From Patescibacteria group bacterium (GTDB lineage: Bacteria > Patescibacteriota > Patescibacteriia > 2-01-FULL-39-33): 64,000 nucleotides of DNA. The stretch is from assembly GCA_041649575.1 (NCBI GenBank), contig JBAZMW010000004.1, positions 21,687 through 85,686 on the forward strand. Direction: 5' to 3'. Shown one piece after another: positions 1 through 64,000 of this stretch. How positions within the stretch are numbered: position 1 is the stretch's first letter; each line of letters starts with the position of its first letter. Made by a program: the position numbers and the translations under genes. Under the pieces are notes generated by a model. It ran no database searches. It saw only the letters and a program-made list of their open reading frames with translations, and was not told the origin of the DNA.

Positions 1-35
1 ATCTTGATCCCAAAAGAGAACGCTACCAAGAGTTT

Positions 36-437
36 TTGCCGATTTATAAAATATTCAGAAACCTAATTTTACTGGTTTTGCTGGTAATCTATCTGGCCGC
101 CAGTTTGTACAACATCGGTTGGCCGATTAATATCGGCGTTGTTGTGGCGCTGGCCATAGGAATATTGATGATCGTCTTGGGCAACTATCTGGGTAAAATA
201 AAAAATAATTGGTTTCTGGGGATACGAACGCCCTGGACATTGTCTTCGGAAAATGTCTGGAACAAAACGCACCGCCTGGGCGGCTGGCTGTTTATGCTGT
301 TTGGGCTGATAATAATTGTCGCGCCCTGGCTGCCAGAGATTGTGGCAACAGTCGCCTTTGTTTTTGGTATTGCCTTGTTGCTTATCGGCACCACGGTCTA
401 TTCTTACTGGCTTTACAGAAAAGAGCGAAAAAAATAA
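36..437 (+). CDS. SdpI/YhfL-family small integral membrane protein
   Basis: 133 aa with four hydrophobic helices and a GIRTPWTLSSENVWNKTHRLGG motif typical of the SdpI/YhfL family. Confidence 0.55.
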   Translation: MPIYKIFRNLILLVLLVIYLAASLYNIGWPINIGVVVALAIGILMIVLGNYLGKIKNNWFLGIRTPWTLSSENVWNKTHRLGGWLFMLFGLIIIVAPWLPEIVATVAFVFGIALLLIGTTVYSYWLYRKERKK

Positions 438-446
438 TAAGCCAAA

Positions 447-480
447 CAAAACCCTTCCAGTTAATTGGAAGGGTTTTGTT
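447..480. terminator. bidirectional intrinsic terminator between convergent genes
   Basis: AAACAAAACCCTTCCAGTTAATTGGAAGGGTTTTGTTTTT is a perfect hairpin flanked by A and T runs on both sides. Confidence 0.6.
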
Positions 481-488
481 TTTAAAAA

Positions 489-1706
489 CTACTTTTTGAC
501 GACTTTAGCAAAAAACTTTTTTCCTTTTTGTAGTAATAGACCGCTGCCTGACACTTCTAGTTGCATTTTTTCATTGCGCACCAATTGATCATCAACCCTT
601 AAAGCGCCCTCTTTGATCAACCGGCGAACTTCGGCATTGCTCTTGGCCAAACCAGCCTTAACAAACAGATCTAAGACACCGATTTTGCCATCTTTGTCTT
701 CGATTAGTACTTCTGATATTTCCAGCGGCTTTTGCTTATCTTGAAAAACCCGCTTGAAATATTGTTCCCCCTCTTTAGCTTTTTTATCGCCCTGATAAAC
801 CCGTACCACCTCGTAAGCCAATTGCATTTTAAGGTCACGGGGATTGACCTTGCCTAAAGACAACTGATCTTTTACTTCTAAAATTGTTTCTTCTGAGACA
901 TCGGTTAAAATCTCAAAGGCCGGAATAATCATCTCATCGGGCCAACTCATTACTTTGCTATACATTTCCTCGGGTGTGTCAATGAGAGGAATCATATTAC
1001 CTTCAGATTTGCCCATTTTTTTACCAGTTGGATCCTCTAGCAATCTAGTGGTCAAAACAAATTTTTCCTTGTTTTTCATTTTTTTCATCAAAGTCCGCCC
1101 AGCCAGCATATTAAACATCTGGTCATTACCACCAATTTCTAAATCTACATCCAGAGCCACGCTATCATAGGCCTGCATTACGGGGTATAAAAATTCATGA
1201 AAATACAAATCCTTTCCCGAATCAATCCTTTCTTTGAACATACTCCTAGCTAAAGTCTGTTGAGCAGTAAAATAAGAAGCGAGCTTAATGGTATCGGCAA
1301 AATTAAGTTTACTCAGCCATTTCGAATTATATTCAAATCTAATTTTTTTAATATCAATCAAATCCTTAATTTGGCCTTTCCACCCTTTTAGATTCTCCAA
1401 AACTTGTTTTTTGGTTAATTGTTTTCTGGTGGCTGATTTATCTGTCGGATCTCCAATCTGGCCGGTAAAATCGCCAAACAAAAAAATCACCTCGTGACCC
1501 AGCTGTAAAAATTGAGCCAATTTGCGAATGGTAATACCATGGCCGATATGTAAAGTAGCTGCCGTCGGATCATAACCACAATAAAGCCTGATTCGTTTTC
1601 CAGACAGCAAGAGTTTTTTAAGCGACTCCTTGTCGGGGTAGATATTTTCTACTCCGCGAGTAAGTAAATGCTCGATTTGTTTTTCGTCGGTGACGATTTT
1701 TGACAT
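489..1706 (-). CDS. tyrS: tyrosyl-tRNA synthetase
   Basis: Class I HIGH motif (TLHIGHGITI), KMSKS-like KMGKSEGN, and a C-terminal S4 domain. Confidence 0.9.
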   Translation of the reverse strand: MSKIVTDEKQIEHLLTRGVENIYPDKESLKKLLLSGKRIRLYCGYDPTAATLHIGHGITIRKLAQFLQLGHEVIFLFGDFTGQIGDPTDKSATRKQLTKKQVLENLKGWKGQIKDLIDIKKIRFEYNSKWLSKLNFADTIKLASYFTAQQTLARSMFKERIDSGKDLYFHEFLYPVMQAYDSVALDVDLEIGGNDQMFNMLAGRTLMKKMKNKEKFVLTTRLLEDPTGKKMGKSEGNMIPLIDTPEEMYSKVMSWPDEMIIPAFEILTDVSEETILEVKDQLSLGKVNPRDLKMQLAYEVVRVYQGDKKAKEGEQYFKRVFQDKQKPLEISEVLIEDKDGKIGVLDLFVKAGLAKSNAEVRRLIKEGALRVDDQLVRNEKMQLEVSGSGLLLQKGKKFFAKVVKK

Positions 1707-2075
1707 CTATTTTAGATTATTGTCTTTTTTGGGACAGAGGATGGCAGTCTCCTCTGTCGGTTAATGGCGGTGACCATTCTCATTTCTTCTTTCGCGAAAA
1801 TTGGGCTGTTTTCTCTTGGCAGTCCGGCCTTGGACTAGATCGCGCAAGGAGCCGGCGATAGGCGAGATGAAAGAAGCGCCTAAGCCGACGACCACGACAG
1901 AAAACGTAAACCTCAAGACCTTGTCGCAGTCTAACTTCAGCCAGATGAGCCCAACCAAGAGCAGCGCTACAACCCAAAGAACGGTTTCTAGCAGGAAGAG
2001 CTTCCGCCATTTCTGCAACGACCTCGCTACTATTCTAAGGTTCATGTGAGAACCCTCCTCTTATCAAATAGTGCT

Positions 2076-4730
2076 CTATTTCAAACTCTGCAAATTATCT
2101 TTTAATTTTAACACTTTTTCCTGGGCCATGGCCAGTTTTTCCTTTTCCCCGTCTACCACTATTTTAGGAGCGTGGCTAATAAACTCCTGGCCAGCCAACT
2201 TAACCTCTAAATTTTTTATATATTTTTCTAACTCGCCAATCTCCTTATTTAAACGCTCTTGTTCTGCTACCCTATTAATTGTAACCGATAAATCCAAATA
2301 TATCTGTGCCTGGTTGGTTACGGCACCAAGACTACTAGCTGGCTTCTGGCTGATGTTGTCGGTGACAGTCAAAGATTCTAGACGAGCCAGACGCTTGATA
2401 ATAACCGCTTGCGACTCGAGCAATTCTTTTTGCCCACTGATAATTACCGCTTTCAATAATTTAGCTGGCTCAATTTTGTTTTCACTGCGTAAATTTCTAA
2501 TGGAAGTGATGATCTGTTTTATTAATTCAAAATCTTTATTCTTGGCCGGCCCGGCTTTAACCGCGGGCCAAGTTTCGACCATCAATAAACCGCTGTCAAA
2601 ATTATGCCAAAGCTCTTCGGTAATAAAGGGGCAGAAAGGATGCCAGAGCCGCAAAATATTTTGCAAGACATAAAGCAGAATTTCATCCTTATCACCCTCG
2701 ATTTTGGCAATCTCCAAATACCAATCGGCAAAACAATCCCAGGTAAATTCCTGCAGTTTTTCCGCAGCTAAAGAAAACTCATATTTATCCATCAAATGCT
2801 CAATTAAATGAGTTGTCGCCTCCAGTTCTTGCAAAATCCAATGGTCGGACAAGGTCTGGGCGGTTGGCTTGGCCGTAATTATTTTAATGTCATCGACTGA
2901 CTGCAAAATAAACCGAGAAATATTCCAAAGCTTATTAATAAAATTCCTGGCGCCAGCCACTTTCTCCTCGAAAAATCTCATATCATTACCCGGGGTCGTG
3001 CCTTTAAGTAAGCTAAGCCGCAGGGCATCGGTGCCGTATTTTTCTATAATCTCCAACGGGTCCAGCCCATTACCGGCCGATTTAGAAAACTTTTTGCCAT
3101 TTTTGTCACGTAACATGCCATGAATATAGACCTCCTTGAATGGGATATCGTCTAAAGCATAGGCGGACAAGAGAATCATCCGCGCCATCCAAAAAAATAA
3201 AATTTCATAACCCATCTGCATCCAGGAGGTAGGGTGAAATTTTTTTAGGTCCGCTGTCTGGTCGGGCCAGCCAAGGGTCGAGAAAGTCCAGGCGCCAGAG
3301 GAAAACCAGGTATCTAGGGTATCTTCGTCTTGTCTGATATTTTTACTCTGACATTTTGGACATTTTAACGGACTACCTTCGCTAAAAAATATTTCTTGGC
3401 AATCATCACAATACCAAACTGGTAAACGATGGCCCCACCAAATCTGACGTGAAATACACCAATCACGCAAATTATCAATCCAATGCAAATAAATACTTTG
3501 AAATCGGTTAGGTGTAATTTTGATAATTTTATCCTGATCGCCGCTGTGGCCCGTAGTAACCGCTTCACGCATTAAATCTTTCAAGCTCTGGTCGCGGCCA
3601 GTAATTTTTTTATTAACATCAACAAACCACTGATCCATCGGCAGGGCTTCGACAACATCTTTGAAACGATCGGAGGTACCGACGTTATGTTCGATTTCTT
3701 CTTCACCAACATAAAGGCCATTATCTTTAAGCCAGTTAACAAATTTATCCCGCGCCTCCAAAACCGTTAAACCCTCATAACCCGGACCAGCGGCCTTAAG
3801 CATCCGGCCATCACGGCCAATGACCGGTGTAATACCGATATCTTTGTTATTCTGATACATTTCAAAATCGATCTGGCTGTGAGCCGGTGTCACACCCACG
3901 GCGCCAGTGCCATAATTCATGTCAACATTCTTATCGCCAATGACAGTGATTGTCAGCGGCCGCTCGGCACCGACATCGACTGTGAATTTCTGGCCAATAA
4001 ATTTTTGGTATTTCCCATCATCGGGATGAACCGCTACCGCAGTGTCCCCCAGCTTGGTTTCTGGACGAGTGGTGGCAATGGTAATGGGAAAATCCTTGGA
4101 ATATCTAAAAGTATAGACCCTCGTCTTTTTTGTTTCATAAACCAGCTCGTCATCGGAACAAGTGCTTTGTCCCTTGACCGACCAGTTGACCACCCGATAA
4201 CCGCGATAAATCAAGCCATCATCAAACATCATCTTAAAAAGCTTATTAACAGCAGCCGACCTCTTATCGTCAAAAGTATAGGCCAAACGCGACCAGTCGC
4301 AAGAAGTGCCCATTTTTTTGATTTGACCAATGATGATGCTTTTGTGATTCTCTGCGAATTCGCGAATTCGCTTCAACAGTTCTTCACGTCCTAACTCTTG
4401 ACGCGGATTGGTAATGCCCTGTTTTTTCAGCTCGTCTTCGACCCTGGCTTGAGTGGCCACGGCGGCATGATCCGTGCCGGGAACTATTAAGGCGCGTTTG
4501 CCTTTCATCCGCTGATAACGAATCTCGATATCCATTAGAGAATTTTCAAAAGCGTGACCCAAGTGTAAAATACCCGTGACGTTGGGCGGCGGCATGGAAA
4601 TAACAAAAACCTCGGGACGATCACCCGGCAATTTGTCAGGATCAAAAAAACCGGAAGCTTCCCATTTTTGATAAATCTGGTCTTCGACTGTTGCGGCTTC
4701 GTAAGTTTTAGGTAATTCGATTTTGGCCAT
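2076..4730 (-). CDS. valS: valyl-tRNA synthetase
   Basis: 884 aa with PPPNVTGILHLGH (HIGH motif), KFSKSAGN (KMSKS motif), an editing domain and a C-terminal coiled coil. Confidence 0.9.
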   Translation of the reverse strand: MAKIELPKTYEAATVEDQIYQKWEASGFFDPDKLPGDRPEVFVISMPPPNVTGILHLGHAFENSLMDIEIRYQRMKGKRALIVPGTDHAAVATQARVEDELKKQGITNPRQELGREELLKRIREFAENHKSIIIGQIKKMGTSCDWSRLAYTFDDKRSAAVNKLFKMMFDDGLIYRGYRVVNWSVKGQSTCSDDELVYETKKTRVYTFRYSKDFPITIATTRPETKLGDTAVAVHPDDGKYQKFIGQKFTVDVGAERPLTITVIGDKNVDMNYGTGAVGVTPAHSQIDFEMYQNNKDIGITPVIGRDGRMLKAAGPGYEGLTVLEARDKFVNWLKDNGLYVGEEEIEHNVGTSDRFKDVVEALPMDQWFVDVNKKITGRDQSLKDLMREAVTTGHSGDQDKIIKITPNRFQSIYLHWIDNLRDWCISRQIWWGHRLPVWYCDDCQEIFFSEGSPLKCPKCQSKNIRQDEDTLDTWFSSGAWTFSTLGWPDQTADLKKFHPTSWMQMGYEILFFWMARMILLSAYALDDIPFKEVYIHGMLRDKNGKKFSKSAGNGLDPLEIIEKYGTDALRLSLLKGTTPGNDMRFFEEKVAGARNFINKLWNISRFILQSVDDIKIITAKPTAQTLSDHWILQELEATTHLIEHLMDKYEFSLAAEKLQEFTWDCFADWYLEIAKIEGDKDEILLYVLQNILRLWHPFCPFITEELWHNFDSGLLMVETWPAVKAGPAKNKDFELIKQIITSIRNLRSENKIEPAKLLKAVIISGQKELLESQAVIIKRLARLESLTVTDNISQKPASSLGAVTNQAQIYLDLSVTINRVAEQERLNKEIGELEKYIKNLEVKLAGQEFISHAPKIVVDGEKEKLAMAQEKVLKLKDNLQSLK

Positions 4731-4874
4731 GGAGATAAAGCTTTTGGAATGGTTTTATTTTACTTAATTTAACTTAATTTTTCAAGTTTTAAAAGCCCTG
4801 TCCGGCGTTTATTGACAATAAATGAAAATTTGGCTAAGATTAAATATTCAGTTAAATTATTATCCAAAACACTT

Positions 4875-6011
4875 ATGGCTCTTTCGGAGCTCCAGCAGAC
4901 GCAGGAACTGATCAGAAAAAACAAATCAATACTGATAATCTTCAAAAAAGACTGGTCGGGCGATGCCGCAGCCAGCTCCTTGGCTTTGGCGGAAACCCTA
5001 AGAAAACTGGATAAAGCGGTGGAAATCGTCTGTCAGGATTTTAAGCCGACAACCAGCCTTAATTTTTTGCCGTTGTCACAAATTAAAAACAGCCTGATCA
5101 ATCTGCAAAAATTTATCATCAGTATTAACACTTCGCAAACCCAGGTGGGTGAATTTTATTATGACCACCAGGAAAACCGCCTGAACATCTACTTAACGCC
5201 GCAGAACGGCCAACTGGAAGCCAAGGACGTCACCACTGCCATTTCCGATTATAAATATGATCTAATTTTTATCATTAATTCTCCGGACCTGGCTTCTTTA
5301 GGCGAGGCCTATGAAAGGCAGCCGGATTTCTTCTTCAATACTCCTAAAATAAATCTGGATCATTCCAACCGCAACGAATATTTTGGCGACGTCAATTTGG
5401 TCAATATCACTTCGGCCGCCAGCGCTGAAATAGCCTACGAGCTGATAAAAAGTCTGGGCGACAAGCTGATTGACGATAATATTGCCACCTATCTATTGGC
5501 GGGAATTATTTTTTCTACCAAAAATTTCAAAGTTTCCAATCTCACTCCCAAAACCTTAAGCATTGCCAGCTTGCTGGTACACTATGGGGCGCGGCGAGAA
5601 CAAATCATCCAAGCCATTTACCAAAATAAATTTTTATCGACCCTGAAGCTCTGGGGCCGAGTTTTATCAAGACTCAACAACGACTTAGACGATCGCCTGG
5701 TGTGGTCGAGCTTGTCGGTTCAGGACTTTCTGGAGACTGCCACTACGCCCGAGGAGATTTTAGACGTGGTGGAAGAGCTGATTGTCTCCATGCCCAAAAC
5801 GGATGTGGTGGTGCTCTTGCACGAGGGCCGGGACATAAACAAAAAAGAGGTCTGCTGTTTGGTTTACGCTGTCAAAAACGGCAATGCCCTCTTTCTTAGT
5901 AAAAGATTCGAGCCCAGCGGTAACAGTGAGATTGCTAAATTCTCTTTAAACAACCTTTCCTTGGCCGAAGCCGAGAGGCTGGTAATCGGTGAGATAAAAA
6001 GCAAGCTGTAA
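4875..6011 (+). CDS. DHH/DHHA1-like phosphoesterase family protein (divergent NrnA paralog; start uncertain, TTG at 4812 possible)
   Basis: Architecture resembles NrnA at 18157..19107, but the D-x-D, DHH and GGGH motifs are degenerate (DWSGDAAASSLAL, LDHSN). Confidence 0.45.
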   Translation: MALSELQQTQELIRKNKSILIIFKKDWSGDAAASSLALAETLRKLDKAVEIVCQDFKPTTSLNFLPLSQIKNSLINLQKFIISINTSQTQVGEFYYDHQENRLNIYLTPQNGQLEAKDVTTAISDYKYDLIFIINSPDLASLGEAYERQPDFFFNTPKINLDHSNRNEYFGDVNLVNITSAASAEIAYELIKSLGDKLIDDNIATYLLAGIIFSTKNFKVSNLTPKTLSIASLLVHYGARREQIIQAIYQNKFLSTLKLWGRVLSRLNNDLDDRLVWSSLSVQDFLETATTPEEILDVVEELIVSMPKTDVVVLLHEGRDINKKEVCCLVYAVKNGNALFLSKRFEPSGNSEIAKFSLNNLSLAEAERLVIGEIKSKL

Positions 6012-6079
6012 GCTAATCTTGAAAATTCGAAAAAAATAGGTTATATTAATAACACTGTTTATTAAAAATCGCTAGATAA

Positions 6080-6152
6080 GGGCCAGTAGCTCAGGGGTTA
6101 GAGCACCGCTCTTATAAAGCGGGGGTCGGTGGTTCAAATCCACCCTGGCCTA
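6080..6152 (+). tRNA. tRNA-Ile2-like with anticodon UAU (decodes AUA)
   Basis: 73-nt cloverleaf GGGCCAG/CTGGCCT; anticodon stem CCGCT/AGCGG, loop CUUAUAA; T-loop TTCAAAT; body resembles bacterial ileX but has T34 instead of C34. Confidence 0.7.
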
Positions 6153-6315
6153 CAAAAACAAATTGGAATTAAAAGTTAATTGTTTTTAAAAAAGTAAAGA
6201 CTGACATTAAAGTGGATTTGAAGGGCAGTAATGAGCCAAATCCCGCCACCGGCGGGATGAAGGCGAGACGCCCGCCAAATCCGAGCAAGCGCAGGATTTG
6301 GCGCTGCCCCGGACC

Positions 6316-6335
6316 CAAATCCACCCTGGCCTACA
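6316..6335 (+). repeat. 20-bp direct repeat of the 3' end of tRNA-Ile(UAU) (copy of 6135..6154)
   Basis: CAAATCCACCCTGGCCTACA occurs at both 6135-6154 and 6316-6335, flanking a 161-bp insert. Confidence 0.8.
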
Positions 6336-6342
6336 AGAATGA

Positions 6343-6416
6343 GGACGGCTAGCTCAGTTGGTTAGAGCACTATCTTGACGTGATAGGGGTCAGAGGTTCG
6401 AATCCTCTGCCGTCCA
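6343..6416 (+). tRNA. tRNA-Val (anticodon GAC)
   Basis: Acceptor GGACGGC/GCCGTCC, D-arm GCTCAGTTGGTTAGAGC, anticodon loop TTGACGT, T-arm AGAGGTTCGAATCCTCT. Confidence 0.85.
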
Positions 6417-6479
6417 TAACTTAAAAGTTCCCACTACTGGTGGGAGCTTTTACTTTAAGCCTGTTTAAAAAAAATAAAA

Positions 6480-6962
6480 CTAAATATTTCTCTCCAATAC
6501 TAAATCATAATCCTTAAACCCCTCTCTTCTGTAAAACCTGATTGCTCTAAAATTTTGAGCACTGGCGACGACACGAACTCTTTTAGCCTTCTTCAGCCGG
6601 CACCATTTAATAAATTCTTTAAATAATTTGCCTCCGATTCCCAGGCTACGGAATTTTTCAAGCACGAACATATTTTCGGCTTCTGCCAATTTAGATATTG
6701 TTCTATATTCTTCGGCCTCAACAATACCACCGACTAGATAACCAATAACTTTATTTTCTAAAACAGCTACTAAGGCACAGCCGCTCCTTATTCTTTTTTT
6801 GAAATACTTTTCACTAGGATCGCTAAGTGAATAGTCCTTATCAATGGTCTGATCAAACTCCGCATACTCTTTTAAACAAAGACGGTGATTTAAGTCTTGG
6901 ATGTCTTTAAAATCTTTAAGGGTGGCAAATTTAATTTTTGGTTTCATATATTTATCTGCCAA
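6480..6962 (-). CDS. GNAT family N-acetyltransferase
   Basis: 160 aa with acetyl-CoA binding motifs (VIGYLVGG ... RSLGIGGKLF ... FYRREGF). Confidence 0.75.
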   Translation of the reverse strand: MADKYMKPKIKFATLKDFKDIQDLNHRLCLKEYAEFDQTIDKDYSLSDPSEKYFKKRIRSGCALVAVLENKVIGYLVGGIVEAEEYRTISKLAEAENMFVLEKFRSLGIGGKLFKEFIKWCRLKKAKRVRVVASAQNFRAIRFYRREGFKDYDLVLERNI

Positions 6963-6997
6963 TTGACTAAAATTACTAGGCTGACTTTATTGAGCAA

Positions 6998-7140
6998 TAG
7001 GAGTGACGGTTATTTCTTGCCCGCGCATCTCGTTTGGACCACCTGAACAAGTCAGGCGGAACTGTTTTTAGCGGCTTACGGGGCACGAGATATACACCAC
7101 CCGCAATAACTAACCGTCACTCCATTTTACCTAATAAAAT
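6998..7140. repeat. 143-bp long hairpin element with perfect 13-bp terminal inverted repeats (MITE-like or structured sRNA)
   Basis: GGAGTGACGGTTA at 6998 pairs with TAACCGTCACTCC at 7128; internal second stem ATCTCGT/ACGAGAT; no ORF. Confidence 0.4.
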
Positions 7141-7265
7141 TTTAAATTTTCATCTTTGAGTTCTACATACGAGCTGGCTAAAATGACCAGCCAAATACAG
7201 TGTCAATTATAGTTGAATACGTCTCTAAAATCAAGACGATCCTGGTGTAATAAAAAAATAAAGGA

Positions 7266-7294
7266 TTGACTTTTTTATAAATTTTACGTAAAAT
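7266..7294 (+). promoter_or_regulatory. sigma70-type promoter (TTGACT-17-TAAAAT)
   Basis: TTGACTtttttataaattttacgTAAAAT lies just upstream of the small GC-rich gene. Confidence 0.55.
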
Positions 7295-7336
7295 AAACAA
7301 ACCATTGTCTCTAAACATGGCACAAGGAGAATGGAG

Positions 7337-7579
7337 ATGGAATTTGTTCCTTTCTATATCGACACCGACACCACTAATACCGGAGTTAGAGATTCTGAGC
7401 AATGGGCCCGAGTCGAGGCTGAGGAAAAGAGACTCCTGCCCAACGCCAGGTTATCGGTTACACAGGAGATACGTGGGTTACCAACTTTCGGCTTCGACAA
7501 CTGGAGAGGCTATACGGGGGAAACGCTCGGGGAGTGGGCGCGTAGGAGGGGAATGGACCTTTTCCCCGACCGATTCTAG
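7337..7579 (+). CDS. orphan small protein (80 aa), GC-rich relative to flanks; alternative start at 7331
   Basis: AAGGAG RBS 8 nt upstream of ATG; own promoter and terminator; about 52% GC against roughly 35% in the flanks; no recognisable domain. Confidence 0.45.
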   Translation: MEFVPFYIDTDTTNTGVRDSEQWARVEAEEKRLLPNARLSVTQEIRGLPTFGFDNWRGYTGETLGEWARRRGMDLFPDRF

Positions 7580-7601
7580 AAAGTCAATGACCTTTGATTC
7601 T

Positions 7602-7642
7602 GCCGTGACCGTGCACTTAGCGGTCACGGCGGTTGCTTTTAT
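7602..7642 (+). terminator. intrinsic terminator
   Basis: GCCGTGACCG-tgcacttag-CGGTCACGGC followed by GGTTGCTTTTAT. Confidence 0.65.
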
Positions 7643-7732
7643 GACAAAAAACTTTATCATAAAACAATCAAATTTAAAATAAAAAATTGGGAATTTAAAG
7701 GCTTTTTATGTTAGAATAAAGATAATAGTTGT

Positions 7733-9331
7733 ATGAAAATTAGCGTAGAAAAAAAATTACGAAACTGGCAACTAGAGGCGCTGAAATCGCCCGAGTTTGC
7801 TTTTGTGGAAAAGTTGACAAAAAAATTCCCCGAGGCGAAAGTTTACTTGGTGGGCGGTGCCGTCAGAGACCTGATTCTAGAGCGTGATACTAAGGATTTT
7901 GATTTTGTGGTGGCCAAAGTGCCGGCCAAGGATTTGGAAAAATTCCTTAGCTCTTTGGGCAAGGTCAATCTGGTTGGCAAAAGTTTTGGAGTATTTAAGT
8001 TTGTACCTAATAACGTCATCCCGAGCGAAGCCAGGGGAGAAGTGTGGGGATCCCGCGGGATTGCCACGTCGTCCGGTTCCGTTACGCGGAACCGGTCTCC
8101 TCGCAATGACATTATTTTTGAACCCTTCGATATCGCTCTGCCGCGCACCGAGCATGCGGGCATGAGCGGCGGCTACAGGGATTTCGAAGTGCAAAGCGAC
8201 CAAGACTTGCCAATCGAGGAAGATTTGTCACGCCGCGATTTTACTATTAATGCCCTGGCCTGGGACTTGAGAGAGAAAAAAATAATTGACGAGTTTGACG
8301 GACTAAAAGATTTGGAAAATAAAACTATCAAAGCGATTGGCAAACCGGAACAGAGATTCCAGGAGGATTATACCCGCCTGCTGCGCGCTATCAGGCTCTG
8401 CTGCCAACTGGATTTTATGATCGAGGCCCACACCCTGAAAACCATTCACGACAAAGCTCAAAAAATCGGCACCATTGCCAAAGAAAGAATTAATGAAGAG
8501 CTAGTCAAAATTGTCATGTCGAACAAAGCCGAGGACGGTTTTCGATTACTGCAAAAAATCGGGCTTTTAAAAATATTAATTCCAGAACTGGAGTCGACGG
8601 TTAACATCAGCCAGAATAAACATCATATTTACGACATTTTTGAACATAGCGTACGGGCGCTGGGAGCAGGCGCTCAAAGGAATTATTCGCTTTGGGTGCG
8701 GCTGGCGGCGCTACTGCATGACATTGGCAAGCCGCAAACAAAAGAGGGCGAAGGCCCCGACTCAACTTTTTACAACCACGACATCGTTGGAGCCAAAATC
8801 GCCAAAAATATTTTAAAACGACTAGATTTTTCCAATGAGACTATTAGCAAGGTGACGCATTTAGTGCGTTATCATATGTTTTATTATGCCCTGGATACGG
8901 TGAGCGACGCCGGAGTAAGGCGACTACTAGCGCGACTGGGCAAAGAAAATATTCAAGATTTCATTGATGTCAGAATCTGCGACCGGTTGGGCATGGGCCG
9001 GCCTAAGGCCAAACCCTGGAAGCTGATTGAGCTGGAACGCCGACTCAAGGAAGTGCAGCTCGATCCCATTACTCCCAAGATGCTCAAAATCAATGGCGAT
9101 GAGCTGATGAAAATTTTGAAAATCAAGCCGGGACCGCGAGTGGGCCTGATACTTAATGCCCTGCTGGGCGAGGTTTTGGAAGATCCCGAGAAAAACGATA
9201 AAAAATATTTGACCAAAAAAATGAAAGAGTTGGATAAATCGAAAGACGAAGAATTAAAAAAACTAAATCCGGATGTAAAATTTTACGAAGAAGAAAGGAA
9301 GAGGTTGCTACATTTCAATAAAGACAACTAA
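7733..9331 (+). CDS. cca: CCA-adding tRNA nucleotidyltransferase / poly(A) polymerase family with HD domain
   Basis: GGAVRD and RRDFTINA head motifs; HD domain (LLHDIGK); 532 aa; contains an in-frame 96-bp repeat insertion. Confidence 0.8.
   Translation: MKISVEKKLRNWQLEALKSPEFAFVEKLTKKFPEAKVYLVGGAVRDLILERDTKDFDFVVAKVPAKDLEKFLSSLGKVNLVGKSFGVFKFVPNNVIPSEARGEVWGSRGIATSSGSVTRNRSPRNDIIFEPFDIALPRTEHAGMSGGYRDFEVQSDQDLPIEEDLSRRDFTINALAWDLREKKIIDEFDGLKDLENKTIKAIGKPEQRFQEDYTRLLRAIRLCCQLDFMIEAHTLKTIHDKAQKIGTIAKERINEELVKIVMSNKAEDGFRLLQKIGLLKILIPELESTVNISQNKHHIYDIFEHSVRALGAGAQRNYSLWVRLAALLHDIGKPQTKEGEGPDSTFYNHDIVGAKIAKNILKRLDFSNETISKVTHLVRYHMFYYALDTVSDAGVRRLLARLGKENIQDFIDVRICDRLGMGRPKAKPWKLIELERRLKEVQLDPITPKMLKINGDELMKILKIKPGPRVGLILNALLGEVLEDPEKNDKKYLTKKMKELDKSKDEELKKLNPDVKFYEEERKRLLHFNKDN
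8035..8130 (+). mobile_element. MITE-like palindromic element inserted in frame in cca (32 codons)
   Basis: 5' GTCATCCCGAG and 3' CTCGCAATGAC terminal inverted repeats; internal 9-bp hairpin CCGGTTCCG/CGGAACCGG; about 62% GC; the 3' half recurs at 35581-35624 and 44431-44466. Confidence 0.65.
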
Positions 9332-9395
9332 AAAGCACGCGACTACTGCCCCGCGTGCCCAGGCTAAGCTGATGGAGTGAACGCCCAATGTATGA

Positions 9396-9680
9396 CTACT
9401 TCCCTAATAAATCACCTGCGCCATTCTCGCGCATGTACGCCTCGGCTCGTGCCGCATTTGGATCGATGCGGGCATAATCATAGACATCGTTGGCGCACCT
9501 ATCCACTTGATCACCAATGAAGGAAAAACGATTGAACCAACCCTTCTCGTCGAATCCTGACGGCCTGATGAACTGCACTACGTCGCCGCTGGGACTACTG
9601 CCAACCGGGCTTAGCAGAATATAGAACCGTCCGGATTCCAAGTCTGCGGCTGTCACTTGTTTTGCTGCTGTCCCCGCCAT
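9396..9680 (-). CDS. hypothetical protein (94 aa), GC-rich
   Basis: AAGGAGG RBS 7 nt upstream; adjacent to and co-oriented with 9693..10028; no recognisable domain. Confidence 0.45.
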   Translation of the reverse strand: MAGTAAKQVTAADLESGRFYILLSPVGSSPSGDVVQFIRPSGFDEKGWFNRFSFIGDQVDRCANDVYDYARIDPNAARAEAYMRENGAGDLLGK

Positions 9681-9692
9681 AGATGATCCTCC

Positions 9693-10028
9693 TTAGCGCT
9701 GACTAACACTGATGTCGAAGAAAGCACGTAGACTCTGTGAAAGCCGTTTTTCCATCTGATCAAGTTGTTTGCCTCTCACGCGACGGCCGAAATCCTTTAA
9801 AGGGACCTGACCTTGGACAAGCTCGCCGGTATCCGAATTGAGCACAAACACATCAATGCCGGCTGGACTCACGAGAGCGCCACTTCTACCGATTACCCTG
9901 ATGATCTGCTGAGATTCTCTCCGATAATAGCAGGCGTCTAGACTCAGCCCTTTATACTTCTTTTTCTTCTCGTCTACCTGCCAATTCATTATCCAAACAA
10001 CTCCGTGTTCGACTTTTCTTCGTCTCAT
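9693..10028 (-). CDS. hypothetical protein (about 111 aa), GC-rich
   Basis: GGAGG RBS upstream of the ATG at 10028 (MRRRKVEH...); forms a two-gene cassette with 9396..9680. Confidence 0.4.
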   Translation of the reverse strand: MRRRKVEHGVVWIMNWQVDEKKKKYKGLSLDACYYRRESQQIIRVIGRSGALVSPAGIDVFVLNSDTGELVQGQVPLKDFGRRVRGKQLDQMEKRLSQSLRAFFDISVSQR

Positions 10029-10085
10029 TGCGACTCCACCTCCCTCCATAAGAGCGGATTAAAAGCCAAAGCCAATGTACAGCTT

Positions 10086-11078
10086 ATGATAGAAAACATT
10101 ACCATAATAAATTCTAATAGTCAAGGCCAACGCCTGGATAAATTTTTGGTGGAAAAATTACCGGAATTATCCCGTTCGCAAATCCAAAAAGCCATTAAAG
10201 ACGGTCTGGCTTTAGTCAATGATAAAAAGGTGACAGTACACCACTTTTTGAAAGCGGGTGATGTCGTTAAAATCATTCCCCTTTCTTCTAAGGAGGGGCC
10301 AGGGGGAGGTTCTGAAAGCCGCGAGAAAAAAAATAAGCCCTCAAAACCCCTCCCCGCCTCTCCTTGGAAGGGGGCGGGGCCAAAAATAATTGCCGACGAG
10401 CCGGAATTTTTGATTATCGAAAAGCCGGCTGGGCTACTGGTCCATCCGACGGAAAAAGGCGAGACAGACACCTTGGCGGATTGGCTGATTGCTAAATATC
10501 CGAAGCTTAAAAAAATCGGCGAAGACCCTAGCCGTCCAGCCATCGTTCACCGATTAGACAAAGAGGTCTCTGGACTGATGCTGATACCCAAAACTCAAGA
10601 GGCTTTTGATTATTTTAAAAATCAATTCAAAAAACATACCATTGTAAAAAAATACTCGACTTTGGTCTGCGGCCAAATAGCAGCGGCTGAAGGAGAGATC
10701 GACCTGCCCATAGGACGAAGCAAAAATAAAGCCGGACTCTTCGCTGCCAAGCCGCACAGCCAATGGGGAGAAAAGGACAAAAAAGCAGTCACCAGGTTTA
10801 AGGTTATTAAAAAATTCAAAAATTATACCTTGCTGGAAGTAGAAATTCTAACCGGGCGCACCCATCAAATCCGCGTTCATATGCTGGCCTTGGGTCATCC
10901 GGTACTAGGAGACCAGTTGTATGGCAAAAAACCAACCAATAAAAAGACAAAAACAACCCCAGAAAGAATCTTCCTCCACGCCACCAGACTGGCCTTTTCT
11001 GATCAACAAGGACAACCTCGGGAATTTATCAGTCCCTGGCCGGCTGAGCTGGAGAATTTTATCAGAACTTTGAAATAA
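10086..11078 (+). CDS. rluD: RluA-family 23S rRNA pseudouridine synthase (RluD-like) with low-complexity in-frame insertion
   Basis: N-terminal S4 domain; catalytic HRLD motif (AIVHRLDKEVSGLML); TGRTHQIRVH; start uncertain (ORF is open from 10005). Confidence 0.75.
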   Translation: MIENITIINSNSQGQRLDKFLVEKLPELSRSQIQKAIKDGLALVNDKKVTVHHFLKAGDVVKIIPLSSKEGPGGGSESREKKNKPSKPLPASPWKGAGPKIIADEPEFLIIEKPAGLLVHPTEKGETDTLADWLIAKYPKLKKIGEDPSRPAIVHRLDKEVSGLMLIPKTQEAFDYFKNQFKKHTIVKKYSTLVCGQIAAAEGEIDLPIGRSKNKAGLFAAKPHSQWGEKDKKAVTRFKVIKKFKNYTLLEVEILTGRTHQIRVHMLALGHPVLGDQLYGKKPTNKKTKTTPERIFLHATRLAFSDQQGQPREFISPWPAELENFIRTLK

Positions 11079-11146
11079 AACTTGTAAAAATTCCCCTTTT
11101 CTGTTAAAATTATTTTAAATTCTTAAGTAACAAATAACATTCATTT

Positions 11147-11395
11147 ATGGGGTTACCAAGCAAGAAAAGAACCAAAACTTCCAAAAGACAACGAGCCTCT
11201 CATTTCGCTCTGAAAAAGATCCGCCTGGTTAGCTGTAAAAAATGCGGCCGGCCAGTCCTGCCTCATCGGGCTTGTGAGTTCTGCGGCGTCTATAAGGGCA
11301 GAGATATTTTAAAAATCAAAACTAAGAAGAAAACCGCCAAGCAAAAAGCGCAGGACAGAAAAGAAAAAGCCAGAGAAAAAGAAGCCAAAAAATAG
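11147..11395 (+). CDS. rpmF: 50S ribosomal protein L32 with Lys-rich C-terminal extension
   Basis: SKKRTKTSKRQRASHFAL ... CKKCG ... HRACEFCG matches the L32 zinc-ribbon pattern. Confidence 0.8.
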   Translation: MGLPSKKRTKTSKRQRASHFALKKIRLVSCKKCGRPVLPHRACEFCGVYKGRDILKIKTKKKTAKQKAQDRKEKAREKEAKK

Positions 11396-11431
11396 CTGAT
11401 TTATAATTTGTAAATTATTTCTAAATCATAT

Positions 11432-11899
11432 ATGTCCAATAGGCATCTGGCCAGAACTTTGGCCATTCAAACCCTCTACCAGTGGGATTTCAACGGACAA
11501 AAGGAAGATGTTTTGCAAATTATGGAAAAAAATCGCCAGGAATTCGCTCCCGAATTCGATGACGGCGGTTTTATTAAACATTTGATTGAAGGAATCAAAA
11601 GCAACCTAAAACAAATAGACGCTCTAATCACCAAATTCGCTCCGGAATGGCCACTGGAGCAAATCACTATTGTTGACCGCAACGTCTTGAGGCTGGGCAC
11701 TTTTGAACTGAAGTTTGATGAGAGCATTCCGGCCAAAGTGGCCATTAATGAGGCGATTGAGCTGGCCAAAACTTTCGGCGGGGAATCCTCGGGTAAATTT
11801 GTTAATGGCGTTTTGGGAGCGGTCTACAAAGAAATCGGCGAAAAAGAAATTGACAAGCAAAAGAATTTGCAGCCAGACAATAAATTAGCCGCTAGTTAA
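11432..11899 (+). CDS. nusB: transcription antitermination factor NusB
   Basis: [17 protein letters not shown] is the NusB N-terminal signature. Confidence 0.85.
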
Positions 11900-11905
11900 A
11901 CAATC

Positions 11906-12613
11906 TTGGCACCACTTATGAAAAATTTGTCTAGTTTAGAAAAAATTCTGGGAGTGACTTTTAAAAAACAAGAATTGCTGCTCCAGGCCGTAACACATCG
12001 TTCTTATCTGAATGAACATCCAGAATTCAAGCTTGAACATAACGAAAGATTGGAATTTCTGGGCGACGCCGTTTTGGAGCTAATAGTTACAGAATATCTT
12101 TATAACAACTACCCCAACCCAGAGGGAGAGCTGACCAACTGGCGAGCCAGCCTGGTCAACCGTTCCAGCCTGGCAGAGACCGCTCAAGAATTAGCCATTG
12201 AGTCTTTTATTTCCATGAGCAAGGGCGAGAGTAAGGATAAAAATTCCAAAGCCCGGCAATATATCGTGGCCAACGCCATTGAAGCCATTATCGGCGCCGT
12301 TTATCTTGATCAAGGAATCGGCTCGGCCAAGAAATTCATCAAAAAAAACATTCTAAGCAAGCTGGAAAGAATCATAGCCAATAAGCTATACGTCGACCCC
12401 AAAAGCGATTTCCAAGAAAAGGCCCAAGACAAATTGGGTGTCACGCCGGTGTATAAAGTTTTGGAGTCGTCCGGGCCGGATCATGCTAAAACCTTCAAAG
12501 TGGGGGTATATCTGGCCAATAAAATGCTAGCAACCGGTGTTGGTTCCAGTAAGCAAGAGGCGCAAACAGCAGCGGCCAGAAACGCCTTGGCCAAAAAAGA
12601 TTGGGAAAATTAA
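11906..12613 (+). CDS. rnc: ribonuclease III
   Basis: RNase III signature NERLEFLGDAVLEL plus a C-terminal dsRBD. Confidence 0.9.
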   Translation: MAPLMKNLSSLEKILGVTFKKQELLLQAVTHRSYLNEHPEFKLEHNERLEFLGDAVLELIVTEYLYNNYPNPEGELTNWRASLVNRSSLAETAQELAIESFISMSKGESKDKNSKARQYIVANAIEAIIGAVYLDQGIGSAKKFIKKNILSKLERIIANKLYVDPKSDFQEKAQDKLGVTPVYKVLESSGPDHAKTFKVGVYLANKMLATGVGSSKQEAQTAAARNALAKKDWEN

Positions 12614-12626
12614 TAACAAAACAAAT

Positions 12627-13661
12627 ATGGATTTAGAATCTCTTTTACAAAAAGCGGTGGGACAAGAAGCTTCTGATTTTCATCTGATTGCCAATCTCCA
12701 ACCCTTTATCAGAATCGATGGGGAATTAAAACAACTAGATAAAAAGATATTTGAACCGAAAGAAATAGAAATTTTAGTCAAAAGAATCATCAGTGAACAA
12801 CAACTAAAAAGATTTTTAGTGGAGAAAGAATTGGATTTTGCTTATGAAACTTCCGACGGTTATCGTTTCCGTATAAATTTACACTTGGAAAAAGGCAATT
12901 TTGGCCTATCAGCCAGAGTGATTCCAAAAGAAATACCTTCAATGGAAGATGTGGACATGCCCGAGACCGTCTATCGCCTATGCGGTTTGGAGCGAGGGCT
13001 GATTATCGTCACCGGCCCGACCGGCTGCGGCAAATCCACGTCGCTGGCGGCAATGATTGATTACATAAATGAGAATCGCAATGTTAATATCATTACTTTG
13101 GAAGACCCGATTGAATTTCTCTTCAAGCCGAAAAAAAGTATTGTCCGCCAAAGACAACTAGGTTCCGATATGCTTTCCTTTCAAAACGGCTTGACTCATG
13201 TCTTGCGCCAGGACCCAAACGTGATCATGGTGGGAGAGATGAGAAACCTAGAAACTATCGCCGCCACCATCACTCTGGCGGAAACCGGACACCTGGTCTT
13301 TGCCACCCTGCACACCTACAGCGCCTCCCAAACCATCGACAGAATCATCGATATTTTTCCTCCTCACCAACAAAACCAAATCCGCATGCAAATATCCATC
13401 ACCCTGCAAGGCATCATCTCGCAACGACTGATTCCACGTGCCGATCATGGCCGAGTGGCCGCCCGAGAAGTGCTTCTTAATACGCCGGCGGTAGCCAACA
13501 TGATCAGAGAAAATAAAATTGCCCAAATCAAAACCGCCATCCAGACCGGCGCTAAGGAAGGCATGGTCACTATGGATAATTATCTTCTGAATCTATTTCA
13601 AAACGGCATAATTTCCAAAGAAACCTTCAATAACAATATTTCGGCCATACCAAAAGAATAA
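12627..13661 (+). CDS. pilT: type IV pilus retraction (twitching motility) ATPase PilT
   Basis: Walker A GPTGCGKST and an Asp box; PilT/PilU-like length (344 aa). Confidence 0.8.
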   Translation: MDLESLLQKAVGQEASDFHLIANLQPFIRIDGELKQLDKKIFEPKEIEILVKRIISEQQLKRFLVEKELDFAYETSDGYRFRINLHLEKGNFGLSARVIPKEIPSMEDVDMPETVYRLCGLERGLIIVTGPTGCGKSTSLAAMIDYINENRNVNIITLEDPIEFLFKPKKSIVRQRQLGSDMLSFQNGLTHVLRQDPNVIMVGEMRNLETIAATITLAETGHLVFATLHTYSASQTIDRIIDIFPPHQQNQIRMQISITLQGIISQRLIPRADHGRVAAREVLLNTPAVANMIRENKIAQIKTAIQTGAKEGMVTMDNYLLNLFQNGIISKETFNNNISAIPKE

Positions 13662-13759
13662 ACGGCCTTCTCTAAAGGTCAGTCTCGTTTGACGCTAAGG
13701 GATTGATCTTTTTTGTTTTTTTTGTTAACCTATAAATGTTCTTCTAAATTTTTATTTTA

Positions 13760-13785
13760 GCTCTCGTAGTGAAATGGATATCACG
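13760..13785 (+). repeat. duplicated 5' half of tRNA-Arg (acceptor + D-arm), 25/26 identical to 13812-13837
   Basis: GCTCTCGTAGTGAAATGGATATCACG matches GCCCTCGTAGTGAAATGGATATCACG. Confidence 0.75.
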
Positions 13786-13811
13786 ACAGACTCCTGCCCG
13801 CCACTGCCTAC

Positions 13812-13883
13812 GCCCTCGTAGTGAAATGGATATCACGCTTGGCTTCGGACCAAGAATTTTGGGTTCGAATCCTGACGAGGGCG
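13812..13883 (+). tRNA. tRNA-Arg (anticodon UCG)
   Basis: Acceptor GCCCTCG/CGAGGGC, D-arm GTGA-AATGGATA-TCAC, anticodon arm CTTGG-CTTCGGA-CCAAG, T-arm TTGGG-TTCGAAT-CCTGA. Confidence 0.75.
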
Positions 13884-13916
13884 TTGGCGATGGCAGGCGG
13901 GTCGGATCTGTTATTG

Positions 13917-13940
13917 GGGGTTCGAATCCTGACGAGGGCG
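13917..13940 (+). repeat. duplicated 3' portion of tRNA-Arg (T-arm + acceptor 3' strand)
   Basis: GGGTTCGAATCCTGACGAGGGCGTT is identical to 13861-13885; the intervening spacers (13786-13811 and 13884-13916) are partly reverse-complementary. Confidence 0.7.
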
Positions 13941-14061
13941 TTACCGCGTGGGATGTTAGCTTCCGCCTCGGCTCGCTTTGTTCGCCAAGGCGAGACAGGC
14001 AGCTAGGCTACGGATCAGACTGGAAGAGTATGATAAACAATTTACATAAAACGAGTAATAT

Positions 14062-14134
14062 GGGACGTTAGCTCAGTTGGTAGAGCAGTTGCCTCTTAAG
14101 CAAACGGTCGCAGGTTCGAATCCTGCACGTCCCA
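14062..14134 (+). tRNA. tRNA-Lys (anticodon CUU)
   Basis: GGGACGT/ACGTCCC acceptor, GCTCAGTTGGTAGAGC D-arm, anticodon loop CTCTTAA, T-arm GCAGGTTCGAATCCTGC. Confidence 0.85.
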
Positions 14135-14145
14135 AAAATTTAAAA

Positions 14146-14172
14146 GCCGCCGTTAGGCGGATTTTATTTATC
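14146..14172. terminator. bidirectional intrinsic terminator
   Basis: GCCGCC-gtta-GGCGGATTTTATTT on the plus strand; on the minus strand GGCGG is followed by CTTTTAAATTTTT. Confidence 0.55.
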
Positions 14173-14259
14173 TTAAATGTTTATTTAAAAAATGGTGGGC
14201 CACCGAGAGGTTGTTCCTCGGCAGCCCAGCAATCCTCGTTGCTCGGCGACCACTCACGC

Positions 14260-14391
14260 TCACTTGCGCAAGCAGCCGAGCACTGTCGACGCTACTCCGG
14301 ACAGCAGGGCGACAACCGATGTCGCAATCCACCAGCCGTCGACGTCGTAGTGCGCCGCGCGCGGCTTCGTCAAAACCTTAACATGCCTCAT
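14260..14391 (-). CDS. small hydrophobic peptide (43 aa, MRHVKVLTKPRAAHYDVDGWWIATSVVALLSGVASTVLGCLRK), type I toxin-like candidate
   Basis: Minus-strand promoter TTGACA-17-TAGAGT (14483..14455); GGAGGG RBS 9 nt upstream of ATG; one predicted TM helix; structured about 70-nt 3' UTR and terminator near 14185-14215; region is about 58% GC. Confidence 0.4.
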   Translation of the reverse strand: MRHVKVLTKPRAAHYDVDGWWIATSVVALLSGVASTVLGCLRK

Positions 14392-14454
14392 GTGCTAGAC
14401 CCTCCAATGCTCTTTCAGTCTCACAACCTCCAGTTCCCACGCGGAACTGGCACC

Positions 14455-14483
14455 ACTCTATCAAACAAAACAATTTTTGTCAA
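14455..14483 (-). promoter_or_regulatory. sigma70-type promoter (TTGACA-17-TAGAGT) on minus strand
   Basis: Read on the minus strand: TTGACAaaaattgttttgtttgaTAGAGT; lies just downstream of the hup terminator. Confidence 0.5.
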
Positions 14484-14545
14484 GATAACTTTTTTCAAAA
14501 AACCGCCCCAATAAGAGGCGGTGAAACTAACATTTTTTAAGGTTT

Positions 14546-14872
14546 TTACTGGCCTGCTTCAACAGTCGATGCCGGTTCGGTTCGTTTGTCTTCTTTGCCT
14601 TTCAGGGCGTCTTTTAGATTTTTGCCGGCTTTGAACTTGGCCACCACTACCGAGGGAATGGCAATTTTTTCTTGAGGATTTCTGGGGTTAATCCCTTCGC
14701 GGCCTTTTCTGGCACGAGCCGAAAAGGTACCAAAACCGGTCAGGGTCACCTCGCCGCCAGCCTTAATGGTCTCGGTAGTAATCTGAGTGAGAGTGTTTAA
14801 AGCTTCCTCTGCCTGCGGTTTGGTAATTCCAACCCGCTCAGCAATTTTTTCGGCTAATTCTGCTTTATTCAT
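14546..14872 (-). CDS. hup: HU family DNA-binding protein with short C-terminal extension
   Basis: MNKAELAEKIAE ... GFGTFSARARKGREGINPRN is the HU/IHF fold signature. Confidence 0.85.
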   Translation of the reverse strand: MNKAELAEKIAERVGITKPQAEEALNTLTQITTETIKAGGEVTLTGFGTFSARARKGREGINPRNPQEKIAIPSVVVAKFKAGKNLKDALKGKEDKRTEPASTVEAGQ

Positions 14873-14906
14873 AAAATGGTCTCCTTTCCAAATAAATTAT
14901 AAATTA

Positions 14907-15701
14907 TTAAACTTTTATTATTTTATTAATTCTTGTTATTTTTTTGATTTTCTTGGTTTTGGTGTCAATTTCTAAATACACCCCGTTGAGTTGACAGCGG
15001 CCGAATTCTGGCAAGTCATGCTTCTTGGAACCACGACCGCGGCCCAAGAAAAGATTAAAAATCTGCTCGGGATTGGCGCCGATAACCGAATCTTTATAAC
15101 CAATCATGCCGGCATCAGTAATATAGCCGGTACCAGCCGGCAAAATCTGCTCATCGGCGGTGGGCACGTGGGTATGAGTACCAATAACAGCCGCCACTTG
15201 CCCGTCGAAATAACGAGCGAAAGCAACCTTTTCAGAAGTGGCTTCGGCATGAAAATCAACCAAAAATATACCCTTTTTGATCTTTTTTAGAATCTTTTCC
15301 ATGGTTTTGAAAGGGCAAGCTGTTTTGTCCGGGATAAAAACTCTACCTAATAAGTTTACCACAATTAGTTTATTTGAGCCAATTTTTACCTCTTTGAAAC
15401 CCACGCCTGATTTTCTGGCCGAGTAATTAGCCGGTCGAACTAAATTTATTTCAGAATCATTTAAAATTTCATCACTACCAGCCTTTTTCCAAGCATGATT
15501 GCCAGAAGTGAAGAAATCCACGCCAGAGACTGACATCTCCGCCAAAGTCTTTTTGGTAAAACCAATACCATGAGCCAGATTTTCCACATTGGCAACGATT
15601 AAATCCGGATGATATTGCTTTCTTAACTTGGGTAGTTGCTGTTTAACGGCCTGACGGCCAATTTTACCGACAATATCAGCAAGAAAAATTACTTTAATCA
15701 T
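14907..15701 (-). CDS. ymdB: YmdB-like metallophosphoesterase (TIGR00282 family)
   Basis: MIKVIFLADIVGKIGR ... GNHAW ... GTHTHVPTAD are metallophosphoesterase motifs; lies downstream of rny as in Bacillus. Confidence 0.75.
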   Translation of the reverse strand: MIKVIFLADIVGKIGRQAVKQQLPKLRKQYHPDLIVANVENLAHGIGFTKKTLAEMSVSGVDFFTSGNHAWKKAGSDEILNDSEINLVRPANYSARKSGVGFKEVKIGSNKLIVVNLLGRVFIPDKTACPFKTMEKILKKIKKGIFLVDFHAEATSEKVAFARYFDGQVAAVIGTHTHVPTADEQILPAGTGYITDAGMIGYKDSVIGANPEQIFNLFLGRGRGSKKHDLPEFGRCQLNGVYLEIDTKTKKIKKITRINKIIKV

Positions 15702-15734
15702 TTTTTCACACTTAAAATTAGAGAGTTGTTGGCT

Positions 15735-17264
15735 TTATCTGGCAAATTCAACCACCCGCTTTTCTCTAATAACATTGACTTTAATTTCGCCAGGATATTT
15801 GAGCTCGGCTTCGATTTTTTCGGCAATATTCTGGGCCATCTTGGCAGCGCCCAAATCATCAACTTGTTCCGGAGTGACGAAAACCCGAACCTCGCGGCCA
15901 GCTTGAATGGCATAAGCCTTTTCTACTCCAGCAAAACCCTTGGCAATGCCTTCCAGCTCTTCGAGCCGTTGCAGATAATTTTCGTAAGTATCCTTTCTGG
16001 CTCCAGGCCTGGCTCCAGAAATCGCGTCAGCCACTTTGACAATCACACCTTCTAAAGTGGTTGGTTTATCGCTATGATGCTCAAAAACCGGTTTGATAAT
16101 ATCTTCGCTAATACCAAACTTTTTACAAATATCACGGCCAATCTCCGGGTGTGTGCCTTGCACTTCATGATCGACGGCTTTGCCGATATCGTGCAGCAAG
16201 CCAGCTTTCTTGGCCACCGAAACATCGGCGCCCAATTCTTCGGCTAACAGCGCCGATAGATGCGCCACCTCGACGGAATGGTTTAGGATGTTTTGGCCGT
16301 AACTAGTGCGATACTTCAAACGGCCGACAATCTGAACCAGCTTGGGATCCAGGCCGGCCACGCCGACTTCGTAAACGGCGCTCTCACCGGCTTTCTTAAT
16401 ATCGGCGGCGATTTCTTTTTTGGCCTCGTTAATAGTCTCTTCTATTCTGGCGGGGTGGATCCGGCCGTCGAAAATGAGTTTTTCCACGGCCAGCTTGGCC
16501 ACCTGGCGCCTAATCGGACTGAAAGAAGAAAGAGTGATGGCTTGGGGCGTATCGTCGATAATCACTTCCACGCCAGTCAATTGTTCAATGGTCCTGATGT
16601 TTCTGCCTTCACGACCGATAATCCTGCCTTTCATCTCATCATTGGGTAAATCGACAACCGAGGAGGTGGTTTCCTGGGCATGAGAAGCGGCGCAACGCTC
16701 AATTACCGCAGATAAAATTTCCTTGGCCTTCCTCTCCAATTCTTCCGAGGCTTCGTATTCCAATTTTTTCAGACGATTGACCAAATTTTCGGCAATGACT
16801 TTTTCGACATTATCCAATAATACTTTTTCTGCCTCAGCCTTGGTCAAACCGGCAATTTTTTCCAGTTTAGCCAGCTGTTCTTCTTTAATCCGACCGATCT
16901 CTTCTTTAACTTGGCTAAGCCTGTCGGCCTTGTCAGCCAATTCCTGTTTTTTGTTTTCCAAATCCATCAACTTTTGATCGAAAAGCGCTTCTCTTTTTTC
17001 CAAACGACGCTTGGCGATCTCAGTTTCCTGTCTTAGTTGCCGAACATCGGTTTTGGCATCTTCCAAAACCTTGATCGATCTTTCCTGGGCATCGAGCAAA
17101 ATCTGTTTTTCTTTAGTACGGGCGTCGGCAATTAATTTTTTGACTCTGGCCTCAATGGTATCTTGGCGATTTTTGGCCCATAATCTTCTGGCCAGATAAC
17201 CAATCGCAAAACCGCCGACCAAAAAAATGACGGCCAGGATAAAATAGATGAATAAATTTTCCAT
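15735..17264 (-). CDS. rny: ribonuclease Y
   Basis: N-terminal TM helix, coiled coil, KH domain, and HD domain (LLHDIGKAVDHEVQGTH). Confidence 0.9.
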   Translation of the reverse strand: MENLFIYFILAVIFLVGGFAIGYLARRLWAKNRQDTIEARVKKLIADARTKEKQILLDAQERSIKVLEDAKTDVRQLRQETEIAKRRLEKREALFDQKLMDLENKKQELADKADRLSQVKEEIGRIKEEQLAKLEKIAGLTKAEAEKVLLDNVEKVIAENLVNRLKKLEYEASEELERKAKEILSAVIERCAASHAQETTSSVVDLPNDEMKGRIIGREGRNIRTIEQLTGVEVIIDDTPQAITLSSFSPIRRQVAKLAVEKLIFDGRIHPARIEETINEAKKEIAADIKKAGESAVYEVGVAGLDPKLVQIVGRLKYRTSYGQNILNHSVEVAHLSALLAEELGADVSVAKKAGLLHDIGKAVDHEVQGTHPEIGRDICKKFGISEDIIKPVFEHHSDKPTTLEGVIVKVADAISGARPGARKDTYENYLQRLEELEGIAKGFAGVEKAYAIQAGREVRVFVTPEQVDDLGAAKMAQNIAEKIEAELKYPGEIKVNVIREKRVVEFAR

Positions 17265-17531
17265 AAATTTCTCCGCTAGAAAGAGAAATTTAGCACGTTA
17301 AGAGTTTGGTTTTTTTAAACCAACTTAAAATCCAGAACGAGAGCGGTAACTTTTGATATGGGTATATCAAGAGTGAGAGATTCTAATTTATAACGGAAAT
17401 TAAACAGTTTCATGACAATGATATTTTTAGACAAACAATCAAAGCGGCTAAATTTCTACTTTTTAATTATTTTATTTAAGTATAGACAGTATAGCACAAA
17501 ACCAAAAATCAGTCAAATTATAACCAAAACC

Positions 17532-18107
17532 CTACTTTACAATCTTATCGATCAGACCGTAATCCAAAGCCTCCGCTGCCGACATAAATTTGTCACGATC
17601 GGTGTCTCTCTCAATTTGCGTCAGAGTGCGCGAAGTGTGCTTAACCAAAATTTTATCTAATTTTTCTTTGACTTTCAAAATATGCTCGGCGCGAATCTTG
17701 ATGTCAATGGCCTGACCCTCGGCTCCACCCATCACCTGGTGAATCATGATCTCGCTGTTTGGCAAAGCCAAGCGCTTACTTTTAGCGCCGCCGGCCAAAA
17801 CTATCGCCGCCATACTGCCGGCCAGACCGACGCAAATAGTGGAGACGTCGGCTTTGACATATTGCATGGTGTCATAAATAGCCAAACCGGCAGAAACCGA
17901 GCCGCCCGGAGAATTGATATAAAGCTTGATATCCTGATCTTTGTCTTCGCTGTCCAAAAACAACAACTGGGCAATGACGGTATTGGCCACCGCATCGTCG
18001 ATAGGCGAACCCAAAAAAATTATCCGGTCTTTTAATAATCGCGAATAGATATCATAAGCCCGTTCGCCTAAATGGGTTTTCTCTAAAACAGTGGGGATTA
18101 AATACAT
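17532..18107 (-). CDS. clpP: ATP-dependent Clp protease proteolytic subunit
   Basis: Ser-His-Asp triad context ([10 protein letters not shown] ... MIHQ); 191 aa. Confidence 0.9.
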
Positions 18108-18156
18108 ATACTTATAAATTTAATTCTAAAATCACACTATCATCTTAATACTTTTG

Positions 18157-19107
18157 TCATGGTTTGACAATCAGCCGGCCGGCGGCCTCTTTTAAGGCCC
18201 AGGGCAGATGGAAGCCGGCGGCTTTTTTGTGGCCGCCGCCGCCAAAAAATCCGGCCAACCTGCTTAAATCAACATCTTCGCGCGTGGTTCGCAGGCTGAC
18301 CTTGGTGTTGTTGGCATTAATACGAAAAAAAATTGCTCCTCTGACGTTACTTAAAGAATTTAAAAAATTAACAAAGCCGTCAATCTCTTCTTCGCTAACA
18401 TGATACCTTTTGAGCTCCTCCTCCTGAATATAGGTATAGACCAATTCCAGTCGACGATTGAAAGCCAGGCGAGACAAAATTAACCCCCACAATCTCAAGC
18501 CTTCGAGGGATTTATTTTTAAAAACATTCTCGGTGATTTTGCTGATCTGGGCGCCACTCTTCAACAGCTGGGCCGCTGCGCTGATAGCAAAAGCAGTGGT
18601 AGCCGAATTGCTAAAGCCACTGGTATCGTTTAGAATGCCGCACAACAAACAAGTGGCTACTTGGCGATCGATCTTAAAGCCAACCGCCAGAAAAAATTTA
18701 TAAACCAGTTCACAGGTGGAGCTGGCTTTTTCATCAACCAAGTTTAGATCGCCAAATTTATTATTGGTGAAGTGATGATCCATATTAACCACCTTCAACC
18801 CCCGCCCTTTTAAATCCCTGACACCAGTATAGTCCCAGGCACCGGAGTCTAAAACCACCACCAAATCCCAAGGTTCGTCCAGTAACGAAAAATCGCTTTT
18901 TAACTCCTCCACGTAGGGCAAAAAATTAAAATAAGAAGGCCACAGATCAATCACCAGGCCCTCGGCCCTCTTGCCTTGGCGGCGCAAATAAACCAGCAGG
19001 CTCAAAATTGAACCTAGGGCGTCGCCATCGGGCTTACGGTGAGTGATAAGCAGAATCTTCCGCGAGCCGGAAAAATATTCATTCAATTGTTCTAAAGCAT
19101 GATCCAT
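18157..19107 (-). CDS. nrnA: DHH/DHHA1 phosphoesterase (nanoRNase NrnA-like)
   Basis: HRKPDGDALGS, MDHH and GGGGHKKAAGF motifs. Confidence 0.8.
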   Translation of the reverse strand: MDHALEQLNEYFSGSRKILLITHRKPDGDALGSILSLLVYLRRQGKRAEGLVIDLWPSYFNFLPYVEELKSDFSLLDEPWDLVVVLDSGAWDYTGVRDLKGRGLKVVNMDHHFTNNKFGDLNLVDEKASSTCELVYKFFLAVGFKIDRQVATCLLCGILNDTSGFSNSATTAFAISAAAQLLKSGAQISKITENVFKNKSLEGLRLWGLILSRLAFNRRLELVYTYIQEEELKRYHVSEEEIDGFVNFLNSLSNVRGAIFFRINANNTKVSLRTTREDVDLSRLAGFFGGGGHKKAAGFHLPWALKEAAGRLIVKP

Positions 19108-19228
19108 ATTTTTTAAACCTGATTGGGTAATCTTTAACTATAGACGGAAAAAATAATTCTGTCAATACTAAAACAAAAAATTCCCTTGAGGGAATTTCCT
19201 TTGGCCAAATTTAAATATTAATTTTAAC

Positions 19229-19561
19229 CTACTGCAAATTATCCAGTAAATGCTCGATTGCCACCGCTTTGCTTTCGGTTTCATCCAGAAAAAAAATTAA
19301 ACGAGGTATGCTTCTTAAAACGATCTTTTCGTTTATCAAACGCCGAAATTCTTTAGCTCCTCTGATCAGAATTTTCATCGCTTCTTGCTTGGCGCTTTCC
19401 GGAAAAACACTAACATAAATCCGGGCCGACTTGAGATCAATGGAAGTTTGCACTTTGGTAATCGTCACCAGACTGCCCAGAGGAAACTCCGCTTCGCTCG
19501 ACAGAATTTGGCCCAACTGCTGCTTGATTAGTTCGTTAACTTTCACTATCCTTTCGGACAT
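19229..19561 (-). CDS. rbfA: ribosome-binding factor A
   Basis: RbfA KH-like fold signature (RIYVSVF ... IPRLIFFLDE); sits immediately downstream of infB. Confidence 0.85.
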   Translation of the reverse strand: MSERIVKVNELIKQQLGQILSSEAEFPLGSLVTITKVQTSIDLKSARIYVSVFPESAKQEAMKILIRGAKEFRRLINEKIVLRSIPRLIFFLDETESKAVAIEHLLDNLQ

Positions 19562-19566
19562 AAAAT

Positions 19567-21549
19567 TTAAACACTTTTGGCTTCCTGATAGAATTCCAGA
19601 ACGTCACCGACTTCAATGGCCGCTTTGCCTTCAAAATTAATGCCGCATTCCTGGCCGCTGTGCACCTTGTCCACCGCCTGCCGCGAGCATTCCAGACGAT
19701 TCACTTTGCCGGAAGCCACTGGCGCGCCGCCGCGCGTGACGATCACCGTGTCGCAGACAAAGATGCCACCGTCAATAACCCGGCCGCCGACAATCATGCT
19801 GCCGGCTTCGCGACGAAAAACTTTCAAAATTTCGAGTTGGCCAATTAGTTTTCTGACGACTTCTTTTTCCTTTAAGCTTTCTATTTCTTTTTTGGTGTCC
19901 TCGATTAAGTGATAAATAACTTGGTAGGTTTTTATGGTCACGCCCTTGTCTCTGGCCAGATCAGCCACTTGGACGCTGGGCTTGACATGAAAGCCAATGA
20001 CTTTGGCCTTGGTGGCTTCGGCTTTTAAAATATCGGCTTCGGTGATAATGCCCAGACCCTTGCCGATAATCTTGATTTTCACCTCGGCGGTTTCCAGTTT
20101 GGCCAAACTTTCTATAATCGCCTCGACCGAACCCAGGACATCGGCCTTGATTACCAAATTAATATATTTGGCTTGACTGTCGGTTTCTGTTTCGCGCGTA
20201 TGAGTTGAAAAATCTTTTTCTTGATTAATCCGGTGTTGTTTGACGTCTTTGGTTAAATCCTTGGCGCTGTCAGCTACGGCCAAAATACTGCCAACCGCCG
20301 GCGCGATTTTCAGTCCCAAAATTTTGGCGGGCGTGCTGGGTGCGGCGGCGGTTATGGTTTCGCCTTTATGATTTTTCAAACCGCGGACCTTGCCGTAGAA
20401 AGTATTGTCCATGCTTAAGATATCACCAATTTTTAGAGTACCTTTCTGCACCAAAATCGTCGCTACCGGCCCCTCGCCTTTGTCGATATGAGACTCGATT
20501 ATCGTTCCCACAGCCAAGCCCGACGGATCGGAAAAAATGTTTTCTTTTTCCATTTCCGCCACCAGCAAAATGGTTTCCAACAGATCATCGATGCCCAAAA
20601 ACGCTTTGGCCGAAACCGGCACGCAAATCACCCGACCGCCCCAATCTTCGGACAACAAATTCAAGGCGGCTAAATCCTGTTTGACTTTTTCGATATTAGC
20701 CTCGGGCTTGTCGATTTTATTAATAGCCACGATAAAAGGCAACTTATTGTCCTGAATGATTTTAATCGCCTCTTTGGTCTGCGGCCGAACGCCATCGTCG
20801 GCGGCAATTACCAAAATAGCGATATCGGCTACCCGCGCCCCGCGACTGCGCATGGCGGTAAAAGCTTCGTGACCAGGAGTATCAATAAAGGTTATCGGGC
20901 AATCTTTTTTGTGAACCTGATAGGCGCCAATATGCTGGGTGATACCGCCGCTCTCGCTGGCTACCACGTCGGTTTTTCTAATTGCGTCCAGAATTTTGGT
21001 CTTACCGTGATCGACATGGCCCATGACCACCACTACCGGCGGCCGGCTTTGGCAGTTAATGGTTTTTTCTTTTAGCACTCCTTCCAGCTTCTGCTGATTG
21101 GAGGAACTCGCTTTATTAAAAGCCTGGTCATCGGCTACAATTTTAAAACCCAGCTCTTCACCGACGATTGAAGCGGTATCAAAATCGATCCTCTCGTTCA
21201 TGGAAGTCAAAACGCCGTTTTTCATCAATTCCACCAAAACCTTATTGACCGGCAAATTCAACAGAGCGGCAAATTCCCGCACAACGATAACCGAAGGAAG
21301 GCGCACTTCTATGATTTTTTCTTCAACCGGCTCCGAATTTTCTTTGCCGGCTTCTCCGCGAATTTCCGCTATCCGAGAAATTTCTCGTTCATGTTTGACC
21401 TGGCTTTTCCAGGCCTCGATTATTTTATTGGCGATCCGGTCGTCTACCTTGATAGCGCGCCGGCCGATGTCAAAACCCAAAGCCGGCAGTTTGTCAAACA
21501 GCTCGGAAGTGGTCACTTTAAATTGTCTTGCCAGCTCGGTAACGTTCAT
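19567..21549 (-). CDS. infB: translation initiation factor IF-2 (short form)
   Basis: G domain VVVVMGHVDHGKT, DTPGHEAF, NKID; C-terminal beta-barrels. Confidence 0.9.
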   Translation of the reverse strand: MNVTELARQFKVTTSELFDKLPALGFDIGRRAIKVDDRIANKIIEAWKSQVKHEREISRIAEIRGEAGKENSEPVEEKIIEVRLPSVIVVREFAALLNLPVNKVLVELMKNGVLTSMNERIDFDTASIVGEELGFKIVADDQAFNKASSSNQQKLEGVLKEKTINCQSRPPVVVVMGHVDHGKTKILDAIRKTDVVASESGGITQHIGAYQVHKKDCPITFIDTPGHEAFTAMRSRGARVADIAILVIAADDGVRPQTKEAIKIIQDNKLPFIVAINKIDKPEANIEKVKQDLAALNLLSEDWGGRVICVPVSAKAFLGIDDLLETILLVAEMEKENIFSDPSGLAVGTIIESHIDKGEGPVATILVQKGTLKIGDILSMDNTFYGKVRGLKNHKGETITAAAPSTPAKILGLKIAPAVGSILAVADSAKDLTKDVKQHRINQEKDFSTHTRETETDSQAKYINLVIKADVLGSVEAIIESLAKLETAEVKIKIIGKGLGIITEADILKAEATKAKVIGFHVKPSVQVADLARDKGVTIKTYQVIYHLIEDTKKEIESLKEKEVVRKLIGQLEILKVFRREAGSMIVGGRVIDGGIFVCDTVIVTRGGAPVASGKVNRLECSRQAVDKVHSGQECGINFEGKAAIEVGDVLEFYQEAKSV

Positions 21550-21625
21550 AAATTTTTTACTTAATATAATCTACCATAAAATCCATATTTTTTCAAGGAT
21601 TTATCAAAAAATAAATGACGCCCGT

Positions 21626-21660
21626 GTTCAGCACACAGGCGTCGAAACCTCCATAAACGA
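21626..21660 (-). terminator. intrinsic terminator downstream of pilM
   Basis: On the minus strand: GACGCCTGTGTGCTGAACACGGGCGTCATTTATTTTTTG. Confidence 0.6.
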
Positions 21661-21679
21661 ATCGCTTGTCGCGACCGGA

Positions 21680-22789
21680 CTACGCCAGGTTGATGTTGAT
21701 CTCGGCTCGTCCCAAAGCGGCCAAGGCCAGACCCAGAACGGTAGCAGCGGCATACGGCCGTTCCAAGAACACTGTGGAGCCGGAACTCATGCCGGCGAGC
21801 GGGTCAACCAGACGCACCTCCCTGCCAAACGCCCGCTGGAAGTACAGCGCGATGTTGCGTAAGCGCACGCCACCGCCTGTCAACAGGAACCGGTCCACCT
21901 CGCCGCCACCAGGCAACGAGCGGAAGTAAGCCAAGGAATCTTTGACTTCCGTGACCAGCCGGCTAAGCACCGGGCCGGTCGCTTCGCCCATCTTACCATC
22001 GCTGCTGACATCGCTGGTTGGAACGAAGCCTTGCTCGAGCTTCATGGCTTCCGCCTCCAAGAAAGGCACACCGAAAGCATTGCCGATCGCCGCGGTAACG
22101 TCGTTGCCGGCTAGGTGCAGCGGCCGCGTATAAGCGAATTGACCGCCCCTCTCTATTACCAGGTTGGTCGTGTTGGCGCCCAGGTCGAGCACGGCGACGC
22201 ACTCATCCGCGTGTCCCAATTCGCCGATATGCCTCAACCAGTCATAGAGCGCCACCGACGCGGGGATGCAGGCTATCGGATTGACCAGTTCTAGAGGCAA
22301 AGGCGCCAGGTGAGCATTCAGCGCATCTCGCTTGATAGCGGCCATCATAACCTGGTATCCCTTTTCCTTGGCGTCCGCCCCGCAGAGGAGCCCGCTCGTG
22401 TCCGTTGTGGGAAAAAGGTGATATCCCAGGCGAATCTGGTCGAGCTTGAATGGTATCTGTTGCTGAAGTTCATACCGCACGATCTTGTCGATTCTCTTCC
22501 TTGGAATCGGTGGCAGGAACCTGGTCCGAGTGAAAACCGAGCGGCCTGGCACTCCAACCACTGCTGGCTGACGCCAGAAGTGAAGACGATTGCCAATGCC
22601 CATTTCAGCCAGTAGTTCTTCCAGCGCCTGCCGCTTCTTGGCCCGCTTGTCGGCTTCATCGGCCAAGGGATCAAGTAGGTACTCCTTGAGGCCGAAACGA
22701 GACAGCCGCAGCATGGTGCCGGCACCACGCTCTAGTTCGCACACACGAACCTCGCTGGTACCGATGTCAACAGCAATCCTTCTAAACAT
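21680..22789 (-). CDS. pilM: type IV pilus assembly protein PilM (actin-like ATPase), orphan and GC-rich (about 58%)
   Basis: VDIGTSEVR N-terminus; PilM-like blocks (VGVPGRSVFTR ... IPFKLDQIRLGY ... VLDLGANTTNL ... LTGGG). Confidence 0.65.
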   Translation of the reverse strand: MFRRIAVDIGTSEVRVCELERGAGTMLRLSRFGLKEYLLDPLADEADKRAKKRQALEELLAEMGIGNRLHFWRQPAVVGVPGRSVFTRTRFLPPIPRKRIDKIVRYELQQQIPFKLDQIRLGYHLFPTTDTSGLLCGADAKEKGYQVMMAAIKRDALNAHLAPLPLELVNPIACIPASVALYDWLRHIGELGHADECVAVLDLGANTTNLVIERGGQFAYTRPLHLAGNDVTAAIGNAFGVPFLEAEAMKLEQGFVPTSDVSSDGKMGEATGPVLSRLVTEVKDSLAYFRSLPGGGEVDRFLLTGGGVRLRNIALYFQRAFGREVRLVDPLAGMSSGSTVFLERPYAAATVLGLALAALGRAEININLA

Positions 22790-22923
22790 GGGGGATCCCT
22801 CCAGTTGGTTTTACACATGTACTGACCAGAGATTAACAAAAATCATGTCGACCTGTCAATTTTATGACAAAGCCAACCAATTGAAAAAAAGATGTTTTTT
22901 TGCTATGCTAGCATTAGTTATTT

Positions 22924-22994
22924 GGCCTGATAGCCAAGTGGTAAGGCAACGGTCTGCAAAACCGTTATCGCGGGTTCGAATCCCGCTCAGGCCT
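22924..22994 (+). tRNA. tRNA-Cys (anticodon GCA)
   Basis: GGCCTGA/TCAGGCC acceptor, anticodon loop CTGCAAA, T-arm GCGGGTTCGAATCCCGC, discriminator U. Confidence 0.85.
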
Positions 22995-22999
22995 AAATA

Positions 23000-23034
23000 A
23001 AAACAGAGACCATCTTGGTCTCTGTTTTTATTGG
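23000..23034. terminator. bidirectional intrinsic terminator
   Basis: AAAAACAGAGACC-atctt-GGTCTCTGTTTTTATT. Confidence 0.65.
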
Positions 23035-23042
23035 TAATACTT

Positions 23043-23615
23043 TTAATAAATTTCCGCTTCCACATACTTGACGCCAAATTGCTTGGCCGCCTCGCGGCTG
23101 GACATCCAAACGTCAATGTAATAATGATAACGAGGATTCATCCGATCTTCGACACTGAAAACCCGATCACCAAAAATTTCCGGCAACTTGATTTTGGTGC
23201 CAAAAGGCAAAAAGTTGGTGGCGACAATTCCGTCCTTAACCCGGCTGCCATTGGCAGTGGTAAAAGGGTCACTATCGCACTGATCAACGGTTGAAGAGTA
23301 GGCGGTAACCGTTACCTTGACCCTGCGCTTGGGCCGGTTCCAGTCGGCCAAAACCAGTCTGGCCGAAAAGTCGGTTTCATCTTTGGCGTTAAAAATAACC
23401 TTTTCTTGGGAATTAGCCAAAGCCAATATGCTCTCTTGAGGGGTGGTTTGGCTAAAATCAACCGAATAGGCATGAGAGTACTGCGGAAACAGCAACTGAA
23501 AAGTAAAAATCAGAACAGCAACTATTAGTACTTTTTTCTCTAAATTTAAAGTAAAATTGTAAATTTGTTTTTTCATATATTTATTAACTTCCGGAAATAA
23601 AAACCACCCTAGCAT
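23043..23615 (-). CDS. 3D-domain (MltA/YabE-like) cell-wall-associated protein with N-terminal signal/TM
   Basis: C-terminal 3D-domain block (VTAYSS ... DSDP ... TANG ... IVATN ... PFGT). Confidence 0.65.
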   Translation of the reverse strand: MLGWFLFPEVNKYMKKQIYNFTLNLEKKVLIVAVLIFTFQLLFPQYSHAYSVDFSQTTPQESILALANSQEKVIFNAKDETDFSARLVLADWNRPKRRVKVTVTAYSSTVDQCDSDPFTTANGSRVKDGIVATNFLPFGTKIKLPEIFGDRVFSVEDRMNPRYHYYIDVWMSSREAAKQFGVKYVEAEIY

Positions 23616-23928
23616 TGTAGGGTGACCTTTCCAGACTTAACGAGTCATTATATCAAACAAAAAACTTTTTGTCAATGATTTTGTGCCTGTTTTTTATATT
23701 TTTTCGGCTAAAATTAGACAAAATTAATTAATTGAAAAATGTTTTTTATTTAAATTTAGATAAAAAAACAGTGTCTTTCAGTTGTTGCCAACCAAAAGAC
23801 ACCGAAACACAAACGCGCACGGAAGACAGTTCAGAACCAAGCGCGATAACCAACGTCTTGCGTGATCATCCTGATAGTCCCCTCCTGCCGCCCTCCCTCT
23901 CCATATCCTTGGCACCACTGATGATCTG

Positions 23929-24367
23929 TTAGACCTGGGCGGCCTTGCGAAAACGAAGTTGCTCCACGGTGATGCCCAGAGACCTGGCTTCGGCAGCATC
24001 GCTCTTCTGCCTGCCGAGGCTGTTTGCGGCTTTGCGGGCCTTGGCCTTGGCCACGTTGACGGTTGTTCGTTGACTGGTCAAAAACGGCCGATAGTCATAC
24101 TTGCTGCGCTGCCCGCCGGAACGTAACGAACCCGCTCCGCCTTTAGCGCTGGAGGATTGACCGACCCCCCCCCTGCTGATGTTTGGGGACAGACGTCGAG
24201 GCGTTGGTCGCTGAAGCATGTGCTCGATTGCCCATGTATCTCTTGTGGCGACTTTTTCCGTCGTCGCCGGAACGGTCACCTTTCCCTTTCCTGGCCATGG
24301 CTGTTCCTTTCCGCACGGAGTGCTCCAAACAAGACAAACAGAATGTACATGCAAAAAAACTTATCAC
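23929..24367 (-). pseudogene. small Lys/Arg/Gly-rich protein gene (KGG-repeat stress-protein-like?) interrupted by a frameshift at a G10 homopolymer
   Basis: RBS AGGAA followed by ATG at 24300 (MARKGKGDRSGDDGK ...); the frame ends 15 codons past the (G)10 run at 24167-24176 and a protein-like frame (...SAKGGAGSLRSGGQRSKYDY...) continues at -1; about 60% GC. Confidence 0.35.
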
Positions 24368-24485
24368 AACAGATAAAAATAGTCAATTTGATTTATCTCG
24401 CTAACCCGTTTAATTCCAGTTCTTTTCTATAACAAAAATAATCACCAAAAAGGTGATTATTTTTTGCTAAGCGGGTAACGGGAAT

Positions 24486-24633
24486 TACGCGTCGCTCCCT
24501 GCCTACCGGTAGGCAGGCGCTCCTTGCCCTGGGTTGGCAGCAGACCTGCCACCGGCAGGTCTGCTGACGTTCGACCTCATCACTTCGTGATTTGTCTCAC
24601 TGCCAACCCGTTCGATTCCCGTTAATTTCTGTT
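24486..24633 (-). repeat. 148-bp GC-rich hairpin-rich insert between tRNA-Gly and a duplicated copy of its 3' end
   Basis: 17-bp direct repeats AAGCGGGTAACGGGAAT at 24469-24485 and 24634-24650; insert holds palindromes CCTGCCTACCGGTAGGCAGG, CAGCAGACCTGCC-acc-GGCAGGTCTGCTG and GGGTTGGCAG/CTGCCAACCC. Confidence 0.65.
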
Positions 24634-24634
24634 A

Positions 24635-24709
24635 AGCGGGTAACGGGAATCGAACCCGTATTTCCACCTTGGAAGGGTGGCATAATAACCATTATACTAT
24701 ACCCGCGCT
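24635..24709 (-). tRNA. tRNA-Gly (anticodon UCC)
   Basis: Minus strand: GCGGGTA ... CCACC-CTTCCAA-GGTGG ... ACGGGTTCGATTCCCGT-TACCCGC-T. Confidence 0.8.
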
Positions 24710-24723
24710 TATTTGCTTCTTGG

Positions 24724-24794
24724 TCGGGGTGCGGAGAATTGAACTCCGGCTACATGCACCCCATGCATGCGTACTACCGTTATACTACACCCCG
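24724..24794 (-). tRNA. tRNA-Pro (anticodon GGG)
   Basis: Minus strand: CGGGGTG-TA-GTATAACGGTAGTAC-G-CATGC-ATGGGGT-GCATG-TAGC-CGGAGTTCAATTCTCCG-CACCCCG-A. Confidence 0.8.
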
Positions 24795-24837
24795 TAAAAC
24801 TAATTTATTGTATACTTAATAAAAAATGTCTCGTTAT

Positions 24838-24880
24838 GTCGGGGTGACAGGACTTGAACCTGCGACCTCTTACTCCTTCA
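24838..24880 (-). pseudogene. tRNA-like 3' fragment (T-arm + acceptor 3' strand), 3' half of an outer tRNA-like gene enclosing tRNA-Pro(UGG)
   Basis: Minus strand: TGAAGGAGTAAGAGGTC-GCAGGTTCAAGTCCTGT-CACCCCG-ACA; no D or anticodon arm immediately upstream. Confidence 0.55.
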
Positions 24881-24896
24881 CCCTGTTAAATAATTG

Positions 24897-24970
24897 TCGG
24901 AGTAGTGGGATTTGAACCCACGATCTCCTGCTCCCAAAGCAGGCGCGATAGCCAGCTTCGCTATACTCCG
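24897..24970 (-). tRNA. tRNA-Pro (anticodon UGG)
   Basis: Minus strand: CGGAGTA-TA-GCGAAGCTGGCTATCGC-G-CCTGC-TTTGGGA-GCAGG-AGATC-GTGGGTTCAAATCCCAC-TACTCCG-A. Confidence 0.8.
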
Positions 24971-24979
24971 GTAATTTAA

Positions 24980-25021
24980 CAGGGCGAGAAGCAAGCGCTC
25001 TAGCCAACTGAGCTACACCCC
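24980..25021 (-). pseudogene. tRNA-like 5' half (acceptor + D-arm + 5' strand of a long helix), 5' half of the outer tRNA-like gene
   Basis: Minus strand: GGGGTGT-AG-CTCAGTTGGCTAGAGC-G-CTTGCTTCTCG-CCCTG; acceptor GGGGTGT is complementary to CACCCC at 24843-24848. Confidence 0.55.
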
Positions 25022-25088
25022 GTATTAAAACAAACAATCAACAACGATGAGCGCATTGTCAATTGCAAATCGTTAACTGTTTTGAGTA

Positions 25089-25160
25089 TGCCGAGGGCGA
25101 GAATCGGACTCGCGACACAAAGATTTTCAGTCTTCTGCTCTACCACTGAGCTACCTCGGC
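25089..25160 (-). tRNA. tRNA-Phe (anticodon GAA)
   Basis: Minus strand: GCCGAGG-TA-GCTCAGTGGTAGAGC-A-GAAGA-CTGAAAA-TCTTT-GTGTC-GCGAGTCCGATTCTCGC-CCTCGGC-A. Confidence 0.85.
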
Positions 25161-25235
25161 TCTCACCTCGCCGTAGCCGATAGGCGAAAGCGGGTTAAAC
25201 TTTTATCAGTCCGCCTTCGCTAAAGCTACGGCGGA

Positions 25236-25300
25236 CACTGTGCGCATACCTGGATTTGAAGTCTGGACCTTCCCGATATATCGGGACGCTCTAATTAAAT
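25236..25300 (-). pseudogene. partial tRNA-Ile-like copy (D-arm end, variant anticodon arm, T-arm, acceptor 3' strand)
   Basis: Minus strand: TTAGAGCG-TCCCGATATATCGGGA-AGGTC-CAGACTTCAAATCCAGG-TATGCGC-A; matches the 3' two-thirds of tRNA-Ile(GAU) except the anticodon arm. Confidence 0.55.
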
Positions 25301-25527
25301 CCTCTAGATACTTTCGCGACTTCATTCTTTTTAAACAACTCTCTCTTCTGATTGCCTCTTTTTTGTCCTCGTATTCTTCATGATAGACTAATTTTTAAGG
25401 CTTTTTATTGCTGGTGTACCGGCCTGTAGAGCTATTATGCTGGCGAATTCTCTTTTCCAAATCAGAAGAGTAACCAATATAGTAGCTACCATCTCTTTCG
25501 CTTTGCAAGATATAAAGGCAATGCATG

Positions 25528-25601
25528 TGCGCATACCTGGATTTGAACCAGGGACCTCGTCATTATCAGTGACGCGCTCTAACCAACTGAGCTATATGCG
25601 C
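25528..25601 (-). tRNA. tRNA-Ile (anticodon GAU)
   Basis: Minus strand: GCGCATA-TA-GCTCAGTTGGTTAGAGC-G-CGTCA-CTGATAA-TGACG-AGGTC-CCTGGTTCAAATCCAGG-TATGCGC-A. Confidence 0.85.
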
Positions 25602-25604
25602 TTA

Positions 25605-25731
25605 ATTTTAAACCTGGGACCTTCCCGATATATCGGGACGCTCTACCAACTTTTCAATCCCGACTTGTCGGGGGGAGCCCCGCCCGACTGAACGGCGTTC
25701 AGCCGTTCGGGCGGGTATATGCGCTTAAATT
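25605..25731 (-). pseudogene. degenerate tRNA-Ile-like copy carrying a 66-nt GC-rich palindromic insert in the D-arm
   Basis: Minus strand: GCGCATATA + CCCGCCCGAACGGCTGAACGCCGTTCAGTCGGGCGGGG... + TTGGTAGAGCG + TCCCGATATATCGGGA + AGGTCCCAGG; shares the variant anticodon arm with 25236-25300. Confidence 0.5.
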
Positions 25732-25841
25732 TACTTAAATAATATAACAAAAAAAATTGATTTTGGCAAGATGAAAAAAATAGGCCTGACGACGGCCTAC
25801 AATGCCTGTGGAGCTTCCCAAGACTGGGGCTCTGTCATGTA

Positions 25842-26234
25842 TCAGAAAGGTACTGGCTGGCACCTGGATTGTTCCAGGCCTTCTTTTAAGGCGCTGGCCA
25901 GTTCATCTCTACTACCCCAATAGCAGACCGCATCCAGCCCATTTGGCTCTGTCAATGGAGCACGAGTCACCCCAATTAAGAACGGCCTGGGCCGACAACG
26001 CCGAAAATGTTTGACAACTTCTTCCGCGCCAGGATGTTGAAAGTCGACTATCAGGATTTGCGGCCGCATTACGCCTTGTAATTCCTTGCTGTTGACGACA
26101 CTGGTGATGGTGACCTGGGGATTGCTTCCATACCAATTAACACCAAGATCGTCAATGGCCCAGTCTTTGGCGCCTCGCCAGAGCTCCAAAGCCGATTGGG
26201 TATTGACGGCCAAAAAGGTTACCAGTGTGGGCAT
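25842..26234 (-). CDS. hypothetical protein (130 aa), GC-rich, own promoter; weak paralog of the next gene
   Basis: RBS GGGAGG; promoter TTGTCA-17-TAATAA; palindrome TTAACCAAGCGGTTAA between the -10 and the RBS; shares an ILIVDF/ILFIDF block with 26378..26893. Confidence 0.45.
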   Translation of the reverse strand: MPTLVTFLAVNTQSALELWRGAKDWAIDDLGVNWYGSNPQVTITSVVNSKELQGVMRPQILIVDFQHPGAEEVVKHFRRCRPRPFLIGVTRAPLTEPNGLDAVCYWGSRDELASALKEGLEQSRCQPVPF

Positions 26235-26377
26235 GGTTAGATCCTCCCTTAAAGAACAGCTCGACCAAATTAACCGCTTGGTTAATTATTAACATGCCAT
26301 AAAAAATTTGACAAGAAAAAGCCGTGCGCGAGGCAACGGCTCAAATCGCTCCCAATCTGTCGGAAGGGAGCGGCGTA

Positions 26378-26893
26378 CTAGAAGGGAATAATGTCGCTGA
26401 TGGCGTCTTCCAATCCTTGACTGGTCCTGGCGCAGAGGTCGAATTCCTCACAAACCATCGGGTCGTTGGGATAATGATCGTGATAAGGAACGACTACAAT
26501 ATGGAGCGCCGGGTTGTTGCGCAAGAAAGGCGGCAACGCCTCATCGGCCTCTGTGTGATCGTTACAAATCACGACGATGAACGGTTCGAACTCGACTAAG
26601 CGCCAAAGCTGCGAGTCACGTATGTCAGCAAACATGACCCTAAAATCGCCGTAACGATAACGACGGGTGCCAAGCCACAGCTCTTTCATCTGCGTCGGCT
26701 CAAAATCGATGAACAGAATGCGTGTGCCGTTTCCTTCAAGCACCTCGACTTCGTACTCCATTGACTCAACTGGTGGCGGGATCAAACGCTCCTGCGGCGG
26801 TGGCGCTACTGGTTCCTCCTCCCGAGTCTCCAGCCAATCCAAAAAGTCTGCGCCACATTCTGCCAGGGTTGCCGGCGCCGTTGACATGGCCAT
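26378..26893 (-). CDS. hypothetical protein (171 aa), GC-rich
   Basis: AAGGAG RBS 8 nt upstream of ATG; lies downstream of the 16S terminator; no recognisable domain. Confidence 0.45.
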   Translation of the reverse strand: MAMSTAPATLAECGADFLDWLETREEEPVAPPPQERLIPPPVESMEYEVEVLEGNGTRILFIDFEPTQMKELWLGTRRYRYGDFRVMFADIRDSQLWRLVEFEPFIVVICNDHTEADEALPPFLRNNPALHIVVVPYHDHYPNDPMVCEEFDLCARTSQGLEDAISDIIPF

Positions 26894-26960
26894 TCTCCTT
26901 CTGTTGCATACTAAAGTGCTTTATAAAAGAATTTAAAACAAAATACCAAAAAAAGCAAAT

Positions 26961-26985
26961 ACAAAAACCCCGCCCAAAGGCGGGG
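26961..26985 (-). terminator. intrinsic terminator downstream of 16S rRNA
   Basis: Minus strand: CCCCGCC-tttg-GGCGGGGTTTTTGT. Confidence 0.6.
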
Positions 26986-27098
26986 CAGTTGTTGTGACAA
27001 CTAAAAAGCGACAAAAAGTTTGTAAGCCCTCTTCCCGCCTAATGGCGGGACGACCTATCATAGATGTGACTTTTAAAAAGTCACATCAATTTCTCCCT

Positions 27099-28577
<1,479 letters not shown>

Positions 28578-28869
28578 AAAAAATTTGCAACTAGATTACG
28601 GCCAGTTGCCAACCGTATGAAACATTGCTTCGCTAGAAAGCGAAGATGCTTTGTTCAAAGAAAAATAACTTGGGCTTACGCTTTTTGTCACTTTTTAGTT
28701 GTCAAATTGCCTTTTTCCTCCGCTTTCAAGCGGAAAGAAAAAACAGAGGGATCCGATTTGGCGAACTCTCGTTTCAGGCGAGAATTCTGTCAGATACCAC
28801 TGTTTTCCCTCAAAATCTAAATTTTAGGAATTTTTTAAGAATGTTTTGTGCTTATTAGTCTGCCCTATT

Positions 28870-28898
28870 ATTTTATATTATTTTCGGCCGGTTGTCAA
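28870..28898 (-). promoter_or_regulatory. candidate rRNA promoter (TTGACA-17-TAAAAT) on minus strand
   Basis: Minus strand: TTGACAaccggccgaaaataataTAAAAT, about 290 nt upstream of the 16S 5' end. Confidence 0.5.
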
Positions 28899-29069
28899 GT
28901 AAAATGGCTGGTTATTGATTTTATTTCGATAAATTAAATTTTTGTCTAAATTTAGACGAATAAACTATAAAACTAATCTATGTCTGTTTTTATTAAACTT
29001 TTTTTGCACAAGATTTACACAAATAGTTTAAAAAAAGATCTGGCTTAACTTAAACTATTAAAAATGTTT

Positions 29070-29771
29070 CTATCTTCTTTTTCTGCTCTTCCGATCGCGC
29101 CACTCATCAATCTCGCCATGATGCCCAGAGAGTAAAACTTTTGGCACTCTTAGCTTTTTGCCTTCCTCTGTGACGAAGACTTCTGGCCGGGTATAGTGCG
29201 GATGTTCCAGATAGCCCGCTTGAGAGTGCGACTCGTTTCTGACAGATTCCTGTTTGCCAACAAAGCCGGGAATAAGCCGACAGACGGCTTCGATAATCAC
29301 AGCCGTCGGCAGCTCACCGCCGGCGAGGACATAATCGCCGATGGAGATCTTTTCGTCAACCAGTTTTTCCACTCGCGCATCAGCGCCCTCATAACGCGGA
29401 CAAACGAAAATCAACCTGTCATATTTTGATAACCGCTCGGCTTCTTTTTGACTGAATTTTTTGCCATTAGCTGCAGTTAAAATTATTCTGGTTTTAAATT
29501 TTACGTTTTTCCGCCTCGGCTCGCCGAGGGCGAGACGGGTAGCTTTAAGTTTCTTTAGCGCTTTATAAATCGGCTCCACCTTAAATAGCAGCCCGGTACC
29601 GCCGCCATAGAGGCGATCGTCGACGGTCTGGTGGCGATCAGAAGTCCACTGGCGCAAATTATGTATTTGGATTTTAATTAATTTGTTGTTTTTGGCGCGC
29701 TTAAATAAGCTCTCATTGAAATAGGAGTCTAAAATGTTGGGAAAGATGGTGATGATATTAAATTGTTTCAT
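29070..29771 (-). CDS. trmD: tRNA (guanine37-N1)-methyltransferase
   Basis: TrmD fold signatures: MKQFNIITIFP ... RLYGGGTG ... trefoil-knot SAM site. Confidence 0.85.
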   Translation of the reverse strand: MKQFNIITIFPNILDSYFNESLFKRAKNNKLIKIQIHNLRQWTSDRHQTVDDRLYGGGTGLLFKVEPIYKALKKLKATRLALGEPRRKNVKFKTRIILTAANGKKFSQKEAERLSKYDRLIFVCPRYEGADARVEKLVDEKISIGDYVLAGGELPTAVIIEAVCRLIPGFVGKQESVRNESHSQAGYLEHPHYTRPEVFVTEEGKKLRVPKVLLSGHHGEIDEWRDRKSRKRR

Positions 29772-30140
29772 GGTAATTTTATTATATACTAATTTATTAT
29801 TCTTTCATAACTGAAAAAGTTTTTTAAATCGTGAACCTCTTATTTGCTTACTTTTTCATATCTTAGAAAAGAAAAAGCTAACAAAAAGAAAAGTCGCGAG
29901 CTATTTGATAAATTCAGACAAAATCTGGCGCCAGTTTCGCTAGGCCATAAAGTCGCTACGCTCCAGTTATGGCCTTTCCGCCTAAAAGGCGGAACCGCTC
30001 AACTGACTTGATTTTGTGGCTGAATTTTCAAGCGCTCGCAACAGCTATTTCTAAACCAAATTTTCATGGGCTCGCAGAAATAATCCTGAAAACAAAACCC
30101 TCCCGGTTCATCGGGAAGGTTTTGTTTTATTGTGATGGTT

Positions 30141-30530
30141 TTAGATGGTTAAATCATCTACCACATCGGTATCAACCTGGTCTCTTCTGGGCCGAGGGCC
30201 GCGGGAACCTTCCGGTTCATTGATCTTCAAGTTGACACGAGCATTGTTTTTGGCGCCAACGATTTTAGCTAGAGTTCTGATGGCGCGAGCGGTCTGTCCT
30301 TGTTTGCCAATGACATAGCCGATATCGCCCGAGTTGACGTTCAAGGTGAGTAAAACACCGCGCTCGTCAACTGTTCTGTCGACTTTAACATCGTTAGGAT
30401 TGGCGACAATCTCTTTAACGATCATCTCGACGAACTTTTGATCTTTTTCCATACTTACTGTCGTGTTATTTCTTAAAAGTTCTAAAACTTCTTGAGTTGC
30501 TGACCTAGTGGCAACTGCTTTTTCGTCCAT
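30141..30530 (-). CDS. KH-domain RNA-binding protein (YlqC/UPF0109-like)
   Basis: KH motif VIGKQGQTARAIRTL; lies between rpsP and trmD as in the rpsP-KH-rimM-trmD operon, but rimM is absent. Confidence 0.7.
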   Translation of the reverse strand: MDEKAVATRSATQEVLELLRNNTTVSMEKDQKFVEMIVKEIVANPNDVKVDRTVDERGVLLTLNVNSGDIGYVIGKQGQTARAIRTLAKIVGAKNNARVNLKINEPEGSRGPRPRRDQVDTDVVDDLTI

Positions 30531-30638
30531 TTTTCTTTTAAGGACTAACCTCACTTTAACAGAAGGTAGAGAGCCTGTCAAGGATTTACCAAAACCCCGC
30601 CTGAAAGGCGGGGTTTAAAGACTAATGCTAGATTAATT

Positions 30639-31064
30639 TTAGGCGCTGGGAGTGTCTGCTGAAGCGGCTTCTGCCGGCGCGGCTGTTTCGGCTTTCTCTT
30701 GAGCCTGCTTGGCGGCTTCGGCTTCGGCTTTCTTGGCGGCGTCGATAGTGGCTTTCTCTTGAGCCTTTTGAGCAGCTAGGGCCGCCTGTTTTTTCTTGCC
30801 GGGCTGCGACTTGGAGGCTCTGACTTTCTTGTCTTTGATAATCCCTTGGCTGACCAGTAGATTGTGAACCGTCGAGGTAGCTTGAGCTCCTTGCTTTAGC
30901 CAATACAAAATTCTGTCATTTTTTATCTGACTTACTTTGGTCTTAGGGTTATAAGAACCCAGGTTTTCTAAAAATTTACCCCAGGGATCACGGGTTTTTT
31001 CGGTGACAATCAGCCGATAAAGCGGCTGTTTTTTCTTGCCAACGCGAGATAGTCTGATTGATAA
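30639..31064 (-). CDS. rpsP: 30S ribosomal protein S16 with Ala/Lys-rich C-terminal extension
   Basis: MLSIRLSRVGKKKQPLYRLIV is the S16 signature. Confidence 0.85.
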   Translation of the reverse strand, partial: LSIRLSRVGKKKQPLYRLIVTEKTRDPWGKFLENLGSYNPKTKVSQIKNDRILYWLKQGAQATSTVHNLLVSQGIIKDKKVRASKSQPGKKKQAALAAQKAQEKATIDAAKKAEAEAAKQAQEKAETAAPAEAASADTPSA

Positions 31065-31288
31065 CATTATTTGTTGCTGATTAATTCTTAATTTCTGAGC
31101 ATTGAACGGTAAAGTTATGCTACTATATTTTACAAAAAAAGTCAATTAACCTTATTGGATTAATATATTTTATAACCAGCTTTTACAAAAAAAGGGCCAG
31201 CGATACGAGATCACTGTCCCTTGGAAAATCGCGGCCGAAGGCCAAGGATTCAATCCAATGGCCAAGCGGCCGAAAACCGAAGTCCAGA

Positions 31289-32251
31289 CTACCCGAGGCA
31301 GAACACCGACGCCGAATAGTCGTCGCTGGCATACGACAGATAGTCGGTGTAGTCGAAGTTCGCATAGGAATCGTAGGCGAGGAAGCGGAGCGAGTAGGAC
31401 TGCCACTGAAGAGCCGGGCAGCGCACTATTGGTGTCTTGGCGTCTCGGCAGAGCTCCTTGGCATAGGCCATGTAAGCCACTGCCGTGTCCAAGCCGCCGC
31501 CCAAGAGCATCCATTCGGGAATCTGGGCGGACAGTTCATGCCCGACGAAGGTCTCGCGACAAGCGTCGACGCTGTAACCGCCGAAAGGCAGAAGCGTGAC
31601 GCCGACAACCGGTTCTTTGGCCAAGGCGGCGAGCAGACACTCGTGCCGACTGCCGGCTACGATGCTGACCTCGCCGGCCAAGTCGGTTTCACGGTAGTTC
31701 GTGAACTTCCTGCCCTCGGCCTCGAAGGCTTCCTCATAAGCGCTCCTCACCCCGTCGACAAAAAGCTTCAAGGTGGCGCCGTAGCCACCTTTGTCCTCCG
31801 GCAGAATCGTGCCCGCTGGCAGAACAGTCGGCAGCCAAATGCCTTTGACGGCATTGGCCGTGCGAGGATCGCCCGCCAGCCTGGTGATAGTGGCCTTGGC
31901 TCGTACTTCGAATTCCTCGGCCGACGGCAAGCTGAGCGCCTCGGCTTTGACTCGCAGTCCGATGGCCAGATGCCGACGGACGCGCTCGAGGATCTCGCCG
32001 TAGTTGATCGAGGGTTGGTTGACGTAATACGCGCCAGCGTCGCAGAACGCAGCTTTGAGTCCGGGAAACGGAATGAAGCGGCTGTTCTTGTCGAACAGCT
32101 TACGGACGGTCTCCTTGATCTCCGCGGTCATTTCGTGACGCAGCAGCGCCTTGACGACATTGACGCCGCCAAGCTGGTTGCCAAGCGCCACCCAGTGGGT
32201 ATGTGGCAGGTCGTCCAGTGTTTCCAGTTGATCAATGTTAAAGTCCTTCAT
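31289..32251 (-). CDS. hypothetical protein D (320 aa) of GC-rich island
   Basis: RBS AAAGGAG; strong promoter TTGACA-17-TATAAT at 32363..32335; about 60% GC; no recognisable domain. Confidence 0.5.
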   Translation of the reverse strand: MKDFNIDQLETLDDLPHTHWVALGNQLGGVNVVKALLRHEMTAEIKETVRKLFDKNSRFIPFPGLKAAFCDAGAYYVNQPSINYGEILERVRRHLAIGLRVKAEALSLPSAEEFEVRAKATITRLAGDPRTANAVKGIWLPTVLPAGTILPEDKGGYGATLKLFVDGVRSAYEEAFEAEGRKFTNYRETDLAGEVSIVAGSRHECLLAALAKEPVVGVTLLPFGGYSVDACRETFVGHELSAQIPEWMLLGGGLDTAVAYMAYAKELCRDAKTPIVRCPALQWQSYSLRFLAYDSYANFDYTDYLSYASDDYSASVFCLG

Positions 32252-32334
32252 CTTGCGCTCCTTTCAGCCCATGGCCGAAATGGCTTTTCCCCTACCCGAG
32301 GATTGGGAACAGTCCTACGCAGGACCATCAGACT

Positions 32335-32363
32335 ATTATACTAAATAAAAAATAATCTGTCAA
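32335..32363 (-). promoter_or_regulatory. consensus sigma70 promoter (TTGACA-17-TATAAT) on minus strand
   Basis: Minus strand: TTGACAgattattttttatttagTATAAT in the AT-rich spacer upstream of gene D. Confidence 0.6.
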
Positions 32364-32520
32364 TACTAACAAATTATTTAAAGTTAAATAAAAACTTCCT
32401 CATCTGTCCGGCCAAGCTTCTTGAATGAGATAGAAACTATCTCAAACAAGAAGAAGAGAGAGTTTGGCCGGACGAATGAAGAAGCTTTAAAAGTATTCCT
32501 CAAAACTTGTAAAAAAGATT

Positions 32521-32569
32521 TGCAAGTTTAGTTGGAAGGAGAAGCTGACAAACCACATCAGCTTCTCCC
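32521..32569. repeat. island repeat, short copy 3
   Basis: TGCAAGTTTAGTTGGAAGGAGAAGCTGA-caaaccaca-TCAGCTTCTCC: 11-bp perfect hairpin plus the CCAGTTGGAAGGAG-like core. Confidence 0.6.
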
Positions 32570-32593
32570 AAAACCATCTACCGATCAAGGCCG

Positions 32594-33451
32594 CTAGGCC
32601 TTGGCGATGACGGCGCGAGTTGCCTCAACCGCCGCCACGACGTCGGCCAGCATCATGCGCTGACCGCGGGGACTGCCGGCGATGCCCGCGTGCCCGCCGG
32701 CCGCCTCGCCCCAAAGCCCCTGCACGATCTCTCGTGCCGAGACTCCGGGGATCGGGTCGGCGATAGACACTGTCACCGCACCGGTGACTGTGTTGAAGGC
32801 GACAACAGCTTTCGCCAAGTCGCCTTCCGGGTCGACGTACAGATGGCTGACAAACGTGTCCGCCACCCGCACTGCCACCCCGCCGCCAGCCTCGACGAAC
32901 GATTGCGCATTCAGCGCGACCTCCGCCGAGCGGAACGCCTCGCCCGCCGCGAGAAGTTCCGGGTCGTCAGCGCAAATGCGCTCAACGACCCTGACGGCCT
33001 CCATCACCTGCTCGGTGACTTCGGCCGCGCTGCCGTCGCGCGGGGGCAGGCAGCGGTGACCGTTGCTCCACGCCCAGAAAGCGTAGAGCCGGACGATGTC
33101 GGCTGGCTCGGCGCCGGCTTGGCCTAGCTTGTGCGGACCGTTGAGGTCCACAAAAGCTGCCAGGAGCCAGAATCCCGGCGTCTCGGGCTTGCGACCGAGA
33201 ACGGCCGCACAGCCGCCGACGGAATCGAGATCAAGGTGGGAAAGTCCCACCGCCTCGACTTCACCAGCCGCGCCGTTGTCGGCGAGGCAGGGGGCGGGGT
33301 TGCCCGCCCGCGGCCCGTGATGGGCCAGGGTTGCGACGGACCCGGCGACACACTCGTCGCCGAATTCCGCCTCAACCGAAGCGGTCAGGCCGAAGGGGGC
33401 GAGGACGGCGGCCAATGCGGCCGCATGGTTTGAAATAAAAAACTTCGTCAT
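32594..33451 (-). CDS. hypothetical protein C (285 aa), about 68% GC; faint DHH/DHHA1-like motifs (HLDLDSVGG ... AAGGHAGIAGSP)
   Basis: RBS AGGAGA 7 nt upstream of ATG; longest frame in the region; the motif resemblance is weak and unverified. Confidence 0.45.
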   Translation of the reverse strand: MTKFFISNHAAALAAVLAPFGLTASVEAEFGDECVAGSVATLAHHGPRAGNPAPCLADNGAAGEVEAVGLSHLDLDSVGGCAAVLGRKPETPGFWLLAAFVDLNGPHKLGQAGAEPADIVRLYAFWAWSNGHRCLPPRDGSAAEVTEQVMEAVRVVERICADDPELLAAGEAFRSAEVALNAQSFVEAGGGVAVRVADTFVSHLYVDPEGDLAKAVVAFNTVTGAVTVSIADPIPGVSAREIVQGLWGEAAGGHAGIAGSPRGQRMMLADVVAAVEATRAVIAKA

Positions 33452-33560
33452 GGCTTATCTCCTCTCTCGGAGTTTCAGCGCGCCACGCGCTGTGCCTCTC
33501 TCTGGTTTATCAAACCCTGCAAGCGAGAGACAAACTGGCAACTCCGCGCCGACAACCGGT

Positions 33561-33724
33561 GCAGAGTTTTTTCCTCAAGCCCCGCAAACTCACATTGTTT
33601 GCGAAGCCAGTTGGAAGGAGGAGACAGAAAAACCACTCTGACTCCTCCGGATAACCTTGTTTGCGTTTGTAACGAGGCCGCCGCCTCCGATTGTTTGACC
33701 TCTAACAATCGTAAAGGAGTGTTC
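33561..33724. repeat. island repeat, long copy 1 (164 nt, multi-hairpin)
   Basis: About 96% identical to 34422-34585; contains the TGCGAAGCCAGTTGGAAGGAGGAG core plus hairpins GGAGGAGACAGA/TCTGACTCCTCC, GCAAAC/GTTTGC and CGATTGTT/AACAATCG. Confidence 0.75.
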
Positions 33725-33762
33725 AGATTAAGGCCTAACACACAAGGTCTTTCTGGCGTGAC

Positions 33763-34333
33763 CTACTCGGACAGCGTGATGATCAGGTCTTTGACCTGAT
33801 CATCACGCTCAGACCAGACGGCGTTGGCTGGCTTCTGCCACCACCGCTTCTTCGGTGCGCCCCATTCGGCGGCGCATTCAGCGAAGTGGCTGCAATCCCC
33901 CCCCGAATCCGCGCAACAGAGCGCGTAATACGCGGCTAGCGCTCGGCGTTCGGCCGCGATACCAGAGGAGGAGCAGCAGAAGGCAGCGACGTCACCCGCT
34001 ACCTTTTTCGCCCGGGCGAGTTGCTCCGGAGAACTTACATTCTCCAGATAACCGCGGGCCCACTCTTCAACATCCGCGATGTCGCACATCGCGGCATGCT
34101 GCGCTACGATCCTTCTGGAAACGCGCACAGCCCACTTATTCGCTAGCTCCTTGGCTAGCGAATAAGAGGCGAGGCAAATGATTTCGTAGCTTGAAAATTT
34201 CCACGAAATCAGAGCATCCACGTCCTCCCTCCTAAACTCATTGCCCGCCCCATACCAGCGGCGGGCCACTTCTCTTTCGCATTTAGGAAAGCTCCTGAGA
34301 GCTTCCCTCAGGGTTCTGTACCTTTTCAAGTTC
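33763..34333 (-). CDS. hypothetical protein B (190 aa) of GC-rich island
   Basis: RBS GGAAAGGAGAGAGAG-ATG; the longer upstream frame is an artefact of running into repeat copy 2. Confidence 0.5.
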
Positions 34334-34421
34334 ATCTCTCTCTCCTTTCCGGATGTGGCCGAGATGTGGCCGGTCCCCTCGGAAACTACCATATATCCAA
34401 AACTCCGCACCGACCATCGGC

Positions 34422-34585
34422 GCAGAGTTTTTTCCTCAGGCCCCGCAAACTCACATTGTTTGCGAAGCCAGTTGGAAGGAGGAGACAGAAAAACCACTCT
34501 GACTCCTCCAAATAACCTTGTTTGCGTTTGTAATGAGGCCGCCGCCTCCGACTGTTTGACCTCTAACAATCGTAAAGGAGTGTTC
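34422..34585. repeat. island repeat, long copy 2
   Basis: Near-identical to 33561-33724. Confidence 0.75.
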
Positions 34586-34717
34586 TAATTAAGCTCTTGC
34601 GAGCCGGCCTAACACACAAGGCCGTTTGCCCATGATTTTACGCGGATGGCTTCTGCCCTTGACACGGGCCAAGGACTTTACCGCAACCGCCGAAGCGGGC
34701 TGTGAGGACGCCGAAGG

Positions 34718-35206
34718 TTACTTGGCTTTCGGCATCCCCGGCAGCTCCTGGAGCTGTCGGATGAAGGGGCCGACGATGTCGGCCACCTCCGAACGGAAGC
34801 ACGTTTGTGCTTCCATCGCGCACTCGCAGTCACCAACGGCGATTGCGAATGGAGGAAGGGGAAGTTCCACCGCCTCTTCCGGCAGTGAAACTTCCACCTG
34901 CAGAGGATATTCTCCCCCACAAATGTCTTCTGCCAATACCTGAATATGATCCAGGTAACCGCCCACGCTCACGTAGCGGCGAAACTCCGCCGCCACACTC
35001 GACACGCCCACCGAATATGAAACGGCGAACGTGCCCGACCGGGAGGATAGGCTAACCTCCATCCCGGCCTTCGTAAGAATGACGTACCCGCCATCATTAC
35101 GACCCACCTTCCACCCCGCTGCTACTGCAGCGGAGATGGGAATATTCCCTTCCCGCGGCCAGTTCGACCGCAGAAAAGACTTAACCCCTTCAGAATAGAA
35201 ACTCAT
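34718..35206 (-). CDS. hypothetical protein A (162 aa) of GC-rich island
   Basis: RBS AAAGGAGATAAGTT-ATG; no recognisable domain. Confidence 0.5.
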   Translation of the reverse strand: MSFYSEGVKSFLRSNWPREGNIPISAAVAAGWKVGRNDGGYVILTKAGMEVSLSSRSGTFAVSYSVGVSSVAAEFRRYVSVGGYLDHIQVLAEDICGGEYPLQVEVSLPEEAVELPLPPFAIAVGDCECAMEAQTCFRSEVADIVGPFIRQLQELPGMPKAK

Positions 35207-35404
35207 AACTTATCTCCTTTCACAGAGATCTCGGCCTGCCACAGGCCGTGTCCGCGAGGATCGACAATCCTCTTTTTTCGTCTCATGACGGCGGACAAAT
35301 TACTGCCAGTACCGCACAATGCGGCGCTGGTTTTTTCTATGCTTACCAGCCGCTGACCCAAGTCAGCTGCTAGGAATTTCCTCAGACTTCACGGACAACA
35401 GGCC

Positions 35405-35450
35405 TGCGAAGTCAGTTGGAAGGAGAAGCCGAGACTCGCCCGGCTTCTCC
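35405..35450. repeat. island repeat, short copy 4
   Basis: TGCGAAGTCAGTTGGAAGGAGAAGCCG-agactcgcc-CGGCTTCTCC. Confidence 0.6.
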
Positions 35451-35547
35451 AAAATCAATCATGAATAAATATTTAATTTATTTATCTCTTAATTTTTTAT
35501 TCAGTTGTCAAAATACTTCTTGTCTTAGCTTCTCACCATATGCTCCC

Positions 35548-35624
35548 GTAGCCCGAAGCGCCTTGTTTCTTATAACTCGGGATTGCCGCGGTCGCCCGCC
35601 TCTGGCGGACTCCCTCGCAATGAC
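35548..35624. mobile_element. intergenic copy of the MITE-like element (degenerate 5' end)
   Basis: CGGGATTGCCGCGGTCGCCCGCCTCTGGCGGACTCCCTCGCAATGACA matches the 3' halves of the cca and polA copies. Confidence 0.6.
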
Positions 35625-36349
35625 AGTTACGAAAGGCGTTTTACTAATCAAGACGGTTCTTCCAACCAACGGGTGGTTAATCTGTTGATTGGAAATGTCT
35701 GTCTCGAATAGATAGACATTTGGCAAAGGAGTTGCGATCCGAGAGGCTGACGCTAACAAGCATGCGGCGCCAGACCTCGAGCCGGACAGCTATCCAACAA
35801 CCGTCACTCTAACGGTGGTTTGTTGCCCTATGAGTGATATTTAGCGAGGCGAGGATTTCTCTCTTCGATAGTCCTGGCTTCGCCAAACATTTTAAGGTGC
35901 TTGAGTTTAAAGTGCTGTTCCCAACTCTCTCTTTGGGAAGGCCGGGTTCAGAAGTGACAAGCTCTTCCGAGGCCCGGCTCTCCCGCCCGATCTAGAAAGT
36001 TTCAAAAAACTCTCAACCGGGCGGAGAGAGCTTCGAGGTGCTTCCTTTTTCTATTGGTCGCCGCCCTCTCTCCTTGGCGGCTTCCAAATCCAGTAAGGAA
36101 GCAATTGACTTTTTATTTAATGTTCTCTGGTCGGCTATCTTTTTCCTGTTTTCAGCTTACAAACCCATTATATCATATATAACAAATATTGTCAAGCATA
36201 TATGACTAAAAATTTAGAATTTATTATTATTTTCCTAAATTTATTAAAATATATTATCTAATTTATAATACTATTTTGTCACAAAAATTTGACATTTAAA
36301 TATTATGGGTGTATAATGAAAGTATCTATTTAATAAATCAACAAAGAAT

Positions 36350-37138
36350 ATGTACAAACAGTCATTAACTCAGGCCGGGCTGACCGAAGAAATGGCCCAA
36401 ATTTATGAGGTTTTGCTGAAAAACGGGCCACAAAATGCTGGAAAATTAGCCAAAAAAACCGGCTTAAAACGCGGTTTGGTTTACAAAACACTGGATCGCC
36501 TGTTAGAAAAAGGGTTGCTAGAAAAAAACGAGGCCGACAAAAAGGTGTCCCTATTTTCCGCCAATCATCCGCTAAAATTGCAAGAAATAGTAGAAACCAA
36601 GCAGCAAAGGGCAAAAAACGCCGCTTTGGCCCTGGATGGTGTTTTGCCAGCCCTGGTTTCCGACTACAACCTGCTAAGCGGCAAGCCAGAAGTTCTCTAT
36701 TTCGAAGGCGAGGAGGGTCTAAAAAAAATTGCTTTCGATTCCCTGTCGGCCAAAACGGAAATACTGCAATATATAGACAACGAGGCAGCCAATAAATATT
36801 GGCCAAATCTTAATGAGGAATATGTAAAAAAAAGAAAGGGCCTGGGCATTAAAAAACGCATGATTACCATTGACAGCGAGTTTATCAAAAAAAATAAAGC
36901 CAAGTACGATCGCAGTATTACCGATATTCATCTGATAGACGGAGAGCGCTACCCCTTTGCCACCTCCATGCAGATTTATGACAATAAAGTAAGCCATGTC
37001 ACTTTGAGCCAGAATAAAAAAATCGGCTTTCTCATCGAAGATGCCGAGATTGCTGGAATGCATCGGACTATTTTTGAGTATATGTGGGAAAAAACCAGTC
37101 CACTTTTTGAGCCTCAAACCGCCGCGGCCAATGATTGA
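36350..37138 (+). CDS. TrmB-family transcriptional regulator
   Basis: N-terminal wHTH (AGLTEEMAQIYEVLLKNGPQNAGKLAKKTGLKRGLVYKTLDRLLEKGLL) and a TrmB-type C-terminal domain. Confidence 0.65.
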   Translation: MYKQSLTQAGLTEEMAQIYEVLLKNGPQNAGKLAKKTGLKRGLVYKTLDRLLEKGLLEKNEADKKVSLFSANHPLKLQEIVETKQQRAKNAALALDGVLPALVSDYNLLSGKPEVLYFEGEEGLKKIAFDSLSAKTEILQYIDNEAANKYWPNLNEEYVKKRKGLGIKKRMITIDSEFIKKNKAKYDRSITDIHLIDGERYPFATSMQIYDNKVSHVTLSQNKKIGFLIEDAEIAGMHRTIFEYMWEKTSPLFEPQTAAAND

Positions 37139-39414
37139 GGCTGGGCGGCCAAATCGTTTCTCTCAATCACAACAAATTTTTCGCCGGCAATTTCCGTCTC
37201 GCCCACTTCCTTGAAACCGAACCGACTTTTATAAAAATCCAGCAGTTCCGGCCGGCGACCGTAAACAACCGCCTCAATAATATTTTCCCGGGCCGCCGAG
37301 TCAATGACTTCTTTGATCATGGCATTGCCGATTTTAAAACCCTGGGCTTCGGGACGAACATTAAAGGAGGCGGCATAGAGCCGGTTTTGGCCGCGCGGCT
37401 CCAGACGCAGAAAACAAATAATTTTTCTGTCATATCTAAGAATGGTAAAAACCGATTGAGACTTGGCAGAACCTTCTTCTGGGGAAACCGCCTCTTCAAA
37501 ATCACTAGAAACTTCTCTAAGCAGCTCTTCGGGGTAATCCTCTCTGTTGGCCAAAAAAATTCTAATCATCTCCTCTTTTTCCGAGGGCAAAAGATCGGCT
37601 GGCTGCCTGGTCTCCATACTAACCTTGGCCGCCTCTTTGAAATCAATCTCTTCTCCGGCTTCCAATAAAGCCCTGAAAGAAGCGGCGAACAGCAAAACGT
37701 CCGCTTTAATACTATCCATCTGGTCCAGAATTTCTGATGCCTCAAAACCGCGAGCTGCCTTCAGACAAAAATCATTTAAAACGTCCCTACCTCGAGACAA
37801 CAGGCTTGAGCGCACCTTATCTAAAACATCACCAGGAATATTTCTGCCAAACTCTTTGGCCACCAGCTCTATTGTCTCATCGGCTGTCTCGATGATTTCG
37901 ACATACTTGGCAAAAATTTTTTCCGCCACGGCTGGCGGCAACCTTTCGCCTAACTCCAGAATCTTGTTACCCATTTCTTGACCATATTCACAGGAAAGAA
38001 AAGTCTTAAATCCAGTCAAACCAAACCGAGAGGCAAACCGCCTAACTGGCTCCATTTTAACAGAGGACATGGTCTTAATGAATTGCAAAAAATGAAACTG
38101 CTCCCTCAGGGACAGGTTTGATAAATCAATATTTAGCTCTTGGCCTATTTTTTCACGCATGGATTTTTTTGACATCCACTTAAAATCCACCAATGCCTCT
38201 TCCCGCTGCCTACTCTCATCTTTGGAGCGACTGGCGGGTATAAAAACATCGGTGACAGACAATTTCCTGGAAAAAAAAGACTCTAACGACCTAAAAAGTT
38301 GGTTACGCTCGTACAGTAAGGCTGAGTCAGGACTAAAAAATACTTCTGTTTCGCCATTGGCTATCGCTAAATCAATTAAGTGCTGGGGAGGACGAATTTT
38401 ATCTTCAATAGAATCTATCTCTTGATTTAAACGGCAAATTTCATCAAAGTCTGACTCATCAGCGACATAAAGACCATGACGAGATTCCCAAGCGTAAATT
38501 CTGCCACTTAAAATAAAAGGTCGACGATTATTGTGCCTTGACTCTAGTAGTTCACCTTTTTCAAAATGGTTATATATTTCCTGAGCTCGCATTTTTAAAA
38601 AATAACTGCCCTCGTTTTTTTCTATGGCTTCCTTTAAAACCATTATAACTTTAGAGCCAGCTTTCTCGGAAAAAGAATAGTCCTGAGAAACCTCACATAG
38701 CCTCCTAATAAACTCTAAAAAAACAGCGGTACGAGAAAAATTCTTACTATTGGAAAAATCTAAATTATCAACTAAAACCTGATCATAAAGTTCGCTAAAA
38801 AAAGAATAGGCGTAGTTTAAACCATGCAGAACCTCGCTCTCCAAATCCGCGTCAGTGTCTGGCCGACAAATTAAATCCACTAAGCCTTCTATAAAAATGT
38901 CTGGGCGTATTGTCTGGGGATCCTGAAAAAGATACTGAAAAAATTTTCTACTAGCACTCGGGCTCTGGTGGTGAGTTTTAATAACAGCTTTAAAGGTCTT
39001 GTCAGCTATAGATTCATCTTTGGAGCCGTCCCTTTTAAAATCTCCGTGAAGCTGAAGCGCGCAATTCAAGTCCATCGCCAGAAGATCTTGCTCTGCCTCT
39101 GGCCTATCCTCGATTAAGGATAAACCCCTACTAATTATCGCCTCTACTATCTCTGGTGGCAATAAGTGTCTCTGACTATTTTGCTCTAATTCTGGCAGTA
39201 GCTTCTTAAAAAAATAGTCAAATGGCAGGGAATTAATTAAAACCAGTGCCTGATTTTTTTTAGTCTGATCTACAGGGGTTGTTTCTTGTCTATCCGCTAT
39301 AGATAGCAACAAACCCCTGCCCACCAAATAGTCAAACAAATTTTCTTCAAATTTTGACTCTTTTTGATCAGAACTTGCTTCAGCTTTATTTGCTATTTTT
39401 TTTTCGCCTTCCAT
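37114..39414 (-). CDS. large hypothetical protein (766 aa) with C-terminal GNAT acetyltransferase domain
   Basis: C-terminal about 150 aa show GNAT motifs (IIEAVVYG ... FYKSRFGFKEVGE); lies 4 bp downstream of smc on the same strand. Confidence 0.55.
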   Translation of the reverse strand: MEGEKKIANKAEASSDQKESKFEENLFDYLVGRGLLLSIADRQETTPVDQTKKNQALVLINSLPFDYFFKKLLPELEQNSQRHLLPPEIVEAIISRGLSLIEDRPEAEQDLLAMDLNCALQLHGDFKRDGSKDESIADKTFKAVIKTHHQSPSASRKFFQYLFQDPQTIRPDIFIEGLVDLICRPDTDADLESEVLHGLNYAYSFFSELYDQVLVDNLDFSNSKNFSRTAVFLEFIRRLCEVSQDYSFSEKAGSKVIMVLKEAIEKNEGSYFLKMRAQEIYNHFEKGELLESRHNNRRPFILSGRIYAWESRHGLYVADESDFDEICRLNQEIDSIEDKIRPPQHLIDLAIANGETEVFFSPDSALLYERNQLFRSLESFFSRKLSVTDVFIPASRSKDESRQREEALVDFKWMSKKSMREKIGQELNIDLSNLSLREQFHFLQFIKTMSSVKMEPVRRFASRFGLTGFKTFLSCEYGQEMGNKILELGERLPPAVAEKIFAKYVEIIETADETIELVAKEFGRNIPGDVLDKVRSSLLSRGRDVLNDFCLKAARGFEASEILDQMDSIKADVLLFAASFRALLEAGEEIDFKEAAKVSMETRQPADLLPSEKEEMIRIFLANREDYPEELLREVSSDFEEAVSPEEGSAKSQSVFTILRYDRKIICFLRLEPRGQNRLYAASFNVRPEAQGFKIGNAMIKEVIDSAARENIIEAVVYGRRPELLDFYKSRFGFKEVGETEIAGEKFVVIERNDLAAQPQSLAAAV

Positions 39415-39417
39415 ATT

Positions 39418-42180
39418 TTATTTCCCTATTTTTTCCGCCTCGGCTAATTTGAGCGACAAGAGCCGAGAAACACCGTCGCCTTGCATAGTGACACCATAAA
39501 GCACATTGGCGCGCGACATAATGGCCCGATTGTGGGTGATGACGATAAATTGAGTTTTATGGGCCAGCTCCTCGATGATATCGCTGAACTTGGCGGAGTT
39601 GTTTTCGTCCAGAGCCGCGTCTACCTCGTCAAAAAGAATGAAAGGCGAGGGATTGTTGGCAATGATGGCGCAAATTAAGGCCAGGGCGGTCATGGTTTTT
39701 TCCCCGCCGGAAAGCACGCTGACGCTTTTAATTTTTTTGCCTGGCGGACAGGCTTCGATATCAATGCCTATATTGGCCAAGAAAGATTTATCCTCGGGAC
39801 AAACCTCTTTTTTTTCTGGGGTAGCTTCTTTTAGCTCCTCTGCCGCCGTATTTTCTGGCAACGGAACAGAATTTTTCTGGGCGATTTCTTCGCGGATTAT
39901 TTCGGCTTCGGTTTGTTCTTCCTGTTTCTGCGTCAAAACCAATTTGGCGCCGCCGCCATCGAACAACTTTTTGAAATAACGCGAAAAATCCTGATTGATT
40001 CTTTTAAATTCTTCTTCGAATTGCTTTTTAATTAATTTGTCCAACTCCACCACCACCTTCTCCAAGTCTTTGATGGCTTTTTTCAGGTCGTCGCTTTGCT
40101 GACTAAGAAAATCATAACGAGTTTTGACTTCCTCATATTCTTTTTCCACCTCCGGATCGGTGCCGCCAATCAGTTCCAACTGTTTTTTGAGCCGGCTGAT
40201 TTTCAAAGACAGTTCGCCAATGTTGATATTTTTCAAACTACTGTCGACTTTGGGCCGATAGTCCTGGCCCAAATCTTGCCGCATGGCGGAAAAAAGGTCT
40301 TCTTTTTTGGTTTCTACCTTGGCCAATTCCACCCGCACCTCATTAAAGGCCAAATTGACTTTATTTAATTCCAATTGCAATTGGTGCATCTTTTCCTGCA
40401 GAATAAAAACTTCTTGTTTTTTGCTTTCCTCGGCTTCATTAAAGCTATCGATTTGCTCTTTAACTTCCGCCAATGATTTTTCGGTTTTGGCCAACTGGCT
40501 TTCTAATTCCTTTTTCTCTGCCGCCAGCCCTTTGGCCAGCTCGTCCTGATCTTTGGGGGCTAGCTGGTTTTTGGCCAGTTGTTCGGCGGTTTTATTCAGC
40601 TCGGACTCCAATTCTCCTACTTTATTCCGGAGAGAATTCTTTTGGGAAAGCGCCACTTCGACTTTAATTTTTATCTCGTTAATTTCGTTGACCAAGAGGT
40701 CTTTATCTTTCAAAAAACCTGACAGTTGATTTTGCAGAGCGGCAATCTCTTGTGACTGCTCCTGACGGTTGGCGCTGGAGAGACGCTGATAAAAAACTTC
40801 CATCTCCGCGAACAGATTATCGGCTTCGCGTTTCAAGTCTTCCAAAACTTCCAGGGTGGCAGTCCGCCTCAATTTATTAGTGAAATCACGCTGCAACAGA
40901 TAGATGCGATTGACGGTTTGGCGGATTTCTTTTTCGGAAATACCCAATTCGCTCTGAAATTCTTTTTGTAATTTCAATAAATTATCCTCCAACTCCCTGA
41001 ATTCGCTCAAAACCATTTCTTGCCGCGATCGCTTGCCGTTTAAATCCTCTTGCCAGCGCTTAATTTGTTTTTCTTGATCAGCGATCTGAACGCCAAAATT
41101 TTTAAGCTGCGCGTTTAATTCGTCCTGACGCCTTTCGAGCCAAGACAAGTCCTGCCGACCGACTTTCAGATATTCCACATCCAATTTGCCTTTGACTTCC
41201 GCCAGTGACTGGAGCAAAGAGTTTCTTAAAGCCAGCTTTTGATCGTAATCGTTTTGCAATTTATTGAACTCTTCTGCCCGTCCGCGCTGACGACCGATTT
41301 CTTCCAATTGCCTGTGTAGTAAGTCTATTTCCCGCTCCAGCCGCATGCCGCTTTTTTCTTTTTCGGTAAAAGAGCGGGCCAGCTCCTGATAACTAGCGTC
41401 TAAATCAAGCCAGAGGTGGCCGTAATAGTTCATTTGCCATTGCCGCAATTCTTTTTCTATCTCTTTGCGTTTTTGCAAACGATTGACCTGGCGCGTCAGT
41501 GATTTCAGGTGCGGCTCCAGCTCAACCAACAACCCCTTGACCTGTTCGATGTTTTCCCTGGATTTTTTTAGCTTACCAACCGAACGGTCGCGCTTGAGCT
41601 GAAACTGCTTGACACCGGTCGCCTCATCAAAAAATTCTTTTCTTTCCTGGGTCGAATAGTTAACCAAACGATCAACCATGCCTTGGCCGATGATACTATA
41701 GGTATTTTGGCCAAAGTTGGCTTTGGCCAAAAATATAATAATATCAAACAGCCGCACTTCATTTTTATTGAGTAAATATTGAGAGGAAGCGTCACGATAA
41801 ATTTTTCTGGTAATCGCCACTTCGGCATAGTCCACCGGAGCCGATTTGTCTTCATTGTTTAAATGCAGAGAAACTTCGGCCAAGCTCATTTGGGATCTGT
41901 TGGAGGAACCGGAAAAAATCACGTCGGTCGATTTTTTGCCACGCAGCAGCTTCAGCGACTGTTCGCCCAAAACCCAGCGCACGGCGTCAACCACATTGGA
42001 CTTGCCCGAGCCATTAGGGCCGACGATGGCTGTGACGCCGCAAATGCCTCGCGGCAACTGTCCGGTCCGCGACGAAAGGTGTGGGGCGATTTGGCAGCCC
42101 TGGCCGGGCGTGGGAAATTCCAACACCGTCTTTTGGGCAAAAGATTTGAATCCTTGGAGTTCGATACGCTGAAGATACAT
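39418..42180 (-). CDS. smc: chromosome segregation protein SMC
   Basis: N-terminal Walker A GPNGSGKSN, long coiled coils, hinge, C-terminal LSGGEKTMTALALICA/D-loop; about 25-aa GC-rich in-frame insert before the Walker A. Confidence 0.85.
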   Translation of the reverse strand: MYLQRIELQGFKSFAQKTVLEFPTPGQGCQIAPHLSSRTGQLPRGICGVTAIVGPNGSGKSNVVDAVRWVLGEQSLKLLRGKKSTDVIFSGSSNRSQMSLAEVSLHLNNEDKSAPVDYAEVAITRKIYRDASSQYLLNKNEVRLFDIIIFLAKANFGQNTYSIIGQGMVDRLVNYSTQERKEFFDEATGVKQFQLKRDRSVGKLKKSRENIEQVKGLLVELEPHLKSLTRQVNRLQKRKEIEKELRQWQMNYYGHLWLDLDASYQELARSFTEKEKSGMRLEREIDLLHRQLEEIGRQRGRAEEFNKLQNDYDQKLALRNSLLQSLAEVKGKLDVEYLKVGRQDLSWLERRQDELNAQLKNFGVQIADQEKQIKRWQEDLNGKRSRQEMVLSEFRELEDNLLKLQKEFQSELGISEKEIRQTVNRIYLLQRDFTNKLRRTATLEVLEDLKREADNLFAEMEVFYQRLSSANRQEQSQEIAALQNQLSGFLKDKDLLVNEINEIKIKVEVALSQKNSLRNKVGELESELNKTAEQLAKNQLAPKDQDELAKGLAAEKKELESQLAKTEKSLAEVKEQIDSFNEAEESKKQEVFILQEKMHQLQLELNKVNLAFNEVRVELAKVETKKEDLFSAMRQDLGQDYRPKVDSSLKNINIGELSLKISRLKKQLELIGGTDPEVEKEYEEVKTRYDFLSQQSDDLKKAIKDLEKVVVELDKLIKKQFEEEFKRINQDFSRYFKKLFDGGGAKLVLTQKQEEQTEAEIIREEIAQKNSVPLPENTAAEELKEATPEKKEVCPEDKSFLANIGIDIEACPPGKKIKSVSVLSGGEKTMTALALICAIIANNPSPFILFDEVDAALDENNSAKFSDIIEELAHKTQFIVITHNRAIMSRANVLYGVTMQGDGVSRLLSLKLAEAEKIGK

Positions 42181-42395
42181 TCAAATAAATTTAACTTTTA
42201 TTAAATCGGGCTTTAATCGCCTTGATAGTTTAAAGATTAAACTATAAAAAACCGGAGTTGTTCCTTTTATCTATTCTAACAGAAAATTCAACTTGACAAA
42301 ATAGCTGAAACAATATATAATGCCGGAGTTGCCCGAGAACTGTTCTTGGCCGCAGCATTAAACCGTGGAGAAGTTTTGGAGGAGGGAAGACGCCC

Positions 42396-43235
42396 ATGGC
42401 AATATCCGCCAACAATGGCGCCAACTCAATGCCAGCGCCGCTACTAGAAAGGCAGGAAGCGGTACTTAAGTTCTTTCCCAACAGAAAGCCGTCATCCAGA
42501 CTTGATAGCAGCCCGTCTATCTCTGGACACGAAGGCATCGTGGTCTTTCCTGACAAGGAGCTTGGGCGAGCGATCGCTTCACAATGCTTGGTTGGCAAGA
42601 GTCTGCAGATCATGCTACAAGTCTACAAAACCGCAAGAGGGACCCACGTCTGGACCGCCAGCAAACACCCCCGAAAGAATCTGGTACTTCAAACCGCCGA
42701 CCTTGGCGGAAAAGAAGTGGCGGTCATCATCGACGGGCAAAACCTGCTGGGGTCCATGAGACGACTCGGGCTGAAGTCAATGGTTGACACTATTAGCAGG
42801 GTTCTGCGACCATTCAGGCCGAAGCTTATCAATCTTTACCTGGGAGCCAACGACCTTATACAACTACTTCCCGCTGACAGGACAGCACTCCATTCCGGCG
42901 CAAGGATTGGTGAAACGCAGTTGACACTCTTCACTGTGGAGACTCGGCGCGTGGCCGACGATAACGGTACCAGAATGAAGAACAATATCGACGGCAGTAT
43001 ACTGCCGATCCTGGGAGAGCTGACAAACGACAGATCTTGCGAAGGCCTAATACTCTTTACGGGCGACAAGGATTTCAGCACCGGCGTGGAGCTTTGGATG
43101 GGTATTGGCGAACAATCACACCGCCCGGGCAGACCGGCCATTGTGGTCTCGGCCGATCCCATGCTTAGCACCGAACTGCGAGAGGCCATGAACCACCCCA
43201 GAGGGAACCTGATCTTTTTGGAAGACCTGTGTTGA
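42396..43235 (+). CDS. NYN/LabA-like PIN-domain protein
   Basis: VAVIIDGQNL and ILFTGDKDF blocks typical of NYN domains; RBS GGAGGAGGG; about 54% GC. Confidence 0.55.
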   Translation: MAISANNGANSMPAPLLERQEAVLKFFPNRKPSSRLDSSPSISGHEGIVVFPDKELGRAIASQCLVGKSLQIMLQVYKTARGTHVWTASKHPRKNLVLQTADLGGKEVAVIIDGQNLLGSMRRLGLKSMVDTISRVLRPFRPKLINLYLGANDLIQLLPADRTALHSGARIGETQLTLFTVETRRVADDNGTRMKNNIDGSILPILGELTNDRSCEGLILFTGDKDFSTGVELWMGIGEQSHRPGRPAIVVSADPMLSTELREAMNHPRGNLIFLEDLC

Positions 43236-43401
43236 AACCAGTCTGCGCTATAACACCCGGCCGACTCTGGCAAGAGTCTGGCCGATTTTTTTTATTAAAA
43301 AACGCCAAGACAATCTAAATTCCGAAGCCTGACTTAAAATTTGTAAATTCCTGAATTTCAACTAAAATGCTATAATACAGCCAATTAAGCAACCAATAGC
43401 T

Positions 43402-46302
43402 ATGACAAACAAAAAACAGAGGCTGGTTATCGTTGACAGCAATGCTCTGATTCATCGCGCTTTCCATGCCTTGCCACCACTCTCCAACAAAGAAGGCCAA
43501 TTGACCAATGCGGTCTATGGCTTCACTATGATTTTAATCAAAGCCATCAAAGACTTAAAACCAGATTATTTGGCTGCCTGCTTTGATTTAAAAGGCAAAA
43601 CTTTCCGCCACGAGGCCTATGATCAATACAAGGCCACCAGGATAAAACAGCCCGACGAACTCTACCAGCAAATTCCCATCGTCAAAGAGGTTTTAGAGGC
43701 TTTCAAAATTCCTGTTTTCGAAAAAGAGGGGCTGGAAGCCGACGATTTAATCGGCACCATCGCTCACTTAAAATCTGTTGACCGTCCGGACATCGAAACC
43801 ATTATCGTCACCGGCGACCAAGACACTCTGCAGCTTGTCGACTATAATACCAAGGTGCTAACGCCGCATAAAGGCATGAGCGAAACCATCCTTTATGGCG
43901 AGGATGAGGTAAAAGGAAAATTCGGCGGCCTGGAGCCCAAACAACTAATTGATTATAAAGGGCTACGTGGCGACGCCTCTGATAACATTCCAGGAGTCAG
44001 GGGTATTGGTGAAAAAGGAGCCATTGAACTTTTGCGAGAGTTTGGCAGCGTGGAGAATGTTTACAAAAACATTAAATCCAAAAAAATTAAAGAACGAACG
44101 CGCGAGCTGCTTTTGGCCAACAAAGACACGGCGCTATTATCGAAAAGGCTGGCGACCATAGTTTTGGACGCTCCGATAAAATTCGAATTGGAAAACTGCC
44201 GCTTTAGCGGCTTTGATAAAAATGCCGTGGTAGATATTTTTCAAAAATTAAACTTCAAACGACTACTGGCGCAACTAGCCACACTTTTAAAAAATGACCC
44301 TGCGACAACAATAGGGCAAGGAAATTTATTTTCCCAGATGTCATTCCGAGGAGTCCAGTCATTACACCGACTAGACGACGTTGGCCTGCCTGCCGGCAAG
44401 GCAGGGATCCCGTCTAATATTGAAAAAGATGGGATTGCCGCGGTCGCTCCGCTCCCTCGCAATGACAATAAAAAAATCGGCCGGCAAAATTATCAGTTGG
44501 TTGATGAGGAAAAAACCGCCAAAAAATTCTTAACTGAACTGAAAAGGCAGCGCGAGTTTTGTTTTGATACCGAAACCACCGGACTGGATCCTTTTCAGAA
44601 CAAACTACTGGGAATCAGTTTTTGTTGGCAGGAAGGCGAGGCTAGTTATTTGACAGTCAGGATTATTAAAAACAATCTTAAAGAGCTAAAAAAAATATTT
44701 GAGAACAAAAATGTAAAAAAAATCGGCCATAATCTAAAATATGATATTGAGATTTTGGAAAAAAGCGGCCTAAAGACCAATAGGCTTCACTTCGACACCA
44801 TGATCGCTTCCTATGTTTTGAACCCCGGCGGCCGCCAGCATAATTTAGACACGCTGGCTTTCGTTGAACTGGGATACCAAATGCAACCGATAGAGGAGTT
44901 GATCGGCAAGGGACGAGGCCAAATATCCATGGCCGAAGTGCCAATAGACAAAGTTTGTTGGTATTCTTGCGAAGATGCCGATCTGACTTTTAGACTGTAC
45001 CAGAAACTGAAGCAAGAGCTGGGTGAGCAAGGCACGGAGGGCCTGTTGGAAAACCTGGAAATGCCGCTGGTGGAGGTTTTGGCGACAATAGAAACTAACG
45101 GCGTTAAAATTAATGACAAAATTTTAAAAAAATTAAGTGATGATTTCGCCAAAAAAATTTCTGCCATAGAAAAAAATACCTGGAAGCTAGTTGGAGAAAA
45201 ATTCAATTTGGCCTCGCCGTTACAATTAAAACAAATACTGTTTAAAAAACTAAAAATTGACGGGGCTGGGCTGGCTAAAACAAAAACTGGCATTTCCACC
45301 GGCGCGGCAGAACTGGAAAAACTGGCTGCTTGGTTCAGAGAAAACAAGGCGGACGAAAAAAAACTCAAGGTTATAAATTTACTTCTTGAATTTCGCGAGT
45401 TATCAAAATTGAAATCAACTTATCTGGACGCCTTGCCGGCTCTAATAAATAAGGTTGACGGCCGGGTCCATACCAGCTTTAACCAAACCGTGACAGCCAC
45501 CGGTCGCCTATCGTCCAGCGAGCCAAACCTGCAAAATATTCCTATTCGCACAGAAACTGGCGGACCAATAAGACGCGCTTTCATCGCCGAGCGGGGCTAC
45601 AAAATAATGAAAGCCGACTATTCGCAAATCGAATTGCGTATTGTCGCCTCACTGGCCAATGACAAAAAAATGTTAAAAATTTTTGAGAGCGGCGGCGACA
45701 TTCATACCAGCACCGCGGCTTTTATCCACGGCATCAAACCCGAAGAGGTGACCAAAGAAATCAGGCGTACCGCCAAGGAAGTTAATTTTGGTGTCCTCTA
45801 TGGCATGGGTGCCTGGGGGCTCTCGCAACGCACCGGCATTTCCAACACGGAAGCGCAAAAATTTATCAGCAAATACTTTTCTACTTTTAAAGAAGTGAAA
45901 AAATGGCTGGATGAAACCATTGAGCTTGCCAAAGAACGCGGCTACGTGGAAACGCTTTACGGCCGCCGGCGCTACTTACCGGAAATCAATTCGGGCGTCA
46001 GCCAGGTACGCAGCGGCGCCGAACGCATGGCGGTCAACATGCCCATTCAGGGCACAGCCGCCGACTTAATAAAACTAGCGATGATCAAAATTCATAAAAA
46101 TTTGCCCCATATCAGCCCTAAAGCCAAAATAATCCTGCAGGTGCATGACGAGTTGGTTTTTGAGGTGCCGGAAAAAGACATTAAAAAAGTGGCAAAGTTT
46201 GTCAGGGAAAAAATGAGCTCGGTCATTAGGTTGCGCGCTCCGATTGAAGTAGAGGTCTCCGCCGGCGACAATTGGGGTGAGACCCGGGAAATAAATTTAT
46301 GA
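43402..46302 (+). CDS. polA: DNA polymerase I
   Basis: 5'-3' exo (LVIVDSNALIHRAFHA), 3'-5' exo and pol motifs A/B/C (DYSQIELRI, KEVNFGVLYG, QVHDELVFE); in-frame repeat insertion in the exo-exo linker. Confidence 0.9.
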   Translation: MTNKKQRLVIVDSNALIHRAFHALPPLSNKEGQLTNAVYGFTMILIKAIKDLKPDYLAACFDLKGKTFRHEAYDQYKATRIKQPDELYQQIPIVKEVLEAFKIPVFEKEGLEADDLIGTIAHLKSVDRPDIETIIVTGDQDTLQLVDYNTKVLTPHKGMSETILYGEDEVKGKFGGLEPKQLIDYKGLRGDASDNIPGVRGIGEKGAIELLREFGSVENVYKNIKSKKIKERTRELLLANKDTALLSKRLATIVLDAPIKFELENCRFSGFDKNAVVDIFQKLNFKRLLAQLATLLKNDPATTIGQGNLFSQMSFRGVQSLHRLDDVGLPAGKAGIPSNIEKDGIAAVAPLPRNDNKKIGRQNYQLVDEEKTAKKFLTELKRQREFCFDTETTGLDPFQNKLLGISFCWQEGEASYLTVRIIKNNLKELKKIFENKNVKKIGHNLKYDIEILEKSGLKTNRLHFDTMIASYVLNPGGRQHNLDTLAFVELGYQMQPIEELIGKGRGQISMAEVPIDKVCWYSCEDADLTFRLYQKLKQELGEQGTEGLLENLEMPLVEVLATIETNGVKINDKILKKLSDDFAKKISAIEKNTWKLVGEKFNLASPLQLKQILFKKLKIDGAGLAKTKTGISTGAAELEKLAAWFRENKADEKKLKVINLLLEFRELSKLKSTYLDALPALINKVDGRVHTSFNQTVTATGRLSSSEPNLQNIPIRTETGGPIRRAFIAERGYKIMKADYSQIELRIVASLANDKKMLKIFESGGDIHTSTAAFIHGIKPEEVTKEIRRTAKEVNFGVLYGMGAWGLSQRTGISNTEAQKFISKYFSTFKEVKKWLDETIELAKERGYVETLYGRRRYLPEINSGVSQVRSGAERMAVNMPIQGTAADLIKLAMIKIHKNLPHISPKAKIILQVHDELVFEVPEKDIKKVAKFVREKMSSVIRLRAPIEVEVSAGDNWGETREINL
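44340..44466 (+). mobile_element. MITE-like element inserted in frame in polA linker (effective about 126 bp)
   Basis: TIRs GTCATTCCGAGG ... CCCTCGCAATGACA; internal hairpin CCTGCCT/AGGCAGG; 3' half GGGATTGCCGCGGTCGCTCCGCTCCCTCGCAATGACA shared with the cca and intergenic copies. Confidence 0.65.
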
Positions 46303-47249
46303 TTTTCTTCCTCTATGGCACGGATCATTACCGCGTCAAAGAAAAACTGAAAGAATTAAAACAAGGTTTCACCCAAAAACGCGATGAGACCGGCTTGAAC
46401 GTAATCAATTTAAACGGCGAGAATTTAGAGGCCGATCAGCTGCGGCAAGAAGCGCTGGCCACGCCTTTTTTGGGCGAGAAAAAAATGATTATTGTCAAAA
46501 ACGTTTTAGCCAACAAAAAACAGGCCAGGGCTATAATTGAGTTTTTAAAAAATTATGAAGAAAAAATTGACAATATTCTTTGTTTTATCGACCTTTTAGA
46601 CGAAGTAAAATCAACGCGTCAGACAAAAGCCGAGAACGCCAACGCCTTATTTCAATATTTGACCAAACAAAAATTTCACTGGCAATTCAACCTCATGAAC
46701 AACCTGGAAGTCGAGCGCTGGCTAAAAAAATATTTAGAAGACAAAAAAATACTCATGGAAAAAACCGCCAGTCAGCAACTGGTTGCTGCTGTCGGCAATA
46801 ACCTGGATAGCCTAATTTTGGAGCTTGGCAAACTGGCCGCCTACAGAAATGGTCAAATCATCACCAACGCTGATATAAAAGAATTAGTCCGAGCCAAATT
46901 TGACGAAAATATTTTTAACCTGGTTGACGCCCTGGGACACAAAGACAAAAAGCTGGCCCTAAAACTAACTAGCAACCAGTTACGGAGCGGCAATTCCCCT
47001 CTGGCCATTTTTAATATGATGGCCAGGCAATTTAAAATCTTACTTCAGGTTAAAACGGAAAAGGCCACAGCCAACAGCTTAAAGCTCCATCCCTTTGTTT
47101 TTAAAAAGGCGCGGGATCAGTCGCAAAAATTTACAAAAAATCAACTGCTGAAAATTTATCAGGAACTGGTGGCGCTGGAAGCGCGGTTAAAATCCGGCAC
47201 CAAAAATCCCGAATTATTATTTGACCTGTTTATTATGAACATGCGCTGA
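46299..47249 (+). CDS. holA: DNA polymerase III delta subunit
   Basis: HolA N-terminal MIFFLYGTDHYRVKEKL and a clamp-loader fold; overlaps the polA stop by 4 nt. Confidence 0.7.
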   Translation: MIFFLYGTDHYRVKEKLKELKQGFTQKRDETGLNVINLNGENLEADQLRQEALATPFLGEKKMIIVKNVLANKKQARAIIEFLKNYEEKIDNILCFIDLLDEVKSTRQTKAENANALFQYLTKQKFHWQFNLMNNLEVERWLKKYLEDKKILMEKTASQQLVAAVGNNLDSLILELGKLAAYRNGQIITNADIKELVRAKFDENIFNLVDALGHKDKKLALKLTSNQLRSGNSPLAIFNMMARQFKILLQVKTEKATANSLKLHPFVFKKARDQSQKFTKNQLLKIYQELVALEARLKSGTKNPELLFDLFIMNMR

Positions 47250-47295
47250 TACAGATAATAATGATTACTTTAAAAGCCCCGTTAAGGGGCTTTTG

Positions 47296-47562
47296 TTATT
47301 TTAGCATTTTACTGAGTTTTTTCATTAACCTCGACTTCTTGCGAGCGCCGGTATTCTTTTTGATAATTTTTTGCTGCATTGCCTTGTCAATCGCCTTAAC
47401 GGCTGCTTTAATTTTTTGTACCGCCGAATCCTTTTCTTGTTTGAGGATAAATTTCTGCGATTTTTTAACTAAATCCCTGATTGCGGTTTTGGCCTTCAGA
47501 TTTCTGGCCAACTTTTTTTTGCTTTGGCGCAGGGCTTTAATAGCTGATTTTTTTATGGGCAT
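47296..47562 (-). CDS. rpsT: 30S ribosomal protein S20
   Basis: MPIKKSAIKALRQSKKK...NLKAKTA is the S20 signature. Confidence 0.85.
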   Translation of the reverse strand: MPIKKSAIKALRQSKKKLARNLKAKTAIRDLVKKSQKFILKQEKDSAVQKIKAAVKAIDKAMQQKIIKKNTGARKKSRLMKKLSKMLK

Positions 47563-47687
47563 AACAAAAAGATTTATTTTTTACGCAAACGGTTGACAAA
47601 TTGACTATAACACAAAAAATTTTTTTTGACAAGCGGCTTTTGTTTAAGCTAGAATTAATCAGTAATAACAAATAACTTGCCGCTTAT

Positions 47688-48146
47688 ATGTTCAAAGAAA
47701 ATCAGCCCGCCGGTGAAACCGAAACCGTTATTGGACCGTCGGTAAAAGTGGAGGGCGACTTTGTCACTGAAGGCAATGTCGTGGTTCAGGGAACGGTTTG
47801 CGGTACCATTAAAACCTCCAAGGACCTCAAAATCGGCTCTAAATCAAAAATTTTCGCCGATGTCAGCGCCGAAAACGCCCTAGTTGCCGGAGAAATTCAA
47901 GGGAATATCAGGATCGGCTCTAGATTAGAGCTCACTTCTACGGCCAAAGTCTTCGGCGACGTTAAAACCGAAACCCTGATTATGGCAAACGGCGCCATTT
48001 TAAATGGCAAGTGCCAAATGGGTAATGTCAAAGAGCGGTCTTCTCGACCCGACTTTACCAAGCAGGCGAAAATCGACCTAAAACCACAAACGACGGAGGA
48101 ACTGACGGAAAATTCAAACGAAGAAAACAAAAAAAAGAAAAAATAA
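47688..48146 (+). CDS. bactofilin family cytoskeletal protein
   Basis: Repetitive beta-helical G-x-I/V pattern (VEGDFVTEGNVVVQGTVCGTIK ... IFADVSAENALVAGEIQGNIRIG). Confidence 0.7.
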   Translation: MFKENQPAGETETVIGPSVKVEGDFVTEGNVVVQGTVCGTIKTSKDLKIGSKSKIFADVSAENALVAGEIQGNIRIGSRLELTSTAKVFGDVKTETLIMANGAILNGKCQMGNVKERSSRPDFTKQAKIDLKPQTTEELTENSNEENKKKKK

Positions 48147-48186
48147 ACAAAACCAACCGCCAATAAGCTGTTATTGGCATCTTTTT

Positions 48187-48930
48187 ATGTATTACTATCT
48201 CTATGATTCGCGCTTGGCTGAAAAAAAATATGGCAGCACTGTCGCTAAAATTGAAACCCGGCTAACGGATTTGGGCATTAATGGAAAAATAAACCATCTG
48301 TCTTTTCTAAAAAACATTCAGCAAGTGGTGGGCGAAGAGCTTAAAAGGGGCGTGAAAACAATTGTCATTGTCGGCGATGACAAAACTTTTGGACAAGTAA
48401 TAAACCTGATAGCCGACTTTAATGTGGTTGTCGGCTTTATACCTGTTGAGGGCAAAAACGACATTGCCAGGTTATTAGGCATACCTGAGGGTGAGAAGGC
48501 CTGCGACGTCTTGTCTTCTAGAATAATCAAAAAGATGGATCTTGGAGAAATTAATGGCTATTACTTTTTTACCTCCTTGGAGGTTATTAACCACCAGGTG
48601 GCCCTAGAGTGTGACAATAGTTATTTTATCAACTCTGAAAAAAAAGAATTGGCGATAAAAATTGCCAACCTGGACTGTTATCAAGAAGCGCCCACTCAGC
48701 CCGATGACAATAAATTGGATATTTTTTTAACCGGCCCTAAAAGCACTTTTTTTTGGAAAAAAAATACCGACCCGCCGACGCATCTAAAAGCCAAAAACAT
48801 AAGAATTACCAGCTTTAAATCAACACCCATCTTATTAAACGATGACGGCCGCATTATCAAAACTCCGGCCACCATCACCATCAGCCACAAAAAAATAAAA
48901 GTTATCGTAGGAAAAAATAGATTATTTTAA
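48187..48930 (+). CDS. diacylglycerol kinase catalytic-domain (YegS/LCB5-like) lipid kinase family protein, degenerate GGDGT motif
   Basis: IVIVGDDKTFGQVIN aligns to the DAGK_cat GGDGT region. Confidence 0.5.
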   Translation: MYYYLYDSRLAEKKYGSTVAKIETRLTDLGINGKINHLSFLKNIQQVVGEELKRGVKTIVIVGDDKTFGQVINLIADFNVVVGFIPVEGKNDIARLLGIPEGEKACDVLSSRIIKKMDLGEINGYYFFTSLEVINHQVALECDNSYFINSEKKELAIKIANLDCYQEAPTQPDDNKLDIFLTGPKSTFFWKKNTDPPTHLKAKNIRITSFKSTPILLNDDGRIIKTPATITISHKKIKVIVGKNRLF

Positions 48931-48969
48931 AAAAACGGCCTCTAAGGCCGTTTTTTTATTCTAAGAAGA

Positions 48970-49239
48970 TCAAGTGGCGACCGGTTCCCGAATAAACTTT
49001 TTTTGTTCAATTAAATTATCATCAACTATCATCACTTTTTCTCTTATCTCTATTACCCGACTACTATCGATGATTAAATCATGAACCAATAGCTTTTCAA
49101 CCAACTTGGGAGAAGAGACGATATATTTTTCCAATTGCTGGGTCTCACTGTTAAACTCAAAATCCTTTACCTGGCCTAATCTTTGACCACTTTCAGTCTC
49201 GACCTCCAGGCCAATTAGTTGTTTTTGATTAAGAAACAT
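48970..49239 (-). CDS. PRC-barrel domain protein (YlmC/YmxH-like)
   Basis: 89 aa with a GLEVETESGQRLGQVKDFEF PRC-barrel pattern. Confidence 0.55.
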   Translation of the reverse strand: MFLNQKQLIGLEVETESGQRLGQVKDFEFNSETQQLEKYIVSSPKLVEKLLVHDLIIDSSRVIEIREKVMIVDDNLIEQKKFIREPVAT

Positions 49240-49251
49240 CGATTTTAAAAA

Positions 49252-49995
49252 TCAACGCTTATCTAATATTTCTACGGCGGGCTGATCCTTCTTTTTTCTA
49301 AAAGTCACTAATTGCTGCAAAATTGTTAAAAGAGTAACTACCAGCCAGTAGAGAACTAGGCCGCTAGGCAAGGTAAAACCAATAATAAAAGTCATGATGG
49401 GCATAAAAATAACCATCTGTTTGTTCATAATAGCCAACGTACCCTCATCTTTACTACCAGTGGTTTTAACTTCCGGTTTATTGAAATTAAGCATTCGAGC
49501 TTGCCAGAATTGAGCCAGAGCGGCTAAAGCCGCCAGAATTACCTGTGGCTTGGATAAATCCAAAAAACCAAAAGCGATCGGGCTAAGTGTGCCGGGATTG
49601 GGAATAAAAGAATAAAGCTTGCTTAAACTGCCCTGGGCCAAACCAGTGTAAAAAACTTGATAAATGGCTATTAAAAAAGGAAATTGAATCAATAGGGGCA
49701 AGCAGGAAGAAAAGGGACTGACTTTTTCTGCCTTATAAAGCTTCATCATCTCTACGCCCATTTTTTCCCGTTGATCCTTGTATTGATTTTTCAGGGCGTT
49801 AATTTTTGGCTGAAGCTGTTGTAAGGCTTTCTGCGACTTCAAGGATTTGGCAGAAAAAGGATATAAAATCAATTTAATCAAAAAAGTTAATAAAATAATA
49901 GCCACTCCGATGTCATGACCGGGAATAAAATTATAAAACAACACCAATAGATTCAGCAGCGGCTGATAAAAAATAATATTAAATAATTGAATCAT
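49252..49995 (-). CDS. yidC: membrane protein insertase YidC (short form)
   Basis: Multi-TM; YidC/Oxa1 conserved helix hairpin (ILLTFLIKLILYPFS ... SKLYSFIPN ... QFWQ). Confidence 0.85.
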   Translation of the reverse strand: MIQLFNIIFYQPLLNLLVLFYNFIPGHDIGVAIILLTFLIKLILYPFSAKSLKSQKALQQLQPKINALKNQYKDQREKMGVEMMKLYKAEKVSPFSSCLPLLIQFPFLIAIYQVFYTGLAQGSLSKLYSFIPNPGTLSPIAFGFLDLSKPQVILAALAALAQFWQARMLNFNKPEVKTTGSKDEGTLAIMNKQMVIFMPIMTFIIGFTLPSGLVLYWLVVTLLTILQQLVTFRKKKDQPAVEILDKR

Positions 49996-50026
49996 AAATT
50001 AATTTTAGTCCGGCCTGGAAAAATTT

Positions 50027-50299
50027 TTATTTTACCTGGTCGAGGCCGCCTTTAGAAAATGGGTTGCAACGCAGCACCCGCCCCAAAGCCTTTAACCCCC
50101 CCTTAATAATTCCATATTTTTCTACCGCCTGATAGGCATACTCTGAACAGGTCGGCTGAAACTTACAGTAACCGCCCGGGTAAAAAATCCGTGGCCAGCC
50201 GTAGTCAAAAGAAAGGGTTTTTTGGTAGAGTCTGATTAATCTTAAAGCAAAAAAACGAAGAGAATAAGCCAGGTTGCGAATTGTTAAATTAATCGGCAT
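50027..50299 (-). CDS. yidD: membrane protein insertion efficiency factor YidD
   Basis: Conserved Cys pattern (PTCSEYA ... RCNPF). Confidence 0.8.
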
Positions 50300-50622
50300 T
50301 TTTTAAAAACAGTTAGGAGCTCCGATTCTAAAAACTGTTGTTTTTGACCCAAGGCCAAAGGCGTAGCGCTAATAATTATATCAATATTTTGACTAAATTT
50401 AAATAAATTTTTTTTAACAATCTCCCTTAATCGTCTTTTGATTAAATTTCTTTGCGAGGCCTTTTTAGAGACTTTATTAGAAACGACTACCGCAAAACGA
50501 CAGAAATCTAAACCATTAGGCTTATAATAAATTGCCAAAAATCCACTGAAAGCCCTCTTACCGCTTCTAAAAATTTTAAGAAAATCGTTACGTTTGGTTA
50601 GACGATATTTTTTGGCCAACAT
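50284..50622 (-). CDS. rnpA: ribonuclease P protein component
   Basis: [16 protein letters not shown] ... [25 protein letters not shown] is the RnpA signature. Confidence 0.85.
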
Positions 50623-50663
50623 AATAATAAAAAATTAGGTAATTATGGCCAAAACCGTGCCGA

Positions 50664-50792
50664 CTAGTTTGACCGACCTCGATTTTTTCTTCTTTTTAGG
50701 ACTTTTCTGCCATTTTTAGTCTGCATCCGATGACGAAAGCCGTGCTTTTTGACTCTTTTTCTCTTTTTTGGTTGGTAGGTTCTCTTGGGCAT
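50664..50792 (-). CDS. rpmH: 50S ribosomal protein L34
   Basis: Manual translation [42 protein letters not shown]; not in the ORF track (under 60 aa). Confidence 0.85.
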
Positions 50793-50799
50793 AAAACTT

Positions 50800-51004
50800 C
50801 AATTAATAACTCTTTGTATTATTTTTTGTCGCTTTCAAAAGAATAACATTTTTTTAATAACACGTCAATGAAAAGAAAAAATATTTATCAACATCTAATC
50901 AACATCTAATCAACACTTTTTGTTTTTTATTGACTATTTCTAATTTTGTTAACTTGTGCTAAAATTATAAAGACTTATTTTTACTCTTAATCCAACCCTC
51001 CATC
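50800..51004. promoter_or_regulatory. putative oriC / dnaA promoter region between rpmH and dnaA
   Basis: AT-rich; TTATCAACA (one mismatch from DnaA box TTATCCACA); tandem ATCTAATCAAC repeats; classic rnpA-rpmH-dnaA-dnaN synteny. Confidence 0.5.
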
Positions 51005-52396
51005 ATGATTCCCCAGCAACTCTGGCAAGCAGCGCTCGGCGAGCTAGAACTTTTATTATCAAAGGCTAATTTTACCACTTGGTTTAAAAACACGGGAATC
51101 TCTTCTGTTGAAGAAAACAAGGCAGTGATTTCTGTGCCCAACAGCTTTACTAAAGAATGGCTGGAAAAAAAGTACCATCAAACTATTCTTAAGGCCCTAA
51201 AAAACGTTACCGACAATAAAATCAAAGAGGTGGTTTACAAAATCGAGGCCGTAGCCCAACAACCAAGCTTTAATTCGGCCAGCCTGCTTAATAAAAACAT
51301 TACCCCAGATAACACCCCACCAGAAGCCACCAAAGAGAGCTACTTCAGTGATAAAATCCCGGAAACAACCAATAATTTTATTCTTAATCCCCGCTATACC
51401 TTTGCCACTTTCATTGTCGGCAAAAACAACGAACTGGCCCATGCGGCTTCGCTGGCGGTCGCCAAGAACCCGGGCCACGCCTATAACCCATTGTTTATTT
51501 ATGGCGGCGTGGGTCTAGGAAAAACCCACTTACTTCAAGCTATCGGTCATAAAATTTTAAACGATAATCCTAAAACCAAAGTTTTGTATGTTTCCTGCGA
51601 GAAATTTGCCAATGATTTTATTAATGCTATCCAAAACGGCAAGGCCGAAGAATTCAAACAAAAATACCGCTCTATTGATTTGTTGTTAATCGATGATATT
51701 CAATTCATTTCTGGCAAGGAACAGACCCAGGAAGCTTTTTTTCACACCTTTAACGAACTACACCAGCAAAACAAACAGGTGGTGATCTCCTCTGACCGGC
51801 CGCCCAAGGCTATCGCCACCCTGGAACATCGCTTGGTTTCACGTTTTGAGTGGGGAATGATTGCCGACATCTCCAGCCCGGATTTAGAAACAAAAATGGC
51901 CATTATCGAGGCTAAAGCCAAGGAAAAAAATTACTCTCTGGAGCCGGCAGCCACCAACTACTTGGCCAGCGTCATTCATAATAATGTCAGGGAATTAGAA
52001 GGTGCGTTAAACCGTATTATTGCCCACAGTCAACTACAAAATAAAAAGTTAACTCTTGAGGAAATCAAACAAATAACCGACTCCATTACCACCAACTCTC
52101 AAAAAAAATCAATGACCCCTAAGTATATCATTAATACTGTCGCCGAATACTTTGATATTGAAATAGCCGACATTCTCTCACCTTGCCGCAAAAAAAGCCT
52201 CACCGAGCCAAGACAAATAATTATGTATTTGATGCGCGAGGAAATGAAAGCCTCCTATCCGACAATTGGCCAGGAGCTCGGCGGTCGCGATCATACCACA
52301 GTCATCCACGCTTACGAAAAAATTGTCAAAAATTTAAAAACCGACGACAAATTAAGGCAGGACATTAATGTTTTAAAACAAAAACTATATAGTTGA
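51005..52396 (+). CDS. dnaA: chromosomal replication initiator protein DnaA
   Basis: AAA+ Walker A GGVGLGKTHL, box VII, and a C-terminal HTH (domain IV). Confidence 0.9.
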   Translation: MIPQQLWQAALGELELLLSKANFTTWFKNTGISSVEENKAVISVPNSFTKEWLEKKYHQTILKALKNVTDNKIKEVVYKIEAVAQQPSFNSASLLNKNITPDNTPPEATKESYFSDKIPETTNNFILNPRYTFATFIVGKNNELAHAASLAVAKNPGHAYNPLFIYGGVGLGKTHLLQAIGHKILNDNPKTKVLYVSCEKFANDFINAIQNGKAEEFKQKYRSIDLLLIDDIQFISGKEQTQEAFFHTFNELHQQNKQVVISSDRPPKAIATLEHRLVSRFEWGMIADISSPDLETKMAIIEAKAKEKNYSLEPAATNYLASVIHNNVRELEGALNRIIAHSQLQNKKLTLEEIKQITDSITTNSQKKSMTPKYIINTVAEYFDIEIADILSPCRKKSLTEPRQIIMYLMREEMKASYPTIGQELGGRDHTTVIHAYEKIVKNLKTDDKLRQDINVLKQKLYS

Positions 52397-52685
52397 TAAT
52401 TTGGGTAAAAATTCTTTATAAAAAGTAACTAACTTGGTGATAGTATTGTTTTAAAAAGTTAATAAACTTTAGATAAGTTAAAATAAAACTGGAAAAATTT
52501 TTTAAAACCATTTAATAAAATTCAAGTCACTAGTTTTAAACAGTTGGTTGTAATAATTATTCAGTGTTTATACCTAAAAAATTTATTTTAAATATTAAAA
52601 AAGGTATAGTTTCATAAATTTTTAATAACTTTCCACTTTTCCCCTGTCATTAATATAATTATTAATAATTATTTTATTAAACTAT

Positions 52686-53810
52686 ATGAAAATTTCTTGT
52701 ACCCAAGAAAATTTAAATCAAGGGTTGATGGTAGTTAGCCATATTGCCAATAAAAATTCTAATTTGCCAATTTTAGCTAACATTTTAATAAAAGTAGAAG
52801 ATAAAATTTTAACTTTCTCGGCAACTAATCTAGAAATTGGCATTATAGCTCAAGTAAGGGGTAAGGTGGAAAAAGAAGGCGACTTCACAGTGGATGCTAA
52901 ATTACTAGCCGACTATATTTCTTTATTACCAAAAGAAAGGGTGGACCTGGAGTTAGTAGAAGATAATTTAAAAATAGAGTGCCAAAAACAAAAAACAAAA
53001 ATTAAAGGATTAACAGCTAGTGATTTTCCTTTAATCCCTAAAATAAACAAAGAAAACCCCTATATTATTAGTGCTAAGAGTTTTAAAGAGGCAATCAGCC
53101 AGGTGACTTTTGCTGTTTCTAATTCAGAAACTAGGCCGGAAATTTCTGGGGTGTTTATAAAATTTACTAATAATACTGCTGTTTTTGCTGCTACTGACGG
53201 CTATCGGTTGGCGGAAAAAACAATTGACCTAATTGAGGGCGGCAAAGAAGAAAAGACAATAATCGTACCAGTCAGAACCCTACAGGAGATTTCCAGGGTG
53301 TTAGGAATTTTTAAAGAGGACGTGTCCCTAAAAGAAGTGGAAAATGTGGAGATTTATATTTCTAATAACCAGATAGTGTTTACTTATAATGGGGTGGAGT
53401 TAGTCTCCCGTTTAATTGAGGGAGAATATCCTAATTATTCCCAAATCGTACCCAATAACAGTAAGACACAAATTAAAACCAATATCAATTCTTTAATTAA
53501 AGCAGTTAAAACAGCCAGTCTCTTCACTAAGAGTGGTATTTATGATATTAAATTAGAATTTAAAAAGAATAATGAAATAATCATCACCTCCTCCTCTTCT
53601 CAAACAGGGGAAAATATTTCAACCCTGGAGGCGGCTGTTAGCGGCGAAGAAAATAGTATTGTTTTAAATTATCGGTATTTTTTGGATGGTTTACAAAATA
53701 TTAATACAGAAGAAATAATTATAGAAATAAATGACAGTAACAGCCCCTGTTTAATGAAGCCATCCGGATTGAGTGATTATTTTTATATTATCATGCCAAT
53801 AAAACAGTAG
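52686..53810 (+). CDS. dnaN: DNA polymerase III beta sliding clamp
   Basis: 374 aa; N-terminus MKISCTQENLNQGLMVVSHIA; three-domain clamp pattern. Confidence 0.85.
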   Translation: MKISCTQENLNQGLMVVSHIANKNSNLPILANILIKVEDKILTFSATNLEIGIIAQVRGKVEKEGDFTVDAKLLADYISLLPKERVDLELVEDNLKIECQKQKTKIKGLTASDFPLIPKINKENPYIISAKSFKEAISQVTFAVSNSETRPEISGVFIKFTNNTAVFAATDGYRLAEKTIDLIEGGKEEKTIIVPVRTLQEISRVLGIFKEDVSLKEVENVEIYISNNQIVFTYNGVELVSRLIEGEYPNYSQIVPNNSKTQIKTNINSLIKAVKTASLFTKSGIYDIKLEFKKNNEIIITSSSSQTGENISTLEAAVSGEENSIVLNYRYFLDGLQNINTEEIIIEINDSNSPCLMKPSGLSDYFYIIMPIKQ

Positions 53811-53862
53811 ACTGGCTAAATAAAAAGATCACCCCAGTTTGGGGTGATCTTTTTATTTAGCA

Positions 53863-56757
53863 TTATTTTATTTCTAAATTCAACTTAGCGGTAGGTGTTT
53901 TTTTGTTATTTAGATCAAATATATAGCCGTAAATTTCATAATGGCCGGGACTGATTGTCTTATTCCAAATAATGGAAATGTCGGCTTTTTGGGGTTCACT
54001 GTAGCCCAAATATCCCTCTGAGCCATCCCCTACTTTTTGATAGTAGAAATCAATTTTTTTTACCTTTTGCCAATTGGTGAGCTGGGCACGCAGGGTAATT
54101 GGCAGTTTAATAGTGAAATTATCCTCTGGATAGGACCAAGTAAAGACGGGCAGGGTTTGTGGTAAAAGAAGATTTAATTCCACAGATTTTTTGGTGGTAT
54201 TTTCCAAATCATCCTTGGCCAAAACCGATAGAGTATGATAGCCATTAGTTAAGGCTGATAAATTAAGGGAAGCGTCGCTGGAATCATTTTTGGTCTCAAT
54301 TAGCTTGTTATCCAAATAATATTCTATTTTTTTTATACCCCGTCTGGCTGATGCCGCTATTTCCACAGTTAGGCTGGCTTCTTTTATGGTTTGGTTGGGT
54401 AGTGGAGTAATAATAGTTAGGTTGGGCTGGTCGGCTTCCAGGTGAATATTATCATAATCCGTCGGCAAGTTTTGATTATTTTGGCTAGTGTCATAACCTT
54501 TCTCTTTTGCCCATCTTTGGACGGCCTGCTCCCAGTTATTAAATTGGGGATCGGCAGAGGGATTTTGGGGCGGCTCACCGTGAGGATCGTCTTTGTTTAT
54601 ATAATTTAAAATGTCGTGAATCTCTTTGATTTTGATTTCTTTAATGGTTGATTCCGGTGTGTATTGCGTGGCCAGTTTATTGGACATGGTATCGATTTTT
54701 ACAATGGTCTCCGGGCTGGTTTGGCCGTCTAAAATCGGCTTGCCGGTGGTTATTTTTTCTGGGGCAGTAAAATTTTCTGGGGCAGTATCTTTTAGCGCTT
54801 CAAGCATAAATTGATTCCAAATGGGAGCGGCAACAATACTGCCGTCGGCGCCGCGTTTCATTTCCTTATTGTTATTGTTGCCCACCCAAACGCCGGCTAC
54901 CAGGCTGGGCGTATAGCCAATAGTCCAAGCGTCATGATAATCATTGGTGGTACCGGTTTTAGCGGCGACAGGACGGTTTGGTAGGGTCAGTTTACTGCCT
55001 CGTCCAAAAATAAACGACCTGGCTTCATCGTCAGAAATAATACTGGTGGTTAAGCGGGCAATTTCCGGTTCTAAGATTTTTTTTGTTTTATCTTTGTACT
55101 CATAAAGCACCCGGCCTTGTTTATCTTCGATTTTAAGGATGGGGTTAAGCTCATGTTTTATGCCTTCTTGGGCCAAAACCGCATAAGCTCCCACGTGTTC
55201 CAAGAGTTTTATTTCCCCGCCACCCAAACAAATTGACAGACCAAAGCGGTCGCGATCCTTGAGGGTGGTATATCCCAGTGAGTCGGCCAGATCCAAAATA
55301 TTATTAATGCCGGTGAGGTAGGTGGTTTTAACGGCCGGGATATTAAGCGAGCCGGCCAGCGCCACTTTCATGGTTATGGGGCCGTGTTCTTTTAGGTCAT
55401 AATTTTTAGGCTCATATGGCTGGGAACCAGTGGTGTCGAAATTGGTATTAACATCATACAATACCGTGTCAGGGGTGTAGCCCTTAAGAAAGGCGGCGCT
55501 ATAAACGATCGGTTTAAAAGAAGAGCCGGGTTGCCTAGGTCTTAGGGAGACATTGACCTGGCCGTCAATTTCGTCATTAAAATAATCAACGGAACCAACC
55601 ATAGCCAGAATTTGTCCGGTTTTCGGATCGAGAGCGGTTAAAGAGGCGTTGGTAAAATTATATTTTTTACCATTAGTTTCCACTCCCGCTTTCACTGCCT
55701 CTTCCGCTATTTTTTGCTTGTCTAAATCTAAGGTGGTAAAAACTTTTAAACCTTCTTGAGTAATAAAATCTTCGCCATATTTTTCTGAAAGCAATTCCTT
55801 GATATACATGACAAAGTGCGGGGCGATAATTGACTCCCGAAGCGGTTTAAAAATAATTTTTTCCTGTTTGGCGGTTTTGGCCTGGTCTTGGCTAATGTAG
55901 CCCAACTCCGCCATGGAATCTAAAATATAACGCTGGCGAGCGATTAGCTTGTCTTTGTTGTTGCCATGGGGAGAATAATAGGTTGGGGCTTGAGGAATAG
56001 CAGCCAGAATGGCACTTTCGGCCAGCGTCAGTTCTTTGGCTGGTTTGCCAAAGAATGACTGAGAAGCAGCTTCAATGCCATAAATTATCGAGCCATAAGG
56101 TATTTCATTAAAATACATTTGTAAAATCTCGTCTTTACTGAACTTTTTCTCCAGTTGATAAGAAATTAAAAACTCTTTGATTTTACGAGTGTAAGTCTTC
56201 TCTCCAGTCAAAACCGCATTTTTTACAAACTGTTGGGTGAGGGTTGAACCACCAACCTTACTGCCGGTAAGAACATTTTTTATTAATGAACGGGCGATAC
56301 CTGTCAGACTAAAACCTTTATGCTTGTAAAAATCCCTATCTTCGGCGGCTAGAGTCGCTTGCTGGGCGAATTTGGGGATATCGTCTAATTTGATTAAAGT
56401 TCTCTTGATGTCGCCGTGTACATCATATAAAACAGTTTGCCCGGTGCGATCGTAAATTTTAGTGCTGACCGTCAGGTTGCGGTTGATTACTTTGTTGGGG
56501 CTGGGCAGGTCCTTGGAAATCCAGGCCAGAACTCCAATCGAAGAAAGCCCAACCAGAAGAATTATAAAAATTATTAGAGGTACTAGGGTACCAATCAGCT
56601 TCTTTAATCCTTTTTTGGGCGGCCGATAACTACTTTTGGCAAAGGTTAGATCGGCTTGATGGTGGGTCTTGTCTTTCTGGCGCCGTGATTTTTTCAGATA
56701 AACCGGATTACGCCAGTCTGGCGTGGGTTTGCGAGGAGAGAGTTGAGGTATGGTCAT
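53863..56757 (-). CDS. class A penicillin-binding protein (glycosyltransferase + transpeptidase) with C-terminal extension
   Basis: N-terminal TM; GT51 motifs (EDRDFYKHKG ... GGSTLTQQ); TPase SxxK/SxN/KTG. Confidence 0.85.
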   Translation of the reverse strand: MTIPQLSPRKPTPDWRNPVYLKKSRRQKDKTHHQADLTFAKSSYRPPKKGLKKLIGTLVPLIIFIILLVGLSSIGVLAWISKDLPSPNKVINRNLTVSTKIYDRTGQTVLYDVHGDIKRTLIKLDDIPKFAQQATLAAEDRDFYKHKGFSLTGIARSLIKNVLTGSKVGGSTLTQQFVKNAVLTGEKTYTRKIKEFLISYQLEKKFSKDEILQMYFNEIPYGSIIYGIEAASQSFFGKPAKELTLAESAILAAIPQAPTYYSPHGNNKDKLIARQRYILDSMAELGYISQDQAKTAKQEKIIFKPLRESIIAPHFVMYIKELLSEKYGEDFITQEGLKVFTTLDLDKQKIAEEAVKAGVETNGKKYNFTNASLTALDPKTGQILAMVGSVDYFNDEIDGQVNVSLRPRQPGSSFKPIVYSAAFLKGYTPDTVLYDVNTNFDTTGSQPYEPKNYDLKEHGPITMKVALAGSLNIPAVKTTYLTGINNILDLADSLGYTTLKDRDRFGLSICLGGGEIKLLEHVGAYAVLAQEGIKHELNPILKIEDKQGRVLYEYKDKTKKILEPEIARLTTSIISDDEARSFIFGRGSKLTLPNRPVAAKTGTTNDYHDAWTIGYTPSLVAGVWVGNNNNKEMKRGADGSIVAAPIWNQFMLEALKDTAPENFTAPEKITTGKPILDGQTSPETIVKIDTMSNKLATQYTPESTIKEIKIKEIHDILNYINKDDPHGEPPQNPSADPQFNNWEQAVQRWAKEKGYDTSQNNQNLPTDYDNIHLEADQPNLTIITPLPNQTIKEASLTVEIAASARRGIKKIEYYLDNKLIETKNDSSDASLNLSALTNGYHTLSVLAKDDLENTTKKSVELNLLLPQTLPVFTWSYPEDNFTIKLPITLRAQLTNWQKVKKIDFYYQKVGDGSEGYLGYSEPQKADISIIWNKTISPGHYEIYGYIFDLNNKKTPTAKLNLEIK

Positions 56758-56813
56758 AAGAAAATTTTATTGAGACTATCGCAAGTATTTGTACTTTAAG
56801 ACAAGGATTGGTT

Positions 56814-57746
56814 TTAGCGGCGGTAAAATCTGGCTGCCTCTTCGGGAGAGATAGGATTGACGATTAGTCCGGAGCCGATCTCCACTCCTGCCCAAACGGA
56901 GCCACGTGGCGTTACTTTGAGATAGAGATGTTGATCGTTGTCGTTTATAACTTGATGGAAGTAATAATTATAAGGCAGATTAAGCTGGTTGATTTTATTT
57001 AGAACTTTCTTAAGCATCTTTGCCAGGCTAAAAAATTCAGCTTTTGTAAGCAAGGAGATGTTGTCTACGTGACGTTTGGGCATCAGCCAAATTTCATAGT
57101 TGTGCATCGGCGCCCAAGGGCAAAAAACAAGGAAATTTTTGTCTTCGAAGACGGCGCGCGGACCACGTTTTTCTTTTTTAAGGACATCACAATAAACACA
57201 TGAGCCATTTTGCAGCTTATAGTCACGGGTTCGTTGGGATTTGTCCTTTAGGTGCGGCGGCAAGAACTGAGTGGCAAAGATTTGGGAATGGGCGTGCCGC
57301 AAGGAAGCGCCGGCGGCACCCCCGTGGTTTTTAAAAATCAAAATGTATTCGATTTTTTTGTACCGGCTGATGATTTTGGTGCGCTCGGCGTAGATTTCTA
57401 ATATTTTAACCAGGTGACTATCAGAGAGATTTTCAACTTCTTGCAAATGATCCGGCGTCTCTATCACAACTTCCTGCCGACCATAGGCGCGGGGATTATC
57501 TTTACTAACTGCAGGAAATTTGTTACGGATGACTTTTATTAACCAGCCTCGGCTTTTTCCGGGCAAAAAGACGGTAGTGATCAACCGGCCCGCTTGGCCG
57601 ATTTTTGGGGGACAAAAAATGCAGTTTTTTTCGCCAGTTGAGATTGAAGCTTGAGGCAATTCTAAATCATGAGGCCGTCGGCCGCGTTTGGGCGCGATAA
57701 TGACGTATTTATTTTGGATGTAATCTTGGCGAATTTCTGATTTCAT
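56814..57746 (-). CDS. GalT-family (HIT superfamily) hexose-1-phosphate uridylyltransferase-like protein
   Basis: CxxC zinc site (CIFCP); HxHxQ motif (RHAHSQ); two HIT-like halves. Confidence 0.6.
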   Translation of the reverse strand: MKSEIRQDYIQNKYVIIAPKRGRRPHDLELPQASISTGEKNCIFCPPKIGQAGRLITTVFLPGKSRGWLIKVIRNKFPAVSKDNPRAYGRQEVVIETPDHLQEVENLSDSHLVKILEIYAERTKIISRYKKIEYILIFKNHGGAAGASLRHAHSQIFATQFLPPHLKDKSQRTRDYKLQNGSCVYCDVLKKEKRGPRAVFEDKNFLVFCPWAPMHNYEIWLMPKRHVDNISLLTKAEFFSLAKMLKKVLNKINQLNLPYNYYFHQVINDNDQHLYLKVTPRGSVWAGVEIGSGLIVNPISPEEAARFYRR

Positions 57747-57838
57747 CTTTTTATTTACTTAATATATCATTTTTTTCTAAGCTTTTCAATTAAAAAACGT
57801 CGATTGATTAAAATCGACATTTTTTAATTTTAATCTTA

Positions 57839-57970
57839 TTATTCTACTTCTTCTTCTGACTCTTCGGCATCTGGCTCCGTTTCGTCCCCTTCCTCGCCTT
57901 CTCCGTCAGTAAGGGGATCTAGCTCTGCATCGTCGTCAACCAAAGAGAGATTTTGGATTTCATCCAACAT
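57839..57970 (-). CDS. small highly acidic peptide (43 aa: MLDEIQNLSLVDDDAELDPLTDGEGEEGDETEPDAEESEEEVE)
   Basis: Manual translation of an intact short ORF between galT-like and ruvC; not in the ORF track. Confidence 0.25.
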   Translation of the reverse strand: MLDEIQNLSLVDDDAELDPLTDGEGEEGDETEPDAEESEEEVE

Positions 57971-58033
57971 ACTTAGTTGTTTATTAATTAAATAACTAAC
58001 AGTTTCTTTATTATAACTTTTTTATAAAAATTG

Positions 58034-58558
58034 TCAAGAGCCAAGTTGGCTGGTAAAATTTTGGTGATTTAGGCCACAAATAGCTATAGCTAGAGCGTCG
58101 GCCGCGTCATCCGGTCGGGGCACCTCCTTTAATCCAAGAATGGCTTTAACCATTAGCTGGATTTGTCTTTTGTCGGCTTGCCCGTAGCCAGTAATTCCTT
58201 GTTTGACTTGCAAAGGGGTAAACTCTTTGATTAAGAGATGGTTTTTTTCGCCAACCAAGAGGATCACTCCGCGGGCTTGCCCGACCATAAGGGCGGTTTT
58301 GACATTTTTGCAGAAGAAGAGCTGCTCGACGGCCAACAGTGTTGGCCGGTAAACTTTTATCAACTTGGTTAGTTCTCGTTCCAGACTTTCTAGGCGTTTG
58401 GCCAACTCTAAACCCTTTTTGGTTTTGATGGAGCCATAAGCCAGAAGAGTTAGCTGATTTTGTCTCTGGCTGATAAGACCATAACCAGTATCGGCTATTC
58501 CCGGATCGATGCCCAGAACAATGGAATTGGTTTTACCAGCTGGCATTGGTGTAGACAT
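58034..58558 (-). CDS. ruvC: crossover junction endodeoxyribonuclease RuvC
   Basis: RNase H-like fold with catalytic acidic residues (GIDPGIADTGYG ... LAVEQ ... DAADALAIAIC). Confidence 0.85.
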   Translation of the reverse strand: MSTPMPAGKTNSIVLGIDPGIADTGYGLISQRQNQLTLLAYGSIKTKKGLELAKRLESLERELTKLIKVYRPTLLAVEQLFFCKNVKTALMVGQARGVILLVGEKNHLLIKEFTPLQVKQGITGYGQADKRQIQLMVKAILGLKEVPRPDDAADALAIAICGLNHQNFTSQLGS

Positions 58559-59267
58559 TGCTTATTTCATCATAATCACTTAAAGCGTCATATAATTGGG
58601 AAATTTTGTTTTGCATTTCTGAATCAGAGACAATCAGTTTGTCTTTGGGGGCATAGACCAAGCCGGATTCAGCCGGGTTTATTCCTAATTTTTTTAGGGC
58701 CTCGTTAATTTTTAACAGCTCTTGGCTGGCGGTATAAATTTCCCAGTCAGCATCATTTTTTGTGATATCCAGAGCGCCCAGATCGATAAATTGGAGCTCA
58801 AGCTCATCGGGTTTTTTGTTGGACAATTGGTCAAGGCCCACGACAAGCAGGCCGCATCTTTCAAACATCCATAAAACACTATTGGGAGCACCCAGTTGGC
58901 CACCATTTTTATTCAGAATGTTCTTGAGCTGCGCCACGGTTCGGTTTTTGTTATCGGTAATGGCCTCGACAATAAAAGCGCTGCCGCCGGGACCAAATAT
59001 TTCATAGGTCACTTCCTCCAGGGCGCTGTCGCCGCTGGTCAAGCCAGCGCCTCTACTAATTGCTCGTTCGATGTTGTCTTTTGGCATGTTGGCTTCACGA
59101 GCCTTATCAATCGCCAGGCGCAGTTTAAAGTTGCTATTAGTATCAGAACCGCCTTCTTTAGTGGCGATGGTTATGAGGTTGGCTAACTTGGTAAAAATAG
59201 CACCTCGTTTGGCGTCTTGGGCCGATTTTTGGCGGTGGGTGGTGGCCCACTTACTGTGTCCGGACAT
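58533..59267 (-). CDS. yebC: YebC/PmpR family DNA-binding transcriptional regulator
   Basis: MSGHSKWATTHRQKSAQDAKRG is the family N-terminal signature. Confidence 0.85.
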   Translation of the reverse strand: MSGHSKWATTHRQKSAQDAKRGAIFTKLANLITIATKEGGSDTNSNFKLRLAIDKAREANMPKDNIERAISRGAGLTSGDSALEEVTYEIFGPGGSAFIVEAITDNKNRTVAQLKNILNKNGGQLGAPNSVLWMFERCGLLVVGLDQLSNKKPDELELQFIDLGALDITKNDADWEIYTASQELLKINEALKKLGINPAESGLVYAPKDKLIVSDSEMQNKISQLYDALSDYDEISNVYTNASW

Positions 59268-59400
59268 AAAGGTTAAAAAATTTGATGAAGATTATTGATT
59301 AATATACCCCATTGAAGCCAAAAAAGCAACCAAAAATAATTTTGTCATTAGGGGTGATTTCTGTTAAAATGTAATCAATTAATAGCTAAACTAAAAAGCA

Positions 59401-60474
59401 ATGAAAAATTTTTTAGACGATATTGACGAATTAAAAAAGTATAACCAATTGAAAGAAACAGAATCGGTAGCTTTTTTGCCGGAGCAGCTGCTAGATTCGT
59501 GGCAATCGGCTAAAGTGACCGCCCTTAAGATTACTCCCCAGAAGTTTAACAATCTGGCCGTTTGCGGTATGGGCGGATCAAATTTGGCCTCGGAAATAAT
59601 CAGAGGCGTTTATAGCGAACAGCTGGAACAGCCATTAATTTTAATCAGAAACTATGGTTTGCCAAAATGTATTAAGATTGGCAGTTTGGTGATTATTTCC
59701 AGTTATTCCGGTAATACCGAAGAAACTATCAGTTGTTTTTTGGAGGCCAAAAAGAGAAAAGCCAAAATAGTTTGTATTTCCAGCGGCGGCCGGTTGGAAG
59801 CCTTGGCCAAGAAGACTAAAACGCCATTTTTCAAGTTAAACAGCAGATACAATCCATCGAAACAGCCGCGCTATGGCCTGGGCTTGCAGTTAATGGCAGT
59901 TTTAGTAATTTTTTGCAAATTAAAATTGATTAAAATCGGTGACCGGGAGGTGATTGGCCTGGCCAGGCACCTTAAAGGATTGGATCGGTCTTTGGGTTGG
60001 GCGGCAAAAACCGATATTAATCCAGCCAAGCAGGCGGCGATCTTTTTGAAAGGCAGTGTGCCTTTGGTGGTAGGCTCTGGTTTTTTGGCAGCCAACGCTC
60101 ATATTCTGGCCAATCAACTTAACGAGAGCGCCAAGGTTTTGGCCTATCCTTACCTGTTGCCAGAATTAAACCACCATTTATTAGATGGTCTGATGTTGCC
60201 ACCAGCCAGCGCCAGACAAATAAAATTTTTATTTTTTAATTCCAATCAGCTCCACCCCCGGATCCAAAAGAGATATAAGATTACGCAAAAAATATTAAAA
60301 AAGCAAAAAATAGAGTTTATGGAATATCTGCTTGCCAGTGACGAAAAGCTGGCTTCGAGCCTGGAAATTCTATTTTTTGGGTCTTACCTAAGCTTTTATC
60401 TGGCGGTTTTAAATCAGCAAGAGCCGGCCGCGGTGCCCTGGGTCGACTATCTTAAGGCGGAATTAAAAAAATAA
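59401..60474 (+). CDS. bifunctional phosphoglucose/phosphomannose isomerase (SIS domain)
   Basis: Two SIS domains (CGMGGSNLASEI ... ISSYSGNTEET ... VGSGFLAAN). Confidence 0.65.
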   Translation: MKNFLDDIDELKKYNQLKETESVAFLPEQLLDSWQSAKVTALKITPQKFNNLAVCGMGGSNLASEIIRGVYSEQLEQPLILIRNYGLPKCIKIGSLVIISSYSGNTEETISCFLEAKKRKAKIVCISSGGRLEALAKKTKTPFFKLNSRYNPSKQPRYGLGLQLMAVLVIFCKLKLIKIGDREVIGLARHLKGLDRSLGWAAKTDINPAKQAAIFLKGSVPLVVGSGFLAANAHILANQLNESAKVLAYPYLLPELNHHLLDGLMLPPASARQIKFLFFNSNQLHPRIQKRYKITQKILKKQKIEFMEYLLASDEKLASSLEILFFGSYLSFYLAVLNQQEPAAVPWVDYLKAELKK

Positions 60475-60549
60475 TTAAGCCGGAAATTATTTTTGGCGGG
60501 GTTTGCAAACCCCGCTAATTTTGTTATAGTTGGTTTATAAAAATTATTT

Positions 60550-62193
60550 ATGTTTTTAGGTATTTTCATTAGAGTCAACAGGTGGTTAGAGCAAAATAAT
60601 TTACTGGCATATTTAATAATATTTTTGATTTGTCTGGTCGTTTTTTCTTGGTTGCAGTATGCCCCAGTCTTTCCCGATCCAGACTCTTTTTATCATGTTA
60701 AACTAAGCCAACTAATGGGGCAGGGTGGGATCATAAAAAGTTTTCCTTATCAGCAATTCACGATTTTAAAAGATGGTTATATTGATCATCATTTTTTGTA
60801 TCATCTGTTTTTGGTGCCCTTTGTCACCTATTTGCCCTCACCGCTCGGTGGCAAGTTGCTTCAGGTGATTTTGGATTCTTTGTTGGTTTTGACTTTTTTT
60901 TGGTTGTTAAAAAAGTTTAAGATCAGGGGAGCTTTTTGGTATGTTTGGTTGTTGTTTCTGGGAACGACTTTTATTTTTCGTATCAGTCTAGTCAAAGCCC
61001 AGCCCTTGTCTATCATCATTCTCTTTTTAGGCGTCTATCTGATTCTGAGTCGTCGTTATTTTAAGCTTATGGCTCTGGCTTTTGTTTACGTTTGGGCCTA
61101 CGGCGGCTGGTTTTTGCTATTAATTCTAACTTTGATTTATATTTTCACTGTGGCTCTAAATCAGGCCGTAAAAGAAACAGACGTCGGTCGAGTTAGAAAA
61201 ATTTTGATAAAAACCGGCTGGCTAAAAAGAAGGTGGCTGCTTAATTTTGTTAAGGGCTTGATAAACGGTTTGTTTAAGGCCGACAATTTTAAGCTGCTGG
61301 CCAGCGTGGCTGGCGGTTTATTGCTGGGAGTTGTCATTAATCCTTATTTCCCGCAAAATCTGAATTTTTATTGGGTGCAAATAGTTCAAATTGGTTTGGC
61401 TAATTACCAGCATCTTATTGGTGTCGGCGCGGAGTGGTATCCTTATAGTTTCCCGGATTTTTTAAAGAATTTAGCCGTACCGCTCGTCTTGGCGCTGCTG
61501 GCTTTAGTCTTGTATCTCGATTATTATAAAAAATACAGCGTGGCAGTAAAATATTTGAGTTTTATTTTCTTATTTTTTTTGATAGCCACCATTAAATCCA
61601 GAAGGAACATCGAGTATCTGGTGCCTTTTTGCTTGTTGTTCGTCGCTATGGTTTTTAGCGCCGCCAGCCAACTGAAAGAAGTAAAAGGAGCTTTGGCGGT
61701 TTTTAGAGAGAGAATTTGGCAGACCCTTTTTATTAAACAATCGGTCAATCTCTTGCTAATAGCGGCGTTAGTGCTGCTGTTCGCCAATTCGCTTTTGGGG
61801 GTCAAAAGCAGCTTAAGTCGCGGCTGGAATTTTAATTATTTGCAGGCGCCGTCCGAGTACCTAAAAAACAATTCTCAAACAGGCGACATCGTTTTTACCA
61901 GTGATTGGGACGAATTTACGGTGCTTTTTTATCATAACGATAAGAATTATTATCTAAATGGGCTGGACCCGACCTTCATGTATTTGTATAATAAAGACCT
62001 CTATCGCCAGTGGCGCGACATTACCGAGGGCAAGAGATCGGGGGAAATTTACGAGATTATAAAAAATAATTTTCGGGCCAAATACGTTTTGGTTTCCCAG
62101 GGCCATACGGCCATGGAGAATAACTTGGATAATAATTTTCGTTTTAAAAGAGTTTATCAGGATAAAGAAGCCACTCTTTATCAGGTTTTATGA
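60550..62193 (+). CDS. polytopic membrane protein, putative GT-C fold glycosyltransferase
   Basis: At least 12 predicted TM helices; overlaps the downstream GT2 start by 4 nt (operon). Confidence 0.5.
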   Translation: MFLGIFIRVNRWLEQNNLLAYLIIFLICLVVFSWLQYAPVFPDPDSFYHVKLSQLMGQGGIIKSFPYQQFTILKDGYIDHHFLYHLFLVPFVTYLPSPLGGKLLQVILDSLLVLTFFWLLKKFKIRGAFWYVWLLFLGTTFIFRISLVKAQPLSIIILFLGVYLILSRRYFKLMALAFVYVWAYGGWFLLLILTLIYIFTVALNQAVKETDVGRVRKILIKTGWLKRRWLLNFVKGLINGLFKADNFKLLASVAGGLLLGVVINPYFPQNLNFYWVQIVQIGLANYQHLIGVGAEWYPYSFPDFLKNLAVPLVLALLALVLYLDYYKKYSVAVKYLSFIFLFFLIATIKSRRNIEYLVPFCLLFVAMVFSAASQLKEVKGALAVFRERIWQTLFIKQSVNLLLIAALVLLFANSLLGVKSSLSRGWNFNYLQAPSEYLKNNSQTGDIVFTSDWDEFTVLFYHNDKNYYLNGLDPTFMYLYNKDLYRQWRDITEGKRSGEIYEIIKNNFRAKYVLVSQGHTAMENNLDNNFRFKRVYQDKEATLYQVL

Positions 62194-62921
62194 AAATTTT
62201 AATTGTCTTTCCGGTTTATAACGAGCAGCTGATTGTGGAGAAGAGTGTCAGACAAACGCTGGATTTTTGTCGAGGAAATTTTTGCTCCGATCGGTTCAAA
62301 ATCGTGGTGGCCGACAACAATTCAACCGACAAGACGGCGGAAGTGGTTAAGGGGCTGGTCGGGGAAACAGCCGAACTGGAGTATTTTTTCATTCCGGAGA
62401 AAGGCAAGGGTCTGGCTTGGCGTAGCGTTTTTTTGCAAGAGACGGCCGACATTTATATTTTTATGGATGTTGATCTGGCGGTGGCTCTCGAGGATCTTAA
62501 ATCTCTAGTGGCAGGAATAAAATCGGGCTATGCTTTGGTAATCGGTTCGAGATTTTTGGCAGCGGCCAAGGTGGAGCGATCTTTTTTGAGAAGCTTGGTT
62601 TCTTTCACTTATCGTTTTTTGGTGCGGCTGATGCTGAAAAGTAAAATTAGCGATTTTCCTTGCGGCTTCAAAGCCTTAAACCAAACAATCAAAGAAAAGG
62701 TTTTGCCTCTGACGCAGGACAAACTGTTTTTTTTGGACACGGAGCTGGTGGTGCTGGCCGAAAAAATGGGTTACCGGATCAAAGAGGTGCCGGTTAACTG
62801 GTCGCAGTTTCGCGATCTGGCCAGGAAGAGCACAGTTAATATTATGGAAACCGCTGTCGAGTATTTTGTAAAAATCTGGCGGTTAAGAAAAAGGATAAAC
62901 AATTTATCAGAACGTCGCTGA
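62190..62921 (+). CDS. family 2 glycosyltransferase (polyprenol-phosphate sugar transferase, DPM1-like)
   Basis: GT-A motifs VFPVYNE ... DNNSTDKT ... DVD (DxD). Confidence 0.75.
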   Translation: MKILIVFPVYNEQLIVEKSVRQTLDFCRGNFCSDRFKIVVADNNSTDKTAEVVKGLVGETAELEYFFIPEKGKGLAWRSVFLQETADIYIFMDVDLAVALEDLKSLVAGIKSGYALVIGSRFLAAAKVERSFLRSLVSFTYRFLVRLMLKSKISDFPCGFKALNQTIKEKVLPLTQDKLFFLDTELVVLAEKMGYRIKEVPVNWSQFRDLARKSTVNIMETAVEYFVKIWRLRKRINNLSERR

Positions 62922-63037
62922 AGTCAGCGGCGTTTTTTGGCTATTGACATTTTGGGTTATTTTTGGAATAATGGAGCGTTACCCTGGAGGTAATGAACAT
63001 TGGTCAACAAATCCCCTTTTCGGGGTATGGGAGAGCG

Positions 63038-63625
63038 ATGATGAACAGGAACAGGCAAGCGGTATTTCTGGTGATTTTGGCGGTTGCGGCGGCTGGGTGT
63101 TCGACGACGGTCAGTCCCAACGGCTATCGTAGGGACTTTCTGACTTTCGGCGGCGAGCGGTATCAGAAGTACCAAGACCCGCGGCTGGAGGCGAATTCCG
63201 GAGTCGTGGCTTACAGTGGCATTAACGGCCCAAGCGGTCCATACGCGGCCGCGTTGGCAGTCGGCAGTATCTCCGACCCGGCGGCGCGGCGTGATGCGGC
63301 CGAGACCATAAAGAGCGTGGCCGAGAATGAAGGAGCCTATGGCGGCGGACGAGCGGCCGGTGGCTACCGCGGCTATCACGGCGGGTTTAGACAGTTGGGC
63401 TATCTGCTCAACAACAGCAACGAAACGCGTTTTGTCAGTGTTGACGGCAGCCGGCCGATCGAGGTGCTGCCTTGGCGCAAGTTGTTTCTGGAGCTGCTGC
63501 CCGGCGACCACCAGCTGGTGGTGACAAGCCGGAGCGGCGCTTTCATCAAGGAACGGTCTTTCGTCGTGAATGAGGAAAGGCGCGATGCGCCCGATCACCT
63601 CCACGATTGGATGCAGAACATTTAG
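63038..63625 (+). CDS. putative lipoprotein, GC-rich (about 60%)
   Basis: Promoter TTGACA-17-AATAAT at 62945-62975; signal peptide with lipobox VAAAGC; opposite-strand ORF 62957..63652 judged spurious. Confidence 0.5.
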   Translation: MMNRNRQAVFLVILAVAAAGCSTTVSPNGYRRDFLTFGGERYQKYQDPRLEANSGVVAYSGINGPSGPYAAALAVGSISDPAARRDAAETIKSVAENEGAYGGGRAAGGYRGYHGGFRQLGYLLNNSNETRFVSVDGSRPIEVLPWRKLFLELLPGDHQLVVTSRSGAFIKERSFVVNEERRDAPDHLHDWMQNI

Positions 63626-63654
63626 GGGGAGTGTAAACAGGCACAAGAACAAAA

Positions 63655-63702
63655 GGGACGCGAGATCTCGGAAATCGCGCCCCTTGAAATTTTTATTACA
63701 GA
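63655..63702. terminator. bidirectional intrinsic terminator between convergent genes
   Basis: GGGACGCGAgatctcggaaaTCGCGCCCC followed by TTGAAATTTTTATT. Confidence 0.5.
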
Positions 63703-63707
63703 CGAGA

Positions 63708-64000
63708 TTAAGGCGTACCTGTTCCAGTAGAGGCTCTGTTTAGCTGATCGACGATAAAATAAGAGATGGAGTAGGAAGCTAAGACGATCACTAGTCCAAT
63801 GGTAGCGGCGATAATAATATCTTTGGCTTTTTTGACTTTTCCATCGTCGCCGCTAGCGATCATCCAGATGAAGCCGGCATAGATAATAAGCATGATGAAG
63901 ATGACGCCGAGAATTCCCAAGGCTACGCCGATTATTCTGCCGACAGCGATAGGCAGAGCGTTTTCACTGGCGTCGCCGCCCAGGCCGGAATTTTCTTTGA
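63708..64000 (-). CDS. small two-TM membrane protein, pilin-like (TrbC/VirB2-like?), 5' end outside window
   Basis: Open frame continues upstream of the listed TTG start to the window edge (...NSGLGGDASENALPIAVGRIIGVALGILGVIFIM...); two hydrophobic helices. Confidence 0.4.
   Translation of the reverse strand, partial: KENSGLGGDASENALPIAVGRIIGVALGILGVIFIMLIIYAGFIWMIASGDDGKVKKAKDIIIAATIGLVIVLASYSISYFIVDQLNRASTGTGTP

Follow-up and report, generated by a model that had tools for sequence, protein, structure and literature searches.

Why does a patescibacterial chromosome segment carry many short GC-rich patches among its housekeeping genes? This question is raised by the 64,000-nucleotide stretch analysed here (the window), for which a sequence-only reading had proposed either that the lineage acquires and tolerates much foreign high-GC DNA or that the contig is a metagenomic chimera. 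The window covers dnaA-oriC-dnaN of a Patescibacteria (CPR) chromosome, with the cumulative GC-skew minimum close to the dnaA-dnaN gap (17.6% GC). Relatives of its SMC protein were found at 39-64% identity, mostly in MAGs labelled Patescibacteria, Parcubacteria, Buchananbacteria, Falkowbacteria or Saccharibacteria, with some records otherwise labelled. We consider it probable that the assembly is correct, that the window represents the origin region of a Parcubacteria-type chromosome, and that several kinds of GC-rich material have built up in it.

The mosaic composition was borne out by the GC of the patches, the variance among 200-nt windows and the GC3 of individual genes. The window has 44.6% GC overall and its backbone, after masking of the listed patches and RNA genes, 42.1%, which matches the upper figure of the 38-42% that had been claimed; the 52-68% claimed for the patches holds for the stronger ones, whereas several are modest at 50-54% (Table 1). 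The SD of GC in 200-nt windows is 0.082, compared with a binomial expectation of 0.035 (2.3x) and with 0.048-0.072 in 12 loci from relatives. Sliding-window GC and per-gene GC3, which had been suggested as a check, separate the patches from the backbone: GC3 is 0.53-0.78 in the GC-rich ORFs and 0.27-0.56 in nearly all other ORFs of the window, GC1 and GC2 are likewise higher, GARP is 0.27-0.40 against 0.15-0.26 in most backbone genes, and FYMINK 0.13-0.24 against 0.26-0.40. By GC-normalised dinucleotide signature, the island, the DHH gene, p320, pilM, NYN and 9396-10049 are more extreme than 95% of backbone segments of equal size; borderline cases are 25842-26893, the lipoprotein gene and 23780-24400.

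Table 1. Features of the window in order of position (nt of the 64,000-nt window).
Feature	Position	Strand	Remarks
Patch	7300-7640		GC 0.52
Patch	9396-10028		GC 0.50
Two small GC-elevated ORFs, 94 and 118 aa	9396-10049	-	Atypical dinucleotide signature
tRNA-Arg locus	13760-13941	+	GC 0.56
Patch	14185-14450		GC 0.59
43-aa hydrophobic peptide ORF	14260-14391	-	GC 0.61; explains patch 14185-14450
Truncated PilM-like gene (patch)	21680-22789	-	369 aa; GC 0.59; Pfam PilM_2 6e-29
Patch	23780-24400		GC 0.54
GC-rich insert of about 130 nt (patch)	24486-24633	-	GC 0.59; between tRNA-Gly and second copy of tRNA-Gly 3' end
Two GC-rich ORFans, 171 and 130 aa (patch)	25842-26893	-	GC 0.52; between 16S rRNA gene and tRNA-Ile
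16S rRNA gene	27101-28583	-	GC 0.51
Ribosomal protein S16 C-terminal tail	30639-30800	-	Ala/Lys/Glu-rich, repetitive; GC 0.59 vs 0.43 in core
Patch	31170-35460		GC 0.58; 500-nt peaks 0.63-0.67
320-aa gene (p320)	31289-32251	-	GC 0.60, GC3 0.75
Motif copy D	32490-32575	-	19 nt past DHH stop; then long hairpin
DHH/DHHA1-fold phosphoesterase-like protein (predicted), 285 aa	32594-33451	-	GC 0.68, GC3 0.78
Motif copy C	33565-33655	-
Cassette ORF 2	33763-34335	-	190 aa from ATG with Shine-Dalgarno sequence; GC about 0.56
Motif copy B	34426-34516	-	Within 193-nt repeat
Cassette ORF 1	34718-35206	-	162 aa; GC 0.58
Motif copy A	35372-35457	-	Model R1, 83 bits
Highly structured ORF-poor leader RNA, about 700 nt	35458-36165	-
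Array promoter, sigma-70-type TTGACA-17-TATAAT	36167-36195	-	12/12 consensus
Regulator's divergent promoter, matching	36289-36317	+
TrmB-family winged-helix regulator	36350-37138	+	Pfam TrmB 7.9e-12; GC 0.43, backbone-like
766-aa partner protein, C-terminal GNAT domain	37114-39414	-	Pfam Acetyltransf_1 2.7e-07; GC 0.42, backbone-like
NYN-domain gene (patch)	42396-43235	+	GC 0.54; Pfam NYN 5.5e-05
Lipoprotein gene, stand-alone, GC-rich (patch)	62993-63625	+	GC 0.60; lipobox AAAGC

A chimeric contig, in which GC-rich fragments of other organisms would have been stitched into Patescibacteria sequence, is suggested by the sharp compositional contrast, by the nearest relatives of pilM, which belong to another, high-GC phylum, and by the short-read, MEGAHIT-style source of the contig. 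However, every patch would call for a pair of false junctions, both returning to the same backbone, and the patches are all short (0.15-4.3 kb) with identical housekeeping backbone on either side. Logan contigs from SRR8542065, produced by an independent assembler and possibly from the same sample as the window, are 100% identical over the island/rpsP boundary (29976-33608) and over pilM-infB, and an encoded protein is also present on contigs of 133-135 kb (ENA, NCBI records). Moreover, pilM is merely 49% identical to Hydrogenedentota proteins, and it is shortened in frame and ends with a stop codon followed by a terminator-like site; AT-rich consensus promoters lie immediately upstream of two GC-rich units; and more than 10 unrelated assemblies (JGI, ENA, NCBI) likewise have a GC-rich DHH-like gene set in a low-GC contig of Patescibacteria. 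We regard the patches as genuine and chimerism as extremely improbable, and this half of the earlier alternative is not supported.

The other half, uptake of foreign high-GC DNA, is supported for the large block and for pilM; it was too broad for the RNA genes, the tRNA fragments and an Ala-rich tail, for the syntenic NYN gene, and for the DHH-like genes, whose pool is one of Patescibacteria and phage-like elements. Nothing unusual is needed to explain the high GC of the stable RNA genes, the tRNA fragments and the Ala-rich tail. They include the 16S rRNA gene (no 23S rRNA gene was found within the window), a complete tRNA-Arg(UCG) nested at the anticodon-arm tip of an outer tRNA-like sequence, and the S16 tail. 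The tail is the best fit, and likely the source, of the GC-rich "in-frame repeats" that had been described; Tandem Repeats Finder gave no GC-rich tandem array.

In NCBIfam, pilM is matched best by the Amuc_1101-type PilM (positions 8-359 of 608), and the nearest homologs are proteins of 620-645 aa at 43-51% identity (about 49%), among which one 90%-identity cluster bears the name Candidatus Hydrogenedentota PilM. The two contigs with such homologs that were read are uniformly 59-62% GC, and a Parcubacteria PilM is just 22% identical to the window protein. As had been noted, the gene is a GC-rich orphan with its own terminator-like site (21643-21617), and no pilN, pilO, pilP or pilQ homolog was found among its neighbours; the PilT-like gene (12537-13661) has a GC of 0.435. 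Since its nearest relatives are Hydrogenedentota proteins, pilM supports acquisition; as a probable xenolog of Hydrogenedentota type, it is the clearest case of a single acquired GC-rich gene.

Homologs of the NYN gene occupy the equivalent polA-SMC position in the relative loci L004 (38% identity) and L010 (27%), against 62-65% identity for polA and SMC, and in relatives this interval lies only 0-5 GC points over its own locus mean; the gene is syntenic in some relatives and strongly diverged. Homologs of the 171- and 130-aa ORFans were absent from all loci retrieved for comparison, and family searches gave no match for the 94- and 118-aa ORFs or the lipoprotein gene. By eye, the lipoprotein gene is flanked by promoter-like and terminator-like sequences, and the 43-aa ORF has a promoter-like TTGACA-17-TAGAGT upstream and a GC-rich hairpin followed by a T run downstream; the stand-alone GC-rich ORFans belong to no detectable family, and for most of them a promoter-like or terminator-like site can be recognised that is theirs alone. 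Composition alone suggests a foreign origin for the small ORFans (171, 130, 94, 118 and 43 aa, and the lipoprotein), which are without homologs, and single GC-rich genes, most with such a site, would have been gained horizontally.

The largest GC-rich block (31.2-36.2 kb) lies in the SMC-rpsP interval. In the closest relatives rpsP follows SMC by 0.07-1.2 kb, and the block, with the regulator and the 766-aa protein (to 39.4 kb), is missing; two relatives have other inserts there, a 253-aa ORF (L003) and a 1125-aa GH9 protein (L010). Judging from synteny, the block is an insertion at this site; it bears no mark such as an integrase, a transposase or flanking direct repeats. From the promoter, the array proceeds through the leader of ~700 nt to three cassettes, with one copy of an RNA motif before each and a fourth after the last. 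Cassette ORFs 1 and 2 matched no known family in family searches. The 320-aa gene has its own promoter (32363-32335, 12/12 consensus) and a terminator-like site (31216-31198); its family comprises 354 representative clusters, and its AF2 model has a pLDDT of 93, yet no PDB fold match was obtained.

The TrmB-type regulator, whose HTH is similar to those of Csa3/CasR, is divergent from the array, and homologs hold the same divergent position upstream of a DHH-like gene in L072, L082, L113, L020 and L023. Weak homologs of the 766-aa protein (25-30% identity) adjoin TrmB in L113, L082, L072 and L020, TTGACA/TATAAT promoters are found in the equivalent place in L020 and L023, and L020, L023 and L072 also have ORF-poor leaders, of 1-3.6 kb. 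The leader of the window has an MFE of -247 kcal/mol (z = -10 vs shuffles), no ORF of at least 60 aa on its strand, no match in Rfam at E<=1 and two short blocks conserved with L072. A platform of divergent TrmB, promoter and long leader before the DHH-like gene is present in six lineages. The window and L072 have the platform and the DHH gene in common but not the ORFs that lie between their motif copies; on the reading that we judge probable as a whole, the block is a cassette array on this conserved platform, and the regulator would control it. In islands elsewhere, the cargo observed includes Csx3, bpMoxR-VWA, a cREC domain, a DEAH-type helicase and a viperin-like radical SAM protein.

The motif, 88 nt long, consists of a hairpin P1 followed by P2 (UUCC/GGAA), which encloses hairpin P3, with conserved CUCCUUCCAACU and UGAGGAA. 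Four copies are present in the window, four in L072, two in L089 and six in L100, with others in L023, L094 and L026. The 193-nt repeat with copy B is 94% identical to that with copy C, and from within copy C through the 5' UTR and the DHH ORF the sequence matches L072 as a single unit, at 70% identity. Pairing is seen in 95.5% of the alignment cells, compared with 46-56% for slid controls, and compensatory changes occur in 28 of 28 pairs; about 9% of cells are G-U pairs, so folding of the sense strand is favoured. The motif is not in Rfam, and it was not found in the high-GC contigs searched or in IMG/VR. With such strong covariation, it is a predicted structured RNA, previously undescribed, that recurs in other Patescibacteria. 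It may work as RNA, as an element between cistrons that directs processing or confers stability, for which the RNase III sites between the early genes of phage T7 provide a model.

The hallmark cassette encodes what is, from its structural model, a DHH-fold phosphoesterase-like protein: the AF2 pLDDT is 96, Foldseek returned RecJ-like, GdpP and NrnA structures with probability about 1, and the family has invariant His/Asp/GGH motifs, with no match in Pfam, NCBIfam, PHROG or PADLOC. Every organism-named one among its more than 569 homologs is from Patescibacteria. In other CPR genomes the gene has GC3 0.75-0.95 against flanks of 34-48% GC, and 4-fold sites are saturated or nearly so between most lineages compared; its GC3, amino-acid composition and dinucleotide signature point to a long stay in a GC-rich background. 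Members in low-GC contigs have GC3 0.14-0.30, so high GC is not required by the protein itself. There is no correlation between TrmB and DHH identities (rho -0.06): in L023 and L082, with backbones of about 45% and 34% GC, the TrmB proteins are 20% identical and the DHH genes 88% in protein and 85% in DNA, a similarity that is limited to the ORF and could equally reflect allelic replacement through homologous recombination or cassette transfer. Absence from the syntenic site, together with this incongruence, supports acquisition of the large block. DHH-like relatives are also found in 43 IMG/VR contigs and in homogeneous contigs of 57-68% GC with phage-like gene content, and some interleave with CPR copies in a crude NJ tree; these contigs, whose hosts are uncertain, are a possible GC-rich reservoir. 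Circulation among AT-rich Patescibacteria alone should lead the cassettes to ameliorate. The DHH-like cassette, the best characterised of the supposedly foreign genes, is thus part of a pool circulating in Patescibacteria and phage-like elements, and does not come from an unrelated high-GC phylum.

The array resembles an integron in its divergent gene, strong promoter, short single-ORF units and structured repeats 0.5-1.1 kb apart, and the motif could be a recombination site folded as ssDNA, with promoterless cassettes captured downstream of the TrmB-linked promoter by some recombinase. The conserved platform with content that varies between relatives, the varying GC among cassettes of one array, the incongruence of DHH and platform, and a tyrosine recombinase two genes upstream in L023 would agree with this. 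We nevertheless find such capture unlikely: no integrase lies within about 10 kb on either side of the array, the L023 recombinase has an ordinary XerC/D-type domain architecture, and the segment shared by L023 and L082 stops at ORF borders, not at motif copies. Furthermore, whereas attC has paired RYYYAAC/GTTRRRY cores, folds as one hairpin and works through the bottom strand, the motif is without these cores, has two hairpins and by its G-U pairs favours the sense strand. As for descent from a degraded prophage or a satellite of a high-GC phage, the IMG/VR contigs with the DHH-like family (some of 150-297 kb, the closest at 59-67% GC) and the HNH, RNA ligase, endonuclease V-type and NUDIX genes on high-GC contigs with this family speak in its favour. 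It is very unlikely, given that none of 10 GC-rich window ORFs scanned matched PHROG, that capsid, terminase, integrase and att repeats are all absent, and that the DHH gene alone, without the RNA motif, is common to the block and the viral contigs.

The GC-rich state could also have been kept in place, in long-term residents under selection (e.g. for stable or structured mRNA) or through GC-biased gene conversion. High GC3 in the CPR DHH copies despite near-saturated 4-fold sites, a platform association kept across deep lineages, strongly structured leader and intercistronic regions, and NYN synteny in relatives would suit this. It seems rather improbable, considering that low-GC3 members indicate a function that needs no high GC, that amino acids are shifted to the GC type and the dinucleotide signature is atypical, that the closest relatives have no block at the syntenic site, and that TrmB and DHH similarities are incongruent.

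On the reading that we prefer, accumulation of GC-rich material of several kinds, the TrmB regulator would govern a single polycistronic transcript that starts at the array promoter and runs through the 700-nt structured leader into a series of GC-rich genes, with the repeated motif processing or stabilising the RNA between cistrons. Genomic islands and HGT are reported to be abundant in Patescibacteria, with HGT there mostly Patescibacteria-to-Patescibacteria (PMC12455944). The cassette content would be exchanged horizontally among Patescibacteria and with high-GC phage-like elements, a reservoir and a direction of transfer that we infer, and the patches would stand out because cassette turnover outpaces the erasure of their GC signature by the AT-biased mutation of the host.

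The sequence-only reading had described the window as a compositional mosaic, and this was borne out: GC content over 200 nt has an SD of 0.082, compared with 0.035 expected from binomial sampling; the loci of twelve relatives gave 0.048-0.072. The whole window has 44.6% GC and 42.1% once the patches named in that reading and the RNA genes are masked, which agrees with the upper end of the 38-42% claimed for the backbone; the 52-68% claimed for the patches applies only to the stronger ones, the listed patches having 0.50-0.60 GC overall, with 500-nt peaks of 0.63-0.67 inside 31170-35460. When genes were compared one by one, GC3 was 0.53-0.78 in the GC-rich ORFs versus 0.27-0.56 in nearly all remaining ORFs, GC1 and GC2 were likewise elevated, and the products contained more Gly, Ala, Arg and Pro and less Phe, Tyr, Met, Ile, Asn and Lys. 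With backbone segments of equal size as reference, the GC-normalised dinucleotide signature lies beyond the 95th percentile for the large block (the GC-rich island at 31.2-36.2 kb), the gene of a DHH phosphoesterase-like protein (DHH gene), the 320-aa gene p320, pilM, the NYN gene and 9396-10049, and is only borderline for three patches. The codon-position, amino-acid and dinucleotide evidence shows that the heterogeneity is real and goes beyond a pure GC effect.

The backbone encodes proteins of translation and RNA metabolism (TyrRS, ValRS, CCA-adding enzyme, NusB, RNase III, RNase Y, RbfA, IF-2, TrmD, S16, RNase P protein) and of DNA maintenance (HU, SMC, PolA, DNA polymerase III delta subunit, DnaA, DnaN, RuvC), together with a PilT-like ATPase, YmdB, ClpP, YidC, a class A PBP and YebC. 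The closest SMC proteins (39-64% identity) come mostly from MAGs labelled Patescibacteria, Parcubacteria, Buchananbacteria, Falkowbacteria or Saccharibacteria, with other labels on some records. Because the cumulative GC-skew minimum is near the AT-rich gap between dnaA and dnaN, the window spans the replication origin, and this gap is likely the origin itself; yidC and rnpA are found just upstream of the two genes.

The sequence-only reading offered two explanations for the patches, foreign high-GC DNA or a metagenomic chimera. Every patch is 0.15-4.3 kb long and is bordered on both sides by one and the same backbone. Logan contigs from run SRR8542065 are 100% identical to 29976-33608, a match that spans an internal AT-rich gap as well as the boundary at 31.2 kb, and a further Logan contig covers pilM and the start of infB, also at 100% identity. 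With two junctions reproduced in this way, and with the contrast of a GC-rich gene in a low-GC contig repeated in many unrelated assemblies, the chimera explanation was not upheld and metagenomic chimerism is very unlikely. Most simply, the window is read as part of a genuine chromosome that has acquired many GC-rich genes. The contig is trustworthy, there is no need to discount other findings in the window as chimeric, and its GC-rich ORFs are best read as accessory genes. The foreign-DNA explanation held for the large block, which is atypical in composition, absent at the syntenic site of relatives and phylogenetically incongruent, but it did not extend to the RNA genes and the tail of ribosomal protein S16, which are GC-rich for other reasons.

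The tRNA genes have 0.49-0.60 GC and the 16S gene 0.51; thermophily was ruled out as the reason, with the 16S rRNA gene at merely 51% GC. The patches described as a tRNA-Arg locus and as 24486-24633 consist of tRNA genes and duplicated tRNA parts. The C-terminal tail of S16 is Ala/Lys/Glu-rich and repetitive, with 0.59 GC versus 0.43 in its core, and since Tandem Repeats Finder detected no GC-rich tandem array, this tail is probably what had been called in-frame repeats.

Several tRNA loci have an unusual architecture (table). The complete tRNA-Arg(UCG) is nested in an outer tRNA-like sequence, whose anticodon arm is replaced by a long helix with tRNA-Arg(UCG) at its tip. The outer sequence supplies acceptor, D and T arms of its own as well as a loop-like stretch, CUCCUGC (CCU = Arg); the nesting is reproduced by the predicted fold (MFE -86 kcal/mol, z = -5.5). 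The stop-interrupted GIY-YIG-type ORF (MHCLYILQSERDGSYYIGYSSDLEKRIRQHN...) between tRNA-Ile(GAT) and a second tRNA-Ile 3' end has the appearance of a homing-endonuclease-like gene that inserted long ago and duplicated its target. In the GC-rich insert of ~130 nt after tRNA-Gly, an inverted T-arm copy comes first and a second tRNA-Gly 3' end last. Behind the 16S rRNA gene there is a terminator-like hairpin, and no 23S gene was found after it in the window (25602-28583, - strand).

Coordinates and properties of the features discussed; coordinates are window positions.
Feature	Position	Strand	Size	Observation
Nested tRNA-Arg(UCG)	13811-13884, within 13760-13941	+		inside outer tRNA-like sequence
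Hydrophobic peptide	14260-14391	-	43 aa	no detectable family
Basic ORF	23929-24298	-		broken at G9 run (24165-24173); no detectable family
tRNA-Gly and insert	24486-24706	-
tRNA-Pro(TGG) surroundings	24860-25010	-		additional tRNA-Pro-like 5' and 3' fragments
tRNA-Ile(GAT), ORF, tRNA-Ile 3' end	25230-25601	-
Two ORFs	16S to tRNA-Ile spacer		171 and 130 aa	no detectable family
p320	31289-32251	-	320 aa	own consensus promoter and terminator-like site
DHH gene	32594-33451	-	285 aa	one of the array ORFs
Array ORFs			162, 190, 285 aa	motif copy before each; fourth copy after third ORF
Direct repeat	33540-33732 and 34401-34593		193 nt	94% identity
Leader			708 nt	ORF-poor; folds with z = -10
Promoters	between regulator and array			back-to-back, 12/12 consensus
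GNAT-domain protein and divergent TrmB-type regulator	promoter side of array		766 aa (GNAT-domain protein)	both backbone GC
dnaA-dnaN	51005-53810
AT-rich gap	52397-52685			17.6% GC
Lipoprotein	62993-63625			no detectable family
Two ORFs			94 and 118 aa	no detectable family

Outside the large block, pilM, claimed to be an orphan, is indeed one: its neighbours are tRNA-Cys and infB, no pilN, pilO, pilP or pilQ homologs were identified among them, and the gene, which stops past the PilM domain, has a terminator-like site behind it. The product scores 101.5 bits with Pfam PilM_2, above the curated cut-off of 27, and 108 bits with NCBIfam TIGR01175, under its cut-off of 133; among NCBIfam models it fits the fused Amuc_1101-type PilM best (positions 8-359 of 608). 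Only 12 homologs were detected. The nearest, of 620-645 aa, include a 90%-identity cluster named PilM of Candidatus Hydrogenedentota, and the two contigs read have 59-62% GC throughout; one Parcubacteria PilM is only 22% identical to the window protein. The latter is thus like the Amuc_1101-type fused PilM (~610-645 aa) of Hydrogenedentota and related bacteria in sequence (43-51% identity over the PilM ATPase-like domain) and in GC, but it ends at 369 aa, without the C-terminal half. On these comparisons, window pilM would be a truncated inter-phylum xenolog from an unsampled donor. For the NYN gene, homologs are present at the equivalent polA-SMC position in two SMC-anchored relatives, L004 (38% identity) and L010 (27%), whose polA and SMC are 62-65% identical to those of the window; in relatives this interval is merely 0-5 GC points over the mean of its own locus. 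This indicates either a fast-evolving resident gene or a replaced allele.

For the stand-alone GC-rich ORFans, it is their composition that suggests a foreign origin. At most of these units, an own promoter-like or terminator-like site can be recognised. Ten GC-rich ORFs of the window gave no match in PHROGs, and the eight scanned with PADLOC gave none, the weak PADLOC matches being confined to the backbone-GC regulator and the 766-aa protein. The 43-aa product, basic at its N-terminus and hydrophobic at its C-terminus (MRHVKVLTKPRAAHYDVDGWWIATSVVALLSGVASTVLGCLRK), resembles a small membrane peptide or a type I toxin; its ORF is preceded by a promoter-like sequence and followed by a GC-rich hairpin with a T run behind it. 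The low-complexity basic ORF (MARKGKGDRSGDDGK...) shifts frame at its run of nine G, which may reflect phase variation, decay to a pseudogene or a sequencing error in the homopolymer.

The large block lies in the gap between SMC and rpsP: this gap is 8.3 kb in the window and 67-1196 nt in the relatives L003, L004, L008, L009 and L014; the interval holds a different gene, for a GH9 protein, in L010, and a 253-aa ORF in L003. The block has a GC of 0.58 (genes 0.56-0.68, GC3 0.63-0.78) versus 0.42 for the backbone, which is atypical for the host, and its dinucleotide delta* of 0.127 (null mean 0.060, 95th percentile 0.108) was reached by no null segment, with up to 300 sampled. No mobility signature was found at its borders: there is no integrase among the called genes within ~10 kb and no direct repeat at either edge exceeds 9 nt. 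Its anatomy would fit variable cassettes transcribed from one predicted promoter upstream; the cassettes are punctuated by an 88-nt two-hairpin RNA element, the motif, in four copies (A to D). The 193-nt direct repeat holds motif copies B and C and ~100 nt upstream of each, and indicates a recent duplication within the array or a larger conserved element. The p320 family comprises 354 representative clusters without a Pfam or NCBIfam model; Foldseek found nothing similar in the PDB to the confident AlphaFold model of p320 (pLDDT 93), and the family was not found in IMG/VR.

The hallmark cassette is the DHH gene (GC 0.68, GC3 0.78). Its product has more than 569 homologs at 50-71% identity, and all those with an organism name are from Patescibacteria. 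No Pfam domain was found in these homologs, the protein itself matched neither Pfam DHH/DHHA1 nor NCBIfam, and a sequence search of the PDB returned nothing significant (best E 0.29, unrelated lectins). Its AlphaFold model has pLDDT 96, and the Foldseek matches of this model to RecJ-like, GdpP and NrnA structures (among them 8ioo, 5xsp and 8iu7; probability 0.99-1.0) identify the protein, at the level of predicted structure, as a remote member of the DHH/DHHA1 fold and a putative phosphoesterase. The two-domain DHH fold is shared with NrnA, GdpP, RecJ-like proteins and the SAM-AMP-degrading NrN (Foldseek probability ~1), and the family has, like the known DHH/DHHA1 phosphoesterases, invariant His/Asp residues and a GGH...G-x-A-G motif; the invariant residues include E27, E29, H44, H45, S71, H72, D74, D76, D102, H107 and G252-G253-H254. 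Unlike those enzymes, the window protein is shorter and has AHH in place of DHH, and TM-scores are only ~0.3, perhaps through a different relative orientation of the two domains.

The setting of this gene recurs. At three loci from other genomes or metagenomes (L020, L023 and L026), the homolog has 64-68% GC versus a backbone of 41-46% and is inside a GC-rich stretch of 4-9 kb, at its head in L020 and L023; the remaining cargo varies, with a DEAD/HA2 helicase at one locus and Csx3, bpMoxR and VWA at another. Among the 80 metagenome loci surveyed, copies in low-GC contexts (flanks 0.34-0.48) have a GC3 of 0.75-0.95, further copies are on homogeneous contigs of 57-68% GC, and a few in low-GC contigs have a GC3 of 0.14-0.30, which indicates that the protein does not need high GC. 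In six lineages, the DHH gene has a divergent TrmB homolog ahead of it, followed by a promoter and a long leader in the regions read of L020, L023 and L072. The window shares with L072, its nearest module relative, the TrmB start and promoter, two leader blocks, and the stretch from inside the motif through the 5' UTR and the DHH ORF, while the remaining ORFs between motif copies (GC 0.40-0.63) differ.

The motif consists of hairpin P1, then a short helix P2 (UUCC/GGAA) around hairpin P3, with conserved CUCCUUCCAACU and UGAGGAA. Covariance models found four copies in L072, two in L089 and six in L100, with more in L023, L094 and L026; they are beside or between ORFs, at a spacing of 0.5-1.1 kb in L072 and L100. 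No copy was found in the high-GC contigs or the SMC-anchored relatives' loci searched, and an exact-pattern scan of IMG/VR gave nine loci, none of which the covariance model confirmed. The R1 matches at 48921 and 22964 in the window were rejected as spurious, being a terminator-like hairpin and the 3' part of tRNA-Cys. Pairing is kept in 95.5% of motif cells, versus 46-56% with the partners slid, and double changes occur at 28 of the 28 pairs, in an alignment of 16 matches, two of them spurious, that was fitted to the model and so favours structure. G-U pairs make up ~9% of the cells and indicate the sense strand. Rfam returned for 30500-36500, which includes the motif and the ~700-nt leader, only four chance-level matches to unrelated miRNAs and sRNAs (E 0.5-0.8).

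The functions of the motif, the leader and the regulator are ones that we infer. For the motif, action at the RNA level, in processing or stabilisation or in antitermination, is favoured by its fixed orientation with the genes, its intercistronic position and the G-U pairs. Intercistronic RNA elements are a feature of phage operons, as in the RNase III sites of the phage T7 early genes and the put antiterminator RNAs of HK022, which likewise are repeated structured RNAs of 70-90 nt between the cistrons of one long transcript; the two adjoining hairpins of the motif are reminiscent of HK022 put, and its extended imperfect helix of RNase III sites. The motif is unrelated to these by sequence or Rfam, its setting is a chromosomal array in Patescibacteria, and processing or antitermination would be a candidate role. 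The motif may instead be a recombination site, and the locus shares with integron arrays (IntI, attI, Pc promoter, attC cassettes) a divergent gene by a strong promoter, downstream short and mostly single-ORF units, structured repeats between them, and a content that varies among relatives. Against this stands the absence of a recombinase and of attC core sites: UUCCAAC was found in the motif but its GTTRRRY partner was not, and the window array differs from integrons in lacking IntI, in its two-hairpin repeat, in structural evidence that favours the sense (RNA) strand, and in a divergent gene for a wHTH regulator. No IntI-type tyrosine recombinase was found beside the array in the window neighbourhood, and an XerC/D-type recombinase is nearby in L023 alone.

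At that locus (L023 4673-5593/L024), the XerC/D-type tyrosine recombinase gene is 4 nt directly upstream of that for the large platform protein, with which it may be co-transcribed. The GTTAGGC found after two cassette ORFs was rejected as an integron core, having neither an inverse core nor IntI.

Pairwise identities of TrmB and DHH proteins across six lineages (full ORFs; L094 left out as the same sequence as L113) are uncorrelated (rho = -0.06). Between L023 and L082, DHH identity reaches 88% at the protein and 85% at the DNA level and is confined to the ORF, and their TrmB proteins are 20% identical, in backbones of ~45% and 34% GC. The cargo is thus phylogenetically incongruent with its neighbour. 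In a crude NJ tree, the DHH copies in CPR contexts cluster into one large group, among which a few high-GC contigs fall, one of them from IMG/VR, where 43 contigs carry DHH relatives (31-54% identity, 28-67% GC; the closest 59-67% GC). DHH-bearing high-GC contigs also encode HNH, RNA ligase, endonuclease V-type, NUDIX, SNF2 and adenylosuccinate-synthetase-like genes; Pfam was uninformative for the neighbours of the DHH homolog on two jumbo-phage-like contigs. The adenylosuccinate-synthetase-like protein of one of the phage-like loci L129, L140, L142, L146, L106 and L098 has E = 4.9e-67, and the family is also that of the PurZ enzymes, which belong to phages whose genomes contain 2-aminoadenine.

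Elsewhere, the islands carry Csx3, a cREC domain, MoxR-VWA, a viperin-like radical SAM protein and helicases, and ~85% of cargo ORFs have no family; the recognised ones suggest that the cargo may serve nucleotide-signal and RNA conflict functions. The lasting high GC of the resident genes could reflect a GC-rich reservoir from which they turn over quickly, biased conversion accompanying allelic replacement, or selection. A wider scheme, which we consider rather unlikely, would be an unrecognised integrase-independent cassette system, in which the platform (TrmB regulator, 766-aa protein, promoter and leader) would capture and swap motif-bounded GC-rich cassettes pooled with high-GC phage-like elements, the motif would be both exchange point and RNA punctuation, and the cargo (DHH, Csx3, cREC, MoxR-VWA, viperin-like) would be a mobile toolkit for nucleotide signalling and RNA conflict.

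Genomic islands and HGT in groundwater Patescibacteria (CPR) MAGs have been surveyed with automated predictors (PMC12455944). In that survey, exchange was mostly from Patescibacteria to Patescibacteria and occasionally from other phyla, the cargo was often defence-related or without function by annotation, and many acquired genes were already a known feature of the group; like the window, its islands are compositionally atypical inserts in streamlined genomes. A TrmB-linked platform, a motif-punctuated array and a persistently GC-rich DHH-like gene were not found by a limited term search of that survey, nor in the integron/attC-Patescibacteria literature covered by a non-exhaustive search. What appears new is a defined locus, with a regulator-linked promoter and leader followed by a variable gene series punctuated by a conserved structured motif.

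These results point to a recurrent, defined Patescibacteria locus for accessory-gene turnover, which carries an undescribed, structured and strongly covarying RNA motif and a widespread unnamed DHH-fold family common to large phages. The puzzle is that a GC3 of 0.75-0.95 is held within flanks of 34-48% GC despite near-saturated synonymous divergence between lineages, 4-fold sites being at or near saturation between most of those compared. This persistence of GC bears on the speed of gene exchange, and on the exchange partners, of these ultra-small symbionts.

Follow-up and report, generated by a model that had tools for sequence, protein, structure and literature searches.

A small structured insert between tRNA-Ile(UAU) and tRNA-Val(GAC) in a Patescibacteria genome belongs to a family of modules on the 3' side of tRNA genes

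In a 64-kb stretch of a Patescibacteria group genome (the window, 64,000 nucleotides in full), the junction between tRNA-Ile(UAU) and tRNA-Val(GAC) carries 181 bp (6135-6315, equivalently 6156-6336) bounded by a duplication of the tRNA-Ile 3' end. Two conclusions about these 181 bp are firmly supported: by comparison with orthologous loci they are an insertion, and the insert belongs to a family of small structured modules found on the 3' side of tRNA genes. It consists of three parts, an AT-rich spacer, a short segment (x') antisense to the tRNA-Ile T arm, and a GC-rich core that folds into two conserved helices. We give a probability of about one half to the reading that it is a non-autonomous module of a tRNA-invading cassette, spread by break-induced copying across tRNA segments. 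The family is apparently undescribed; the literature that we covered, which was incomplete and is hence weak evidence of novelty, held no description of this arrangement.

The features of the locus, in window coordinates, are these:
6019..6047, plus strand: promoter-like site TTGAAA-17-TATATT upstream of tRNA-Ile (consensus match only)
6080..6153, plus strand: tRNA-Ile(UAU), intact gene (ARAGORN; Rfam tRNA, 71.4 bits)
6135..6155, plus strand: X1, first copy of the 21-nt direct repeat (20-mer search, blastn)
6156..6211, plus strand: AT-rich spacer, GC about 0.27, weak A/U hairpins only (composition, fold)
6212..6222, plus strand: x', GTGGATTTGAA, exact reverse complement of tRNA-Ile positions 54-64 (TTCAAATCCAC)
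6223..6315, plus strand: conserved GC-rich two-helix core (alignment; model R1, 84.5 bits; covariation)
6223-6228 / 6304-6309, plus strand: P1, outer helix GGGCAG/CTGCCC (fold, alignment)
6242-6256, plus strand: copy-specific hairpin CCCGCC-ACC-GGCGGG (fold)
6274-6282 / 6294-6302, plus strand: P2, inner helix GCCAAATCC/GGATTTGGC with conserved loop GAGCAAGCGCA (fold, alignment)
6310-6315, plus strand: linker CGGACC (alignment)
6316..6336, plus strand: X2, the repeat's second copy, a displaced tRNA-Ile 3' end (20-mer search, blastn)
6343..6416, plus strand: tRNA-Val(GAC), a neighbour of tRNA-Ile(UAU) conserved in relatives (ARAGORN; Rfam)

The original prediction described a 20-bp duplication of the tRNA-Ile 3' end just before tRNA-Val, and we confirmed it as exact (6135-6154 and 6316-6335). 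With blastn the identity of the 20-mer CAAATCCACCCTGGCCTACA stretched to 21 nt (6135-6155 = 6316-6336), and CAAATCCACCCTGGCCTACA(A) has exactly two copies in the 64-kb window, at these positions. A third copy of the 20-mer was absent from the window with up to three mismatches allowed, and matches were found in 0 of 100 dinucleotide-preserving shuffles, the chance expectation being none. X1 runs from T-loop position 56 to the discriminator plus two to three trailer bases and is part of the functional tRNA-Ile; the gap from X2 to tRNA-Val is 6-7 nt. The promoter-like site at 6019..6047 was the sole sigma-70-like match within 5950-6520 and, judged by its sequence, is the likely start of a transcript through tRNA-Ile, the insert and tRNA-Val. 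A scan of the locus returned one terminator-like hairpin, past tRNA-Val. Another publicly available assembly of this genome (L018) showed the identical arrangement of tRNA-Ile, insert and tRNA-Val, which is therefore not an artefact of one assembly.

Orthologous loci were compared at the junction. The flanking DHH-family protein is identical to a protein of a Patescibacteria MAG and has Falkowbacteria- or Buchananbacteria-like proteins as its nearest relatives, at no more than 67% identity. A search of reference genomes for orthologues gave only a distant Buchananbacteria locus, which lacks tRNAs there, and the useful orthologues were those on contigs that encode protein homologues. Relatives keep the gene order (ValRS, DHH, a variable stretch, CCA-adding enzyme), and the pairing of tRNA-Ile(UAU) with tRNA-Val(GAC) is likewise conserved. 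In one related lineage (L008-L010) the spacer between the two tRNAs is 18 nt. The junction holds 1.7 kb with a short helix-turn-helix ORF and a 436-aa ORF in L003/L004, and a chimeric pseudo-tRNA, a tRNA-Val 5' fragment and a GC-rich element in L006/L007, a 10-nt spacer leading to the weak chimeric tRNA in L007. Because the spacer is 18 nt in L008-L010 and other DNA occupies the junction in L003/L004 and L006/L007, the 181 bp are an insertion relative to these loci. The distance from X2 to tRNA-Val is short, like the Ile-Val spacing in the uninterrupted relative L008; the empty site was found only in this distant relative, at about 64% protein identity. The 1.7-kb stretch of L003/L004 was considered as a copy of the same element and rejected, as it has neither a tRNA 3'-end repeat nor a core recognised by our covariance model R1, and is a different insertion. 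The Ile-Val junction is an insertion hot spot in this group. The comparison thus upheld the proposed insertion, and the rival account raised with it, an Ile/Val processing structure conserved in all relatives, is contradicted by the absence of the insert from the orthologous loci.

The insert had been described as half AT-rich and half GC-rich, and GC content was indeed about 0.27 over 6155-6211 and 0.63-0.65 over 6216-6315. A scan of the spacer (6156-6211) found no plus-strand terminator. No ORF is present in 6155-6315, and the insert is a tiny element without coding capacity; a protein-coding core was rejected, since the cores described below, 66 to 93 nt long, are separated by indels whose lengths are not divisible by three. 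The predicted fold of the insert has a free energy of -63.2 kcal/mol (z = -5.8 against shuffles), and both hairpins named in the original prediction, GCCAAATCC/GGATTTGGC and CCCGCC-ACC-GGCGGG, appear in the minimum-free-energy structure. The 11-nt x', a length reached in 0 of 5000 shuffles, abuts the core without a gap and forms 9 bp with the start of X2, a pairing that in the predicted fold closes the element as one multibranched stem-loop. The core also holds a purine-rich stretch with GCGAG-type motifs. By blastn, spacer and core have no similarity to tRNA-Ile except x'. Apart from tRNAs and 16S rRNA, Rfam 15, small ribozymes and the guide RNAs of IS200/IS605-type elements included, gave no match at gathering score, and at E up to 10 over 6120-6345 it gave noise only. 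The group I intron model (RF00028) scored 9.3 bits (E = 5.7) against a threshold of 50, and tRNA-Ile is contiguous.

We considered whether x' acts as a clamp that prevents wrong pairing between the tRNA body and the spare 3' fragment. When x' was shuffled or replaced and 6080-6342 was folded by partition function, pairing was unchanged: every variant gave T stem-X1 pairing of 0.69-0.72 and pairing of the acceptor 5' strand with X2 of 0.97, and the clamp was dropped as the main function of x'. At equilibrium the 5' acceptor strand of tRNA-Ile is predicted to prefer the distal copy, X2, with a probability of 0.97. The insert might nonetheless be a functional spacer RNA, either a structured transcript that acts in precursor processing or folding, for instance by sequestering the spare 3' fragment, or a stable small RNA. 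It is probably co-transcribed with its neighbours, given the promoter-like site upstream and the terminator-like hairpin past tRNA-Val; it has a strong fold with covariation, and the cores always lie on the tRNA strand. Yet the insert is missing from orthologous loci, cores sit at different tRNAs in different genomes, Rfam offered no match, and the sequestering idea failed the x' shuffling test. We regard such a function as very unlikely.

A second element in the window, on the minus strand at tRNA-Gly(UCC), has the same build:
24635-24706, minus strand: tRNA-Gly(UCC) gene
24610..24624, minus strand: Gly x', TAACGGGAATCGAAC, antisense to the tRNA-Gly(UCC) T arm (15 nt; 0 of 5000 shuffles)
24526..24608, minus strand: Gly core, second subtype, with P1 GGGTTGGCAG/CTGCCAACCC (R1, 30 bits, E = 2e-4)
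24468..24485, minus strand: displaced 18-nt copy of the tRNA-Gly 3' end, ATTCCCGTTACCCGCTTA (repeat of 24634-24651)

The original prediction had placed the same footprint at this gene, with a similar hairpin. The footprint stands, as an 18-nt repeat (24468-24485/24634-24651) on the minus strand, but the ACC/GGT hairpin is not the shared part: the ACC-loop hairpin is specific to the Ile copy, and it is P1 and P2 that the two have in common. When the inserts were compared, the two-helix core was recovered in both, the Gly hit (30 bits, E = 2e-4) coming from a model that was not trained on the Gly core. The Gly element folds with z = -5.7.

Seven cores were found in four contig sets, beside at least six kinds of tRNA gene. 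Three of them are in this genome, at tRNA-Ile, tRNA-Gly and tRNA-Ser; the last lies outside the window, downstream of tRNA-Ser(CGA) (L019), and scored 29.6 bits (E = 6e-5), also untrained. The window's core could be aligned with the GC-rich element of L007, in which the changes in P2 compensate each other. A strict pattern derived from these two cores, with an estimated 0.5 or so matches expected by chance, hit at least three loci in metagenome contigs, one being the contig of L007 itself; the new loci lie just downstream of tRNA-Gly(GCC) (L012) and tRNA-Pro(CGG) (L013). The same pattern gave no match among the viral contigs scanned. R1 was trained on four cores, the Ile copy included, and the independent support for the family is therefore that of the Gly and Ser copies. 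All seven cores are on the strand of the adjoining tRNA, and six of the seven lie downstream of it and are followed by a fragment running from the T arm to the 3' end. The Ile copy has each of the features associated with R1, namely P1/P2 covariation, a same-strand tRNA, an upstream x' and a downstream T-arm fragment.

Over the six distinct core sequences, pairing is kept in 97.8% of cells, and both sides vary in 12 of the 15 pairs. These counts, which come from an alignment fitted to R1, were reached by 0 of 500 shuffles, and sliding the partners by 1-3 columns destroyed the signal. The closing helix, P1 and P2 reappear in the folds of other copies, and the z-scores of the copies were -5.8, -5.7, -4.8 and -3.1. 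This pattern of substitution indicates that the core structure is under selection. The cores at tRNA-Val (L011) and tRNA-Pro (L013) are 93% identical, at different tRNAs and on different contigs of the same metagenome sample. The Ile core shares 64-68% identity with cores on other contigs but only 51-56% with its own genome's Gly and Ser cores, between which identity is 70%; thus, two subfamilies coexist in one genome. These identities indicate that the core family has moved. Another account of the locus is a local accident, the repeat being made by replication slippage or a decayed tandem tRNA duplication and the hairpins having no significance. In its favour, these loci often contain tRNA fragments and chimeric pseudo-tRNAs. 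However, spacer and core are unlike tRNA-Ile outside x', the repeat is exact where chance matches are zero, and the same core stands at seven sites; recurrence at other tRNAs effectively refutes a local accident, which we take to be extremely improbable.

Two parts of the element differ with the tRNA that it adjoins. The first is x', a perfect antisense match to the T arm of the neighbouring tRNA of 11 nt at Ile, 15 nt at Gly, 11 nt at Ser and 11 nt at L012. Six loci were tested: x' lies 0-1 nt from the core in four of them, at lengths reached in no more than 1 of 5000 shuffles, is interrupted in L013 and is absent in L007. The match of x' to the intact tRNA is longer than its match to the displaced copy (11 v 9 nt for Ile, 15 v 9 nt for Gly). 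The second is the fragment past the core, which follows directly or after one extra hairpin and begins in or just before the T-loop:
Ile core (window): 21 nt
Gly core (window): 18 nt
Ser core (L019): 17 nt
Pro core (L013): 32 nt, including 7 trailer bases
L012 and L007 cores: fragment from a different tRNA than the adjacent one

The repeats contain trailer bases and have no added CCA, with the exception of the foreign fragment in L012, which ends in CCA. The presence of trailer bases and the absence of CCA argue that the repeats were copied as DNA and not from mature tRNA.

The reading that explains x' best takes the element as a folded-hairpin att site for a host Xer-like tyrosine recombinase, with the GIY-YIG nuclease genes described below as unrelated neighbours. 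In a single-stranded or circular form, x' and the element's own T-arm segment would pair as a duplex mimic of the T arm of the tRNA gene and be recombined with that gene by a chromosomal enzyme, in the manner of integron attC sites or the CTX-phage attP(+). Consistent with this, x' abuts the core and forms with the repeat a 9-15-bp duplex copy of the target, and its longer match to the intact tRNA would leave an unpaired T-loop region; folded att sites (attC, CTX) have unpaired central regions. Covariation in the hairpins would suit single-stranded DNA as well as RNA, and a single crossover inside the shared segment would yield exactly the repeat that is seen. Against this, there is no recombinase candidate, neither a circular junction nor a free form was observed, the 3' fragments of L012 and L007 come from non-adjacent tRNAs and would require extra steps, and the case is purely anatomical. 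For these reasons we think a folded att site of this kind unlikely.

An integrase is the enzyme that the original prediction, with its att-like scar, would call for. No tyrosine or serine recombinase, resolvase or transposase turned up when every window ORF of 90 aa or more (59 in all) was searched with Pfam, and no integrase was listed in the gene tables for about 20 kb of extra flank from the same genome (L018/L019), some 85 kb of the genome being inspected altogether. None was seen beside any of the seven cores, L012 and L013 being covered by ORF listing; L012 has only an IS3-like transposase on the far side of its tRNA cluster, judged by eye from the translation. The insert had no match in phage and plasmid collections (blastn) or in viral contigs (pattern). 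The window itself is core chromosome, with dnaA, dnaN, polA, 16S rRNA and aminoacyl-tRNA synthetases. Involvement of a site-specific integrase is thus not supported, with no recombinase or transposase found in the 59 ORFs or listed in the roughly 20 kb of flank.

A classical att scar would be what is left of a tyrosine-integrase island or prophage that entered the T-loop of tRNA-Ile, duplicated the att core (the tRNA 3' end) and later lost its integrase and cargo: attL, arm remnants and attR would remain, and the core would be an attP arm with GCGAG-type protein-binding motifs. Tyrosine integrases have as their textbook signature a repeat that runs from the T-loop to slightly beyond the tRNA, and the repeat here, with its start in the T-loop and 2-7 nt beyond the tRNA end, is like the T-loop class of integrase sites in tRNA genes that Williams reportedly described in 2002. 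The core has iterated AAGNCGAG-like motifs, as arm-type binding sites do, and the Ile-Val site is an insertion hot spot in relatives. The scar nevertheless seems doubtful to us: no integrase was found in the window, in the 20 kb of extra flank or beside the seven cores, and the phage, plasmid and viral-contig collections gave no match. Seven independent deletions that spared the same module of about 100 nt are unlikely, covariation and a target-specific x' are unexpected in an arm remnant, and repeat lengths range from 9 to 57 nt.

Where a mobile-type protein was met with the core family (L013, L019), it was a stand-alone GIY-YIG nuclease and in neither case an integrase. The window has a single GIY-YIG gene (tblastn):
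25293..25526, minus strand: stand-alone GIY-YIG nuclease gene with one in-frame TAA (Pfam PF01541, E = 4e-11)

This gene is flanked by tRNA-Ile(GAU) (25527-25601) and by a tRNA copy truncated at its 5' side, the last 22 nt of which (25239-25260) repeat the tRNA-Ile(GAU) 3' end. Near the Ile element there is neither a GIY-YIG gene nor a tRNA 5' fragment upstream of tRNA-Ile. Two loci are composites in which a 5' tRNA fragment, an intact GIY-YIG gene, a full tRNA, the spacer, x', the core and a 3' fragment follow one another. At L013 an intact 90-aa GIY-YIG lies between the 5' tRNA fragment and a full tRNA-Pro(CGG), and the outer 5' and 3' fragments join as one cloverleaf, so that the locus can be accounted for by one inserted block. 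In the genome of the window, the tRNA-Ser locus (L019) has the same order, with an intact 85-aa GIY-YIG. Wherever the flanks of a GIY-YIG gene of this clade were readable (10 of 10), it abuts a tRNA gene or tRNA-like sequence, most often with partial tRNA duplications alongside. Homologues on eight further contigs usually have a 5' pseudo-fragment upstream (with a CCGAY...RTCGG palindrome) or a truncated copy downstream. The proteins are of the UPF0213 type, bare nuclease domains with 1ZG2 and 1YWL as nearest structures.

On these grounds we favour, at the even odds given above, a cassette module. A small insertion module, immobile on its own, would have entered the T-loop region of tRNA-Ile(UAU); the tRNA would stay whole, one 3'-end copy completing the gene and the other being displaced beyond the insert. 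The Ile element would be the 3' module of a GIY-YIG cassette, of which the fullest forms carry the nuclease and a whole replacement tRNA, and was perhaps left after the nuclease part was lost, or moved by a nuclease supplied from elsewhere. Its spread may have gone via break-induced copying or recombination over conserved tRNA segments, not by an element-borne integrase. The insertion, the family, the structure of the core, x' and the tie to tRNA genes are demonstrated, whereas the moving enzyme and the nature of the active fold, DNA or RNA, are inferred. The original prediction had spoken of a remnant or a non-autonomous element: the second term is supported, and the first undersells a covarying core and an antisense segment that recur elsewhere.

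Several observations count against the cassette module. Just two of the seven cores are physically joined to a GIY-YIG gene, and the R1 core was found in none of the eight further GIY-YIG/tRNA cassettes, by which the idea that the core always travels with GIY-YIG was rejected. Because these eight cassettes lack a core, the core and GIY-YIG could be two separate parasites of tRNA genes, with an occasional gene hit by both. Classical homing creates no target duplications and leaves x' unexplained. The GIY-YIG domain of 85-90 aa has no obvious DNA-binding domain, and sequence-specific homing by it is only putative.

A variant that would take in x' is that x', core and tRNA fragment together form a folded guide or att site that picks T arms and is processed by the domain-only GIY-YIG. 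T arms would be chosen by base pairing or by mimicry of the duplex target, and a structure-specific GIY-YIG would act on the tips of hairpins or cruciforms; the breakpoints, in D, anticodon and T loops, would all be hairpin tips. This variant is tentative and in our judgement rather improbable. If true, it would amount to an unrecognised Patescibacteria class of tRNA-parasitic mobile element, harmless by rebuilding the tRNA or carrying a replacement.

We rate the Ile element among mobile DNA that targets and regenerates tRNA genes. Tyrosine-integrase T-loop sites (P4-type att, genomic islands) are alike in insertion between T-loop and 3' end, in a repeat that reaches the trailer and in a regenerated tRNA. 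Unlike integrase att sites, however, the Ile insert has no integrase or cargo genes and measures only about 160 bp, and unlike att scars it has a covarying two-helix core and an antisense copy of its target. Integron attC and CTX-phage attP(+) sites share a hairpin stem that amounts to a duplex target, a structure conserved more than its sequence and an unpaired centre; here the target is a tRNA T arm, not attI or dif, no IntI or Xer enzyme came to light in the DNA inspected, and the resemblance is anatomical only. MITEs and PATEs are likewise about 100-200 bp, hairpin-rich, multi-copy and without an ORF, and presumably use an enzyme from elsewhere. In contrast to MITEs, the terminal inverted repeat (x'/X2) is taken from the local tRNA and differs per site, the duplication is not fixed (17, 18, 21 and 32 nt) and is a functional gene segment, and no cognate transposase was found.

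Phage T4 SegB is a free-standing GIY-YIG homing endonuclease in a tRNA gene cluster (PMC2330249, PMC13096335). The likeness lies in a GIY-YIG gene among tRNA genes with a tRNA region as the presumed target, in non-reciprocal spread and in rearrangement or amplification of tRNA segments. Unlike SegB, the proteins here are bare domains of 85-90 aa without a DNA-binding domain and are chromosomal, not phage-borne; on either side of their genes lie palindromic hairpins and partly duplicated tRNAs, and the Ile insert has no nuclease gene. The group I introns of Patescibacteria tRNA genes, which are catalytic and need splicing, sit in the anticodon loop (position 35/36) (PMC13011429). They too are structured RNA-like DNA in tRNA genes, in very small genomes of the same phylum, but tRNA-Ile is already contiguous here, and the insert lies in or beyond the T-loop with a duplication.

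In about 85 kb of this genome, at least 6 of the 11 tRNA genes have a partial tRNA copy, a nested tRNA, a GIY-YIG gene or a core alongside. Patescibacteria genomes are about 1 Mb and have few spare tRNA genes. If the cores are mobile, tRNA genes would be a main habitat of selfish DNA in Patescibacteria, and turnover of tRNA genes, chimeric tRNAs and errors of annotation would follow from it. The target-complementary segment joined to a folded core, with no recombinase in sight, offers a lead to insertion directed by nucleic acid or by structure, and R1 combined with a search for displaced tRNA 3' ends gives a way of finding such elements.

Two split tRNAs of the window each enclose a complete tRNA gene, and a third locus holds tRNA pieces beside a stand-alone GIY-YIG nuclease gene:

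13761-13942, forward strand: nested tRNA, with a complete tRNA-Arg(UCG) at 13811-13884 between two tRNA-Arg halves
24838-25022, reverse strand: second nested tRNA, with tRNA-Pro(UGG) at 24896-24970 within a split tRNA
25239-25724, reverse strand: tRNA-Ile(GAU) locus, a heap of tRNA debris

The outer tRNA-Arg is split into a 5' half running from GCTCTCG to ACAGACTCCT and a 3' half running from TCGGATCTGT to CGAGGGCG, and a GC-rich helix, CCCGCC...GGCGGG, carries the inner gene on its tip. Joined, the two halves give a valid cloverleaf with the anticodon UCG or CCU. The equivalent position in L011, a relative's contig, is occupied by plain tRNA-Arg(UCG) and tRNA-Lys(CUU) genes. The nested tRNA-Pro(UGG) is flanked by an 11-13-bp inverted repeat (CCCTGTTAAAT/ATTTAACAGGG), and the halves around it have a Pro-like acceptor stem (CGGGGTG) and, when joined, form a cloverleaf with the anticodon CUC. 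ARAGORN did not call this outer gene, even with introns allowed.

At the tRNA-Ile(GAU) locus, a 9-nt 5' end (GCGCATATA) is followed by approximately 68 nt of GC hairpins in place of the D loop, the tRNA 3' end is repeated over 22 nt, and a pseudo-fragment occurs twice, each time with a perfectly palindromic 'anticodon arm' (TCCCGATATATCGGGA). The single TAA in the GIY-YIG gene of this locus falls at a conserved Trp position. The wider clade of 83-90-aa stand-alone GIY-YIG proteins is encoded on L013-L017, L020-L022 and, at a tRNA-Ser locus elsewhere in the same genome, L019. A tRNA gene adjoins at every locus with readable flanks, and its first bases are often overlapped by the GIY-YIG gene. 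Usually a CCGAY-N(3-7)-RTCGG palindrome lies 10-25 nt 5' of the start codon, often inside a 5' pseudo-tRNA fragment, and the displaced tRNA fragments hold inserted GC-rich hairpins in their D or T loops.

The junction between tRNA-Ile(UAU) and tRNA-Val(GAC), which in the window holds the hairpin-rich Ile element, and the L007 contig gave two further arrangements in relatives:

L003 4276-6012 (also in L004 and L005): 1.7-kb insertion at the same junction, unlike the Ile element
L007 5175-5249 and 5264-5412: weak chimeric tRNA (Rfam, 36.7 bits) together with a tRNA copy, a core and a tRNA fragment

The L003 insertion encodes a 41-aa helix-turn-helix fragment and a 436-aa ORF with no Pfam match. 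CGCGCGAAGCGCG hairpins lie close to both of its ends, and it has neither a tRNA repeat nor the conserved GC-rich core described by the R1 covariance model. The acceptor strands of the L007 chimeric tRNA are mismatched with each other; 3' of it come, in order, a 57-nt copy of the tRNA-Val 5' part (88% identical, leader included), the core and a piece of T loop (AGTTCAATTCTC) similar to the one in a Pro-type tRNA.

At the Ile element's own locus (6080-6342), folding of a transcript covering all of tRNA-Ile and the insert predicts an equilibrium ensemble in which the 5' acceptor strand of the tRNA pairs, at a probability of 0.97, with the distal copy of the repeat and not with its own 3' end, and the T stem forms with the proximal copy. 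The relevance of this modelled pairing depends on co-transcriptional folding.

Other features of the window were as follows:

27101-28583, reverse strand: 16S rRNA gene
32573-34593: GC-rich stretch of very high content, peaking at a GC fraction of 0.83 over 60 nt, versus 0.45 for the window overall
33540-33732 and 34401-34593: 193-nt direct repeat, 94% identical
within 23934-24460: GC-rich block of approximately 400 bp, directly past the displaced tRNA-Gly fragment

The absence of a 23S rRNA gene from the window suggests that the rRNA genes are unlinked. Between the 16S rRNA gene and the tRNA cluster (25842-27100, reverse strand) are two ORFs, of 171 aa (26378-26893) and 130 aa (25842-26234). 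Pfam returned no match for either of these, for the 285-aa and 268-aa ORFs overlapping the GC-rich stretch, or for any ORF of the 400-bp block, such as that of 141 aa at 23929-24354 (reverse strand). This block, which lies at the end of the tRNA cluster, may be further foreign DNA.

Follow-up and report, generated by a model that had tools for sequence, protein, structure and literature searches.

To our knowledge, TilS, which makes lysidine, is regarded as essential and almost universal among bacteria, and tRNA-Ile(UAU) as a curiosity of a few genera. Archaea (Nanoarchaeum, Korarchaeum) and the eukaryotic cytosol use a tRNA-Ile with a genomic UAU anticodon for AUA, in lineages without a C34-modifying enzyme, and the anticodon of the eukaryotic tRNA is pseudouridylated. 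The gene described here shares the genomic UAU with these tRNAs, but they belong to other domains, with different identity rules and synthetases. Among bacteria, the tRNAscan-SE 2.0 survey found tRNA-Ile(UAU) replacing tRNA-Ile2(CAU) in 17 genomes, all of them Bifidobacterium, Mycoplasma or Neorickettsia (PMC8450103), and a 2026 preprint still speaks of tRNA-Ile(UAU) in bacteria as "rare cases." In M. mobile, U34 is unmodified, IleRS has Arg865 where the E. coli enzyme has Trp905, and the ribosome limits misreading of AUG (Taniguchi et al. 2013, PMC3575796). Bifidobacterium and Neorickettsia have an eukaryote-type IleRS (PMC3575796). In B. subtilis, a strain deleted for tilS survives with an unmodified UAU tRNA, which reads AUA well and binds AUG weakly (Kohrer et al. 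2014, PMC3919564).

We analyzed a stretch of 64,000 nucleotides, called the window below, in which a tRNA gene with a genomic UAU anticodon had been predicted from the letters at 6080-6152. Direct reading, ARAGORN and Rfam all place such a gene exactly there. The gene and the features of the locus that enter the argument are the following.

6080..6152, + strand: tRNA-Ile(UAU), 73 nt, no encoded CCA (direct reading, ARAGORN, Rfam, 24 orthologues, covariation)
6113..6115, + strand: anticodon TAT (U34 A35 U36) in an invariant loop (ARAGORN, alignment, second assembly)
6019..6047, + strand: sigma-70-like promoter candidate (TTGAAA, 17-nt spacer, TATATT), 32 nt 5′ of tRNA-Ile(UAU) (10/12 consensus matches only)
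6343..6416, + strand: tRNA-Val(GAC), conserved partner of tRNA-Ile(UAU) among relatives (ARAGORN, Rfam, relatives' loci)
6429..6445, no strand assigned: terminator-like hairpin 3′ of tRNA-Val, the likely end of the Ile-Val unit (consensus match only)
7733..9331, + strand: CCA-adding enzyme gene (Pfam PolyA_pol, PolyA_pol_RNAbd, HD, tRNA_NucTran2_2)
25527..25601, - strand: tRNA-Ile(GAU), which decodes AUU/AUC in the same organism (ARAGORN, Rfam)

The sequence at 6080-6152 on the + strand (GGGCCAGTAGCTCAGGGGTTAGAGCACCGCTCTTATAAAGCGGGGGTCGGTGGTTCAAATCCACCCTGGCCTA) is that of a canonical 73-nt tRNA gene with the anticodon TAT at 6113-6115. ARAGORN reported tRNA-Ile with anticodon (tat) at 6080-6153, and the Rfam tRNA model matched 6080-6152 over its full length with 71.4 bits (gathering score 29, E 1.3e-13). 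Written by arms, the tRNA reads GGGCCAG UA GCUC AGGGGUUA GAGC A CCGCU CUUAUAA AGCGG GGGUC GGUGG UUCAAAU CCACC CUGGCCU A. All four stems are completely paired. The acceptor stem opens with a G1-U72 wobble, which is unusual yet conserved, being present in this tRNA and in nine relatives. The anticodon loop is C32-U33-U34-A35-U36-A37-A38 (6111-6117), with U34 at 6113. The discriminator A73 is position 6152, and because the bases that follow are CAA, the gene encodes no CCA and a CCA-adding enzyme is therefore needed; a gene for one lies 1.6 kb downstream. By Pfam, the neighborhood is chromosomal housekeeping (TyrRS, ValRS, a DHH protein, the CCA-adding enzyme and an RluD-like protein). The window belongs to a metagenome contig of 132.9 kb (ENA ERZ27247363, k141_497544), which also carries genes for RNase III, IF-2, RNase Y, TrmD, PolA, SMC, YidC and type IV pilus components, dnaA/dnaN, and a gene for 16S rRNA. 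A 766-aa GNAT protein (37114-39414) was considered as a TmcA-like tRNA-Met acetyltransferase and set aside, as it shows generic GNAT domains only.

We examined selection on this structure by scoring an alignment of 21 distinct tRNA-Ile(UAU) sequences against the cloverleaf. Standard pairs filled 99.3% of the 441 stem cells, compared with 82% in a shuffled control and 22-43% in slid controls. Changes on both sides were seen in 13 of the 21 pairs, including 5/5 pairs of the anticodon stem and 6/7 of the acceptor stem, and the covariation score was 0.49 versus 0.14 after shuffling (0/500 shuffles reached 0.49) and at most 0.10 in the slid controls. No variation was seen among the 21 sequences at positions 32-38 (CUUAUAA), at A73, in the D-stem with its U12-A23 pair, or across most of the T-arm. 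Judged by isoleucine identity criteria given by Silva et al. 2006 (PMC1635315) and, reportedly, by Nureki et al. 1994, the window tRNA carries A73, G3-C70 (not the Met-type C3-G70), C4-G69, U12-A23, A37 and A38. G3-C70 and C4-G69 each hold in 20/21 family members, while C5-G68 is found in 13/21, the subgroup of the window included, and is replaced by G5-C68 or A5-U68 in the other 8/21; conservation in the family does not extend to the C29-G41 element of E. coli. G3-C70 marks Ile rather than Met tRNAs, C4-G69 and C5-G68 are frequent in tRNA-Ile(CAT) (Silva et al. 2006, PMC1635315), and the latter two pairs are TilS determinants in E. coli (PMC1635315). The claim that this gene is a genuine tRNA with Ile-type features, and that it implies direct, lysidine-independent reading of AUA, is supported.

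These data bear on whether the gene might instead be a pseudogene, or whether it belongs to another isotype and carries UAU by chance. The G1-U72 wobble and the decayed tRNA copies nearby would fit such readings. Both are nevertheless very unlikely, because stem pairing, covariation, and the Ile-type identity positions are conserved: Rfam matches the whole gene at 71 bits and every stem pair is intact, compensatory evolution preserves 4/4 stems, and neither the anticodon loop nor the Ile identity positions vary. Decayed tRNA copies of this genome are of a different kind, being truncated and stuffed with hairpins. Decay and a different isotype had been foreseen as ways in which the original prediction could fall, and conservation and covariation close them off.

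The gene is akin to the canonical tRNA-Ile2 of the TilS system, whose CAU becomes LAU, in that AUA is read as isoleucine and G3-C70, C4-G69, A37, A38 and A73 are common to both, as is C5-G68 in the window's subgroup. It departs from canonical tRNA-Ile2 (ileX) in having T34 rather than C34, in the window gene and in 24/24 orthologues, and the decoding chemistry differs with it; because position 34 of the gene is T and not C, TilS has no substrate in this tRNA. The further claim that the body of the tRNA is specifically tRNA-Ile2-like was not supported. When four family members were compared with Ile2-like CAU tRNAs of metagenomes (L210 and L211), Patescibacteria tRNA-Ile(GAU), tRNA-Val, and E. 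coli ileX, ileT and metT (three reference sequences entered by hand), identity ranged from 0.67 to 0.80 with no separation, so that Ile2, Ile1(GAU), elongator Met and Val are all about equally similar, and C5-G68 occurs in just 13/21 members. When metagenomes were scanned for a CAU tRNA placed immediately 5′ of tRNA-Val(GAC), there were 30 matches, most of them Met tRNAs, either initiator or elongator, that belong to unrelated clusters. On one short, CPR-looking contig (L210), an Ile2-like CAU tRNA lies 5 nt before tRNA-Val(GAC), and another Ile2-like CAU tRNA (L211) is not adjacent to tRNA-Val(GAC). The adjacency in L210 gives a weak hint that the UAU gene may descend from a tRNA-Ile2 gene at the same position. 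For the M. mobile tRNA-Ile(UAU), descent from tRNA-Ile(GAU) was favored (Silva et al. 2006, PMC1635315).

We then considered whether the base at position 34 is authentic. A second assembly of the same organism (Logan contig SRR8542065_331159) matched window positions 3375-6125 with 0 mismatches over 2751 nt, CTTATAA included, and another Logan contig spanning 6122-9447 was identical to the window; the Logan assemblies may derive from the same reads as the assembly of the window. Searched against one genome per GTDB species, the ValRS protein had no species-level match, and its closest relatives, at 63-71% identity, were MAGs labeled Candidatus Buchananbacteria or Patescibacteria group. The source is, as judged from this protein, a CPR/Patescibacteria bacterium near Candidatus Buchananbacteria. 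We note that some TPA records among the ValRS relatives are labeled "uncultured Gammaproteobacteria" and clearly belong to the same Patescibacteria group.

In 24 of 80 ValRS loci of other species, ARAGORN found tRNA-Ile(tat) within 6 kb upstream of the ValRS gene, and in all but one of these carriers (23 of 24) it adjoins tRNA-Val(gac). ValRS of the 24 carriers is 54-71% identical to that of the window, and Buchananbacteria, Parcubacteria and Patescibacteria group are among the labels they bear. The assemblies of the carriers have the prefixes JBAXTU01, JBAZBX01, JBAYJM01, CAIVNC01, CAZEKG01, CAIOLF01, JBAZQS01, JAKQDP01, CAZHYS01, CAZNIV01, CAYLUK01, MHIM01, JAPLYG01, JBDRDI01, CAZHZE01, JAQVNC01, JBAZFW01, CAYSKV01, LBWY01, JACPHD01, JAUSGE01, CAIPBY01, JAZDFM01 and JBAYJR01. 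None of the ValRS loci examined had CAT at the position of tRNA-Ile(UAU). This arrangement has exceptions, as no tRNA pair occurs within 6 kb at five ValRS loci that are among the closest (L122, L124, L127-L129). An error of sequencing or assembly, with C as the true base 34 and the gene an ordinary tRNA-Ile2(CAU), draws on nothing but the general possibility of such errors in metagenome assemblies. The second assembly has the same T34, and TAT is found in 24/24 orthologous genes from independent genomes and studies, which leaves this reading a negligible probability; it was another way in which the prediction might have failed, and it is excluded. Taken together, the orthologues indicate that genomic UAU is no mutation of a single genome but the ordinary condition in a Patescibacteria clade comprising Candidatus Buchananbacteria and neighboring Parcubacteria-type lineages.

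AUA codon usage, which had been proposed as a check, proved to be heavy. In 41 non-overlapping window ORFs (15,434 codons), AUA made up 195 of 1156 Ile codons (17%), or 12.6 per 1000 codons. The eight AUA positions of the ValRS gene were aligned with 75 orthologues and corresponded to I in 42%, L in 20% and V in 13%, and not to Met, and at the ValRS AUG positions the same 75 orthologues had M in 66%. AUA is, by these counts, in use here and means isoleucine, the meaning resting on the eight ValRS codons.

We therefore consider 6080-6152 to be, very probably, a functional chromosomal AUA-decoding tRNA-Ile(UAU) of the M. mobile type, or tRNA-Ile3(UAU) in tRNAscan-SE terms. In the working we propose, transcription would start from the promoter candidate near 6019-6047, and tRNA-Ile(UAU) and tRNA-Val(GAC) would probably be co-transcribed, the transcript ending at the hairpin at 6429-6445. 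The transcript would be processed, the neighboring CCA-adding enzyme would add CCA to tRNA-Ile(UAU), and IleRS would presumably charge the tRNA with isoleucine. AUA would be read by U34-A pairing with no need for conversion of cytidine to lysidine, and tRNA-Ile(GAU) would read AUU and AUC. Harmful misreading of AUG would be avoided either by the ribosome, as in M. mobile, or by a modification of U34.

The M. mobile tRNA-Ile2(UAU) offers the closest parallel, with genomic UAU in an Ile-type tRNA, AUA read without lysidine, a reduced genome, and substantial use of AUA. For M. mobile, however, the absence of tilS, the unmodified U34, Arg865 of IleRS and the rejection of AUG by the ribosome were shown experimentally. 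M. mobile is moreover one species in a genus that otherwise has tilS, and here the state is found in at least 25 species-level Patescibacteria genomes. The "tRNA-Ile3" of Bifidobacterium and Neorickettsia, in which UAU stands in place of tRNA-Ile2(CAU), shows that fixation at the level of a genus is possible (PMC8450103); those genera have the eukaryote-type IleRS, and the present case is in another phylum. The B. subtilis suppressor tRNA1-Ile(UAU) demonstrates that bacteria can grow on an Ile tRNA with unmodified UAU (PMC3919564), but it is a laboratory G34-to-T mutation of the tRNA-Ile1 gene, while the gene here is natural and conserved over the long term. Because the mechanism is already known, the finding extends a known kind and does not reveal a new one.

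Whether the lysidine system persists beside this tRNA is a separate question. The window and 10 kb on either side of it, together about 84 kb of a genome that is probably near 1 Mb, were searched with Pfam on 30 window ORFs, the SGGxDS motif, BLAST for class-I synthetase paralogues, and the gene tables of the flanks, and contained no TilS, IleRS or CAU tRNA. No CAU elongator-type tRNA was found in 81 Patescibacteria loci totaling 1.06 Mb, in which the single CAT tRNA is an initiator, and no TilS, IleRS or PP-loop SGGxDS protein was found in the window or the loci of 80 relatives. We also looked at the 366-nt gap between tRNA-Ile(GAU) and tRNA-Phe as the site of a decayed CAU tRNA; the gap holds a GIY-YIG pseudogene, and the CAT tRNA at the counterpart in L162 is an initiator, so this candidate was rejected.

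We lean toward the reading that tRNA-Ile(UAU) is the sole decoder of AUA and that tilS and tRNA-Ile2(CAU) have been lost, since the genomes are streamlined and UAU is fixed across the clade. A redundant arrangement, with the UAU tRNA working alongside tilS and a tRNA-Ile2(CAU) encoded elsewhere in the genome and the lysidine pathway kept, is the less probable of the two and still deserves real weight. Bacteria with both decoders exist and were proposed to represent an intermediate stage (Taniguchi et al. 2013, PMC3575796), and the part inspected here amounts to about 84 kb of a contig. Duplicate decoding is, on the other side, unlikely to persist across a clade of very small, streamlined genomes, and the 81 loci with neither a CAU elongator-type tRNA nor an SGGxDS protein, negative and partial data as they are, point the same way.

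Searchable full text yielded nothing relevant that connects CPR/Patescibacteria with lysidine, with tilS or with AUA codons, and fixation of tRNA-Ile(UAU) in a CPR clade appears to be unreported in that literature. The original prediction had called UAU tRNA-Ile rare in bacteria. This agrees with the published surveys, but does not extend to this lineage, where UAU is the norm, or to viral contigs, where such genes are common (at least 114, as described below). If UAU is indeed the conserved state of a CPR clade, it would widen the known range of the lysidine-free solution, and the clade would offer a natural series of at least 25 co-evolving variants of the tRNA, and presumably of IleRS, for studies of AUA/AUG discrimination. 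There is a consequence for annotation too: a pipeline built to look for tRNA-Ile2 of the CAU type would count the AUA decoder of these genomes as missing, which would be an error.

The interval between tRNA-Ile(UAU) and tRNA-Val(GAC) contains three further features.

6135..6155, + strand: copy 1 of a 21-nt exact direct repeat (CAAATCCACCCTGGCCTACAA), running from the T-loop to the 3′ end of tRNA-Ile(UAU) plus 3 nt (repeat search)
6316..6336, + strand: copy 2 of the 21-nt repeat, an orphan tRNA-Ile 3′ end (repeat search)
6212..6324, + strand: GC-rich structured insert whose closing stem, GUGGAUUUG/CAAAUCCAC, reuses T-arm sequence (folding)

The insert at 6212-6324 contains a hairpin, TCCCGCCACCGGCGGGA (6241-6257), of the TCCCG..CGGGA family, folds at -58.8 kcal/mol (z = -5.5), and has the same sequence in the Logan assembly; no Rfam family matched within 6154-6340. 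It is probably the scar of a tRNA-associated insertion element.

Such a scar directly 3′ of the gene raises the alternative that tRNA-Ile(UAU) is an accessory tRNA delivered by a phage or another mobile element and stands outside the core decoding set. Other observations fit this as well: tRNA-Ile(UAU) is common on viral contigs, where tRNA-Ile(tat) was predicted in 114 of the first 120 matches to a pattern made of the D-arm and CTTATAA; remnants of a different tRNA-Ile allele lie beside the intact gene in L133, L139 and L144; and in L144 and L197 the intact gene directly adjoins a gene for a GIY-YIG nuclease. Phage origin is argued against because chromosomal synteny is conserved. The neighbors are housekeeping genes, the Ile(UAU)-Val(GAC) pair stays beside ValRS down to 54% ValRS identity, and no integrase or phage genes are nearby, and we accordingly regard delivery by a mobile element as improbable. 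Mobile elements appear instead to remodel a resident gene at this locus. The different-allele remnants that adjoin the intact UAU gene in the same three loci suggest repeated replacement of tRNA-Ile alleles there. The scar pattern bears on the history of the locus and not on the function of the chromosomal tRNA-Ile(UAU).

A broader picture can be put forward tentatively, and we think it rather unlikely to hold as a whole. A large CPR clade would have abandoned TilS and lysidine, the fidelity of UAU would come from lineage-specific adaptation of IleRS or the ribosome or from an undescribed modification of U34, and tRNA-Ile alleles would have been turned over by tRNA-targeting GIY-YIG cassettes that leave partial, hairpin-stuffed copies behind.

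Several side observations concern partial tRNA copies and GIY-YIG genes. Of 105 tRNAs from the window and the loci of relatives, 15 are accompanied, no more than 400 nt away, by an exact repeat of 12 to 14 nt from their own 5′ or 3′ end. Four of the 15 are in the window (Ile-UAU, Arg-UCG, Gly-UCC and Ile-GAU), and a 5′ fragment of tRNA-Lys precedes an intact tRNA-Lys gene. A GIY-YIG nuclease pseudogene (25514-25240, - strand; PF01541, E 5e-17) begins one base past tRNA-Ile(GAU) and has a partial tRNA copy at its end. The GIY-YIG genes that adjoin tRNA-Ile(UAU) in L144 and L197 are intact, and another adjoins tRNA-Ser on the contig of the window. Homologues elsewhere sit after tRNA-Asp and are followed by a disabled partial copy of tRNA-Asp. 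The nearest described system is T4 SegB, a GIY-YIG homing endonuclease of a phage tRNA cluster that cleaves the tRNA gene region and drives its preferential inheritance (PMC2330249). The resemblance lies in a small GIY-YIG nuclease gene amid tRNA genes; unlike SegB, the predicted nuclease genes seen here are in cellular genomes and are bordered by palindromic hairpins and by incomplete, disabled copies of the tRNA next to them. Where such disabled copies are best preserved (window tRNA-Ile(GAU), L135 and L241), a palindromic TCCCG..CGGGA hairpin replaces the anticodon arm. This motif is enriched near tRNAs, with 7/29 occurrences there against 5.1% expected (p = 5e-4).

At the 3′ end of the tRNA-Ile(UAU) gene (6080-6152, +), a 21-nt sequence recurs as an exact second copy 181 nt downstream (window 6135-6336). 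A GC-rich structure of very high stability (-58.8 kcal/mol, z = -5.5) occupies 6212-6324, between the two copies. In its closing stem the T-arm sequence of the tRNA is used again, and a comparison of the structure with Rfam returned no match. The region from 6135 to 6336 is contained in two assemblies, and we consider its repeat and structure to be probably the scar left by a tRNA-associated insertion element.

Apart from the Ile copies, orphan tRNA ends were found in the window at 13919-13942, at 13950-14002, and at about 24466-24490 (-). A 3′ copy of tRNA-Arg(UCG) is located 35 nt past its gene and one of tRNA-Gly(UCC) about 150 nt past its own, and a 5′ fragment of tRNA-Lys(CUU) (GGGATGTTAGCT), joined to a CCGCC..GGCGAGACAGGCAG hairpin module, lies about 100 nt upstream of the intact gene. 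A recurring module was seen in relatives, in tRNA clusters upstream of ValRS (loci L132, L133, L135, L141, L144, L171, and L197): tRNA nt 1-12/13, ending ..TAGCTC, are fused to the element CCGCC..hairpin..GGCG(A/G)G(A/G)CA(A/G)GCAG, followed by an AT-rich spacer and then the intact tRNA. In total, there were 10 instances in six genomes and the window, with three units in tandem at L135.

The locus of the second isoleucine tRNA, tRNA-Ile(GAU) (25527-25601, -), holds the following features:

25240-25514 (-), GIY-YIG nuclease pseudogene (PF01541, E 5e-17)
25271-25286 and 25623-25638, identical 16-nt palindromes, TCCCGATATATCGGGA
25602-25735 (-), full-length disabled copy of tRNA-Ile(GAU), immediately upstream of the intact gene

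The pseudogene starts one base past the tRNA, carries an in-frame TAA at the position of a Trp in its relatives, and terminates in a disabled partial copy of tRNA-Ile(GAU); the palindrome borders the tRNA-plus-nuclease unit on both sides. The full-length disabled copy is interrupted by GC-rich hairpins behind nt 9 and behind nt 13, and it has the palindrome in place of the anticodon arm.

Single-domain GIY-YIG genes of about 80-100 aa were also found 0-177 nt from tRNA genes at these places:

L144, 3983-4060 region, and L197, 4534-4617 region (ValRS loci of relatives), adjoining tRNA-Ile(UAU)
L204, 16255-16613 (the window's own contig), neighboring tRNA-Ser(CGA)
L241-L245, loci of homologues elsewhere

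Four of eight homologue locations checked follow tRNA-Asp(GTC), and in all four a partial copy of that tRNA comes next. The placement of these small genes near tRNA genes resembles that of T4 SegB, a GIY-YIG homing endonuclease within a phage tRNA cluster (PMC2330249), but here they sit in cellular genomes.

Remnants of a different tRNA-Ile allele adjoin the intact tRNA-Ile(UAU) at L133, L139, and L144, as a Buchananbacteria-type acceptor fragment in the first two and as a truncated copy with a palindromized anticodon arm in the third, which suggests allele replacement at the locus. Of 21 distinct tRNA-Ile(UAU) sequences, 10 (the window's and those of nine relatives) share a conserved G1-U72 wobble at the top of the acceptor stem; the others have G1-C72. 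When IMG/VR was scanned with a D-arm plus CTTATAA pattern, at least 120 viral contigs matched (L002-L121); tRNA-Ile(tat) was predicted in 114 of the 120 among the matches listed, and with at least 114 such loci, genomic UAU Ile tRNAs are thus common on phage contigs.

Several wider features of the window were recorded:

27101-28583 (-), 16S rRNA gene
31289-32251, 32594-33451, and 33763-34569, ORFs in a region of raised G+C
51005-53810, dnaA and dnaN

After the 16S gene come tRNA-Ile(GAU), Phe, Pro, Pro, and Gly (24635-28583, -), with a gap of about 1.5 kb holding two small ORFs (25842-26234 and 26378-26893) before tRNA-Ile(GAU); neither tRNA-Ala nor 23S rRNA was found within the 64-kb window. 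G+C reaches 0.59 at 30000-36000, against about 0.44 elsewhere, and none of the three ORFs there has a Pfam match; this region may be a foreign island. The sign of the GC skew switches near 52-54 kb, adjoining dnaA/dnaN, and the surroundings of these genes are therefore probably the replication origin region.
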